From: Raillietiella orientalis
Lineage: Eukaryota
DNA length: 64,000 bases
Assembly: GCA_036172245.1 (NCBI GenBank)
Contig: JAYWIR010000052.1
Span: forward strand, 1-64,000
Reading direction: 5' to 3'
Positions 1-64,000 of this stretch are shown piece after piece. Every line of letters begins with the position of its first letter. The stretch's first letter is position 1. Under the pieces are notes generated by a model that was given only the letters and a program-made list of their open reading frames with translations, was not told the DNA's origin and did not search any database. The translations under genes were made by a program, and so were the position numbers.

Positions 1-2876
1 GATTGCGGAGGGTGACGCCTCTCAGGAATTCGCGAAGGTGTTCCTTCGCACCTGAGAGTCGCGTCCAGTCCCCAGGCAGACGCCACGCCCAGGATGGGGG
101 GCTCTTGTCGCGCGGGCACACCTCGAATATCAACCGGAAATGGTCAGACAGCTCCGACGCAACTTTCCCTCGTTTGCCGACCCGGAAACACAGGTCGACC
201 TCCAGGAAGACGTATTTGATGCTGCTGACCATTTCCGAAAGATCCCCTAACAAGTTGCGCGTGCGTATGGCGACGCACAACTCGTTAGCCGTTCGTTCCT
301 GTGCGTGTGGCTCACCTGATAGCAGGCGGAGATTAAAGTCTCCCGCTATCAGGTGAGCCACGCGCACGTTCGCTTCCACCAGCCAGTCGGGCTTCAGGGT
401 TTCCAGGAACGCCTTACGTTCCTGGTTCCCGGTAGGACCGCTCGGAGCGTACACATTTGTTACGACGAGGTCGATCGTGTCGGACCACCTGAGAATCAGC
501 TGGCCGACACGACCGGCTTCGTCGAAGCGCACGCCCTTCCCGGCTGCGTCGACTGCTGGCTTCATAAAAAACGCGACGACGCAGGTGTATCGGGTGCCGC
601 ATTGCCACATTAGCCGCCCCTCTGCGATCCTTCAGATCTCCTGGGCGTTCTCCGCGGTGATCACGTGGATCTCCTGCAGGAGCGCCAGCTCGAAGTCACG
701 CAAGGTGGCGGCCGTGTCCCGTCTGTTGCCATCGTCGCGCAGCCCGTTGACGTTCCAGCAGGCCACGCGTAATAGTGGGCGACAGGCGAGCCCAGGTGTT
801 ATTCCTGGGAAAGTGACAATGGGGCACCCGCCACCTGGTCGGGCGGACGGATGGAGGAATGGGATCACCGAGCACCGGTTCTCCCTCCTCCATGGGGGCC
901 GATTCCTCGGCGGACCGCAACGGTTGAAGGGGGCGGGTTTCACTACCTGCTCCCCTCTATCATAGGGGCCGATTCGTCGACTGCGCTGGACGACAGGGGG
1001 GAGCGGTTGTCAGCGGTCTGCTCCCCCTCCTCCATGGCTATCTCCTGAACTGATTCCACCGTTGGGAGGGGGCGGCAATCGCTCACCTTATCTTCCTCCT
1101 CCATGGGTTCGCCAGCTGCTCGGTAGCGGAGGGTGGGAAAATCCCTCCCTCCGTTCCCACGCTGCCGGCTTCCCCCTCGGTTGCCGGTGCGTCCCCCTCC
1201 TTCTTTGTCGGGATGCGCCTCTTTGGATTTTTGGACTTCCGTCCAGTCTTCTTCGGAGGCGCCTCCGCGGAGGAGGACGCACTTCCGGCATCCGGTTCAT
1301 GGTCACCTGTCGGAGGTGCCTTGCTCGCGGCCGGCCTTTGCAAGGATTTTCGCGCGCCGTTCTCACGCTCCGCGAGTTCGGCGGCGAGCTCTTCCGCCGC
1401 CTGCTGGAAGGCGGCGTCCTCGATTACGGCGAGAGCGTCGCTCGGCTCCTCCTCTGTTTGCACAGAGGGTTCGCCTTCCTCGATCGCGGCTTCGGCGTCA
1501 ACGAGGCGGAAGATATCTCCCCCGGTGGAGGTCTCGGGGATCTCCACTCGCTCTAAAGCGACCGAACATTCGCGGAGCAAAGCGCGGCGTTGCCTTCTAT
1601 TTGGAGAAGTTGTCGAGGGTTCCGCTGTCGGTTCTTCGGTTTTTCGGCTTATTTTACTTTTCGGCTTCGCTGTCCGCCAGTCCTCGTTGTCACCAGCGTC
1701 GTCGGGAGTTTTCTCGACCGCAGTTTGCTGGAAGCTTCCGGACTCTGGCTTTTTGCTTCACCTTTCCTTTGCTTCAGTGATCTTGCTTGTTTACTCCAAG
1801 CGTTTCCCCTTACCTTTTTTCAAGGCAGAGGGCGCTGGAGATTCCCGCTTTGGGCACACTCTTCGGAGGTGGCCCTTCTCCCCGCAGTGGAAACATTGGA
1901 TGTGAGGGCACCGTTTTTTCAGGTGCCCTGTTGCATCACAGTGCCCACAGTACTTGGGCTTGCCCACGTACCAGACTTCGACGACCTCGTTGCCGACGTC
2001 GAGTTTGTGGGGCAGCCCACCGTTTTCGTGGACCGTCACGCGCTGCAGCCATGCCACTGAACAGTATTCCGTATGTTTGGAAGACGTTGGGCTTGGTCAA
2101 GAGCGCGTGCACCGTACCATGTTTTTGCAACTCTTCTTGAACGCCAGCTTTGGTCATGAGAAGAGTTACACCGGTAAGGTGTGCAACAATGGAGCGGTCC
2201 TCCGTTACAATGAAGACCTTTCGGCCTTCCAGAGTGATGGGAGTGTTCAGCAGGCGTTGTGCCAGACTTGCATTTTCGCAAGTCAGCTTCACCCGCTGGC
2301 CCCCACTCATCACGGAGAGACCTTCCAGGTCTTCCTCTTTGACATCCAACCGCTGTAACTCTCTTTCAAAGTTACGAGCGGTGTTCCCCACAAACAGGTT
2401 TCCTACCTTGTAAATCAAGGACGGCTTGTATCCTTGTTCCAGGTAGGCCCGTTGTTCTGCAAAGGCAGCAGGAAATGGCGCTGCAGCCACGGAGCTCCAG
2501 GTCTTCGTGGATGGAGCAGGTGGATATAAGGACGCGGTTGCCTCCTTTTTCAAGGCGGCGGTTGTCCCCTTTTTCAAGGGGGCGGTTGCAACCTTTTGCA
2601 CCAGGACGGTTGCTCCCTTTTTCAAGGTGGCGGTAGCCCTCGTTTCCGGAGAGACGGTTGCCCCCTTTTTCAAGGTGGCGATTGCCCTCTCCTCCCTGGG
2701 GGCGGTTGGCCCCACATCAATGGGTTGGGGAGAGGAACAATCCTCTCCCCCGCCGACTTCCATCGCGGTGTCCTCAGGCATTTCTGCCATTGGACACCGC
2801 AGATGCTCCACACACAAACACTAACCAAGAAACGCTTTACAACAGGCGCAGGGGAGCGCGGTAAAAACACGTCCGC
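1..2876 (-). mobile_element. Tx1/L1-clade LINE copy A (5' end, ORF1, APE; continues past left edge), decayed
   Basis: 5' motif rc of aaaaacacgtccgc ends at 2876. ORF1 pieces 1936-2817, 1791-2057 (CGHCDATGHLKKRC and CFHCGEKGHLRRVC knuckles) and 1083-1580. APE start RVACWNVNGLRD...LLQEIH at about 632-799. Frameshifted. Confidence 0.9.
799..2790 (-). pseudogene. Copy A ORF1 (gag-like, 2 CCHC zinc knuckles), frameshifted
   Basis: Two CX2CX4HX4C motifs. The YLEQGY.PSL.YKVGNL block is shared with the ORF1s of copies D, F and J. Confidence 0.8.
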
Positions 2877-3635
2877 ACGCCAAGTTGCTAGCTAAGGTTT
2901 GGGCAGAGAGGTTGGGGCGGGTTGCCAACATATTCATCAGCCCGGAACAGACATATGCTGTTCCCGGGCGAAGCATGGAGGCGAACCTGTTCCACGCTTC
3001 CACCTGGCTAGAGCTCCAACAAGAAACGAACTTGGTGCGCAGCCGGAATTCCGGTGCGTGAGCCGGCAAGGGGTTGGATGGTCGGGTGGGGGAGGGAGCC
3101 CTTGCGGTCGCACTCGACTTGCGCAAAGCATTAGATTGCCTCGACCAGGATCTCCTTCTGGAGCTTCTGGAACGCTTGGCTTCCCGGCCTCATTAGTGGC
3201 CTATCTGCGCACCAGCTGGCGCGACGCGCTCATCAACTTTTCTTTCAGCGTGCAGACCGTGCACGGCGTGCCGGTGCGGCGTGGGATCCGGCAGGGAGAC
3301 AGCCTGAGCCCCTTGCTCTTCAGCACCTACTTTGAGTTGGTACTGAGAGCGTACAGGGGAACTCTGGCGCACCTGCCGCACGACTGTGCCGGGACGCCGG
3401 CGGTTTCAGCGTACGCGGACGACCTTCTGCTGCTGCTCCCTATGTCCACCCCGGCATCGGCGGTCGAGGAGTTCTTCGACCTGCTGCATCGGGGAACCGG
3501 ACTTACGGTGAACTGAACAAAGTCGTCCGTGATGCCAGTTGGTGCGGCGTGGTCAGGGCAGCAGGACTGGGTCCGTTTGGGGATCCCCACGGTGAGGTAC
3601 TTCAAGTACTTTGATGTGCCGTTGAAGGACTACTC
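2877..3635 (+). mobile_element. Tx1 RT fragment B
   Basis: AKLLAKVWAERL..EQTYAVPGRS, RRGIRQGDSLSPLLF, AYADDLLL, RYFKY; contains frameshifts and stops. Confidence 0.88.
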
Positions 3636-5596
3636 CCCTATTCTCCCTGCCCAGCATCCCGACAATCTACCCTGTGCACGCCGAAAAGATCCCCCGTTGT
3701 GCCACGGAAGAAATCAAGCGCGAAGGGCAAGGCACCATCGAGTGGCGGTCCCACGAAAAAGGGTGCGGTTGCTTCAGGGAAGCCACCATCCCAGACAGCC
3801 GCGCAGACGGGAAAGTTGCCACGTCGCCCTGGGGGCAAATCGCCCCCTTCGAAGCAGCCTAAGAGTGCGAGCACGCACTCAATCAAGGCTGCTGAACCGT
3901 CCGCGTACGCTTGCGCGTCCAGCGGAGCACACCGGAAACCGTTCGCGGGTACCCTCGGAGCTGCCTCTAAACGGCAGTCTCCTCCTACATCGGTGGAGAT
4001 CACGTCTTCCACGCCGAAGGCATGAGCAGAAAAGGCTGCAATAGCGCCTAGCGGGACGACGGCAATGACCGCCGTTTCGCCCGCATCGGCTAAGGAGCAG
4101 GTGCAGTGCGTAACGGGGACGGAGCCGTCTCCCGTTGCGAGCGCGAAACGTGAGCCGGCATCTCCGGCCAAACAATTGAGGGAGGCATCGGCCTCCCAGG
4201 AAAGCGTCCCCGACGCGGGCTGGACTCGCTTCTCTAGGACGCCCACAAAGGGGAAGAAGAGGGTTGACCCTTCAATATTCCCCATCCTTAAGGTGGATGG
4301 GAGGCAAAAGAGAAGCACGCCGAAGAAGGTGCGTACCCAGGTACGCACTATGGCTGCGTGCTCTGTCTCTGTCGCTTCGCGCGAGAGAGCAGCTGCGGAA
4401 GCCAATGTTCCGAAAGCTGCGTTGGCGACTGCGACGACCCCCGCGCGGGCAGGGCAAGCCTCCACCTGCCGAAACAAAAAGAGACTGGCAAAGCGCCAGT
4501 CTCGCGCCAGGCACTCGGACTCCGAGGTGCAGTCCGAGTGCAAACAAATGGAGCGCGCATCCCGGGGTAAGCCGGTAGCGCGCCGGGCTAAAGTGCGAAA
4601 GCACGAGCCTGTTGCCGGAGGCGGTTCCGGCTCCTGAACGGAGACCGAGGCGATGATTCTCGGCTCCCAGGACTCAGCTGGGCGCGATGTGGCGGCAAAC
4701 GGGAGCGATTCTGCTTCCCAATCCGCTCTCCTACCAGCTGACTTCTCGCCGGACGGGGCGAGGAGCACGCCGTCATGTCCGCAGCAGTTATGCGTGGACT
4801 CGCGTCCGCTTGTCGCGTCAGCGTGGCCTGTTGGAATCTCAACAGGCTGCGTGATGCTGACAAAAGGCGGACGGTAGCCAACGCTTTGCGCGCGTTCGAT
4901 CTGGTGCTGCTGCAGGAGATACAAAGCATCTCCGAAGGGCAGGCATCGGATATGGAAGAGCGCGCGGGCGGGACGCTACACTGGCGGCAAGGCTCCTCGC
5001 ACACGTGCGGATTCGCGTTCCTCGTAGGAGGCATGATGGCGGAGGCGGTGCGGTACGTTTGTTTCGACGAGGAAGGTCGTTTGGGCCAACTTGTCCTCAA
5101 GTGGTCCGAATCGATCGACCTGGTCGTTACGAACATGTACGCGCCGAGCGGCGGCCGGCATTACGCCCAGCGACTGGCATTCCTGGGTGGCCTGCGCAGC
5201 CGCTGGCTCGCTGTCTCCGGCCCTAACGTGGCGCACCTCCTAGCAGGAGACTTTAACGTCCACCTGCTAACAGAGGAGAGATGCCGCTTGAGGGAGAAGC
5301 AACTGGTGAGCGAGGTATGCGCGTCCGTGCGCGTGCAAAACTTGCTTGCTGGTGAGCCCGGGATGGAGAGATCGCCCAACCATTCGTTTCTCGATGAACA
5401 CCTGCTCTCACGAGTAGGTCGGAGAGGGCGCCTGCTATCCGCGCTTTCGGATCATCCGAGACTGGAATTCCAGCTTCTCCCGCCTGGCAAAGGGCCTCCG
5501 ATGAATGTCCGGAGGTTGCCGGCCGACTGGCTTAGCAATTCGGAGGCGGCGGAGCATCTTCGCCAACACCTCCGGGGCTTCGCTATCCGTGAACTC
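3636..5596 (+). mobile_element. Tx1 copy C: probable ORF1 C-terminus plus APE domain (left half of the element split by D)
   Basis: ORF 4775-5695 reads VACWNLNRLRD, LLQEIQ, NMYAP, LLAGDFN, SDH and ends at GFAIREL, abutting the 3' end of D. The ORF1 assignment of 3636-4790 rests on position and its basic, low-complexity character. Confidence 0.85.
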
Positions 5597-5846
5597 AATT
5601 TTTACCCGGTTGCGCCGGGGCGTTTATTCTTTGGAATAAAACAAACGTTGGTGGCTGACCAGGTGGTCCGGCCACGCTTTGGTATACAAAATTAAGCCTG
5701 CCGGGTCACCGGTTCGTATTCCGGCACGGTCCACCACGACAGCAGAGGGGCCAAGGACAAAACTAAAAATAAAACAAAAAAAAAAGAAATATATAAATTC
5801 AAGATCAGGGGGGCACGGGAAGGGATCACAGTCTGCTGTGGGGCCC

Positions 5847-8800
5847 TTACATCCTTTGCAGGATGCCGGCAAGCTGTTTTTGGATGTTTGAATCCAGATG
5901 GGTCCATCCTGTCGCCGTCCGCATAAATTCGGCTGCGCACTGGACGGCACCCTTATCGCGAGGTCCTCCCGTTGCTTTGCTCCATGCAGCGACGATCCCG
6001 CGAAAGCAGCACAAAGCTGCTAACGAGGCCGAGGGCCGAAGGGCGTCGGAAACGAAAAGGGATCTAATTGCGTCTCTGGGGTTGCCACAGGGGTTACCGA
6101 TTGCCGCGACAAAACGGTTCCAAAGGGGCCGAAGAGCCACACAATCCAAAAGGAGGTGAGTGAGAGACTCCCGTTCTCCACACCTCGCACAATTAGGGCT
6201 CACCGCTCCCCAGGTCCAATGGTGTCGGCGGGCGTTGCAGGGGAGTCCCCAATGCAGCAACAATAGCGCCGAATCCTGCCATTTTAAGGGGAGGATGGAG
6301 GTGTTCATCAGCACCGAGGGCCACTTTAATTGTTCCCGCGGAACATTTAGTAGCTCGCTCCAGCGCAAAAGTCCAATAGGGGTGGTAGTCCGGGCCGCGG
6401 TATCGCAGAGAATTCCCGTTTTCCATTCCCCGATCTTTTTCTCCGTACCGGAGATTTTAGCGTAAACATCCCATTTTGCAGCAGTGTTGCCGTTTAAATC
6501 CTCCGCGAGCGGAAACAGCATTGCAGTGAGGGGAGTTTCTCTTGCCCACGCTCGTTTTTGGGGGTTCTCCAGAGCGTCAGGCAGTCATTACGGGCGAAGA
6601 ATTGTCTCTGCCCTCCTTGGGTGCGTTGCTGGTTGCTCCTTGCCCATGTCTGAACCGTTTCCTGCAGCCATGCAGGTCCGTTAACAAGGCGACAGCAGAG
6701 CCATCCTGCTTTCTTCCTCATCAGGTCAGCCACTCTCCGTAGCTTCAACCCGCAGTGACCGACTTGGCGGCGCCGACGGAGCGCAAGGAAGTATGACAGT
6801 CCCACCTTGCCTGTAGCCTGCTCGACGAGGAGACGTGCGGGCTCGCACCAACTGCTACTCCAATATTTCGCCACTAGGGCGAGTAACCGAAACTGGAGCT
6901 GAAGCTCCAGCCGCTCTAGCGTCAGGAGGCCGAGACCGCCGTCCCGACGCGGAGCGCTCAAGTCCTCAAGCCGAACTCGGGCCCTCCCATTACCCCACAG
7001 GGCAATCCTTAGGAGGTCCTTCATCCGCTTTTTAGTCTTTGTGGTGGGGGGACAAACAAAAAGCAGTGAACGGAGGAGGGGCGCCGCGAATGCGTTCCAC
7101 ACCGCGGCCCGTTCCGGCAGGAAAAACCTGCGGACTTGGAACGGGCCAATCGCCGTCTCTACCTTTTAAAGGCAGCTGGACCACGCATCCGAAGGGAGAT
7201 AATCACCCATCGGTACACCAAGGTACTTGAAGTACCGTACCGCGGGGATCCCCAAACGGACCCAGTCCGGCTGCCCTGCCCGCGCCGCACCGATTAGCAT
7301 GACGGACGACTTCTCCCTGTTCACCTCAAGCCCGGTTCCCTGACTTAGCAGGTCGAAGAACTCGACCGCCGATGCCGGGGTGGACATAGGGAGCAGCAGC
7401 AGTAAGTCGTCCTCATATGCTGACACCGCAGGCGTACCGGGATAGTCGCGCGGCAGGTTCGCTAGAGTTTCCCTGTACGCTCTCAGTACCAACTCGAAGT
7501 AGGTACTGAAGAGCAAGGGACTCAGGCTGTCTCCCTGCCGTATGCCGCGTCGCACCGGTACGCCGTGCACGGTGTGTCCACTGAAAAAGATCTGGATGGG
7601 CGTGGCGCGCCAGCAGGATCGCAGATAGGTCAGCAAAGAGACCGGGAAGCCCAAGCGTCCCAGGAGCTCCAGGAGGAGCCTCTGGTCGACACAGTCGAAT
7701 GCTTTATGCAAATCGACTGCGACTGCGAGGGCTCCCTCCCTCTCCCAACCATCCCGTTTCCTAGCGGTGGACATTCCGGAAGTCCGGTTGCCCATCCTGA
7801 ATCTTTCCTCTTGGAGCGCGAAAAAGGTGCTGGCGAGTAACAGGTTGGCATCCATGCTCCGCCCGGGAACAGCATATGTCTGCTCCGGGATAATGAAGCT
7901 TTCCGCTAACCGCCCCAGGCGTTCAGCCCACAATTTCGCCAGCAACTTGGCGTCCGCGTTTATCACGGTAATCGACCGCCAGTTGCTCATGCTCCGAAGG
8001 TCTCCTCCCTTATGGAGGAGACGCACCTTTGCCGAACGAAACGAGGCGGGGACGTCGCCCGTTTCGCGGATCAGCAAGGTGAGTTTCTTCACCAGAGGAG
8101 TGAGCTCTGCCGCGAAACATTGAAAAAATTCCGCTGGCAGGCCATCCTCCCCTGGAGCCTTCTGCCTCTTGAGCTTTCCGATGGCCGAGATGATCTCGCC
8201 CATCGTGAAAGGCTCGTCGAGGGTCTTTCTATCTTCCTCCCCGATCGCCGGAGCGCCTTCCGGAAGAAGAAGTCGCGAGACATCCCGTTCCGGTGGAGCG
8301 CGCGCGTACAGGGAGGAGTGTAATTTTTTTAATAAGCGTTTTAACTGAGCGGGGGCCGAGTGCTATGAACCCTGGTCGTCCAGTAAGCTGGCCGACCCAG
8401 ATTGCCACGCCTGCCTCTCGGCTCCCGCACGGTATTCGGCTAGCCTGCGTACGTCTGGTGTTCGCGCGTAACATCGAGATTGTAAATACCATCTCTCGTT
8501 ACGCACGCTTTCACCAAACCCGGCAGGCAGGAGGTTCATAGGGAACTCGTCGCAAAAATTCCGGACCGAGCGCTTGAAGCGGTCCCAGTCCTGAAGCGTC
8601 TGCAAGCTGAAACCTCGTATGAATCCGCGGAGATGCTCTGCGGCTTCCGGAAGTTTCAGCCAGTCCCCCGGTAAGCGCCACGCAGATGAAGGCGGACCCC
8701 TATCGCGTGGGTGCTGGTCAAGAAACACGTGATCTATGCTGTCGTCCATTTCCGAATCTCCCGCGAACAAGTTGCGCGTTTGCATCTCTGCGCACAGCTC

Positions 8801-9322
8801 GTTCACGCGGTCCCGAAGTGTGTCGGACGCACCTGACAGCAGGCGCAGGTTAAAGTCACCCGCAATTAGGTGCGCTTTGCGCACTCCCGCTTCGTCCAGA
8901 TATTCGCGTCTCAGGGTAAGGAAGAAATCTCTCCTTGCCTTTGCCCTTAGCGCGTCGCTGCCGCTTGGGGCGTACACGTTGGTAATGACCAGATCGATGG
9001 AGTCCGACCACCTGATGGTCAACTGCCCGACGAGACCTGCACTATCGAACCGTACGCCCTTTGCCGCAGCCTCGACAGCTGGACAAAGCAGGAAGGCGAC
9101 ACAGCAAGATTTAACAACGCCGTAACTCCACAGCAGCCGTCCACCCGAGATACGCTCGATCTCCATTGCTTGATCTGCAGAGATGACGTGAATCTCTTGC
9201 AGCAGCACCAGGTCGGACGATGCCAGGGTGGAGGCCACGTCTCGTCTCTTGCCGTCGTCGCTTAGCCCGTTGACGTTCCAACAGGCAATTTGCAGACGGC
9301 GGCAAGAGGCGATTCCCGGCAT
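5847..9322 (-). pseudogene. Copy D ORF2 (APE endonuclease, reverse transcriptase, C-terminal zinc finger), frameshifted
   Basis: ORFs 8363-9322 (CWNVNGL, NVYAP, AGDFN), 7166-8203 (KAPGEDG, DLHKAFD, GIRQGDSLSP, YEDD in place of YADD, YLG), 6494-7102 (GGLGL) and 5847-6521. Confidence 0.92.
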
Positions 9323-10948
9323 TAAGGCTGGAAACGTGGCTTTGCAGCACCTGTCAACGGACAGGTGGGAGGGACGAGTAAGGGGACCGCGGCCATCTCA
9401 GGCACTTGAAGCACCTGGGGCACAGACTCTACCCTTTCCCTCCCTTCGTGGTCGCAGCGTGGGGTTACCTCTCGAAAAGAGTCCCCGGAGTTCCCCACTT
9501 TATTGGAACGCTCGCTTCCCTCAATTACCTCTTCCTTTTCGACGTACGGGATAATTGTGCGGGTAGCCTTCCTCGTGCGATTGGCCTTGGTGCGGAAGAC
9601 CTCGATGCCGCAGGCTGTGTTTTCCGCCTCTGCGTCAGAGTTCGGAATCTCCGACTTCTTGATCGAGGTCGGAAGCCTTAAGGTTTTTTTCGCGGATTTA
9701 ATGGGACGCTGCAAAGACGCAGCGAGCTCCTCCGCCGCTCGCTCAAAGGCGACGTCCTCGAGCATGCGTGCGACGACCGACGTCAGCGCCGGGTCGATAG
9801 CCTCCGGCATTAATTTGCCGGAGGGCTGAAATTCGGCAGCGACGACTGCAATTTTGCCGCTCTGTTCGACGGCAGGAATGCGCTTGATGACGACAGAGCA
9901 GCGTTTGATATTTTCGCGACGCGGCAAATTCTCGCTGCGTTTCGCGACATTTATTTTGCTTCCTTGAGGCTTTCCTGCCTCTTGGATTTTACTACCTGCC
10001 ATCCAAGTTCCTGGCCGTCCTCCTCGACCTTGTCCGAGTTTTCCAAGATCTCGGAGCTGACCTTCACCTGGGGCACGATAGTTGTTTTTCGAGCGGCGGC
10101 TCGCTCTCGGGCTGCCTGAACTCGTCTTTTTCTCGCCGCGCGCTTCTTCACATTCCGTGCGGACGCGACGCGGACTTCATTTTGCGGGCACACTGGAAGA
10201 GTGCGCCCGGGTTGCTTGCATTGCTTGCACTGCAAGTGGAGGCACCTTTTTTTCAGGTGACCTGAAGTGCTGCAATGCCCGCAGAAATGCGGCTTACCGA
10301 CATACCAGATGACAACGGGTTCGCCGTTGACCTCCAGCTTGTTAGGTAGGGAGCAACCCTCGCGGACCGTGATGCGCGCGGAAGCCATACCGCTATTCAG
10401 GAGATCGTACTCCTAAAACGGAGTCGGCCTTTTTCACAACGCCGGACAGTTCGAAATTTAACTAGTTTTTTTCGGACAGCCTCTTCGGCCATCCGGAAGG
10501 TGATTCCGAGAAGGTGCATCACGATAGATCTATCCTCCGTGATGGGGAGGAGCCGGCGATTCCCTAAAAAAACAGGTGTACGGAGCATACGCTGGGCGAG
10601 ACTTGCTTCTTTGGAAATCACCTCAACGTACTGCCCACCACTCCTGATGGTCATCGACAAGAGCTCCTCCTGGGGTACTTTGAGGGAGTGCATCGCTTTC
10701 GAGAAAGCGCGTGCACTCTCAAAGGAGTAAAGGTTGCCTACCTTGTAGAGTAGAGGGGGATGGTACCCCTCCTCCAGGTAGGCTTTTAACTCAGCCGCAG
10801 CCGCTTGCGTTGGCGCCGCAGCCACGAAACTCCAGCTTCTCCATAGCGAGGGAGTCGCTTCTGTGGGGGCGGTTGCCCCCACATCCATTGATTCAGGAGG
10901 CGACATAGACGTCGCCCCCTCCTTAACATTGGTGGTGGTCCCAGGCAT
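9322..10948 (-). pseudogene. Copy D ORF1 (zinc knuckles), frameshifted
   Basis: ORFs 10397-10948, 9951-10388 (CGHCSTSGHLKKRC, CKQCKQPG) and 9322-10002. Confidence 0.82.
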
Positions 10949-11050
10949 TGCTGCCTAGCCACCACCGAATCCACTGGCACACCAAGAAAAAAAAGAAAAA
11001 AAAGTAAATCACAAACGCTCAAGAGCGAAACAAAAACCCGTCCGCTCTCG

Positions 11051-14008
11051 CTCGAGGAGTGAGACGATCTGAAAAGATCGGTACGCGAGTTCTGCTGCCG
11101 GTTTCCCTTGCACCTGCTTCCCCGCGGCTTCGGGAGGGTGTCGCGAACAGCAGATCCTATCTGCAGGCGGGTACCTTCTCCCGATGCCCGGACGTCCGGC
11201 GTCTGGCGGAGTACAAGGCCAGGGCCGAGCGCCAGGTTTGGCAGTCTGGAGCGGCTTGTCTGCTCGATGACGCTGGCCAGGAATGCTCGGCTGCAGCCGA
11301 GGTACACCGCGTACTCAAGCGTTACTACTTCTCATTGTACGCGGAGGAGCCCACGGAACGCATTCTCTCCGAGCTGCTTCTTCCGACGGGCAACCCTGCT
11401 ATCGGCGAGGAGGAACGCGCCAGATTGGATTGGCCTTTCACGGCGGAAGAAGTATCTTACGCCATAGCGGGCCTGAAGAGGCGTAAGGCGCCTAGGGAGG
11501 ATGGCCTGCCCGCGGAGTTCTTTCAGTGCTTCGCGGCGGAGCTGGTCCCTTTTGTGCTAAGCCTTTGCTCGCTGATGCGTGAAACGGGAGATGTTCCCGC
11601 TTCTTTCCGCTCAGCAAAGGTGCGGCTCCTGCCGAAAGTCGGTGATTTGCGCCACCTCAGCAACTGGCGTCCGATCACCTTGGTGAATTCGGACGTCAAG
11701 TTGTTCTCCAAGCTATGGGTCGCGCGCCTGGGGAGAATCGCGTAGTCCTTGGTAAGTCCGGAGCAGACGTATGCTGTTCCGGGGCGGTCCATGGACGCGA
11801 ATCTCTTCTTCGCGCGAACATGATTCGAGTTGCAGCAGCGCGTGTCGCAGCAGACCCAAGCAGCCCAAATCGCCGCTGCCAAAGTTAAGCGGCGGTGTTC
11901 ACGGCACGATGGAACGCCGGGGGCCTTAGCGGTTGCCTGCGATCTCTGCAAAGCGTTCGACATCATAAACCAGGACCTCCTTCTGGAGCTCCTGGGACGC
12001 CTAGGTCTCCCGACGCACCTCATCGCCTACTTGCGCTCCTGCTGGCGCCACGCGTTATGCTGTATCTCTTTTAGCGGGCGTCACGTTTACAGCATTCCCA
12101 TACGGCGGGGTATCAGGCAGGGAGACAGCTTAAGCCCCTTGCTCTTCAGCATCTTCTTTGAGTTGGTGTTGAGGGCATACAGGATGACGCTGGGCAACCT
12201 GCCGAGCTCCTGCCCGGGAACATCGACCGTGGCCGCCTATGCTGACGACATTCTCCTGTTGCTGCCCATGTCCACCCCGGCGTCGAGGCTTGAGGACTTT
12301 TCCGAGTTCATTCGTCGGGGAGCGGGCCTGAGCGTCAACAGGACGAAATCAACAGGTTGGCTCTACGTGGGAGGAGCAGTCCGACTGAATCCTTCTGGGG
12401 ATCCCCACGGACAGGTGCTTTAAGTACCTTGGCGTTCCCTTGGGAGCCTTCTGTTTAGCAGAAGCGTGGTCGGACTGCCTTCACAAGGCCGAGACTGCTC
12501 TGGGCCTGTTCCAGGGCGGCAGGTTTCTCCTGTCGGAACGGGCCTTCGTGTGGAACATTTTCGTTGCCCCCCTCCTCCGTCCCCTTTTATTTGTTTGTCC
12601 TTCTCCTTACTCGGCTAAGCGACGGGTGCAACGCATGTTGCGTAACGCTCTGTGGGGACCGGCGAGATCCAGGATACGCCTTAAGGACTTGACGGCTTCT
12701 CGGCGGGATGCAGGATTGGGCATCCTGACGCTGGAGCGGATCGAACTGCTAGTGCAGTTTCGCATGCTGACACTTTGTGCGCAGCTCTGTACTACTCCCT
12801 GGTGTGCTCCAGCGCGGCTGCTGCTGCGGCGCTGCACGGGTGGCGACGGACTTCGTTCGTTGCATCTGCGTACGGAGTGCGCCCAGAGAGGATTCGGCTT
12901 CCCTTCAATGCAGCTCGCCTCGCTTCTGGGAAAGCATGCGTGGATCTCCTGCGGGCCGACGAACTTCAACGCCTGTAGGCAGGAAGCCTTATCGTCCTGG
13001 GCAGCGCAACAGGATGTGTCCCGTTTGGAAGTCCGTTGCGTGAACCTTTCCCCATACTGTCCATTGTGGGAGGTGCTGGGAGACCAGGACCAGTGGACAC
13101 GCCTAGCCGCTACGCCACTCGCCGAAGCACTGTGTGCACTGATGGTGCGAAATGACAGTGACCTGCCGGCGAGGTGGGAGATCACTTGCGAAATCGCAGG
13201 CGAAACCCAACTGCTGGGCGGCTGGCGGACTTGCGAAGTGGTAGACGCTGCCACACCTCGCATTCTTGCAAAGGGACTTTTCTTGTGGAGCGAGATCCTC
13301 GGGGTGCCCACCGTAGAACTTGTGGTCCCTTCTGCGTGTTTGGACGCGACTCTCTCCCCCCTTCGGTGGAAACAGGACGCTTTTCTGCTGGTTCATTGGG
13401 GTTTGTATTGCAACCAGCGCGCGCACCTGGTTTCCGGGGCAGTTGCGTCCCCGAACTGTGCCAAATGCGGAGCGGTGGAATCGCTTCCGCATTTGCTGTT
13501 TGAGTGCGGTGCCCTCCAGGAGCTGTGGCGGCGGCCGTCTTCAGCGCTCCTGCACCCTGGACACACCGCACTGGATTGGATGCGCCGCTTCTACACGCGT
13601 GGCGGTCTTTCTCTTGGAGAGGTCGTCGCAATCATGTGCTGCGTTCGCGCCATTGTCAGGGCCCGCCACGTATTGCAGATGCGAGCAGTCCCAACATCGG
13701 TGCCCGACACTGCAGCCTGCAACCTCCAAATGGCTGCCGGGTGGCCAGACTTGGGAGCAGAAGTGAGGACGGAGATCGGCGGCATTCACCGCCGGTTCTT
13801 AAAATAGGAATCGTTAAACTGCATACCCCTGTCCCCGCCCTCCCACCTAATTTATTTATTTATTGTCCCCCACCCTCCCGTTCCGAACTCTCAGTGTGCC
13901 CGGCATGCGTTTCGGGAAATTTACTCCCCATCTTCTGTTCCCCTTGCCTGGGAATACAGTTCCCAGGAGATATTATTAATAAACGTCCTGGCGCAACCGG
14001 GTAATAAA
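11051..14008 (+). mobile_element. Tx1 copy E: ORF2 from the post-APE linker to the 3' end (right half of C/E)
   Basis: ORFs 11059-11745, 11830-12423 (YADD) and 12440-13807 (CAKC..HLLFEC); 3' end aataaacgtcctggcgcaaccgggtaataaa. Confidence 0.92.
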
Positions 14009-15194
14009 CGACAACGCTGCATTCTTTAACCTGCTCGCTTGCCTGCTGTTTTTTCTGGAGGTACGCGAGTTTTTTCTCCAATCTTCTCTGCTTTTTGCTC
14101 TTTTTGGCGGTTGCCACCTGCCACCCAGGCTCCTGGCTGGTTTCCTTGACTTGTTCGGCGTTGTTCGCCGGGGTCTCGGGTGCTGCCTGGGCCTTGGGCG
14201 CGGGTGGCACAGCCTTCGCGGCAGCTTTCGTTGCCAGCCTTTTCTGCCGAAGCCAAGCGCGTTTTTTAAGGTTTCTCTTGAAAACCAGCCGCACTACTGC
14301 TTTAGGGCACACCTCCCTCGTGTGTCCCATGGTTCCGCTTACGTGGTACTGCACATTGGGACACCTCTTTTTGAGGTGGCCCGACGTATTGCAGAAGCCA
14401 CAGTATGTCGGCTTCCCCACATACCAGAGGTCGACGTTTTCGCCTTTGACCACCAGTTTGTGGGGAAGAGTGCAGCCCTCCCGAACGGTCACGCGTGCAG
14501 CCGTGACGCCGTGTTGCAGCCCCATGTAGTCCACGAAAGCACTAACTTTCGTTCACTGCGCGTGGATCGTTCCAAATTGTGCTAGAGCGGCGCGAACCTG
14601 TTCTTTGCGCATTTGCGCGGTTACGCCTAACAGGTGGACCACCATGCTGCGGTCTGCCGTAGTGGGGAGGAGCCTGCGCGTCCCCATCACAACGGGGGTT
14701 CTAAGCAGTCGTTGGGTTAGCTCTGCTTGTTTGCAGATGACCTCAACGTACTGAGTCCCGCTGCGGATGGTCATAGCGCTGAGCTCCTCCTCTTTAACAT
14801 CGAGAGCGCGCATGCTCTTCGAAAAGGCGCGCGCTCTCTCTAAAGAATAGAGATTGCCTACCTTGTAGAACAATGAGGGGTTATACCCCTCCTCCACATA
14901 GGCGGACAATTCCGCCGCGGCTGCAGGCGATGGCGCCGACACGACGGCGCTCCACGCCCGCGCTGCAACGGGGACCGATTCTGTGGGGACCGTTGACCCC
15001 ACCTCCATCTCCTCTGGGGCGATGTTGCCGCCGCCCCCTGGCTCTCCGTCGCCTCTGGGGGCGGCGTTACCGCTGCCCCCTGGCCATCCCTGGTGTTGGC
15101 GTCAGGCATCGCTGCCTGATCGACCACCGAACCAGACGACGCTTGCACTAGGGGAGACTTTCTGGCACGAGGAGCACCGAGAAAACACGTCCGC
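14009..15194 (-). mobile_element. Tx1 copy F: 5' end and ORF1, cut by the 3' end of E
   Basis: 5' motif aaaacacgtccgc at 15182-15194; ORFs 14553-15008 and 13860-14534 (CGFCNTSGHLKKRC). Confidence 0.88.
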
Positions 15195-15203
15195 CCTCGA
15201 GAT

Positions 15204-17301
15204 CATAAGGCGTTCGACTGCGTGGTCCAGGACGTTTTTTTGGAGCTCCTAGATCGCATGGGCTTCCCGCCCACCTTGTTCACCTACCTTCGCTCCTGCT
15301 GGCTCCATGCGATAATTTCCGTCTCTTTCAGCAGTCAGAAGTTGCATGGCGTGCCTGTGCTGCGGGGCATAAGGCAGGGCGACAGCCGCAGCCCCCTGCT
15401 CTTTAGCACCTACTTTGAATTGGTGCTGAGAGCATACAGGGTGACTTTGGCCCCCTTGCCGAGCTCGTACCCCGGCATGCCCGCCGTAGCGGCGTACGCC
15501 GATGATCTTCTGCTGATGTTACCCATGTCCACCCCGGCACCCGCAGTCGAGAATTTCTTCGATCTGTTAAGCCTCGTGACGGGACTGCGGGTTAACAGGG
15601 GAAAGTCGTCGGTGGTGGCGGTTGGTGCGACGTGGGCTGGACGGCCTGACTGGATCCGCTTGGGGATCCCCGCGGCCAGGTACCTGAAGTACCTTGGCGT
15701 TCCGTTGGGGGACTTCTTCCTGTCAGAAGCCTGGTCAGGTCGTCTCCGAAAAGTGGAGTCGGCGATCTGCCCGTTCCTGGAGGGCAAGTTCCCCTTGCCG
15801 GAACGGGCCGCGGTATGGAACGCGTTCGCGGCTCCCATCCTTCGCCCCCTGCTTTCTGTTTGCCCGTTCCTACCCAGTTGAAGAAGAGGACCAAGGACCT
15901 ACTCCGTATCGCCCTCTGGGGCAAGTGGAGGCCTAGAGTGCCTCTGACGGACGGCACTCCGCGTCGGGACGGCGGTCTTGGTCTCCTGACGCTGGAGCGC
16001 TTGGAAATCCAGCTGCGATGGCGCACGATGGCCATCGCGGCGAAGTTCTGGAGCACCACTTGGTGCGTTCCGGTTCGCCTTCTTGCCAGCCGTGTCTCCA
16101 GGACGCAAGGACTGGCGTCTTGTCTTCTTTGCTCCGGCCGGAAGATGCGAAGATGCGGCCTGCTCCTTGAACGCATGTCCACCTTGCCTAAGGAGAACGG
16201 CTGGATGGTATGCAGCCCCGCCAACTCCTCCGAATGGCTGGAGGAGACTGCTGGCACGTGGGCGAAGATAAATGAGAGGAGCCACGAAACGTGGAACTGC
16301 CTGCGAATCGGTTTCTATGCCCGCCGCACTCTGCGTGAAATTCTTCAATTTCCATCGAGTTGCTCGTGGGCGGAAGGGACACCCCTTGCTACGGCGATGC
16401 CCTTCCTCCAAAGGGCGCTTCACGAAAGCCGGAAGCCAAGGTGGCAAGTCTGCTGCCGTATCGCAGGCAGAGAGATGATGAGCGGCTGGACCATGAGAGA
16501 GCTGACAGATGCTACGACCCCAAGTGTCCAGCCGCGTGGATTAAGAAGATGGGGCGAGCTGCTCGGCATTCGATTGGATGACCTGAAGTGGCCCCCTGTT
16601 CTACTTGGTTCCAGGATTCTTCCCCTGAAGTGGCAAGAATCGGCGTTTCTGTGGCTGCATTGGGGTCTACCTTGCAACGCGCGCCACTTCCACTGGACGC
16701 GGGAAAGAGTAGGTCCTGCGTGTGCAAGGTGTGGGGAGCCGGAGTCGCTCCCTCACCTCCTAATTGACTGCCGTGCCGTCCGGATTCTTTGGGATCGTCT
16801 TGGAACGGCCTTCGGTATACCGGAAGGTGGCAACCCCAGGAATGTTTATAGCCTTCTCTTCGTGCGGGACGCCCTCAGTCCAGCCGCAGCCCTCGCAGCA
16901 CTTTGCTGCATCCGTGGTATCGTGGCGGCCTGGAGTAATGCCGAAGATGAAGATTCCACCGCAATGGACGTCATCCCATATGCTTTTCGCTGCCTGCGGA
17001 GAGCTATTGGATGGCCCCAGCTGGGAAGATTGAAGGAGGACCTCGAGGATGTCCTACTAAGGAAGGACCCTCCTCCCAGTGGACTATGATCCCTTCCCTC
17101 CAAAAACTGTTTTTTTTTACTGATTTATTTTTCTTTTTGTTTTCACCCCATCCCCTTCCACTGCCGAGGAGAGTCACACCGGGCTGCGTCCCGGTGTCCC
17201 GGCAGGTCCGGAATTAAGTGGCCGTTAGTGGGGCCTTGTACCACGTACTGTAATGACGAATGAAACGTTTTTTTTTAATAAACGTCCCGGAGTACCCGGG
17301 T
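15204..17301 (+). mobile_element. Tx1 copy G: RT core to 3' end
   Basis: HKAFDC; ORF 15222-15881 (GIRQGD, YADD, YLG); ORF 15815-17089 (CARC..HLLIDC); 3' end aataaacgtcccggagtacccgggt. Confidence 0.92.
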
Positions 17302-17425
17302 GGCATCGCCGAAACCTGGAGGAAGTTGATGGATGGGGAACTGGTCGCAGATCTCGCGGACTGAGCGTTTTATTTTATCCCAGTCAGCGAGAGTCTGCAG
17401 TTCGCAGCCACGCAGGAATGATCCT
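17302..17425 (-). mobile_element. Tx1 fragment K (post-APE linker)
   Basis: Minus strand reads SFLRGCELQTLADWDKIKRSVREICDQFPIHQLPPGFGDA, matching D GFIRGFSLQTLQDWDRFKRSVRNFCDEFPMNLLPAGFGES. Confidence 0.8.
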
Positions 17426-17429
17426 TGAT

Positions 17430-20400
17430 CCTTTCCCTTAGGTATCCATCACGAACACTTCCGTATAGGTATTTGTTCGATGATCCTTGGGTAAGGCTTT
17501 GCTTGAACGTATTCTATATTATTTTATCAATCTTGGCCCATGACGATAGTGGATTCGTGCCAAGACGAAGGTCGTGCACTAATGATGGCACGAAAAAGCA
17601 TTTAATCGAGTCCAGTTTCTGCTATGGGGCTAAGGGGGAGACAGCAGTGATTTTGAAATGGGCAATGAGGGTATCCACGTTTCCGTCGTACATGAGTGGA
17701 TCGAAGCCATTCGGTTTTCCTAGGTAATTATAAGTATCTTGTTGGTAAAGGGACGGAATTATTGCACCGTTCACAGATATTGGGGAACTCCGCACTTGAG
17801 ACCGGGAAGCTACGTAGTGATAGGAGCTGCGCTTATTGGGATTTATTTGCAAGTTTGCAGCTCAGGTTGAATCTGCCACTGTGGTGACGGCCAGTTGTAG
17901 CTCCTTTATCGAACTAGCAACAAGCGCAACATCGTGTACATCAGCAAGCAGAATAATAGAGGGGGGTTGGTGTTTCAGGATTCTGATAAAGGGTTCCAGA
18001 GCGATTTTAAATAGGAGCCCACTTAGGGGGCATCCTTGGCGCACTCCGGAACGAATCGGTATTGCGATCGTAAGTCCATCCGAAGCCACTATCGTTGTCG
18101 TGGATTCCGAATACATTTCCGCAATGATTCCCTGAAACTAGCTCCTAGCACGGTCAACTTGTCTAGAATGAACTGCTGGGGGATGGAGGTGAATCCGTCT
18201 TTCAAGTCTATCCATGCAATTGCGATGTCTTGGTGGTGCACTCGGGAGCGCTCGAGTGCAGTGGTCAGGACAAAGTTTTCCTCCAGCACGCCACCATAAG
18301 GAAGAAATCCCTTTTGATAGTGCCCAAGGATTCCGTTGTTGAGAACGAGCGCATTCTTTTCGCAAGGATTTTGCAGAATAGTTTGTCAATGGTATTGGAG
18401 ATAGCGATGCAGCGAAACTGCATTACATCTGCCGGATGAGATGCTCCAGATTTAGAGATTAGGACTGTGCATGATGTTTTCCAGTTATTAGGGATACGCA
18501 AGTGACGGAAATATGAATTGTATAGGGCTGCAAGACAAGGTCCGTCTGGGTCTCCTTTCCAATGGATGCAGAACGAGATCCCGTCATTTCCTGGGAAAGT
18601 GTCTTGGAAGTTCCTTAATGTCAACAGGACTTCTTCAGGGTTGATGTTTGCACAGTTCACTTCCGTAGAAGCCAGGTTTAAAGGGTTTTCCTTGAGTGTG
18701 GCCGCATTTATTATCTTTGCTGAGAACTTTTCACTATAAATTGTTGGAACCATGGATTTATAGCCGTCAAATTGAATGGGATTCGGGTGAAGAAGAGTGC
18801 GAATGGCTCGTTTTCGGTTTCGACGATACAGGGATTGAAGTAGTTTCGGAGAGGTAAGGTGAAAGGCATTAGAAGAGGATGCAGGCCTTGTGGAAGGGTT
18901 AAATGGGTATATTTGGAATGCAGAAGTTATGGTATTCATAATTTTGTTAAGGGTATCCAGGGTACTTTGCCAAGTGTCCAATAACACTCATCTCACGTCG
19001 ATTGTGTAAGGGTCGTGAGGATCGGAGTGTAAGAACTAAGGACGGAGTGTGTGCTCGTGTGTAGTATATGTTGGGTGTTTGGCAGAACCTGCTGTGCTGC
19101 GGAGACATAGGGTGCTGGTTCGCTGGCTGAGTGCAAGGGGTATAAGGCATTTGGGTGAATCGGTTGTGCTTGCTGTTGTGAGGCTTCAGAGGAAGATTAA
19201 TTTGATGGAACCATGGGAGGTACTGATCCGGTTGACGTACAGGCTGTTGTAGGATAGGATGCGCTGTTTCTGTAGCTACAGTTGTGGGGGGTTCGGGTGT
19301 CGCTATCGTATCAAAACGGTTAAATGTGGAGATCGGACGAGAAGTGCGAAATGGGGAGAGGGGTTTGTTGCTTTGATTTTGCCGGCGTATATGCCATGTA
19401 TGTGATTCTGTAATCCACGCATAGAAGGAAATGTGGTCATACAGTTAGGAATGTTACATTGAGAAGAAAGAGGGACCGTGGGTGGTTGAGGGAGAGTGAA
19501 GTGTTTGAAGCACGGGTGATGTTGATTAGGATAGGAGACATCGGGGTAGCATTTCCTACAGAGTAATCTGTGCTTCTGAAAAGAAAGTTTGTTTGCTGTC
19601 TTCAAGCGACGTTTAAGAGAACAAAGTGTGTTGCTGGCATCGAGAGTTTGTATTTGCCAGGGACAGGAAGGTATTATGCTGCTTAGGGTACGGGATACGG
19701 GAAATCAAACCAAAAATACGTTGGTGTAAGGTGTAAGAGCCACATCATCGTTGGCAATTGGTGGGAGTGGGAGGTTCGTGATTGGAGGATAGTAGAACGG
19801 GAGGTGGTTGAATGAGAGGCTGGATAGCCAAGAAGGGTCCGATTGGGTGGTGGTGCAGCTAAACAGTGTCTAGAGGATCGAAGGAGTCTAGGTGGTACTG
19901 GATTGCGATGATACTTTGAAGAAGGTCTTTTGTGCTGTCGAGAAATGGAAGGTGAAGAGGAGGTGTGTGGTGGATGCAGTGAGGAGTGGGAGGCAATTGT
20001 TTTGTTTGTGGGTCGCTGGAAAGAAATTTTGTTGTTTGGAGCTATCCACGGTGTGTGGAGCGCTCGCCACAGGTAAAGCTTTGCATGGTGTTTCGATCGA
20101 ATCGGGGATCTTTCCGAGGGATCGCACTTCGGTGGAGTATTTTTCGCGGAAGGAGTTGCGGATGCACGGATGCAACCGCTGAGGGATAGCTTCTCGAAGG
20201 GCACGAGTTGTTCTAAGGCGAATATAAGGTGGGTTGGGGGCATAAATAGGATATTTTGTAGTTTGTTCTAGAGATGAAAAAGGGATACTGCAGTTTGTAG
20301 GAGAAACAGAAAGGCACGGTTTGAGGAAAGAGTTTGCCTCAGGATTAGATTGAACAGGATTAAGTGAGGACTGAATAAATGCCTTCTTCTTAAGTTTTTC

Positions 20401-21400
20401 CATTCGAATAGGGGGCGAGCGAACACTAGAACGTGCAGGAAGTTGTCTTGTTATTGGGGATTTCCTGCAGGCTGAAGATGATTCATGTTCCCAGCTCAGG
20501 AGAAAGTTATGAAAAGATTTCCTATGCATTACTCGGAGCTGACGTTTTAAGATGTCTGCATATGGGGGAAGAGATGACGGAGCTTTCAGTGTGGAAGATG
20601 GGGTACTTCCACTTGGGGTAACTGTTGAACGGATTTTCTTGGTCATCGGATGAATATCCTGTTTGTTCGCTATCTTCGAAGTTGCTTCAGCGAGCGAGCA
20701 TGCAGAGAATTGAACAGAAAGTTTGCTTCGAATTTCCAGAGGGATAGCTTGAAACGCATCCTCATTGTCCCGCAATATCTTCACAGCTACCTCAGGAGAA
20801 GGAGATGTATTCGCATCGTGCGACGCAGGCGTTAGGAGAAGTTGTTCGAGGATGTCGCTCGAGGATGTACATGAGGCTATTTTCGGAGATTGGGGCAAGT
20901 TTGAGTCTTCTAGGGATTTTAGGGGGATATCGTCTACCGGCTGTTCAAAGAACGCTGAATGACTTGGGCTGGCTTCCTCATGAAGAAGTTCAAACTCAGA
21001 TAGTTTCTTGAATTTTGAAGTGCCTTGCACGCTTTGGTTGTGCTTCACGCGGAAACCTTTGCGGTCGAAGCTACAGGTACAGAACGCACAGGATAACTTC
21101 AAGTTTTTCAGGGAGAGCGGAAGTTCCAATGTTCGAGTGGATTGAGTGCACTTATGAGAAGCAGGAGAATATTTCAGAAGGTCAGCAGTAAAGTTGCATT
21201 CATTACAAAAGTAAAAAGCAATTTCGGGGGTTACACCATGGATGCGTGAGATATGGTGTTTCAGGCTTCTGGAGCGATTGTACGTTTCTTCAACTTGCAT
21301 CCCTCAATTGGACATGGGCATGGTCGTGGAAGGGAAACACATAGATATAGGCATCTGTCGGAGTCTAAGAAGGTGAGCTTGGAATTTAAATTTTCCATGT
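17430..21400 (-). mobile_element. R2-superfamily non-LTR retrotransposon (Utopia/NeSL-like), decayed and 3'-truncated
   Basis: N-terminal zinc fingers (CPIEGC..LKHHISRIH; CNIPNC..RGLQNHIH). RT motifs YRRNRKRAIR, PGNDG, WKTSCTVLISK, AWIDL, SGVRQGCPLSGLLF, YNYLG, SPLAP. No endonuclease domain is visible before the break. Confidence 0.8.
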
Positions 21401-21989
21401 TAACCGTGTCATGAGGCAAAAAAAATTACATCGGACGAAAGGTCAGTGGACATCCTTAAGAATTACTGCGAAACCTTCAGAAGTACAGACGCGAGCGCGA
21501 GCGCCATGGACATGATAGAAAAGAAAGTTTTCCGAATACGAGACAGCGCGTGAATACTTTTGTATGCACGAGCAGTGTATAAGCGCAATACAGGAACGCT
21601 GTCACGTGACTAGCGCGCAGTGCGGGTGTGCTACAAGCAGGCCACGTGGGCACGCCGCCATCTTGGAAATTATCAATGGTTGCAATAGCATTGTACGTAA
21701 ACGCACTTTTCACTCCCAATTTTGCAAAGTATCAAATGTTTTCAAAAATGAGCGCAAACTTAGCGTTAATCAAACTTATGCAATGTCTTGATAGCGAAAA
21801 AGCAAAAACCACTACCTTGGCCAACAGCTCTCTAGTGAAACTATGGCAGCTACGGGCGACCAGAGGAAAATCCGGATTTCCGCAACACTAACTAAAGCAC
21901 CACACTATTTTTCCGTGTACAGCTATAGGTACGTATATAGGTATCACAAAACGGTGAATGATCACAAGTCGTGGCGAGGAAAGTTTTGA

Positions 21990-22038
21990 ACACTACTTGA
22001 ACTTCTACACGGCGGAGCTGCGCTCAAACACGTCTCGC
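21990..22038 (-). mobile_element. Tx1-type 5' terminus remnant (probably the 5' end of K)
   Basis: ttctacacggcggagctgcgctcaaacacgtctcgc resembles the F terminus (ttctggcacgaggagcaccgagaaaacacgtccgc) and the A terminus. Confidence 0.5.
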
Positions 22039-22081
22039 CGTACAGGCTGATGCTGGCAAACCTGCCGAGCTCTTGTCCAGG
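22039..22081 (+). mobile_element. 43-bp Tx1 RT fragment L
   Basis: YRLMLANLPSSCPG matches E YRMTLGNLPSSCPG. Confidence 0.75.
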
Positions 22082-22660
22082 TTTTTCACCCGGGTAAGCC
22101 GGGGCTTTTATTATTAAAATTTTACAATAATGAATTTCATAATAAGGTCTTGTCTGATGTAGCTATGTTTCAGTCAGAACACATCGTTCTCACTGTCTTG
22201 GGCACTTGTCCTTTCCGACCGGCAGGCCCGTAAGATCCTCACCACTGGCGAAGGGGACGGGAAAAACAAAAAAAAAAGAAAAAAAGAAAAACGCCTGGAG
22301 GGCAATGTTTATGGGGAGGGGAGGGAAGGAGGGATCGCAATACGCCGTGGGGAGGCCTTTGCATCCGGGTTTGGATGCGAACAAGTGCAGGCAGAACTTT
22401 ACTTAGCCGGCGCCAACGGGAAGCCTTCTCCATGGAGATGGCTGCCCAGTGGATGGCATTCCGACTCCTCCGTCCTCTCCTGGTTGCGGTCCACTTATCC
22501 GAAATTCCGCTTATGCAACAGAGAACTGCGACACACGCGGCGGCTGGCATGGCGTCCCGCATGAGGAGGCGTCGAAAAATGTTTCTAGGGTCGCCCACCG
22601 GAATGTTCAGGATCGACGAGAGTCGATTCCACATCTGGCGGAGGGCAACACACTCGATGA
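22082..22660 (-). mobile_element. Tx1 3' fragment H
   Basis: ORF 22239-22634 is homologous to the ORF2 C-terminus; 3' AATAAA, hairpin and A5. Confidence 0.85.
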
Positions 22661-24519
22661 TTTTTCACCCGGGAAGCCAAGGCTTTTATTATTAAAAAAT
22701 TTTACAATTATTAATTTCTGTTGTCTGTATCTGTGTTGCAGTCAAAACACATTGTTGTTATTGTCTTATGCACTTTTCCTTTCCGACTTGTATGCCGGTA
22801 AGGCTTTCTCCACTCGCGAAGAGAAAAAGAGAAAAAAACAAAAACACAAAAAAGAAAAACGCTTGGGGGACAGTGTTTATGGGGAGGGAAGGGAAGGGAA
22901 GGGATCACTGTTCGCCACGGGGAGGCCTCTGCATCTGGTTCTGGATGCGAACAAGTGCTGGCAGAATGCTACTTAGCCGGCGCCAACGGGAAGCCTTCTC
23001 CATGGAGATGACTGCCCAGTGGATGGCATTCCAACTACTGCGGCTTCTTATTGACGCGTTCCACGTGTCCAATATTCCCCGTATGCAGCAGAGAACTGCA
23101 ACACACGCGGCACTTGGCAGGGAGTTCCGCATCAAGAGGCGACGAAAAATATTTTTAGAGTCGCCCATCGCTACGTTTATGGCCGAGGAGAGTCGATCCC
23201 ACATGAGGCGGAGGGCGACAGACTCGATTAGTAAGTAAGGGAAGGTATCCCTTTCCTCGCACTCTGCACAGTGGGCATCCAATCTCCCCAATGTCCAGTG
23301 AGACAGGCGTGCTCTGCTGAAAAGTCCCCAATGGAGCACAAGCTGCGCCGTCTCCTGCCAATCCAAAGGGAGGGTGCCGTTGTTCCAAGACGCTGGAGAC
23401 CACTTCACCTCCTCCGGAGCCATGCCGAGCAACTCGACCCAGCGCACAATTCCATCTGGCGGGACACTCGGGGTCGTAGCGTCCGCTAGTTTCCGTAACG
23501 TCCACGCCTTCATCAGTTTTTGCCTGCCTCCGATGAGGCAAGACACTTCATACGATGCCTCATCTTGGCTGTCCCTGACTTCTCTGAGGGAGGGCAGCAC
23601 GGGGGCAGGGGGGGTGAATGAAGGCCACAAAAGCTTTTGTGGGCTGGAAACGATCGTCCGCAGGGGCTGGCCAGCGTTCCTGCCTCGACGGAGGCAGGAG
23701 AAGTCCACCTCGCTGGAGCCGCTGATTTTTGCCCACGCGGAAACGGACTCCTGGAACCAGGTAGTCTAGTTTGCGGGGCTGCAGGAGATCTACGGATTGC
23801 TCCTCACCAGCGCAACCAGGTCACGTAGCTGAAACCCACAATGGTACAGTCTACAATCGTTGGCTACTAGGATTGAAGTCAATCCGTTGCAGCCGGTTGC
23901 CCTATGGGCAAGGACTCGTATGGGCGCACACCATGGTGCTGTCCAATATTTTGCCGCAAAGGCAAGTTTTCTTAGTTGGAGCTGACGCTCCATGCGCTCC
24001 AACGTCAGGAGACCAAGTCCACCGTCTCTGCGTGGAGCGCACAAGTCTTTCAGTCAGACGCGGGGCCTCTGGTTACCCCAAAGGGCTTTCCTGATGAGGC
24101 CCCTTGTCCGTGTCCTAATTTGGGGAGGGACAGGGCACACAAAAAATAAAAGGAGAAGGAGGGGGGCCGCAAAGGCGTTCCACACCGCGGTCCGTTCCCG
24201 CAAATAAAACTTGCCATCCCGGAACGGGCCGATCGCTAACTGCACCTTTTGAAGACGGTCGGACCAGGCTTCTGCAATGCAGAAGTCCCCCAACGGAACG
24301 CCAAGGTACTTGATGTACCCGCCCGTGGGGATTCCCAAGTGGATCCAGTCCGACCGTCCTGCCCGCGACGAGTCCGAGAAGATGATCGACGACTTCGTCC
24401 TGTTCACCTCGAGGCCTGTCCCGCGGCGCAGCAACTCGAAGAAATCCTCGAGCGCCGATGCCGGGGTGGACTCTGCGAGCAGGAGCAGAAGGTCGTCGGC
24501 ATACGCCGACACGGCAGGT
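22661..24519 (-). mobile_element. 5'-truncated Tx1 copy I
   Basis: PAVSAYADD, YLG, GGLGL and CAEC in ORFs 24054-24512, 23790-24044 and 22905-23708; 3' hairpin and A5. Confidence 0.88.
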
Positions 24520-26308
24520 CATCGCCCCAGGAGAAGATGTAAGTGGGGGCTCTTGCCCCCACTGATGCGCCCCGGTCCCTACCCAGGGCATGGACTCCGT
24601 GGCTGCAGTGTCTACGTCGGTGGTCATGGCGGGAATGAAAGGCTACCTTGAGGAGGGGTACGATTCACCCCTCCTATACAAGGTGAAGCATTTGCATTCC
24701 CCCGAGAGTGAGCGCGCTTTCCTGTAGGTGGTGTGCGCTCCCAATGTAAAAACGGAGTAGCTTCTGTCTATGTCCATCCGAAGAGGGGAGAATTTGTGGA
24801 AGTCATCTGCAAGGAAGCAACTCTTGGGCAGAGACTTCTTAGGAGTCTCGTTGCGATGGGAAACCGGAGCATTCTCCCGGCAACGGAGGACCGATCCGTG
24901 ATCGTCTACCTGATCGGTATCACGTTTCGGACGACTAAAGAGGCCATCCGAAACGAATTATGGATATTTACGTTGGAGCGCATGAAACAGCAGCTCCAAT
25001 TCAGAATACTCGCCCTTGCAGTGATATTTTGGACGTCGCCATGGTGCGTTACCTCACGCCCTCTCGCGAGTAGGGAGACCGGCTGCTGAGGATTGACTTC
25101 GTTCCTTGTCGCTAACCAACGCAGTCTGAACCATTGTGGTTTTCAGCTGCGTGACTTGGTTGCCCTGGTGAGGGAGAATACGTGGATCCTCTGCCTCCCG
25201 CTGAACTGCACTACCTGGCTTCAGGAGTCCGTTTCTGCGTGGGCCAAGATCAACTTGGCCAGGGATACGAACTACTCATGCCACCGTAGAGGCAGATACG
25301 CTGGACAGCCACTGTAAGAGATCGTTTTCACGAAAACTGCTGTGGGCTTCATTTACCCCTTTTGCTCTAGTACTTCCCTTCCTAAGGAACGCTAGGGGTA
25401 GCCAGGAAGAGGTACCGTGGGAAGCGTCCTGTTTCATCGGAGGCGGGAACAAATTGCTAAAGTCGTGGACATCTCGGAAGCTAAAGGGCGCGGCAACCCC
25501 GGATGTCCAGCCTAAGGGACCCGTGCCCTGGGGCGAGCTGCTCAGCATACAGGATGAAGTGAACTGGCCCTAGAGCGTTGGGCCAACGGCACCCTCCCCT
25601 TGGATTGTCAAGAGACGGCGCTGCTAGTGCTGCACTGGGGACTCCTTTGCAGAGCACGCCTGTCTCAATGGACTCGTGGGAGTGTGGATGTCACTTGTGC
25701 AGGCTGGGAGGAAAGGGGAACCTTTCCCCACTTGCTAATTGAGTCTGTCGCTCTCCGACCCATGTGGGATCGAGTGTCGGTGATCTTGAACATTCCCCAG
25801 GGCGACCCGAAGGACATTTTCCGTCGCCTCCTGATGCAGGATGCTTTGCCAGCAGCCGCGTGTGTGGCATTTCTCTTCTGCATACGCGGGATCCTGGCAA
25901 AATGGACTGCGTCCAACAGAGGATATAACAGCCGTAAAGTTATCCACTGGGCGGCTCTCAACATTGAGAAAGCTTTCCGATGGTCCCGGCTGAGACCATT
26001 ACGTCTGGCACTCATCCGCATCCTGAACAGGATGCAGAGGACCACTCAGAGCGAACAGTGATCCCTTCCCAGCCCTCTCTTCCCCAAAAACAATTCCCTT
26101 CCTTTGGTTATGATTTTTCTGTTTTTCTTTGTGGTTTTTCCCTTCCCCATCGCATCCAGGAAGGATCTCTGCGGCCTACGAACCGGCAGCGGCAAGTGCG
26201 TCCAGATAGGCAGAACCTCGTGTTCTGCCTGCACTTTAACATACCGAGACTTTATTATGAAATTTTTATTGTAAAAATTTTAATAATAAATAATCCGGGT
26301 GATAATAA
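24520..26308 (+). mobile_element. Internally deleted Tx1 copy J (ORF1 N-half joined to ORF2 C-terminus and 3' UTR)
   Basis: YLEEGYDSPLLYKV and VEVICKEA (ORF1) join at about 24965 to TLERMKQQLQFR (ORF2); ORF 25600-26061; 3' UTR similar to H and I. Confidence 0.82.
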
Positions 26309-26769
26309 GCGGCTCCGGGTTTTGGAAACTGTCCTGCAGGGATGCGCTTCTCTTACAGCGATTGCTGCGCACCCTTCAGGGGTAGAAAGGTCGTTCTCCC
26401 TGCAGAGGACCACTCTAGCGTGATCGAGTCCCAAATCACGGACTGCAATTGATCTGCGGTCTTAGAAACCATGGCAACTTGCTCCACGCTCTGTGGCGAA
26501 AATCAAATCCGGCAAAGTGGTTCGGGGATGCCCGCAGCGGGCTGGGCGCGTCAGAAGCGCGTCGACAGCGCCGGCACCTCGCGAGACATCTCGCGGAAAC
26601 CAGAAGCGCGCCTGCGCGCTCTCCTAACATCGGGACACAGCATCCGGGTCGGCGCGACCTTCCGCGCCTCCGCCCCCGCTGCAGCAAGGTCGCCGACCTT
26701 CCAGACGGCTGCAGCGCGCGAGACATCCCGCGGAAACCAGCAGAAGCGCACTTGCGCGCTTTCCTCAAC

Positions 26770-27070
26770 CTCGGAATGTGAGCTCTGACCCGCCAGTGGT
26801 GTCGCCAGCGGCAACGCTGGGAGCGAACTGCACCACCAAAACAGGCGATCCCGTTGAGAACGAAGAAGATGACTGGACTGTGGTCAGGATGAAGACCAAT
26901 TCGTCACAGTTGCCTTTCGCTAAGGTATGCGGGCAGAAAGGGCATAACCGCGCTGGTAAAAAGAAAGCATAAGGGAAGGCACCGGTTTCTGCGCCGTGCG
27001 CAGTAAAAGCTGCACGGTGTGATGAGGTTGTTGCCGCGGAAACCAAGGGAGTCCCGACTGAATGTTCTTG
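26770..27070 (+). mobile_element. Possible decayed ORF1/gag remnant
   Basis: DWTVV and KVCGQKGHNRA resemble a degenerate knuckle; weak. Confidence 0.25.
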
Positions 27071-28549
27071 AATCCTCGATCGCTGTGGTGCCTGAGTGCC
27101 CTCAGAGTTCGAAGGAAGCAAAGTGGGCTCTCTCGTCATCGAAGTAAGGCGACTTGTGATGAAATGGTGGCAAACGACCACACTGTTGGTCCTCCCAACG
27201 ACCCCGTCGAGGGAGACGACTCCTGAGCGGATCTCAGCTCCGGGCTATCAACCCCGCCGGCTCCAGAGGTAAAGGATTTATCCCGAAGGTTCGGTCACCA
27301 GGAGGGCTGAAGGGTGCTACCGGCGGGTGAAGATCCAGAAAAGTTCATCGAAGGATCGAGAAGGTGGGAAGGCAGAGTTCACCCCTGCCTACCTTCTCGA
27401 TCGCCCACCTTAGACAAGGGGAGTACATGCCCTGTGTCAGTGTCAGCCCATTTTATGTTTCATGAAGGACATCTGAGGTTGGGTCTGCTGACTCGTTAAC
27501 GTGCACGTTCCGCAAGTGGAGCGACTGAGCCACATCCTGAATCACCGCACAAGCAACTCGCATTCGGATCACGGGGAGTAAATGGTGAGCTTGCAGTCCG
27601 AAGCGGGAGGCACGACACAAACTCAAGGAGAGAGCGAAGACCGGGGATCGGGTGGTTCCCCACTCCGCCGCTAGATGGGAAAACGAACCGGCACGCAGTC
27701 TCGGTCGCAGTCCATAGAGGACGCGAGAAGCACGTCAGGGATCCAAGGTCGCCTCCAAGGACCACGGCTTCGTGTGGGAGATGCATGTACAGAGAGATAG
27801 AGAGAGACCTTTGTGAGTGAGAGGCCGAGCTGATCCGACAAAAAAGCCGAGATTTTGGGGGTAGAAAGCATCGCACTCAACGGCGCCAGAGGTTGCATCT
27901 CGTCTCCCCTTTCTGATACAAATCTCGGGGACGCATGTGCAATCTCGCAGTCGTGCAGGAGTATGTGGACAGCGACCCTTGTATACAAATATTCCCCGCG
28001 TACACAAACCGAATCCTCATGCAGTCATTATTATCCAAAGACTGTTGGCGGGGACCGTCGCTGCATCGCTGTTATGGGTGAAAGCTTTGCCCTTCCTCTC
28101 AAAAGGGAGAAAACGGATGTCCTTTTCGTTCCATCCGTGAGCTACGGCATAATTGGTCTCATCCTCCTACGCTTCCAGTGAGCATCCTTCCTTACCACCA
28201 GAAGAAATTTCAGGAAAGGGAAAAACGAAACTTTGAGCAGCCGCAAGGGGTAGTGAACGCGTTTTCCGAAAGAGGGAAGCAGTGCGGTGATGTGGTTAGA
28301 GGACTGCAAGCGTTTCCTGTGGGTCTCGACCCATTTCTTGGAATGATTGCTTCACCCCCGGTGCCGATCGACGGCCAATGGCTCGTTTCGCTCATTTTTT
28401 CTTTTTTTTTTTGGTTTTTTCCAGAGTCCAACTTTTTCGGTCGTTTCCGATGCGATCGCTGGTTTTCTCTTATTGCTCATTTATGGAGGGCACATTGCTG
28501 ACATCTATCTGCATGCATTTTTTTTTTCCTTTTAGTCAGTCCAGTTTCT

Positions 28550-29280
28550 TTTCACCTTCAGAGCTGTCTCTCGTACTTCCTGCCGTGAAATCAAGAGAAG
28601 CTGACTCCCGGAAATCGTAACAGGGATGTACAGATGTTACAGATGATTCGTGCAATCTCATGTGGATGTCCTCTCGACGCGAGAGGCGTTCCCCTCACGT
28701 GGCGAAGAGAAAACGCTCGGATCTGAAAGGTATCTCATCTTTCCCTTATGCGAGCCCTCTTCGAGAAAACATCCGAAACGAACGAGTCTGTCTCTCTTAA
28801 GAAATCTCTCTTCCAGGAACAGCTGTTGCCACAGATACGTAGATGTATTGGTCCCGAGTGGAGCTCAAAAGCTTGTGTCTCCCGGGGGATGGAGGGCATC
28901 AACCGAAAGAGCGGGCGAACCAGCTCATGGACGCTCAGCAACTCTTGAAAGCCACGAAGAACTGGAACGAGTTGTCTTCACGCTGCTCACAGCTCCAAGG
29001 CAAGCTGCTGCACGGGCCTAGCGCTACGTTGATGGCTCTGGAGACCTTCGAAAGGACCGATGGGGGATTTCGACCTCAGGAGGCCGAGAGAAAAGGAGCT
29101 GGCGAACGCCTACCGGCTCAGAACCATGCCCAGGAGCTAGGAGCTTCGAAGGGGTGAGGAAAACTGGTCCTGGCGATTCCGCTCTTCATCTCATTCTCGT
29201 GGGCAACGGAACAGTGGATCCACCGGAGGTCAGAATCGAAGGCCGGACGCTGTGGACAGTAAGCGGAGAGATGAGGCTGT
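28550..29280 (+). mobile_element. Possible Ty3/Gypsy gag remnant
   Basis: LGSER..MRALF..LKKSLFQEQLLPQIRRCI..RANQLM resembles a Gypsy gag pattern recalled from memory; no LTRs found. Confidence 0.3.
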
Positions 29281-29499
29281 CCCCAGCGCAAAGCGCAGAT
29301 GAGAGGCGGAGAGACCCAAGGACTAGAAAAGCATGGTCCAGGAAGCCAACTGGAGGGACGGCATTGGAAGACGGGACTCTGCGGAGGAGGCCCACCGTTT
29401 CCGGACGACGCCAGTGAGCTCCGGTGATCTGGAAGACACACACAGGGCACGTTCGATGACTTCCTGCTTTCCTACCCCGGAGGTCCCTGGCACGGCGCC

Positions 29500-30290
29500 T
29501 GACTCTGACACCTCATACGCTTAGGTCAGGACGAAGCATGCAGAAAGCGTGAGACCCAGCACCACATGCCGGGCACTGACCCGCTACTGGACAACGGTCC
29601 TTCACGAGTCCGGCCTGCTGAAGAGATGACCAATAAGGATTCCGAGTGGAGTCTTCCACGGGAACGGAGTGTCCCCCGAATCGCACAACCGTGGTGCGAA
29701 CGGCCTTCTTCACCACGAGTGCCGTGGTCTCCGAGGGAGGGAGGCGCCACGAGACCTTGCAAGGGCCGACTGCTCGCGGTGGACTCGGGGTCCGCAGCGG
29801 TCCTTTCTGCCCGAGGGCCGCAATCGCGATATGGATAGTGCCCGGGCGGAGAACCACCAGCGCGTGCTGCAGAGCGTTGCCTCTGGATTCAGCCTGCCGT
29901 GGCGGCGGGAGCTGAAGATGATGCCTGTCCACAGATCTTCTCCGCATAGAAGACTGGTTGGTCAAGAGGCCCTTTCCCTAAATCCAGACTGGTTGGGCAA
30001 AAGGTGCAAACCACAGCACCTTTGTCCCTCCTTTCCTGGGAAGACCGGAAGTCGATGGCGGCCAGCCGTACAAACAACCAGGGGTCACGAGCGGCGCGAA
30101 ATCCCCTCCCTTCAAAGGGACGAGGGCTTCGTGCCTCCTCCTCCTCGCCAGGCCGCCCCCCTCACGAAGGGAAGTGCTGAAAGCCGGCGTCCAGGCTTTG
30201 GTTGGTTGCTCAATGGGGGGGAAATGACGCAACGAAGCGACGCCGGTGGAGGTCAAGGTTCCCAATCTCGAAATCGCGAGCGATCATAAA
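29500..30290 (+). mobile_element. Divergent Tx1-like ORF2 remnant
   Basis: ECPP...RRHETLQGPTARGGLGV parallels VCPP...RVRLEDLSAPRRDGGLGL in D. Confidence 0.4.
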
Positions 30291-30860
30291 CATACATAAA
30301 TATATGTGCTTATTATATCTACTTGTATATACATATTTATATATAAATGCATATAAGTATGCATTTATATATAAAATATGATATGCATGTGATAAAGGTT
30401 ATGAAGCGTAAATGTATGTGCTTATTATATACACTTATATACAGATTAACATATGTGATAAAGATTATAAAAAATACATATACATGTTCATTATGTATAT
30501 ACATATATATATATACATTTATTTTAACAACCATATTTATTAATATTGGTTAAATAATATGTAATAATATATTCCTGATATATATAGTGAACATGGTGAA
30601 AGATATATGCGTTCATTATATGCATTAATATGAATGTACAAATATTAAATAAATCTGTAAATATCGGATCATGAAAAATAAAAAATAATGGCGACAATTA
30701 AAAATAGTGGAAAGAAATAAAATAAACAGAGTAAATATATGTGCTATTATTTATAATCTTTGCAACAGATATTAATAATACATGAATACATTTTATTAAC
30801 ATAATTATGTTAATCAATATGAATGAATATGTATGTCGCAATAATTTCGTATATGAAGCT
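30290..30860. repeat. AT-rich repeat, copy 1
   Basis: Sharp AT-rich block. Its core at about 30655-30720 (aaatatcg..aaaaataatggcgacaattaaaaatagtgg) recurs at about 35105 (direct) and about 31690 (inverted). Confidence 0.65.
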
Positions 30861-31076
30861 ACGTACGCTCACCGCCTGGTACACTCCAACGTGCTGTGTA
30901 AAATCTTTTCTTTCTTTCGGATTGCATTGGATTTAAAAAAAAAAAAAGAAAATGATATTTGCGCTGTTCGGGATGCTCATGGCTCTCCCCCTCCTCCCGG
31001 TCCCAAATTCTTGGTACACCCCGCCCCCAATGACTGGTACACAATGGTGTCACGGGAAGTCCAGCATGAAATTCTT

Positions 31077-31082
31077 TTTATT
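31077..31082 (-). promoter_or_regulatory. Candidate SLCO polyadenylation signal
   Basis: AATAAA on the minus strand about 230 nt after the stop codon. Confidence 0.35.
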
Positions 31083-31308
31083 CCCAGAGGGCTCGTTTGA
31101 ACGCGTTTCACGGGAGGATGTCCGACAGCACCCCCTCAGGCGTCCGAATCGTTCCTCACTCCTGTCTTCCAGATCCAGATTCCCGTTGCCATTTTGCGCT
31201 TTCGGGAGTTTTCCGGAAGTTCCCTATTTTTACTTGGATTCCGGAAGAGCAAGACGGGAGCCCCACTTGCACGAACTCGAGGGCGGGTCGAAGTTGGGCG
31301 AGGTGACG

Positions 31309-34300
31309 TCACAACTGGTCAGCGTCCTTGGATGTCCACAGAGGCAGCCTCTTGGAATGGTGCCACAGGAGGACGTCAAATATGAGGCCACTCCCAAAGA
31401 GTCCTGAGTGGGAAAGTGCATTAGCACGGGCGGCGCACCCGGGTGACAAACAGGGATGCTGCGAAGAGGACGCGCGCGGAGCCGCTCGCCAGGGGGCGCC
31501 CGCGAAACGCCATCTGCGCGTGCGCGCGGGTGTGTACGTACGCAAGAAACGCGGAGGCTTCGCGCCGTGTACACAAACGTGTACACAAATCCCGAGAACG
31601 GACCGAATCCTCGTTCACTGGCAAAGCTCCACGCACCGACTGCCGGAAATGATTTCCTTCCTTTAAAGTTCCGACTTGCCTTTGCATTCTCGTCCACCAT
31701 TTTCAGTTGCCACCATTCTTTTTTGTTTTTCACAATTCGATATTTACATATTCATTTAATATATTATTTACCATATTTATAAATATGCATTCATGTGCAA
31801 AACAAACAGGCGTGTTTGTTTTTTATCATCTTCACTATACATATTAATACACCTTATTAATTAGATTGATAAGTGTGCATGTTGAAAAAAATCTGCATAT
31901 TTATCTACCTATCTATATTTACAGTTACGTAAATATAATGAGCACACATTTATCCTTTATAATGTTTGCGATAAATGGCTCGTGTGTGCACATGAATCTG
32001 TATATTAATTTATACACAAATACATGAATTAATATGTATAATAAACATATGTATTCATTTTTGCAATCTTCACAGCGTATATTAATCCAAATGCATGCAT
32101 ATTAATATATAATAAGCATATCATTCATTATATGAATAATATGTATGTTAATAAATATCATTAAATATGTAGGTTAAAATAAATTTGTGTTAATATGTAT
32201 TTATATTAATGTACATAATAAGCGTGCATATATTCATTTTTATATCGTCTTCACGATACATATATTAATCTGTATAGTAACCCATATATTGATGTGCATG
32301 TAATAAATGTATGTATTTATTTTTCAGATCTTCCGGGGTCTCGAACCCAACCCTGCGTACCCACATGCGTGCTTTGGGGGGTGTAGGGATACGCCCACGC
32401 ACCGATTTCGAGCATGGCGATGACTGCGGGCCGCCGGAGGCGCGTTCGTGGTGGGAATCGGAAACTCAGGGAGACGGGCGCGGCGTTTCCAACCACTTCG
32501 TGGGTAGTGTCCAGGAACCTGAGGCATGACGCAACCACGCGGGACGTCCCGGTGAAGGCACACCCTGCATTCCCGGAACCCGCGGGGTCGCGGGCGGCTG
32601 CGGCTCGCGGGAGCGGAAGAACTCAAAGCACTCGGAGCATTCGGAAATTGCATCCGAAAAATGGACTTTCGGCGGATGCAAAAGATCTCTTTGCTGTTCT
32701 TAGCACGAATAGGTGAATGCTACCGAAGATAGGTGCACATGCCAGCTGTCGAGAATAGGTGAAGAGCGGCGGGGGTCAGAGCTCGAAGTAGGTGACCTTT
32801 TCCAGGTCCGAGCAGCTACGTGCAAGACGCGAGCCATCGCTCAAAATGCTCTTTTTGCTCGGCGGGCGCAGGACATTCGTTTCCCTTGGATACGGCGTGC
32901 ACAAAGGGCTTCCAAGCGATTTTTTCTTTTTTTTCTTTTTTTCTGCCGGGCCACTCGCGAGAACACTTCATTCATCCATGCGGTGGTTGCAGGTGGAGCG
33001 CGTGGTCGGACGGCCGGTCGCAGTCTTCGCGGAAAAGCGCGCGCCTTGCGGCCGATGCGAGTCTTTGCTTAAAATCCAGGAGCCGTCATCTTGGGGTGGG
33101 CAGGCGGGGGGTCGGGAGAGGGGGAGCTCCGAATCGAGCAGGTCTTCCCGTTCTGCACCCTCCCTTTCTTCCATCGCCTCCTCCTGGTTGCCCCAATCCT
33201 CAAACCAGGAGGACAGAAAACCCGTCATTTTCATCCCCATCGAATCGCCTTTCTGGATGAACAGGGTATCGTCCCTCATGGGGCAGCGATTTCGTGGGAG
33301 GCGAGACTGTAGGCGCAGTAGCAGACCCCCACCCGCACAACACGGTCTCTTCTTACGCGGCGAAGGGAAAAACGGACGGCCCTCCTCCCCCTTATAACGC
33401 GGTAAATGAGTTCCTTTGACACGCTGTGATGGATGAACTTCGTGGTGGTGTCCGTTCAGCTGCTTTGAAAAGAGACACGAACACATACACGGGTGGATTC
33501 GTTCTATTCGTTCTATTTTCGTGAGTCGAACAGTGCATCGGGATGGGTGTTTCCTGAACGTGGGTGGTGGAGCGGGAGCTACAGAATTGTTTCCACCGTT
33601 ACACGACACCCTACGGGCATTTTTTTTTAACCTCGTGGCAGATAATAATAAATAGACACTTCCGATTTCTTTGTGTTTGTGTTTTAAAATGAAATGGTGG
33701 GCATCCGACCGCTATGACACTCCGAGGTACATTTCGCATCCTTTCGTTTCCATGCGCGACAACACATAGGGCTCGTATAACGCGGGACCCGCGTTGTACA
33801 GGGTGGTGGTGGACGGGGATGGCTACTGTACCCCTCATTTGCTCAACTGCCTCCTGCCAACGGTACGCACTTTATTATTTCCAGTTTCGAAAGCAGAGGG
33901 CACGTGACGTGACCTCGCAGACCTATTTACCCGAGCTTTGCCGGTCCTCTCTGCTGGACGGAAACGCGTCTGACCTGCGGACGCCGCACGCTGCCCGGGT
34001 GGAGGCTGTTATTCCCACGGCCCGGAGCGGAGAAATTCGCTTGACGAAATTCGGCCTCGAAGGACCCGCCCTGAGCACCCGGCCCATTCCTCCTTCAGAA
34101 CAATAGGGCCCTTTGTCGAGTCTGAGTTTCGGATGAATGCTGGAAGCAGTCGCCGGAAGCAGAAAGGGGCCGTCTCGGGAAGTTCCGACTCCACCCTGCA
34201 GATGGTGCGCACGTTCGCTCGGCGGCCCGGGGCTCGAAGCAGGAAACCGGTGCCACCGGGAACCAGAAAAGAAGAGCAGAAGGGTCGACAGAAGGGCGGC

Positions 34301-37300
34301 GTATTCCCGGGCAAGAAGAAGACCGTCAGCTAACCAACCTTTGAACCGATGACGGAATCCATGAGAGGGTCAAGAACTCGTAGACGCGGGCAGCTTCTGC
34401 CTTTCCCCCGCCCTTTCGTCACTCTCTTTCGACGCGCCGGTGGCGTTGCTTGACTTCCTTTTTTGCTTCGCAGACAACACACACAAAAAGGAAAAGGCGT
34501 TCCCCAAGATGCGCGGGCGTTTCTTCCCCTCCCTCCCCTTCCTCGAAATTGCTTTTTTGAAAACTCTGAAAACTTTGAACGAGGAGGCATCTGACAGCTT
34601 TAAAGGAAATCCTTTCAGTGCCCGGGGAAACAATTTCTTGTCCGATGGGGCGGTCGTGGGAGGGGGCTATCCCTCGGGAAGGTCTATTCCGTCTCACAAG
34701 GACACCGGGGCGTTTGGAGGGCATGCAGATCCGAAGCGGAAGCGGAAGGTGGCCCCAGATCAGCTGATTTTTTTGCAAACTGACCCAGAGCGCTCCTGGG
34801 TCTCCGAGCCGCTCATCGTGTTCTTGGCAAAATTTTTTAGACACGCCTTCTTTTCCGATTAGCCGCGCGATCGTGAAAAACAAAGGCTCCTGCTTATTAA
34901 TCTGCATATTCATGTACAGATTAATGTACAAATCTGTTAGCATACGTACTTATTCATATTTCTTTACACACTTATCACTGATACAATTAATAATATGTAT
35001 TGATGTGTTATTAATGTATGAATTAAAGGTTTATTATCTACATATGCAATGTCTGTTTTCTATATCTGTTTTACATATATATAATGAATATTAAGTGAAT
35101 ACATAAATATCGAACCATAAAAAAAAATAATGGTGACAATCAAAAATAGTGGGGAAAAAAAAAAATGAAAAAGGAAGCAAATCAGAATAAAAAAGAAATT
35201 TTGCATTTCCTCATTTGCAACGCGCAACCAATGGGAATTCCGCAGGAAGTGACGAATTCCATCTTCGAGATTTTGAACGCTCTATATATATCTTTCAATG
35301 CAATTAATGTATACTTATATATGTAAATATATGCTAATAAATAATATTCATGAAATCAATAAGTATGCATGCTAAAATAGAATTGTACATCAATCTCTAC
35401 ACAAACATATTAATATGCACAATAAGCATATACATTTATTTTTATAAACCTTAATATAAACTAATAATATATGAATGCATATTTTTAATTATAGTAATGA
35501 TATGTTGGTTACTAAATATCAATAAATATACATGTTCAAATAATATTGATAATATATATGTTAAAATAAATTTGCACATCAATCTATACGTAAGTACATT
35601 TTTTAAATATATGACAAACATGTATACCAATATATATAATAAACATATATGTTTATTTTTATACTTTGCAACATAGATATGAATAGCATATTAATGTATA
35701 TTTTGAATCTACCAATAATGTGTAGGCTACTGAATGTCAATAAATATAGGTTAAAATAATATCAGTGACATGTATGTTAAAATAAATTTTTATACCAAAT
35801 TTTATATCAATCTATGTATAAATATATATTTATTTTTTTATAATCTTCAATATACTTCAGATTAATATATATTATTTATGTCAATAACATGTATGTTAAT
35901 AAATATCAATAATTATGTATGCTACAGTAAATTTGCATATGAATCTATCAATAAACATAACACACGCATATATATATATATATATACATATATATATTTT
36001 TATAATCTTTACAATATACACCAACCTATATATGAATATATGTTAATACATGGAATAAACGTGTGTATTTTGGCACCCCTTAGCCGGCTGCGGGTGAATT
36101 TTTTTTTTGTTTCCTCGGTCGGGGTGGGCAGCGATGCTGGCGCACCGCCACGCGCCTTGTCCGGGGGCACGCCCTCCGGCAAGCAAGGGAGAGAGAGACC
36201 CCGTCCCCCCGTGCGGGCGGCTCCCGAACGCGCCCCCCTTCCGACTCCCCAGATCCGAGTCTTTCGCGGCCTCCCGTCCGCTCGCCGGACGCATCCCAGA
36301 GGCCCGCGGCCCCCCGGGGCGGGAGACGCGCCGCGTCCCGCAGCTTCTTCCTACCTGCAGTCACGGCGTGGAGGTAGTAACGGAAAAGATCCGTGTCGTA
36401 GACGGCGCAGTTGGACGGTTTCCCGCAGGGCGTCTCCTTCCATATCAAGCAGGTGGAGTCTGCCCTCCCACCGGCTGATTACTCGCAAAACGGAATCGTC
36501 ATCATCTTACCAATGATGGACCCGTACACGATGGAGTACGGTATCCACGCGAAGATGCTGAGGGTGGTGGTGATAATGCCCATGGCCAAGGGCTTGTCCT
36601 TTTCCTCGACGCACCTGCAACGTCCGGATGAGGCAGTTTTTGAACAGAGAGGCGGCTGCGTTTACCTCATGAACAGAAGCATGTTTCCCACCCTACCTGT
36701 CGAGCTGATCAACTTGGTCAGCAGTACGATGGACAGATACGTCCACACCAGCGTGCAGGCCGTCGAGCACAGACCAGACGCCACGGACGGGTCGGACTTC
36801 TCGAAAGGACCGCCGCCGGGGAACATGCCCGGACTCTCGACGAAGTCCTCCGGGTGCAGGTCGGTGCAGGAGCAGTCGTAGTACATCTGGTGATGATGCC
36901 CATCACTTCGGTGCCTTGAGGGGGTGGTGGTGTGGAAGGGGAGGGGGGAAGGGAAGAGCGACCTCGTCTGAATCGGGCAGTCGAGCACCGCGGCGCGCCC
37001 CCGCTGTTCCCCGCCGGTGCTTAACAGCGAAGAGCTCGTCTGTGAGAAAATACGGTGTCGCGTACCGTATATTTCCTTGGTACGTCGCCAGACCAGGCCG
37101 CAAGAACGAAGCTGCTGCCCCCTCCGTCTCAGTCCGCCTGCTGCCAAGGTCCAACTTTTCCTGAGCGGTTCCTCTGCGCGCTTTCGTGAACCAGTTGCCG
37201 TTCATCATCCCCTCGGGGTGAACTGATTTGCATCTTACTCTTTCTCCCTCCCATCCGCTTCCTCCTCCTACGCTTTAGGCGAGTCGGAAGCGTTCGGTAA

Positions 37301-40300
37301 AAGCATTTGCTGCGAAAGACAAAGCGTGCACTTCCTCTTTTCATTTAAAAAAGGAAGGAAAAAATGAAAACGAAAACACGCACGCACATAATGGAGGCCG
37401 CACCTTGTTCCGGGATGCCTTGCTCCTCATCAAACCCGACCCGCCTGAGGGGGGATTGGATACGGAGAAGGAACCCCGGGAAGCAGGATGAGTCGAAGGC
37501 AGGATGGGACGTTTGCTTCTCTCCGCATCCGCGCATGCCAGCCGAAGGCTCTCGTCGAGGAAACCTCATCTGTGCCGCCGCGACGCGGCGGTCCACGGGG
37601 CGGGACGCAAAGAAGAAAAATAAAGGCTGTTTGTTCCACCCAGCCGGAAGGGAAAAAAGGGGAGGCGACCAAGGCGTGCTTTCCCTCCCGCCCTCCCCCC
37701 AGGCGGAACCTGAGTCTTGGCTCGCGCGCGACCATTGCCATCGGGATCCACGGGACGACGGTGCCGTGCAGGAGCCGCAAAAGGAGAAGGAAAAATCCAA
37801 GAACGGTGGGCGAAACCATCTCTGCTTGCCGACTGCAAGGAGAGGATCGCGCAGAAGGAAAGGCGCACGTGGGTTCGTCACAACGGCGGTGTTGTCCGCC
37901 TGAGACCTACCGGGAAAAAAAAGGCATTCCGCTGGACCTTCGCAACTGCCAGCACCACCTTGAAGGTAGCCGACCTGCGCAGTCGCCCTGCCGAGGGCGA
38001 TAACGCCTTTTACGACAGGACCCGGGCCTGCCCTCTTGGCACGGTGGCGAGAAACCGCCAGTCGCCGCGGAGCGGAAGGCCGCCGGTGATGCCTCAGTGG
38101 AAAATTCCACCGTCTCGTGGATTTCGCCGGCCGCAGACTGTCAGCAGCAACGAAGGAGGTCGGAGCCGATCTGCTGGTTTCCAGAGGTGAACCGCTCCTG
38201 CGATCCTTTCCAAAACACCTACTTTTTGCACGATGGAAGCGGGACGGCGGCTGAGACCGCGCATGAGCTTTGAAAGCACTTGCTTTAATCCCCCACTTCT
38301 TTCGCGTGCCTCCAGGATGCCAGCTCCCTTTGCCTGAGCTCGCCAACCCACACGCCAGCACGGAAGGTGCAGGTCAGGAGAACAAGGCGCACCCAGTCCC
38401 CTCGCGGGTCTTGCAGAAAAATTTCGAGTTTTGCTTCTGCTTCGAGGCTCGGAAGCTGTTGGAGCCGCGGCGCTCGCTGAGGCAACTGCACGCTGCGATC
38501 TCGAAGAGAAAAGCCACCGTCCGTCTTCTTCGCGCCTGTCCGAGAGGGACCTCAGCCACCGCGGAGTACTCCGAATCGAAACAGATCGCACTTTCGTAAA
38601 GCTCGAGTTCTTCGCCTGGATATTCGGGGCCTCGCCCTTTGACACCTCCCCTTCTTCGATTCGCATCTAGGTCGGCTCGGACTCGTTTTCCAGCGTCTTC
38701 GCTTCTTGAGGAAACTTTTCCGTGGTGCCCTCCCCAGTGCCTGCGCATCCGCAGGTGTCCGGAGAAAGCCGCCCGCGAACTAAGCAAACTCCGGATGCCA
38801 ACGGACAGCTGTTCGCAGGGGTGCCAGGCTCCAGAGGGAACTTTTTCGCATCGTTTCTCGGCACAGAGACCGGACGAGGAAACACTCTGTTGAGAGCCTC
38901 TGCGCCCGCGGCAAGGAGGAAAGCGGAACCGCCCGTGATCTTCGTTGCATCCGCACTGCCGCGACCTCCCATCCCCTCGAAAAGGAAGCGTGAGCGAGCA
39001 GCAAGCAGCGTGGCGTCTTCCTGGAGCGCCGTTTCCCGCCAGCGAGCGGAGATGAAACTTCCGGGTTCCGGAGGCGATCTTGCCCGAGTCCTCAAGCATC
39101 GGCGAGAAATTTGCGTTCCTCCTGAAGAAAGACCACCTGCACCAATGGAGCGTTTCTCCGCGGTGGCATCGAAAGGACAAGAACGCCGTTCGAAGTCACC
39201 CGGAAGGCGTTCCCGTGCAGGTTCTCTGCCAGCCTGGCAGAGATCCGACTCCCAGAGTGCATCGAGCACGGTTGACCCTCGTGTAAGGTGGGCGGCGCGT
39301 TCCCCTCCATACGAGCCCTACGGATTCAGTGCGATTCGATGGACCCCCACACAACGGAGATTCGTATAACGCGACAAAAGAATGGCGAAAGTCCCCGCAT
39401 AACGCGGTATCAGTCCGCCTCGTACATCTCTGTCTCCATGAACTTTCATTTCGTGTTCAGCTGCCTTGAGAGAGAATGCGGACACATGATTTGAGCAGAT
39501 TGAATTCCGTTCCGTTCATATTTGCTTCAAGAAAACAAACAGAGCAAGAAGATGCTCATCTTTTAAAAACGGGAATGATGGAGCTGCAGACTCTTTTCAG
39601 CTGATCAGGTGTCAAGAAAACTCGAAAAGCATTTTCTTCATTTTAGTTACTTTTCCACTAAAGGTGAATAATAAACAAACACTTTTAATTTGTTTCTGTG
39701 TTCTTTTTCAATTGAAATATTAGCATTTGTATCTTTTAGCATCCATATATAACTGCATAACGCGAAAGCACCCTCTTCCCCGCGTTGTAGAAGGGAGGGT
39801 TCGCTGCATCGAAAATGCCCTCATCGTAAACCATGGATCAGAGGGAGGCTGCTCAACGTGCCTATAGGAGCTTTCTGGATTTGGAGTATTTCCAGACTGC
39901 CAAAGTGAGCAGGTTTGGGAGGGACTCGTCTCCAGATGGTGAACCCGCGGTCCGGAGACAAGTCCCTCGCAAACAAGCTGCCGCATCCTGAGCCACCTGC
40001 TCTTTCCGCAGACAACACAGACACGTGCACACACATAGACTAACGGAAACACACAGAGATGCACACGCGCACGCTCTTAGAAGAAGATTGCCTTAGGAAA
40101 AAAGTCCTTTCCGAGAATTCACTCGTGAAAACGAGGAACTCGCGAAAAGCGGCACGGTTTCGTTAACGTCATCTTCGACCTCCCATTCGGTGGTGCTCGA
40201 CTCCTCGAAACCCATCTTAGGCAGACGAAAAATGACGAAGATCACCAGGAAGATAAAAAATCCTCGACGCCGACGACACAGTGAGGATGGACCTTGGGAA

Positions 40301-43300
40301 CAGCTTCCCATCGACGTCGAGTCAGCAGAAAGACGGCGCACCCCGAAAGTTGTTGCCGGAACCACATGAACGAATGAAATCTGTATCTATATATATTCTT
40401 CTTTTCTTTAGCATGGCACGTCCAAGGAATTCTTGGAAGCTTTGGACTCGACGTACATTTCATATGGATGTCTCGGAAACGCCGCGTCTTAGTTCAAACG
40501 AACCGCATTCGACCTGCCTGGGATTCAGCTACCAAGATCCGTCGACCCTGAGACCCGAGGTCTCCTTCCAATAAACCATCCGACCCCATTCCGTCTGCTG
40601 TTCCTGGTCAAGGCTCAGCCACCCACGGGTCCGCCTCCTGGGAACAGCCGACACGGTGCGCGTTCGCACGGCCGACGAGTGCGCGCACACGCGCAGCTGT
40701 GACCGTGGGGCACCTGCCAGTTCCCAGCCGAACCTCCAGGCGCCTCAGATTCGAACAGCTGATGTTCCCTTCCGGGTCCAGCGCCTCCGAGCGGATGTGC
40801 GCGACCACGAAGAGGGAGAGGACGGCAGAGGCGGACGCTGCGGGGATCGCCCGCCCGCTCTCGAACGTCAAGATGCGCGCCTAGCGGTGGTTTCCGTGGC
40901 GGGGGAAAGGTGGTGGGCGAAGCGCAGACAGCAGGAGGTGCGTGGACGTACCAGTTTGTCGTCCGTTTCGTTGGCCAGGTGACATCCGGCGAAGCAGGGG
41001 GAGTAGTAGTTGACTTCCCCCTTGCGGAAGCACACAGGGGAGAACTTGTCCATGGTGCACCTACAAGCTCGGTTGCAGCTGTTGGAGATCTCCAGCCTGA
41101 AAATCAGCCGTGCTCGGTCGTCGAGTCTGCATATGAGGAGGCAGCACGCGGCGCTGGAGGAGGCTTCCCCTTTCACGGAGGGCGCGCGAGGGGGGGGGCG
41201 TCAGGGATCGAAGATGCGCCAGGGCAAGAGCGGCCCTCGGCGTCGAGGCGAAAACCCCACCACGTGGTACGGGGAAAGCGCGGAGAAGCGGTGGGGCAAC
41301 CAGGCGGCGCGGTTTCTTCACCAAAGAGGACGGGGATCCCCCCCCCCCCCGAAACGGGCGGAAAACGAAGCGGTCTGTTACCTGGATGACCAGCCCACAA
41401 CCACCCGACGCTTTGCCTCCCTCAGGAGGGCAAACGACCGCATCGAATCGAACAAAGTTTGGTGGGTGGTGGTGCTTCCCTTTGCGGCTTCCATTCTTTC
41501 ATCCGCTCCATCCTTCTCATCGGCGAATGGACAATACGATCGTCTCAGCGCGGAAGGTTTGGAGAGAGAGAGAGAGAGAGGGGGGGTAGTTCTTTGCAGG
41601 TTGCCGAGCGCGGAGTCCAGAAATGCCGAATCGCACCGCGGCGCAATCGGTTTCCGCGGCAACCGGAACGGTCACCTTCCGGAACGCAGCTTCCCGACCG
41701 GAAGTCTCGTCGGCCCGCTCGAGGAACCCCTGCGATGGAACGAGGCAAAATGCTTACGTCTTGTTTCCTTTTGCATGATCGTAGTAATTCAGTGGAGGAC
41801 ACCCTACGTATATGAGGGTGATAAATCCGGTCAGCTGGAAGACGCTGCTTATGACTGTCCATCCGGTGAGCAACGAAGTTCGAGGTCTAAACCTCCCTAT
41901 CAGCCAACCGGAAACAAGACAGCCGACAACTTGAATCCCAGCAGACAAACCTGAAAGACGGGGGTCCATGAATGGCGAACGGTGCCGGGTTTCATCTCGT
42001 CGCCGGCAATTTTCGTTTTCTTTGCGCAAGGACACGGGCTCCACGCGATTTCGGCCCCCGCGTGCCCAGGGCTCTGCTTAGCCAGCAAGAAACACCTCAG
42101 GGGTACACCGCGCAAGCAAACCGTTCGGTGAGGACCGTTTCGCATGTTCTGCGGTTTTTGCTGGTTGTACGTTTTCCCGGGTATCTGCTTTTGCCTCTCG
42201 CTCGGGGCTTTCGAATGACCACGGCCAGCATAAGACGCCACTTTTGTGTGTGCATCCTGTGTGTGTGGTGACGTCAGATGACTCCCCGAGCCGGCCCTCC
42301 TGCAACTTCCACTTTGTCGTCAGCTGTTTGTAGAAAGCGCACGGTTTAGGCAGTCTGGATTCTATTTTATGCAGACTTTCGCGAGCAAAGCAGCACAAGA
42401 AGAAGATGCTTTTTCCGAGAACGAAATCGGAAACCGCAGGATTGTCTACATAACATTTTTTTCCTTTTTTTTACTTTGACTTGAATGGCAAATAAATACT
42501 TTTAATTTCCTTGTCTTTTCGTTTTAAAGTGGAATTATGAACTTTCTGCTGTTTCCAGATACATTTTAAGATGTCTTTCAAAGAATGCCGCCACCGCAAC
42601 CTCCATGCATAACCCACCGGCCTGCCGCGTGCAGCTCGCAGCCGTGGCCATTGTGGATCTTGTCCGCGTGCAGTTCCTTCACGGATGGACCGTTTCGCTC
42701 ATTGCGCCTTTTCCCTGCTCGTAATGAACGTGGCCACGGCGTGCATCTCGAACACTCCGCGCTTTCCGGTCACCTTCCGAAGCGCGACCTCCCGACCGGA
42801 AGTCGCTCCGGCCCGCTCCCGCTCGAGGAACCCCTGCGATGGAACGAGGCAGGTTCCTGTTCCCCTTCGCACGAATAATCGTAGCAATTTGATGGAGGGG
42901 CGCCCTACGTACACGAGCGTGGAGAGCTCCAGTCAGTTGGAAGACGCTGCGAGTCTGGTCACTTCAGAGGTTGCGGCCCGCGCCGCCGCCGGCATGCGGA
43001 ACGACCACTCGCTTCTGTGTGGGTCAACGAGCGTACGCGGGCGCGTCTCTCACGAGCTCCGTCGACGTCGGAGAGCTCCTTCTTTCCTTTCTTTCGAACA
43101 GGGGTGAACTCGGAAGCGTTTCTGGGTCCGCTACTCGGATGCTGCTGAGGGAACGTTGATTGATTTTTGTTGCTGCTGGGAAGGGAGGTCTTCGGCTTCC
43201 GACACGGAATTCCCTCTTCCGCGTACCGTCGAGCCGAAGAGGCGAGCGTTCGGCGCGCGCTGCCCGAACGCCACCGCGTTTGTCGTGTTTGCTGTTCGAT

Positions 43301-46300
43301 TCTGAGGAGCGAAAGAAGACCTCCCTTTCCCGCAGAGGCAAGTCGGACAAGCCTGGAAGGGCACGTTCATGAACCGCCGCCTTTACCGGACAGGAAGCTG
43401 GATTTGGAAGCTGATATGTTGAACTGCGTTTCCATGTACTTCGGCGAGAACGTCCAGAATCCGGCCAGGCCGAACAGGTGCAGGACGCCGGAGAGGTTCA
43501 TGAAGATAATCAGCTTGTTTTGGAGGATCCTCTTCAGAGATATCTTCAGATCTAATGAAATCGGCATTTTTCACACACCGTTCTTCCGTATGCAGGGAGC
43601 GCGTCGCTGCCTCCCTCCCCCCCCGGGCCGAAACGAGAGGCGTTACGACGTACCTGCCAAGGACCTCTGGTTCATCTCCGAAGGCTCCAGCGTGGTGGGG
43701 ATGCAGTCCACACTTTGCCGCAAGACGAGGTTCGACTGCAGCAGCAAGTTCGAAGCCTCCCTCAGAGCTTTCCTCTCCTCCTTCATCAAGAGTCTCTCCG
43801 GAAACATCCTCATGGGAACGGCTATGACCAGCAGCAGGAAGCAGAGGATCAGGAACCCTGAAGAACGCGCTCTAATGGTTCCGGTGTTTCTTAGCTTTGC
43901 CGCCTTCGTATCTCTTCCCCAAACGTACCGAGCCACCAGGCGCCCACCCAGTTGGGGTGCTTCGGGGTTATGCCGACATCCTGCGAAAGGTTTATGTAAA
44001 ACTGAAGACAGCCTGCACCCAGCAAGTACCCGAGAGTTGGACCCAAAATTCTGAATGCGTATGTTATGCCTGGAAAGACACGTTGGAAGCTCCACGTTCT
44101 TCTGCATAACGCTACCGTGACGAATCAGAAAGCTACGAGGCGCGTTTCGAAACTAAAGGCCGACCGGATGGGAGGAAAGAACGAATGAGGGAGAAACGAG
44201 GATGCAAGAGTGCAGCAGCTTGGAATGGTCGTCCGTTGGGAGTGTGATTCGCATTTTCAGCAGCCTCTCGTCGTCTGCTTTCGCCTGGCAGTGGGCTACG
44301 GGGGGTGCGAAAATGAAGAATCCCGCCTGTTGTGAAGTCCGGTCGGTGATTCCATCTCTTAATGCAAACGGACGTGAGACGCTGCTGAGATTCACCGCGA
44401 ATCGATGGGCCTGCAGTGGTGAGGAGTGGTGAAGGGAGAGCAAGGCGATGGGGTCGTGAGTTTAGGGAAGGCCGTTCCAAATATGTTCACCATGAAGAAA
44501 GGAGTGGCAGGCCGGACCGTTGAGCGTGTGAACGCGAAGGTGAGAGAAGATCGTCGCTTCGCGCGATTCGTGGAGATCTCTCCGTAGAGTTTCCAGAAGT
44601 TTCAAAGACGACGGTGTTCGGAGGTGTCACCGACACGCCAGGCTACCGTAAACCGTGTGCACGATGGGTCCCGAGAAAGTGGACAGATGCTCAGAGCAAA
44701 ACCGGAGATTGACATCTGCACGTGCTTTTTAGGACACTTTTCGATCAGCCACCTTGCAGTCCTGACCTCGCGTCCAGTGACTACCACGTCCTCCTGCACC
44801 TCAAGAAGTGGCTCGACGATTCGAGGGGGAAGGTGAGGAGTGGAAAACTGCAGGGCTGCTGAACTGGCTGACCTCCCAGGCGGCGGAATTCCATGCAGAC
44901 GGTTTCAAAAAGCTTCTTCCGCGGTATCAAAAGGAAAAAAATGGCGACTACGTAGAAAAATGACGTGGGGATGTAAGTGTTTATTCTTGTTTCTCTTGTT
45001 CGTTCTTTCTTTATATCCGATCCGCCCTCACTTCTGAAATGACCCTCGTGTTACAAAGGTGCGAAGTCTCTTCTGTTGATGAGGCTACGAGCTGCCACGA
45101 AGGAAGAAGGCTTTAAAAGGTGGTGGTCACGTGCAAGCCTCGGAACCGAGTACGGGGCGCACCCGGGAATATGGGCGGAGGAAGGTGGACGCACCCAGGA
45201 AGGGAGGCGCCCACCTGAAAGCACCCACCGATTCATTTACAACCTTTGCCGAAATGAAATTGCTGCGATTGCAAGTATCGGAACGAGAAAAAAAGGGGAT
45301 GAGGTGGTCTTCAAGAAGGGGAAAGCTTAATTCACTGGTGTTCCCCAGCTGCTGCTGTATGTCCTCTTCATCGCTGATCTTTCATCTTTTCGTGCTCGAC
45401 GATCTGCGTCGCGCATTTTACAGTCAACCGCGGCAGCAGACGACATTTCGAGGAACGACACGCGATCGCTGAATTTCGGAGCGGAACGCGCCGATGCCCG
45501 TAGGCAATCACACGAGACTCCACGAAACGTCGAAAAGAACAGCCTGCCTCGACGAGAGTCGGGCTTCTCTGATTTCCGGTGGCTTAATTGGAACTCGCCC
45601 TGGCATTCGGGGGAGGATGGCCGCGAGATTTCTGGTCCAGGTGTCGATAAATTGTTTTACTCAACAGCTCAGCGAAGATCGGTTAACGAGCGAAGTTCTC
45701 CCGTCGACCAAGGAACCCCTCCGGCACGCGCGAGCTCGCGTAACCCGCGCCATTCCAAGGCAAGGGAGGGAGGAAGGGAGGGAGGGAGGATGCGTTTCCC
45801 GAAGGCTGCGACGGGAAAGTAAGCCGACTTTCTGCAACCTCAGCATTCCACAGTCCGTCCGCGCAAGCGGAAGCGCCACCGCATCCCGAAGTCTACAAAA
45901 AACGAAAACACACAAAGGGGGTCCTCTTTCAAGCTCCGATAAGAATGCCCCCATGCACTCGACCCTCGCGACGCGCGCGGAATCAAAGATGAGCCTTGCG
46001 TTCGGCTCGAATGAACGCGAGGCTGCAAGAATTCGATGGGTCATGCCGTCCGAGGGTGGACAGTTCGGAGCTTCTGGTCTGGCGCTCCTGAGAGACGCAT
46101 CGGAAAGCGAATTGCGGCTCCTGGCAACAAGGAAGACCGTTCCCGGGACCAGAAGGAGTCGCTAACGGCAAGGAATCGCTGGCTGAGCATCAGCGGAACC
46201 GCCTACTGAGAAAAGATGTTGTCGCAATCGAAGTCACCGTCCTTCTGGAGGTCTTCTGTGCACCTTTTCTTTCTGAAACCCTTTATGATAAAAAAAAAAA

Positions 46301-49300
46301 AAAAAACAGGTTTTCTTCATACATGATAAGGTTCGCAGTGACACTGACAAGGGGGATACGATGCATGGGAGTATTTCGTTCTTTTTTTTTTCTTTTCTTT
46401 TTTTTGGGGGGAAAAAAGCGTCAGCCAGACAGGCGCATTTTTTTTAAAAAAAACCGAGGGTGTGTGTGTGGGGGGGGGGGGGGGTCCCTGTCCGTTTCCG
46501 AAGCGGATACTGCATCATGAACACTTCGTGTCTTCTCAAGAATGGGGATCGGCCCCAGCGGCAGAGTTCGACAGCTGAACTTTTCCACTGGAGCCGATTT
46601 CTCCCTGAAGTAGAACGGGCGCCACTTAACGCATGACCGTTCTGTTCTTTTCTGAGATTGAAAAAAAATGAAAATAATATTAAAATGACGGTGACGATAA
46701 TGCAGAATGATTTTCTGGCTCCCTTCCGTGAACCGATCACCAGTCCCGAGGAGAAAGTTTGCACGATGGCTCGTGGAAGCCAGCAGGTCCACCCGGTTCG
46801 GAGCAGCAGCGACTTCGAAGACCCTGCCGTCCGGGGGTCACGTGGGAGAAAGCCTTCTCAGGCAGGGTTGCCAGTTTAGAGGTTTTCCCGCTCGTTTTTG
46901 GAGACCCATCCGGCGGCTAAAAACATTTCATCGCTGGCCGCCCAGTTTACGGATTTTCCATGGACACAAAAAAACAAATTTCAACGATGGACACGCTGTA
47001 GATGGCCTCAAGTAGAATTCCGGATGGTGCGGAGTCGCATTAATAAATTGTTGATAAGAATTGTCAAGGAGAACGACTTCCTTATCATTAGAATATTTTG
47101 ATATTCAACTGTGACCGTGGTAGTGCGGCGGCACGTTCGATTACCGCTTTACAATTTACAAACTGTTCTGACGTTTTCTTTCTTTCCCCTATAGGAAATA
47201 AGGCCGGCGCTCTCCTTACAAATGGATCGAACACGTGCAGCAGTGCCTTCATGACATAAATTTCACATCATCAACAATTCATTGTTGGTTTGCATTTTGT
47301 TTTTGTACTATCGAATCCGAAGATTAAATGACATTAAATGATTTCGTGATAGGAATAATAAATTCCTCGATATTGAAATCTGGAGATTTTTGGGTGAGAA
47401 ACCGTGGGTCTTCGAAGGTCACCTAGAAGGATTATTACGTGAATTTCTGCTGGCAACCCTGCTCTCAGGGTGGGAGCAGTCAGAAGTTCGGGGGCCTTAG
47501 CGTGGTCTTCTTCGCAAAGGGGTCTCTCGCGAGGGAAGAGCAATCTGCCGGTTCGCAGCAGGCACTGTGGTTTCCAAGAGTCTTCGGACAGAGGAGATCA
47601 CGTGCAAGCAACGTCTTTCGAGAGACGACGTTGGTTCCAAGGCGGAGGAAGAGGAAAGGAGGAGGTACACTCGCTCTCGCGCGGAACACCAAGCTGGTGC
47701 GTGGCAACGAACAGTAGCTGTGATTGTGACCTGCGTTCCGGAAGCGCAGCTGGCGGAAGCGGGACAGTTGGAAACGTCTGACTGTGGAGCCCGGCGACAC
47801 CCGAAAGCATCATCTTTTGAGCGAGCGCCCTCGGGGATGACAACTTCCGAGATTGCGAGGAATCGAAAGAGACTCACTGAACGCGTATAGGAATTTCCTC
47901 CCCAAACTGGAAAGAAAGGAAAAATCCTTGCCAGGCAAGAACGGGTGACCACTTTGCATGTAGTAGACCCGACCCTCCTGCTTCGTGAAGCATACGTCAA
48001 ACTGTTCATTTAGGTTCGGGAAGGTCAAGAAGGAAGAAAAAAGAAGAAAACGGTTCGGTCTTCCTAACAACTCCTTTACATCCCACGAGTCGTTAGCATG
48101 GGCCCACGTGCGTCACCACCACATCTGTCATTACTGAAGGGCTCAGCCAAATTTTTTTTCTTTTCTTTACCGAACATGAACGGGCTTTCCGCCTTCTTCA
48201 CGTTGTCATCCAGATAAGTGATTCCCAAAACGTAATATGTGGTAGTTCCAATACCAGAGATGAACTGCCCCAGGAAGAGAAGAATCATGGCCCACAGCGA
48301 TTCCATATTTTTCTGTTCTTCGCAGCTTCTTCGTAGTCCCAAATCTCGCGACTCGTCACAAAGGAGGTCTGCCACATTGTCTGAAAAGGAAAGAGAGAAA
48401 GAAAGAAGAGATTTGGGCTGAGACACTCGAAACTGGGGGCCATGTTGGTCGCGAACGCTGACGTCACGCCGCGAAGCGGACCCGCGGCTGAACTTTTAGA
48501 TTGCATTGTTAAGGCCATGCTGGTCGCGAACGCTGACGTCACGCCGCGAAGCGGACCCGCGGCTGCACTTTTAGATTGCATTGTTAAGGCCATGCTGGTC
48601 GCGAACGCTGACGTCACGCCGTTTGCAAGTCGCTCGTGCTGTATAATTTGCTTACATTATTCGCATTCTCATCATATCGCCATTATGAGCACCATTCTCA
48701 TCATCGTTACTGTTAATCCTTATTCTTATTTCCACAACCGTGGTAGTTATGATTATTATCATTATCGTGTACGTCGCTGCTGTTATTATCTTTTTCATTA
48801 TAATCCTTATCGTATTTTTATCATATTATCATCATCATCACATCATCGTATCGTTATTGTCAGTATCATAAAGATAGTTGTTATCTCATCAAAATAATTA
48901 CAACAATAGCAACAACGATAATGATTATTATTACTGTCGTTATTAAAATTATCATTATTAGCATTATTCTCATCGTTGTTGTCATCGCCACCACCACCAC
49001 CACCATCATCATCCTGTAAAAATCACCGCTCAAGAGTGCTGCGGATGAGAGTCGTTCGCTGGGGACGGCGACATCGACGAGGTCTCCTTCCCCGAACAAA
49101 AGGTGGGGCAGAGCCATGATGAAGCAGGAGAGCGACGCAGCACACAAGCCCAGAGCAAGCCATTTGGGTCGGTGTCCCCTTCCTCCGTAGTACGTCAGGA
49201 AGATGGAGAAGAGGATTTGGCTGACCTCGTTGCCGGTCATAACAATCCCTGCAAAAGGGGAGGGGGAAGGGAATACAAAGAATAAAAAAAGAGAGAGAGG

Positions 49301-51595
49301 GAGAACGAATAGAAGAAGGGAAGGGGGGGGGGGAGGAAGCAGGAAACGGGGAGCGGGGGAAAAATCTCCGGCGAGGCTTCACGCAACCGCGCTCGCAATC
49401 TCCGCCTTCATCTCCCTCCTTCCTCCTCACCGATGGGCAGGCTCAAGGCGTGTAGGAGGGAACCGCCCAGGGGCAAGAGAAGGCGCGTGTGCGGTGAAGG
49501 GTGGTGGTTGGTGCTCGCGCGTCGGCGTGTGCTGCACGCGACTGTCGAGTGCGCAGGGCACGAGGCACGCGCGGGGGGGGGGGGGTGAGGGCTGCCTACC
49601 CCGTCGCGGAAGACTCCTCCGTCGAGGAATCCCCGGGAAACGCGCGGTCGCGCCTCGCGCCGGCCTGCACCCGCGTGACGGGAGGCCGAGGCGGTGTGGG
49701 AACGGGAAGGAGGCGAATCGAACCGAACAGATCTGGACGGGGGAGGAAGACTTCGCCCGAGGACCGAGGATCACGGGACCTCCGTTCCCGATCCAGCATA
49801 GCCCGTGGACGGGAGGTGTCGTTTTTTTTTTTTCCTCCTGTTTCGAGTGGTTCATCTCTTCCGCCTCTTGGTCTCCGCCCTGGGAAGGCAAGAACGGAGT
49901 GACGGAGGGTGCTGCATCGGAGCGAGCATCTTGAACGTTGGACCTCTTCGCGTCATGGGAACATCCGCGATCTCTTTGGGGAGATAGCAGAGTACAAAAG
50001 ACAGGCAGACAGCACGATAAGGGCACCATCCGGCGGTGTTGAGGTGGCAGGCGCAGAGGAAGCGTGGCAGCCGCGGAGATTCGGCGAAGAGGATCTTTCT
50101 CCCCTGCCTTCCGCTTCCTTCTCCAGGGAAGGCCACGGCCCCTCTTTCGCCGAAGAAGGAAAGCCACTCTGAGGGGTTCTTAAGGGGAAGAAGTCTGTCA
50201 AACGAAGACTTTTTTTTTTTTTGGGGGGGGGGGGGGGATCACTCGACAGATAAAGCAAGAGATCGTCGAGTTCGTCTATCTGTGCAGGATCTCGCTGCGC
50301 CCGTGATGCACTCCGGCTGCCTCCGGGAAGTCAGAAGCGAAGGAGGCAGATAAAGGTTATCGCACGTGTCGCTAGGGCTCCAGAAAAACACAAACGAGCA
50401 GGAACCCGAGAGTCCCGATCGCGCAAGCTCGAAAGGGAGGAGAATGCGGGCGGACGGACGGCGAGAGCTTCGCGAAACGGAAGCACGGGGGAACGGAACG
50501 GCGGTTCCCCGAGCAGTTGGCTGCGTTGGACCGATCCGCGAAATCCGGTCGGTCTCCGTGGTGACGCGGGAAAGCTTTTCTGGACAGAAGCGTGAAGCTG
50601 GCAGTGCGGAGCCCGCTGAAAAAACCGCGACCTTCAAACACCCGAGAGCCGACCTCAAGACGCTTAGAGGTCTGGCGCCAGGGGCGCGTTGACGAGCGAG
50701 CGTGCGCCCGGGCCCGGCTGTTGGGCCTCCTGGCTAAGGTCACGGTGAGAGCGCACACACGGGGCACTCACTCGTGCATCCTATCTTGAAAACTTGGATG
50801 GCACCGCGTGCCTCTCTCTCCTTTCGTCCGCGCCCACAATGATTGCATCCTTCACTTCGCCTCCGGACGAGGAAGGTTTTTATACTTGAGCTTTACGAAA
50901 GTTCAACAGGACGGCGGCGGCGGGGAGAGGGGAGGAAATGCGGATCCAAGAGATGGAGACTTTTCCTCATTTTCCATCGAAGAGGGAAAACGCCGGAGGG
51001 TATCATCTCTCAGACAAACTTAACAGAAAGCACATGTACGCTTCAGAGAGGACGCGGTGAGATCGGCAGTGCAGATAATTCCCAGGGCGCGAATGGGGAC
51101 AACAGGACATGGCTAGAGAAAAGCAGGGGTGTACGCAGCAGGGCCGCGAGACGAGGATGCGCAGACGTAAGAAAAAAAACAGACAGACTCAGGGAAACTC
51201 AGAAACCGCCGCGCAGGAATCTCCTTGCGTTTTGCTCTTCAGCGGTTCGTCTGCTGTCGAGTCCGCGCACCGCTCTTACCTGAGTACTCCGACTTTATAC
51301 CGAATCTCTTCTCCAGAGTGGAAATCACCGACGTGAAATACGTGTACATCATGCCTTGGATTATTCCGACCATGCAGTACACTACCAAGTACACTTTCCT
51401 GTGCGCGAATTTCTGCAGCCATTGGGGTCGGAACGACCCGATCCCGCACATGAGGTTCGGATCGTCCGCAGATTTGACCGACAGCAATTCGATCGCCGAC
51501 AGCTTGTCGTTGTAGTAGACTTGGTCATTCGTCGCCGTGAACTCGTTTTTGTTCAAACTCTCGGAAGCAGGGATGCAGTCTTCTTCCGGTGAATC
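31309..51595 (-). CDS. SLCO: SLCO/OATP organic anion transporter (arthropod Oatp-like); 12 coding exons found, start exon not identified
   Basis: GT-AG, phase-consistent exons: 51280-51595, 49027-49248, 48171-48380, 43929-44069, 43654-43857, 43387-43551, 41758-41950, 40952-41096, 36666-36886, 36511-36614, 36355-36459, 31309-31403 (TGA). Motifs STLEKRFGIKS, GHRPKW, TYLDDNV, WVGAWWLGF, Kazal-like SPVC..YYSPCFAGC, DSTCLIW. Confidence 0.93.
31640..32325. repeat. AT-rich repeat, copy 2 (inverted core)
   Basis: rc of 31690-31750 is aaatatcg..aaaaagaatggtggcaactgaaaatggtgg, followed on the + strand by an AT-rich arm. Confidence 0.65.
34880..36070. repeat. AT-rich repeat, copy 3, plus degenerate subrepeats
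   Basis: Core at 35105-35155; gttaaaataaatttg..atcaatct-like motif at about 35370, 35560, 35776 and 35920. Confidence 0.65.
42760..42950 (-). pseudogene. Decayed partial duplicate of SLCO exon 41758-41950 with adjoining intron
   Basis: Shares gctcgaggaacccctgcgatggaacgaggc and ggaagacgctgc with 41670-41850; frameshifted, donor site lost. Confidence 0.75.
48438..48621. repeat. 75-bp tandem repeat, about 2.4 copies (intronic)
   Basis: catg..gtcgcgaacgctgacgtcacgcc starts at 48441, 48516 and 48591; copies nearly identical. Confidence 0.92.
48650..49012. repeat. Degenerate ATT/ATC/ACC trinucleotide low-complexity tract
   Basis: Runs of attatt, atcatc and accacc in an SLCO intron. Confidence 0.75.
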
Positions 51596-54500
51596 CTGAA
51601 AACACGGAAACGAAAGTTTTGCCTGATGGCTCCCGCAAAAGCAGAGAGCGCGATTACGCGCGCGCGTGCCTGTATTGCACGTGCACACGTACACACACGT
51701 ACGTGGACTGCCGGCAGAAAGACATCATTTCTAGATCGAAGCATTGCGATGGGATGCGAAAGTGGATGCTGCACGTTTCTTTAGGTTGAGAGTGGGAGGT
51801 TGAGGATCTCGGAGCACGGAGAGCCTTCGCGAGTGACGAAGCATTTTCGCCTCGCCTTACAGCAGACGAAAATTTCTGCTAAGAAGTTTCCACCATTCGG
51901 ACCGGAAATGACTTTTTTCTTTTTTTTTTTCCGGTGGAAGACGAAGGCATCGTTCGTCCGAAGAAAAGAAAAGAAAAAATAGACAGCGGCTTCCTGCTGC
52001 AGAGTTTTGAACACCCTCCTACACGGCGTGTATCACGTCAGGCTGAACCGCAGGCAGCATTTCCATCTCATTCCCTTTTGGAATTTCCGGGGATGGCTTT
52101 TGCAAACTCCGTAGAGTGAATCATCTTCTGCAGCGTCCCGCGTAAGAGCGAAATCCGACTGCCATCCGAATTCTGAGGTTCCTCCGCGGAGCGATGAGAA
52201 AGGGCGATGAGCTAACGCGCGCAAACACATCCAGGCAAAGAAAGGAAACGAAAGAACGAGTCCTTAACATCAAAATCTTCGATTCCCGCACAGAATGCAT
52301 GCCACGGGTTCATCAACGTTTCCTGTGAACGAGTTGGACGGTCCTGAACGCCGACAACCTGCAATGTGCCTTACTGTGGGGATCGTCAGCTGACAGGAAG
52401 AATTTCGGAAAACGTGGGCTGTGCGTCCGAGGACGACACCTTTTCGAGCTGAGGTGTAAACTCAGCGTGGCGGCGGTCGGGGGGCTTCACGCTACACGAG
52501 AAAGACTTCGGAGTAGGTCGTGCTGCCTCCGTGGGGTGTCAGCTCGCGCAAGACCCGTTCGGTGTCCCACCACAGTGCCGCACGTCTCCACCATGTTCCC
52601 AGATAGGAGGGGAAAAAACTGGACCCGTCTGTGGTTATGGCGGTGGTTTCGTCTTCCCGGTCGGTTCAAGTCCGTTGCATCAAAGAGGGAGTGAAATAGA
52701 AGCAGACCGTTTGGATTTTCGCGGAGTTATACAAACGCAGAATGGCACGAACGATCCAAAGAGGAACCATGGGGAATCCTGCCCGATCGCAGATTCGGCG
52801 AAGTCGCGTAGGAAACGACTTCCTTCTCAAACTTTACGCCAAAGACGCTTCAGCGAGGATTGCATGCCGAATAAGGAAGACGCAGAATCACCCTTAATCT
52901 TTACCTGAAAGGCAGCTGCGAAAGCAGGGGAGTGCCGGAAGCAGTTTAGGACCTAAACCAACAAGGATAATCCAGGAGAAGGTCAAGCGGAAAGCCAAAC
53001 AAAAAATGTGCAGAGGTGTGTGGCTTTTCGACGAAGCAGGGTAAAGTCTCAGGCGACCCCGGATTTCGTGACGTCTACAGAGATGTGCTGCTGCCCGACT
53101 GAGACGCGCGTATCCATGCTTGCCTTAGCATAACGGGAATGTCGTCGTGCAAGAAGGGAAAACTCCATCAGCACCGGAGTTGCCGCTTCTGTCTGTTGAC
53201 TCTGTGCCTTGCTGGGCATGCCCGGGGGGCAGAGGAGGGAACAAAACTGCACGAAAACGGCTACATTCGGAGCACGTTGAAAAGAATGCACGTTTTCCCA
53301 AGCAGGATCACAAACATTTCATCACCACCTTGAAGCAGGATCCGGAGACCCATCTCGTTTATGGGGCTTACAGGAACAGAATGGTGAGGAATGGTATGGC
53401 CACATTCGGCGGTTACTGCCAGTGCAAGGAAGAGAGCCCACCATCACCCATGAATTTATTCATTTTTCAGTATGAAAAAAGTGGATCCATTGGCAATTGC
53501 CGCTTCACTTATTTATGAGGCGTCTAGGAAGTGTATGAAGTATTTGTTTCGTATTCGTTATGAAAATGACAGCACTGTTGAGGATCTGAAGAACTAATTT
53601 GTTAGGACATCCTTAGAGAACAAACGCAGAGTTTGGGGCTCTTCTTAGCTCCATGAAGTACTCAAAGAGGAAATTTTTCAGCAGTGCAAAGATCAACGAG
53701 CAGCTGCTGTAGTTCATGTCCCTCGAATGCTGACTGTGAACGATGGCAGTGTGAACTGGGATTCAGGGATGGATGGTACCATCAATGGGCTTACTTTTCG
53801 TGTTTCGGCACTGTCATGATCTCGTAAAAGCATTTATTATGTCAGCTACCCTGGAAATGCAGTTTTATCAATGCACTTGGCCTAAACTTTCCCTTGAATT
53901 CAAGTGACATATTCCATTCTATACTTTAATCACCATTTTGACCTATGGACTGGTCAGCATCAGGACCTCAGCTTCCGCAAGCCTGTTATTTGTGAGATAT
54001 TCTTTTCGAGACATTCTCACCGTTTGCAGATCCAACACAGACATCGTTCCCTTGCAACAAGCAAATTCCCACTCGGCGTGTATAATGTGTTTGCACAGTT
54101 CCTATACAGTTCAAGCAAACACACCTACACTCAAACATCGTGGACCAGCAATATGCCAGTGCTGCGTTCTTATTTGCCAGTATGATTTTCCGAAGTGTAT
54201 TATTTCCAGACAAGGAATCCGTGAAGCCAAACCGGGATGGGACTTTTTTTTTTTTTTTTTTTTTTCCGTCTCAGAAAAAACTGACTTCTTCACGTCGAGA
54301 TCTCCTCTTTTCTTCCCAGTAAGCATATCAACTCTGAACGCAAAGGTTGCAGCTGTGATGCACCACTTTGACCACTAACGAAAAAAAATCCATTGCTGTT
54401 GATATTCACTTCATCCCTAAATGTAGTTATCCACTGCGAGCGGTGACGACTGGTGAAGAAGATATCGTTTGCTGATTTGTGCCATTCACATCGGGATCGC

Positions 54501-54761
54501 ATTTATTATTCCCGGTTTCGCAGTCTCCCCGTTGCTCTGCTCGGTCAGTAACCAACGTTTTCCCTAAGTGTGCTTCAGTCAGATCTTTGGCAAACTGAAA
54601 ATGCTCGAGGATTCGGAGGGTGGGGTTCAAGTGCTGCATGCTCTCTGTAGATTCTTTGCATGAATCAACGAGCCTGCGTAGTTCCGTAGGTGCAGAACCT
54701 ACTCCCCATAGGGTGTGAACGCCGCAACATTTCTCCAATAGCTCGTTCAAGTTCCTGCTGT

Positions 54762-55027
54762 GGCCAACAGCACCCCACTCCTTACGCAGAGTCGGCTGCG
54801 TTACAAATGTCCTCCTCTAGAAGGCAGAAGAAAGTCCTCTAAACAGCAGCGAAAGCGAGACTTCGGAAGTGGCAGCCCAGGGCGCTTTGAAGATGCCCGC
54901 GGTCCGAAAACCGTGCGCTGCTACGGAAAGGGGAAATGGGGCGCAGCTTCAGCACCTCCGACGGCAAATGCCATTAAAGCACTCGTAGGTTGTCATCGGC
55001 CAACAGCACCCCACTCCTTACGCAGAG
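54762..55027 (+). repeat. 30-bp exact direct repeat pair
   Basis: ggccaacagcaccccactccttacgcagag at 54762-54791 and 54998-55027. Confidence 0.8.
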
Positions 55028-58000
55028 CGGCACCCCCTAAGACCGTTTGACCTCAGAATGCCGTAGGGTGGGAATGAGAGGGTTGGCTCATCACTGGGAC
55101 ACGAGGGGGTCCCCGTGCCGGCAAACAAAATCGCCTTCTCATCAACCGGATCAGAATTTCAAGCCACGCCTTTACCCCGCACGGCGCAGTGGCGATGGAG
55201 AGGGCTCTTAAAGTTTCGCAGAAAAAAAAAGGAAAGAAAGAAAAATCCATGCCGTGGGTACGTTTGGGAAATCCGCCCGAGTTCTGCGCGCGTCGATTCA
55301 CCTTTTGCCGGAGGGAATCGCGAAAGATGGTCGAAGTTTCTCAAAAGAGGCAAAATGAAACCGTACCTCTGATGCCTTGGTCATTTGCGTTTTCCTTCGG
55401 ATCTTCACGGCTGGTTCTGTGTATCATAACACCAAAACTGCGTGCCCAACCAACTCACATCAAAACTACATGCTTTTGAAGTTTTTTTTATCTAATCATA
55501 AAAACGATATCAGTGGGGGGGGGGGGGGGGATGACAGGAAAAGAAAGGAAACAAACAAACAAACAAACCATTTTGCACCCGGGCGTCGCAGACATCGTCA
55601 TCCAATGTGCCTTTCAGCTTTTTTGTCAGAAATGTCTCCCCATTCCTCAGCAGATCAGGAGGGTGAGAAACCGACACGAGAACGGAGAAAAGTAAATAGG
55701 AGAAAAAGGTGGCTGTTTTATGGGGTGAGTTCTCAGTGAAAGCGCTGCGCGAACACAAGGACACAACACACTGCTTGTCTGATGTGCTCTTTGCGAGGTG
55801 AGAGGTGTTTTCTTTTGATGACCCGTTTCGCCCTCGTTCTCCGGGAACCATTCCTTCCCAACTTATTTGCTTTATCATATGGCCATTGGCTATTTGTTTG
55901 TCATTCCCAGCTAGTGTGCTATTCTCGCTTTTTTTTTGTTTCGTCCCCCCTTCAAGAGATAATGAACTGATGACGTTTCAATGTCTGAATTTATCTCATT
56001 AGGATCCTTGCCCTTAGGTTTCGAATCGAAACTTTCGAATCTTATTGAATTTTTTATGCACCCTTTAGCGCTGATGCAAGAAGAAGAAGAGGTCTCCCTT
56101 CAAACTCGCCAGTGACACAGCCCTCAAGCTTCCGTCTTTCTCTTCAGCTTTTTCCTCCGGACCACATCGTTTTCATGCCTAACATCTCCTTTGGTGCACG
56201 CAACCGGAGCTTCAGAGACCACGGGTGTCTCTGAAGACCAAGTGCACACCTGTTCTGGCCCTCATAACGGGTTCCTTCGAGGCTGCTTTGACCGAGTCTG
56301 CACGACTCGAGGACCTCAATTCCTGCTCCTCATTATAGGGCTCTCAGAAGTCGTAAAAGGGAATTTTCGGTGTTTCTTCTCTCACAAGCGCGGTGATTGC
56401 TTAATTTCCTTCACATGATCTGGAGGATGCCCTTTGCTGCCAGCTGCCTTCCTCAATAAAAGAATAAATGCTGCAGACACACCGCACGGTTTCATGTTAA
56501 TCACATCAGGCTCGACCGTGAACCATCACAGGCTCATTAGGGACTTCCTTCTTCTCCCTGGAGAATCTTTATCAGAGTGTTTCCTCGGAAATGTTTGCGA
56601 TTCTCACTTTTGCCTGTCATAGGTATTTTGATTGGAAGGCGGTCGCAGACTGCGGTGGGGCCGAGCCATCTTCGAGGAACCACCCCTGTGAAGCGCAAAA
56701 AAAATAATTACAGCATCAGCGGCACCGCTTGGTAAAATGCAAAACTGCCACAGAATGGAAAATCAACGAATGTGGGAATGACGAAAGCAATTCGTACAGA
56801 AAGTCCTTCGTGTCGGACTCGGACGCTTCCCAAACGGCGCTCCGACGAACATTGGTGTTCCGCGGAAAGTCGGTGAGCGTCCCCTGAAAAATCATGAAAA
56901 CTTTGCATGATGAAAATTTGATTTCCGCTTTGCTTTCTCAACTCTTCTATTTACTTGCTCAATTTGTTTATCGTGAATATCTTACCTATCCTATAAAGCA
57001 ACCAACGTGTTCCGTTACAATTTCGGGGTTCGTGAAGTGTTCCGTCATGGGGAACACTGGCTTTGGTGTTTCGCAATTTTAAAAAGCGCTGAAATTTAGC
57101 AAATGTGTGTTATTATTAATTACACCTTGCAAAAGTATGAATTGGTTTTCTTCCTTTTTTCGTTCTCCCAGCTGTTGCGGCTGTACAGTGTTTGCTTTTC
57201 TTTCCTACCCTACCGACCAACGTGCAAACTTCGACCCGGCAGGCACAATTTGCCAGTTTTCCCGAATCTGCCCTGTACAGCCCACCACGTAATGTACACG
57301 AATTTCTCCATCTTCGCCATCCACGCTCGCTGGGCTTGGTTCCTTTAAACTCACGCACACATGGAAACCCATCTCTCCGTGTTGTCTCGTTTCCACGTCC
57401 ACGTCTAAGTCGATATCCGCAGCCACAATCAGGACCAATGAAAACGAAAATGCTCTATTTGTAGGGATAGCCCTTGCTTATTAATCGCCTATGCCTAGTA
57501 GGGTATCGGCTGCAGGTACGAGTGCTGCGATTCAAACGAGGGATCAGGGTGACCACATGCGAACGGGAATTTCATCCTGTCCATTGTTTTATAAACAGCG
57601 ACAGGGAAACGCAGTCCTCCTCTCTCGTCTGGCACCGGAACTCTGGAAAAATGAAAACGAAAAAAAAAAAAGAGGAAGAAAGATTTTAGGACAGTCCACG
57701 CTGTGACGTCAAATTGTGTGAACTTTGTCCTCGGTTGGCATCGAATCTTCTGCCGGTCCCATGAGGTCTCGCAAAACGGCGGAGCTTCCTCGTGACCTCG
57801 TAGTGTGTGACCTGCTCCAGTGATCCGACCAGAGGAGAAGCAGCGAGGATAGCAACGTGTTATTCGGTCGTCTTCAGAGGACCTTTCTCTGAAGAAGTGG
57901 CCACCGGGGTCCCTGACTTGCAGATGGGCGTTCATGCCGATGATCTCATTTATCTGGGTGGCACAGCATGGATTTTTTTTTTTTTTTTTTTTCCAGTCCG

Positions 58001-60523
58001 CATCCTACAATTTCTAATCTGCATTTCTTTACTGAATTTTAAACTGTCTGCTTCAATGTATACAGATAATTTGAAGAGGTAGGCGCCCGTACAACGCGGG
58101 AGATACGTTCCGCCTTAAGGCGAGCCCTGTGCGATCAGTGTCTCTGCAAAGACACGAAAAACGTTATAGCAGTGGAACATATTTTTTCCGCTCTAAAGGA
58201 AACATTAAGGGCGTCTGTTCGTTATTTCAATTGGAATGAACTGAAGCTTTTGTCGACGTTCCATCCGTTCAAACTGTGCCGTGTCGTTCTGGTCGTTGAA
58301 GAGTTCAGCTCCTTGCGCTATCACGAGATGAGAGCACCAGAGAGAAACAGATGCTCTCATCGATATCCAAACAGAACACCAAAACAGTGCACTTGTAAAC
58401 AACGACGACGACAACAGCAACAACAAACTAAGGGAAACACTTTCGAGTGAACTTCGATGCAAATTTCGAATTCAGTAATCTGTAGCAGATTCCATCCAAA
58501 ACAAGCTGATAGACATACCATGGAAACACACGGATTTCCAAGTACACAACGCATGATACATAAATAAAAATATTGCGGCGGCTTCTGTTGGTCAGCTTTA
58601 TCCAAGGGGTGCATGTGATGGACAGCTCATTCTTCCTTGGACATTCCTTCTTCTTGGCTACGTTTTTTTTTCCTGCTCCCCGGACCCGGAATCTCGCTTC
58701 CGTCCTCATCTCGCTGACGAACCTCTTTGATTGGCAGAGATGGTGAATAGTTCGTTATCCAATCTCGACAAACAGTCGTACGACTGACAGAGGATTCCTC
58801 GAGTTGGTCCTCCACGCTGCTGCATCTTCAGAAGCCCACGAAGGGCCGTAGCCGAAGGTCTGAACACAGAAAAGACGGAGGGCGTGGGGCGTCTCAGAAA
58901 CGAAAACACACGCGCGCGCGCGTGCAAGTGGAGGGTGGTGGTATGGAGAATAATAATCTTTTGATTGCAAGAATGCAAAACGTCTTGGCAATCCATGCCA
59001 ATCAGTGTACAAGAAAGGATCTCAACACACAGTGGTCCATCGAGGATTAGCAGATGAACAAGAAGGGGATGCCCGCGGGCATTCTTTGAAAATGAACACA
59101 CTTCAGGCAACGACCTACATGTGTACCAGAAACGTATGACCTGCACATAGAGCGTTTCGGCTACTGTGCTGTCAGAAGAGTTGCCAACAGGATTACTGGA
59201 GCTCGAGGCCAATGTTTCCTCAGCTCCGGTGAGAGAAGATGAAACGAATGCATCGGAAGATCGACGGTGTCTGCGTCGCCGTGCTCCTGAGGAACGCGGT
59301 TTGCTTCGGAAGCTGGAGGACCCCAAAGATCAAGCAGATTGAAATGCTGACAAAAAATTTTCGCTCTTTGTCTCCTCGTGAGTATTCCGGTTACTGCATC
59401 GGAAAACAGCAGATCCACGTTACTGGCAAGGCTGGAATGTTAACTGCGAGGGATCTCCAACTCGTAGAGCATTTTTTGTGCTTTTTTATTTAAAAATGTT
59501 TAAAAACACGTTTCCCATTCGAATTGTCCATAAATGGGACACCATGATGAGCCTGGAGAGTGAACGTTTCGCTGATACAGAAATCCCATTCGGGAATGGG
59601 GAAGGAAGTTGGCGTGGGGGTTGGAAGTGCGTACATAACGCACGAACGTGGTCGCCCGGGGACAGCGCCGTGTGTTCATTTCGGTTAATCAGCTGTTGCT
59701 TCCTGCTTTCTGTGGTTTTGCTTTGCTTTGGGGTTACCCATAACAACGACGAATGTGCCGCATGTGGCCATATATCGAATTCGAACAATCCGCTTGGCGA
59801 AGACAATCTCCACGCCCGAGAGAACTTTACTGTGAATGCAAAGTTTCCCCAGGATCACGATCCAAGTTTCAAAAGGCCAAAGTTTCAAAGGCGGCCAACA
59901 AAAGTCGAAAAATTACAGGGCCTCGATGAAGGCAGTGATTGGCAACGGAGACCACCAGCTTCCCCTTGGAGACCTCCGGCTCTTCAAACCTGGCACGGCC
60001 TTCATTCTTCGTATGCGTTCCTACGATTCCTACGTATTCAAAGAGTCTTGAAAATCTTGCGAGGCGAATGCAAAGGCCGCGGCACAGCATCCCGCAGGAG
60101 ACTCCCGGCGGATGCGTTCACAGTACGCTGGCTGTGCCACCCACTCGCTGCCTTTGCCCAGTAAACAGTTTGTTGCTTGGCGCGCACTTCCCAACACCGA
60201 CCAACTTCGTGCGTCCCGAGGCCGACATTTCGGGCGTCAGAGCGTTCAAACCAGAAGAGGCAGCTGTTCCCTTCTGGAGGGATCCTTTCGTTGCTTTCCA
60301 GCTTGGCGCCTTTCGTGCGCTCGTAATTTCCGCTCCCTTCTGTTGCCTTCCGGCTTGGACAACCTCCAACGCGGCAGAAACGTGTCACATACGTGACCTG
60401 ACATTACTTTACAGCGTCACGCGTCGAAGATGCTGGGCAAACGCATCTCGGAACGCGGAGATCGCTGAACTTCACACGGGAGGCATAATGAATGAACATG
60501 AATTGAAAACATCATGGATTGCT

Positions 60524-60529
60524 TTTATT
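60524..60529 (-). promoter_or_regulatory. Candidate SLC12A8 polyadenylation signal
   Basis: AATAAA on the minus strand about 250 nt after the stop, near the switch back to CpG-rich sequence. Confidence 0.35.
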
Positions 60530-60781
60530 AAGTATATGTTATAAAAATGTGTAGTCAAATTATAAAAGAAATAACTTACATAGGCTATCAGTAAACTGTA
60601 AATTCAAATATAAGTGGGCAGATCTACAAAATGTAAATGTGTGCAAAATGCAAATACTTCATCACAGAAGGCAATTCATCTTTGCCAAATTGATACTCTA
60701 CACAATAAAGCCGTGATTAACATGAATACACCATACCAGCAGGTGAATTAGAGCGGATGAGTAACTTTAGGTTACAGAACT

Positions 60782-63700
60782 TCATGGAATGGAAACACCA
60801 CTGAAAGTATCACTCTGAAGAGTATGTATTTGATGATATTTATTGCGACTGGAAAAGTCTTCGTTTTCCTCATTAATATGAGTGGATGTCACCAGCATAT
60901 TGGGAGGATTGGCTGCAATTACTACGTAATTTTGCTGCTTGGGAGTTCTCCTGAAATTCACAAATGATACCACAAAACTGACTACATTAGCCCACCTAAT
61001 CATTTTCAACAGGATGCATCGGATCCATCTCAGCAACTGGAATTCAGCTGCTATACCAGGGAAGACACCTGGATTTGCTTGACCAATGTAAATAAACAAG
61101 AAAAACACCACAAGCCATGTAGCTGAAGCATATTTCCAATGAATCAAAAACATGAACACTAATTTGGAAATGCAACCCATGCAGGAAATCCACCGGTTGC
61201 ATAAGTGAGCATAGTAACTTTGGGGTTGCCTCCTAATAAGTGGCATTTTCTGCAGGTCCTTAGCATCAGACTGCACACGATTGGAATGGCATTTCATTTG
61301 TTCAAGTACTGGTTCCTCTTCCTAAATAATTACTACTTCTGTTTTACTTTTTGTGCTACCTTATGTGTGGCTCCCATGTCAAACAACCACTCCAAACTTT
61401 CTGTCTGAAAGGGGGTACAATCATTTTCCACTGCGGATTCTTGAGTTTGCTTCCTTCTGGAAAGTTACAAATGAACTCTGATAAGTCATCTTACCTGAAC
61501 TGCATGCCATGTGCATGTTGAAGATCAAAAGCTTGGGCCAAAGCAAAATACGCATAGTCTATACATGCATAAGTAATGAGAAAAGGCATTGTAACAATTG
61601 GTGCTAATCTATTGATTTGACCAACCAAAATGAAGATGATTGTCACCAATGAGATAACAACCAAACCCCATACAGGTACCCTATTTGGACCTCTCTGAAA
61701 ATTACTCATTGAACAGATCTTGTATACTACTTACTCCTTGACCAAGAAAACGAATCATAGGTATCACTCTTTGAGTAGCAATTGACTGTATAACTCTAGG
61801 GGTTCCATACAAAGCTGCCAAAGCACTAGATAAAGAACTGATGTATAAGCCAGCAAGCAAGAGTACTCCTGGAAAAGATAAAACAGCTAAATTAAATTGC
61901 TGATGAAGCTACTTACCAACTGCAGACACTCTTTGAACTATCAAAAAATCAGAATAAAGAGCTGAGCGGTGACAAGTAGCACCCAGTGTAATCATGAAAG
62001 TCAAATATAAAAAAGACCTAGAGAAAACATTACTCTCTTGCTTTTTATGCAAATTACCCGACAGCTGTGGCACACAATGTTCCAGCAGGAATATCTTCTG
62101 AAGGGTTGCGTAAATCCCCAGACATATTAATCCCAGCCATGATTCCTGTCAGAGTCGGGAAGAACAAACCAAAGACGGTGAACCAATTATTGCCTTCAGT
62201 AAAGGCTGTAAAAGTATTATTCCAAAAGACCTCTGCATTCCATCCTTCAAAACCATGTTCTGAGGAGATATATGAGATAATTTGATAATACTTCACATCT
62301 GTTATCATACCAACATCAGATTTGACAAAGCTTCCAACTAGAAAGTCCAGAGATGCTAGCAGCAGAACCAAAAGGAGTGCAAACTGCAACTTGACAACCC
62401 ATTTCACGCCTGCAAGGTTTATTGCTGCCAAAAGGATCATGACACCAGTGGCAATCGCTTTTTCCATCAATGGATTATCAAATTCGATTAACTGAGCTAT
62501 AGATTCAGCAAATCCTGTAACACATAAGGCACAACCCACAGCCTAGAAATGAGATCCAATAAGTAAAAAACAAGGAAACATTAATGCCAATTCTTTGACA
62601 TCGATTCTGTTAGTATTATCTGCATACCTGTCCAAAACAATAAATAAGTCCAACAGCACCTCCCATCTGAGATCCCAGGACATGGCTCAATAAAAAGTAC
62701 ACACCTCCAGATTCAACCTGACATCGTTCACAAATTCCAATAGCAGATAATACAGGTGTCAGCACAATTGTAACTAAAACATGTACTCTCAGAATATTCC
62801 GAAACGTACAAAGGAATCAATTACGAGAAAAAAAAAAAAAAAATCAAAACACAGATATACTCTTATGTGCCTGACTAAACCAAGGTGTCATGCATGCCAA
62901 AAACACGTAAACATTAGCTTATGGTAGAAAATTACACTTTAGTATATAATTAATCCAAATGACTGCATACTCAATTATTATATTCAACTTCACAACATAA
63001 CATGCTTGCAACTACAAAGAAAGGTAAAAAAGCGACTCAAGTTTGTAGATTTGCCTAACCAAATTTGCTTGGATTTTCAGCTGAAAAAGGTTTCTGATGC
63101 CATAGCAATAATGCTTGATCAATGTGTACATAACCTGACTAAAAATGACAAAATCATCTTCAGCTGACTATCAATACCTTAAAAAAGTTCTATTGCTTAC
63201 TTTTACAATTAATCAAGTTTTAATTATCAACTTCCACCTACAAACATGGATGTTTTTCAAACCGTAGTAATCAGCATTATATCAACAAGCACACAAAAAG
63301 CAACAGCTACAGACAGCGACTTGAAGCACTGCTCGATAAAATTTGGCTATCTAGAATCCATTCTGATAGTTTGGCAAGAATACAATGACAAACGGAAACT
63401 AATTTTCCTTCCATGTCGGCCGGCCCACCTATTTGTATTGTAATCAAATTCTTAACAGTATGACTTTTTGATACGTTTAACAGATGCCACATCTTACATA
63501 AAATAGTTCAAAGAAGAAGTACATTGCTGCACATAACATACCTGCTACGAAGACTATTAAAACTGCACTTCCAATCCCTGCTTGGGCAACTATCCAGCCA
63601 CTTCTCAAAAATACAATGACTCCAAGTATGTTGATTAAACATGATGTGAAGACACCGTCCCACGTTCCAAACAACACCGGTTCAGAAATAAAGAACTGTG

Positions 63701-64000
63701 CCTTCCACCACGGCTTCTCTTGCTGAAACAAGAGGTCACCATAAACACAGTATCCTGAACGCCCTTAAGGTTATGCACATACCTCCTTACTGCTTGAAAA
63801 AAAAAAAAAAAAGAATTACGTTAATTTCCTACTTTTTCGCTCGAAAACAGCTCATCCTCCAGCCCAGCTGCATCGCCATATGTATCATTCATGCAAGTGT
63901 TGTTGTCATTGCCATCTGCACATTGATTCATTGATAATTCATATTTGCTGAAGTTCAGTAACCTGCTCGCACCTGACGCCGTACGACCCTCCGGTCCACC
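60782..64000 (-). CDS. SLC12A8: Solute carrier family 12 member 8 (CCC9); 5' end probably beyond the window
   Basis: Phase-consistent exons: 63833-64000 (frame open to the edge), 63542-63722, 62628-62773, 62311-62542, 62058-62259, 61917-62017, 61735-61868, 61495-61694, 61360-61456, 60782-61321. Motifs [57 protein letters not shown]. Confidence 0.94.

Follow-up and report, generated by a model that had tools for sequence, protein, structure and literature searches.

The LINE array and its surroundings

Positions 1-26308 of the window, by which is meant the whole 64,000-nucleotide stretch of DNA analysed, are occupied throughout by pieces of non-LTR retrotransposons (LINEs) that sit inside one another and meet mostly head-to-head. 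A fragment map, built from tblastn and phmmer matches and numbered along the full-length copy D (D-coordinates), comprises 14 fragments from at least nine LINE insertions, packing several long-diverged lineages into 26.3 kb. Strands are mixed, with six plus and eight minus fragments when C and E are counted separately. The map returns the same elements and strands as an initial annotation of this DNA, confirming the nested array described there, and bears out the orientations given for all nine junctions. Within the window, the data support a locus struck repeatedly by LINEs.

The neighbouring 37.7 kb (26309-64000) lacks LINE similarity by phmmer, and blastn and tblastn searches with 250 ORFs from the nest returned 0 hits; the right flank of the array (from 26309) is non-LINE DNA. 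This region is gene-bearing, with an OATP/SLCO gene and an SLC12A8 exon, and an apparently normal multi-exon gene lies ~10 kb from the nest. The transporter genes adjoining the nest are of ordinary arthropod type. Neither the nest nor the 118 ORFs from the remaining window showed LTR elements, DNA transposons or any further kind of coding transposable element.

Fragment A (1-2876, minus strand) exits the window at its left edge and has an intact 5' end at 2876; it contains an endonuclease (5-862), a linker and an ORF1 with two CCHC knuckles (1854-1949). Next to it lies B (2877-3639, plus), a reverse transcriptase (RT) fragment without a terminus of its own (D-coordinates ~3091-3858; 80% nucleotide identity to D). 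Joined to B in the same orientation is the 5'-truncated left part of element C/E (X and C; 3640-5596, plus), with an endonuclease at 4781-5599 and a low-complexity ORF1/linker remnant, X, tentatively assigned to the plus strand. D (5597-11050, minus) is the sole complete element, at 5454 nt, with its 3' box and tail at 5597-5625 and a 5' motif reaching 11045, followed by five extra bases. The right part of C/E resumes as E (11051-14008, plus), which carries the RT, the zf-RVT region and a 3' box with tail to 14008.

Beyond E, F (14009-15194, minus) is 5'-intact and 3'-truncated, spanning D-coordinates 1 to ~1165 with a 5' UTR and a CCHC-knuckle ORF1, the frame of which is open as far as base 14009. 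G (15195-17301, plus) is 5'-truncated (D-coordinates ~3340 to the end), with CTCGAG from 15196 and its 3' box at 17301. M (17302-17430, minus) is ~125 bp of endonuclease-RT linker (D-coordinates ~2422-2550; E 2.6e-15), the right boundary of which falls within 17420-17445. K (17431-22038, minus), a low-GC (0.45) LINE, carries an RT and, at 22038, a family-like 5' end; its 3' side is cut short at about D-coordinate 4130. The 44-bp RT fragment L (22039-22082, plus) is nearest to E, matching its RT at 34 of 42 nt, a score reached by none of 75,300 background 42-mers (maximum 24). H (22083-22661, minus), a 5'-truncated 3' end with 79% nucleotide identity to I, lies at the T-run of the tail of I in the same orientation, and I itself (22662-24518, minus), whose 3' box lies at 22662, is 5'-truncated (D-coordinates ~3622 to the end). 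The array closes with N (24519-24963, plus), an ORF1 fragment (D-coordinates ~145-600) fused in frame to J (24964-26308, plus), which runs from the RT thumb through the C-terminal part (D-coordinates ~4123 to the end) and has a degenerate 3' box.

D is an insertion inside C/E, because a contig of the related public run X1 represents the empty site, joining C directly to E with three shared bases and skipping 5594-11050. D is flanked by a 3-bp duplication, CTC (5594-5596 and 11051-11053). Among the 8 of 191 X1 pieces listed, none bridges any junction other than this empty site.

Family identity, termini and junctions

The family architecture comprises an ORF1 with CCHC knuckles, which presumably matches the Tx1-type ORF1, an APE-type endonuclease, an RT and a zf-RVT domain. 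In Pfam, four of the 12 scanned ORFs match RVT_1 (E 3e-19), Exo_endo_phos (5e-9, 2e-7) and zf-RVT, and in both D and C the Exo_endo_phos match precedes that of RVT_1, as for an APE-type endonuclease N-terminal to the RT. The zf-RVT match of D (PF13966) scores 27.5 bits, exactly on the 27.5 cutoff; the ORFs of E, G and I are above E 0.01 for this domain, yet can be aligned to the C-terminal region of D. The nearest solved endonucleases are those of L1, at weak E-values of 2.6e-4, and among solved structures, to which the RT comparison was confined, the RT matches human L1 ORF2p with E 5e-36 and R2 proteins with E 3.5e-12 or weaker. Protein searches returned one close relative (75%), then 12 relatives at ≤34% identity. 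By these sequence features the elements are classed as APE-type LINEs of the L1 superfamily (L1/Tx1-type).

The copies are 65-80% alike, and dN/dS is 0.13-0.52 at dS 0.3-2.3 in 18 of 20 copy pairs, the remaining two being saturated. These ratios show long-diverged lineages under purifying selection, which evolved as functional elements before landing here. K stands apart: its RT N-terminus shares 22% amino acid identity with D, no endonuclease was detected in it, and K and L clearly represent different lineages. On protein comparison, K is a different LINE and does not belong to the family of D, so that nesting within its 'own family', as annotated initially, fails for K.

A 5' start motif with 13 invariant columns is present in all four elements with that end (A, D, F and K), and a 3' box (AATAAA..CCGGGT) with a short A-rich tail occurs at five of six 3' ends, that of J being degenerate. 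Hairpin 3' ends had also been named; in minimum-energy folds, three of six 3' ends form a 5-bp hairpin, with no significant z-score. Nine junctions coincide exactly with these conserved termini, with B, E, G and M abutting within 0-7 nt, and every authentic terminus touches another LINE fragment. A further four joins are non-terminal (B|X, M|K, I|N and N|J), three of them same-strand. Since H sits in the tail of I, its 3' junction with L is probably inherited from I and probably not an independent event.

No common nick-site sequence was found at the six 3' junctions, where the primer-strand ends differ; as these ends are not T-rich, tail annealing does not choose the site. CTCGAG starts 1-2 nt past the 5' junctions of D and F and occurs eight times in all 26.3 kb. 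There is no single defined target sequence, CTCGAG being present at two of four 5' flanks and the 3' junctions all being different. The earlier statement that the sites share no sequence is upheld by the six unlike nick sites, whereas its companion, that target positions differ, needs qualification: there are seven host coordinates, yet six of the seven lie within 1155 nt.

Orientation and the origin of the array

A self-targeting LINE that primes from the sense strand of its relatives had been proposed, with a piRNA-cluster-like trap as the alternative, from eight antisense junctions out of nine, or seven of eight independent events. The first count is correct as a description of orientation; the second yields a one-sided P=0.035, post hoc. 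Over all adjacent fragment pairs, 8 of 12 are on opposite strands (P=0.19), and events defined by a 3' end are antisense in four of five cases (P=0.19). If head-to-head 5' junctions are taken as one-event pairs and tail insertions are counted, the ratio falls to about three antisense versus two sense. The antisense preference is not supported as it was stated, and the insertions in one window are too few to establish that LINEs seek each other's opposite strand.

Six of the seven host positions of antisense events cluster within 1155 nt of element coordinates (simulation P=0.011, post hoc), or five of six when K and I are treated as one locus (P=0.036), and two different hosts were struck 87 nt apart, C/E by D (D2463) and M by the adjoining G (D2550). 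An RT fragment faces each of the four intact 5' ends head-to-head (range test P=0.03). Together, these post hoc position and 5'-end hints and the paired CTCGAG sites are more than expected from a random pile.

The explanation that we favour, at about even confidence, is a Zepp-like retrotransposon nest, in which several long-diverged L1/Tx1-type lineages and the unrelated K integrated repeatedly into one locus. Integration would have proceeded by target-primed reverse transcription, and the locus, or LINE DNA itself, may be a preferred landing place, as for Zepp, whose nesting is described as targeting of existing copies (PMC8226300 and PMC3446292). Some new copies may enter in tandem at the A-rich tail of a resident, as H behind I and possibly F and G behind E. 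Since F and K are 5'-intact but 3'-truncated, plain nesting requires extra deletions or twin-priming-like pairs; these fragments and the four non-terminal joins could reflect insertion-associated deletions and inversions, or double priming resembling twin priming. For L1, insertion is reported to be accompanied by twin-priming intermediates as well as by local deletions and inversions (bioRxiv 10.1101/2024.12.14.628481). The excess of opposite-strand junctions would then arise from chance and the geometry of these events, not from a targeting rule. Against this explanation, each of several parses of the array made by hand needs two to four ad hoc deletions or unusual pairs. The position clustering, the four head-to-head 5' ends and the CTCGAG pair also count against it.

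An antisense homing model proposes that the integration machinery primes from the sense strand of a resident element, chiefly within the endonuclease-RT linker or the first half of the RT gene, so that new copies lie antisense in old ones; a region or structure, and not a short motif, would be recognised. The seven of eight antisense events (P=0.035), the clustered sites (P=0.011), the two hosts hit 87 nt apart and the six 3' junctions without a common nick-site sequence or T-rich primer ends are all in its favour. The sample, however, is tiny, post hoc and from a single locus; the unrelated K shows the same geometry; C/E is flanked in sense by B on its 5' side and H is in tandem with I; and F and K lack the 3' halves expected from simple antisense nesting. 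Moreover, a large published human L1-in-L1 set is biased in the opposite direction, which is explained there by nick-site composition (PMC2836564). We consider such homing unlikely, and the same applies to its wider form, in which an animal L1/Tx1-type LINE clade enters resident LINEs without a sequence motif and builds nests of copies stacked on alternating strands, as an antisense equivalent of tandem Zepp arrays.

Slightly less probable again is a model in which A.B, F.G, K.L and I.N each represent one insertion, formed by twin priming partly in trans. One end of a staggered break would prime on the 3' end of a LINE RNA, and the other internally on the same or another RNA, copying it to its 5' end. 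If the pairs are single insertions, the junctions between a 5' end and an antisense RT are internal to an insertion and do not record nesting. The twin-priming geometry, in which an inverted 5' segment meets a direct 3' segment head-to-head, fits F.G, A.B and K.L, and I.N in mirror image. The model accounts for F (1 to ~1165) and K (1 to ~4130) being 5'-intact yet 3'-truncated and for the 5'-truncated partner that each faces, and within A/B, F/G and I/N the two segments cover separate ranges of element coordinates. Once tail insertions are added, two target deletions suffice to parse the array completely, giving three antisense and two sense events, and for L1, twin-priming intermediates have been seen on two separate DNA ends (bioRxiv 10.1101/2024.12.14.628481). 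Classical twin priming, however, uses one RNA and leaves adjoining coordinates, whereas here 1165 faces 3340, 600 faces 3622, and 4130 overlaps 3577. The clear difference in lineage between K and L, the need for four of about nine insertions to be such pairs, and the resemblance of the CTCGAG beside the 5' end of F to the genuine target site of D also weigh against it.

piRNA clusters are common in arthropods, and the host is arthropod-like. A passive trap or piRNA-cluster-like locus would retain or select here insertions that occur anywhere, a dual-strand cluster imposing no constraint on orientation. Fragments on both strands and the unrelated K in the same pile agree with this; the exclusive presence of LINEs, with other coding transposable elements missing from both the nest and the 118 remaining ORFs, and the apparently normal multi-exon gene ~10 kb away do not. 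A trap also predicts no orientation or position pattern whatever, and we regard it as improbable. Chimeric joining of repeat copies during assembly, to which the four non-terminal joins and the bridging of only the empty site of D among the 8 of 191 X1 pieces listed might point, is very improbable, given nine junctions placed exactly at conserved termini, which misassembly would not produce, and copies that at 65-80% similarity are too different to collapse.

Comparison with known LINE systems

If the nest reflects mere accumulation, an undescribed arthropod LINE family has given an ordinary, though clean, case of LINE-in-LINE nesting. If self-nesting is a property of targeting, Zepp-like behaviour would extend from green algae to animals, and a true self-targeting element would offer a tractable transposon that limits damage to its host by landing in its own dead copies. 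A true antisense and regional bias would point to motif-free choice of the target strand; antisense homing in particular would imply recognition of a structure or of a transcription-linked state of LINE DNA, e.g. a displaced sense strand, in place of a sequence. Keyword searches of open-access text found no description of motif-free target-strand choice by an APE-type LINE, and we know of no described APE-type LINE that uses it.

In common with the nest, Zepp and ZeppL (Chlorella, Coccomyxa and Chlamydomonas) are L1-superfamily LINEs in GC-rich nested clusters with few or no copies outside, which here applies within the window. Within the window the clustering is likewise Zepp-like, 26.3 kb being all LINE with 0 hits in the other 37.7 kb, but K belongs to another family. 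Zepp clusters are tandem arrays, mostly of 3' ends, whereas here the orientation alternates and H behind I is the sole tandem case; same-orientation 3'-end arrays of the Zepp type are not what is seen, 8 of 12 adjacent pairs being on opposite strands. The hosts also differ, green algae for Zepp and an arthropod-like animal here.

The target-specific Tx1-clade LINEs (Tx1L, Keno, Mutsu and relatives) are of APE type, as are the elements described here, and this clade is one of three groups to which most target-specific families belong (PMC4640811). Each of those families, however, cleaves a single defined sequence within a repeat or multicopy gene, in contrast to the six unlike nick sites and seven host coordinates of the nest. 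Human L1 resembles the nest in that the RT is closest to L1 ORF2p, and biased nesting, 5' inversions, target deletions and local inversions are documented for L1. The human L1-in-L1 bias is towards sense (21,559 sense versus 9,899 antisense, or 2.2:1; PMC2836564), unlike the antisense excess seen here. Furthermore, L1 depends on T-rich primers and on a poly(A) tail. In the present family, the 3' end bears a conserved box or hairpin and a tail that is very short, the primer ends are GC-rich and the duplication measures 3 bp.

The nest and its constituent elements

The LINE fragments at window 1-26308 form a real, clean nest belonging to an arthropod LINE family that is so far undescribed. Mapping by tblastn, phmmer and self-blastn resolved 14 fragments, followed after J by non-LINE DNA, with the complete minus-strand copy D (5597-11050, 5454 nt) as the ruler (D-coordinates). 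The minus strand also carries A (5' end to beyond 2454), F (1 to about 1165), M (2422-2550), K (window 17431-22038; 1 to about 4130), H (4899 to end) and I (3622 to end). On the plus strand lie B (3091-3858), X+C (about 420-2463), E (2463 to end), G (3340 to end), L (window 22039-22082; 3577-3618), N (145-600) and J (4123 to end); C and E are the left and right parts of one element split by D. The copies share just 65-80% nucleotide identity in self-blastn. Segment X (3640-4780) gave no convincing match to ORF1 or the linker on either strand, and its plus orientation is tentative because the best match reaches only E 1e-4 without composition correction, alongside a short Gly-Trp motif in common within a basic stretch. 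Within A, the N-terminal part of ORF1 contains a 24-bp tandem repeat (2534-2713; 7.5 copies, 68% matches) and the endonuclease region a 67-bp near-palindrome (301-367; 82% self-complementary).

Pfam domains RVT_1, Exo_endo_phos and zf-RVT were detected in 4 of the 12 stop-to-stop ORFs scanned in 1-26308. For the reverse transcriptase (RT) of D, human L1 ORF2p scores E 5e-36 and R2 proteins no better than 3.5e-12, whilst the similarity of the D endonuclease to those of L1 is weak (E 2.6e-4). ORF1, which hits no Pfam family, carries CCHC knuckles, one or two per copy, in A, D and F. Together these features make the nest LINE an APE-type element of the L1 superfamily, for which the Tx1 label is plausible. 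A protein search for relatives returned 13 matches, with a single close one (P0001, 75%, on a 2.9-kb contig); a protein atlas search returned generic RT clusters only, Rfam yielded nothing, and viral contigs contained no further copies of this LINE. The one match from contigs of other genomes, 26 residues in Streptomyces, was spurious. Twenty metagenome loci fitting the 3' box pattern showed LINE homology in no case (best tblastn E 0.7) and, judged by the sequence around them, look like unrelated hairpins, mostly bacterial.

The ends of the elements are well conserved. A, D, F and K share one start motif, with 13 columns invariant across their four-way alignment, and the 3' ends of D, E, G, H and I consist of AATAAA, a short CCCGG/CCGGG inverted repeat, a T and a few A-rich bases; the box of J is degenerate. 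The initial annotation had described this terminus as a hairpin. The 5-bp stem is conserved in sequence and occurs in the minimum-energy fold of three of six ends, but z-scores of -1.6 to +0.9 are non-significant, and the six ends display no covariation or compensatory change. The conserved 3' end is thus treated as a putative recognition box, the hairpin being not proven. K, previously counted as a member of the family, had to be set apart from it, as the N-terminus of its RT is 22% identical to that of D, its RVT_1 score (28.6 bits) falls just below cutoff, no endonuclease is recognizable in 17431-22038 and its GC content is 0.45 versus 0.57-0.63; nevertheless, its 5' end resembles that of the GC-rich family. 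K is also strongly GC-skewed (+0.34 for the plus strand) and has a first ORF of 471 aa with no Pfam family.

The remaining 26309-64000 is ordinary gene DNA with no LINE likeness by phmmer or by blastn and tblastn with 250 nest ORFs (0 matches). It includes a multi-exon OATP/SLCO-type transporter gene on the minus strand (36000-51750, introns of 1-5 kb, ~10 kb from the nest), represented by 6+1 of 118 ORFs: pieces of the OATP profile in six, plus a Kazal domain at 40871-41200. A 75-bp tandem repeat (48438-48621; 2.5 copies, 98% matches) lies within this gene region. An SLC12A8-like cation-chloride cotransporter exon (62057-62542, minus strand) shares 57-60% identity with proteins from termite, cockroach and mayfly and 50-57% with those of crustaceans and ticks, and the host is therefore an arthropod-like animal.

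Junctions and the order of insertion

All nine junctions proved to have the orientations originally assigned to them. B, E, G and M start 0-7 nt from a terminus, and the ORF1 frame of F is open up to base 14009. Despite its 44 bp, L is identical to the RT of E at 34 of 42 nucleotides, a score reached by none of 75,300 background 42-mers (maximum 24). D is a proven insertion, because a contig from X1, a public DNA sequencing run, links 5593 to 11051 as an empty site, with three shared bases (CTC) on either side of D. X1 is one run (share 0.10) whose contigs are mostly 90-95% alike (122 of 182), so they represent other copies or a relative; one differs in the copy number of the 24-bp repeat of A. 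Among the 8 of 191 pieces listed, no X1 bridge was found for any other junction.

Four joins (B|X, M|K, I|N and N|J) are non-terminal. At the last, ORF1 of N is fused in frame to the RT thumb of J (24952-24975), either as an internally deleted copy lacking ~3.5 kb or as a template-switching junction. The flanks of C/E are sense on the 5' side (B) and antisense on the 3' side (F), and are therefore not one host. F and K are 5'-intact and 3'-truncated, and their missing halves are absent from the places that nesting predicts. Such copies are not a product of target-primed reverse transcription (TPRT).

How these pieces arose can be read in more than one way. If A.B, F.G, K.L and I.N each represent a one-event pair, two deletions suffice to parse the array, and the tally of orientations becomes 3 antisense versus 2 sense; however, the pairs are unlike classical twin priming, as their coordinates are not contiguous and K belongs to a different lineage from L. 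Plain nesting of the same pairs needs at least three later deletions. Two coincidences of coordinates on opposite strands were also observed, where ~0.4 would be expected by chance among 15 boundaries (an estimate): one between D3618, the end of L, and D3622, the start of I (22039-22082 and 24518), the other between ~D4130, the end of K, and D4123, the start of J (about 17430 and 24964). L and I may be one inverted element, whilst K and J as one twin-primed element were rejected, K being ~22-25% identical to the family in RT and J 72% identical to I in nucleotides.

Orientation and target sites

The initial annotation proposed a LINE that inserts antisense into its own family, with no shared target. 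All tests of orientation and coordinates were chosen after the data had been seen. The antisense excess is weak: 7/8 for independent events (one-sided P=0.035), 4/5 for 3'-end (priming) junctions only (P=0.19) and 8/12 for all adjacent fragment pairs with D counted once (P=0.19). One of the junctions also changes in meaning: H sits at the exact T-run of the I tail in the same orientation as I, and H3'/L is therefore most simply an older I3'/L junction to which H was added in tandem. This leaves the count of events unchanged and makes the sense event (I3'/H) a tail insertion of the kind seen in Zepp, the self-nesting LINE of Chlorella.

With regard to targets, no sequence is common to the primer-strand ends of the six 3' junctions, nor are these ends T-rich. 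The sites are not scattered: of the seven antisense host coordinates (1165, 2463, 2550, 3091, 3340, 3577 and 3618), six lie in a span of 1155 nt (P=0.011 by uniform simulation; P=0.036 when K and I are treated as a single locus). CTCGAG, with just 8 copies in the 26.3-kb nest, starts 1 nt past the 5' junction in D and 2 nt past it in F (11051 and 15196). For D, the first-strand nick lies mid-CTCGAG on the host sense strand and the second cut is staggered by 3 bp; the motif may reflect a weak endonuclease preference. On balance, antisense, region-biased homing is unlikely, and would become interesting if a genome-wide count supported it.

History of the copies and comparison with known systems

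Of 20 pairwise codon comparisons, two are saturated; the other 18 give dN/dS of 0.13-0.52 with dS of 0.3-2.3, values which point to long-separated lineages that kept evolving as working elements. Their arrival in the nest, as the still long ORFs suggest, may have been fairly recent. That several lineages hit a single 26-kb locus next to normal genes, and not the adjoining 37.7 kb, speaks for a preferred landing place; targeting of LINE DNA and a tolerated hotspot both fit. New RNPs would integrate by TPRT, recognizing the conserved 3' box, and some insertions, such as H, would enter in tandem at the tail of one already in place. The awkward pieces are best accounted for by events known for L1, for which one preprint describes deletions of target DNA, local inversions where the element inserts and the use of both DNA ends as primers (bioRxiv 10.1101/2024.12.14.628481).

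A keyword search of the literature found no description of an antisense-homing LINE, which may still exist in print, and an orientation bias of LINE-in-LINE nesting is known in humans, according to passages of PMC2836564. Tx1-clade elements are often specific for a defined target sequence (excerpts of PMC4640811), whereas the nest LINE has none common to its six 3' primer-strand ends. Zepp and ZeppL, as portrayed in parts of PMC8226300 and PMC3446292, target copies already in place and so build nested clusters; they share nesting with the array in Raillietiella orientalis but differ from it in that their arrays are built of tandem 3' ends.
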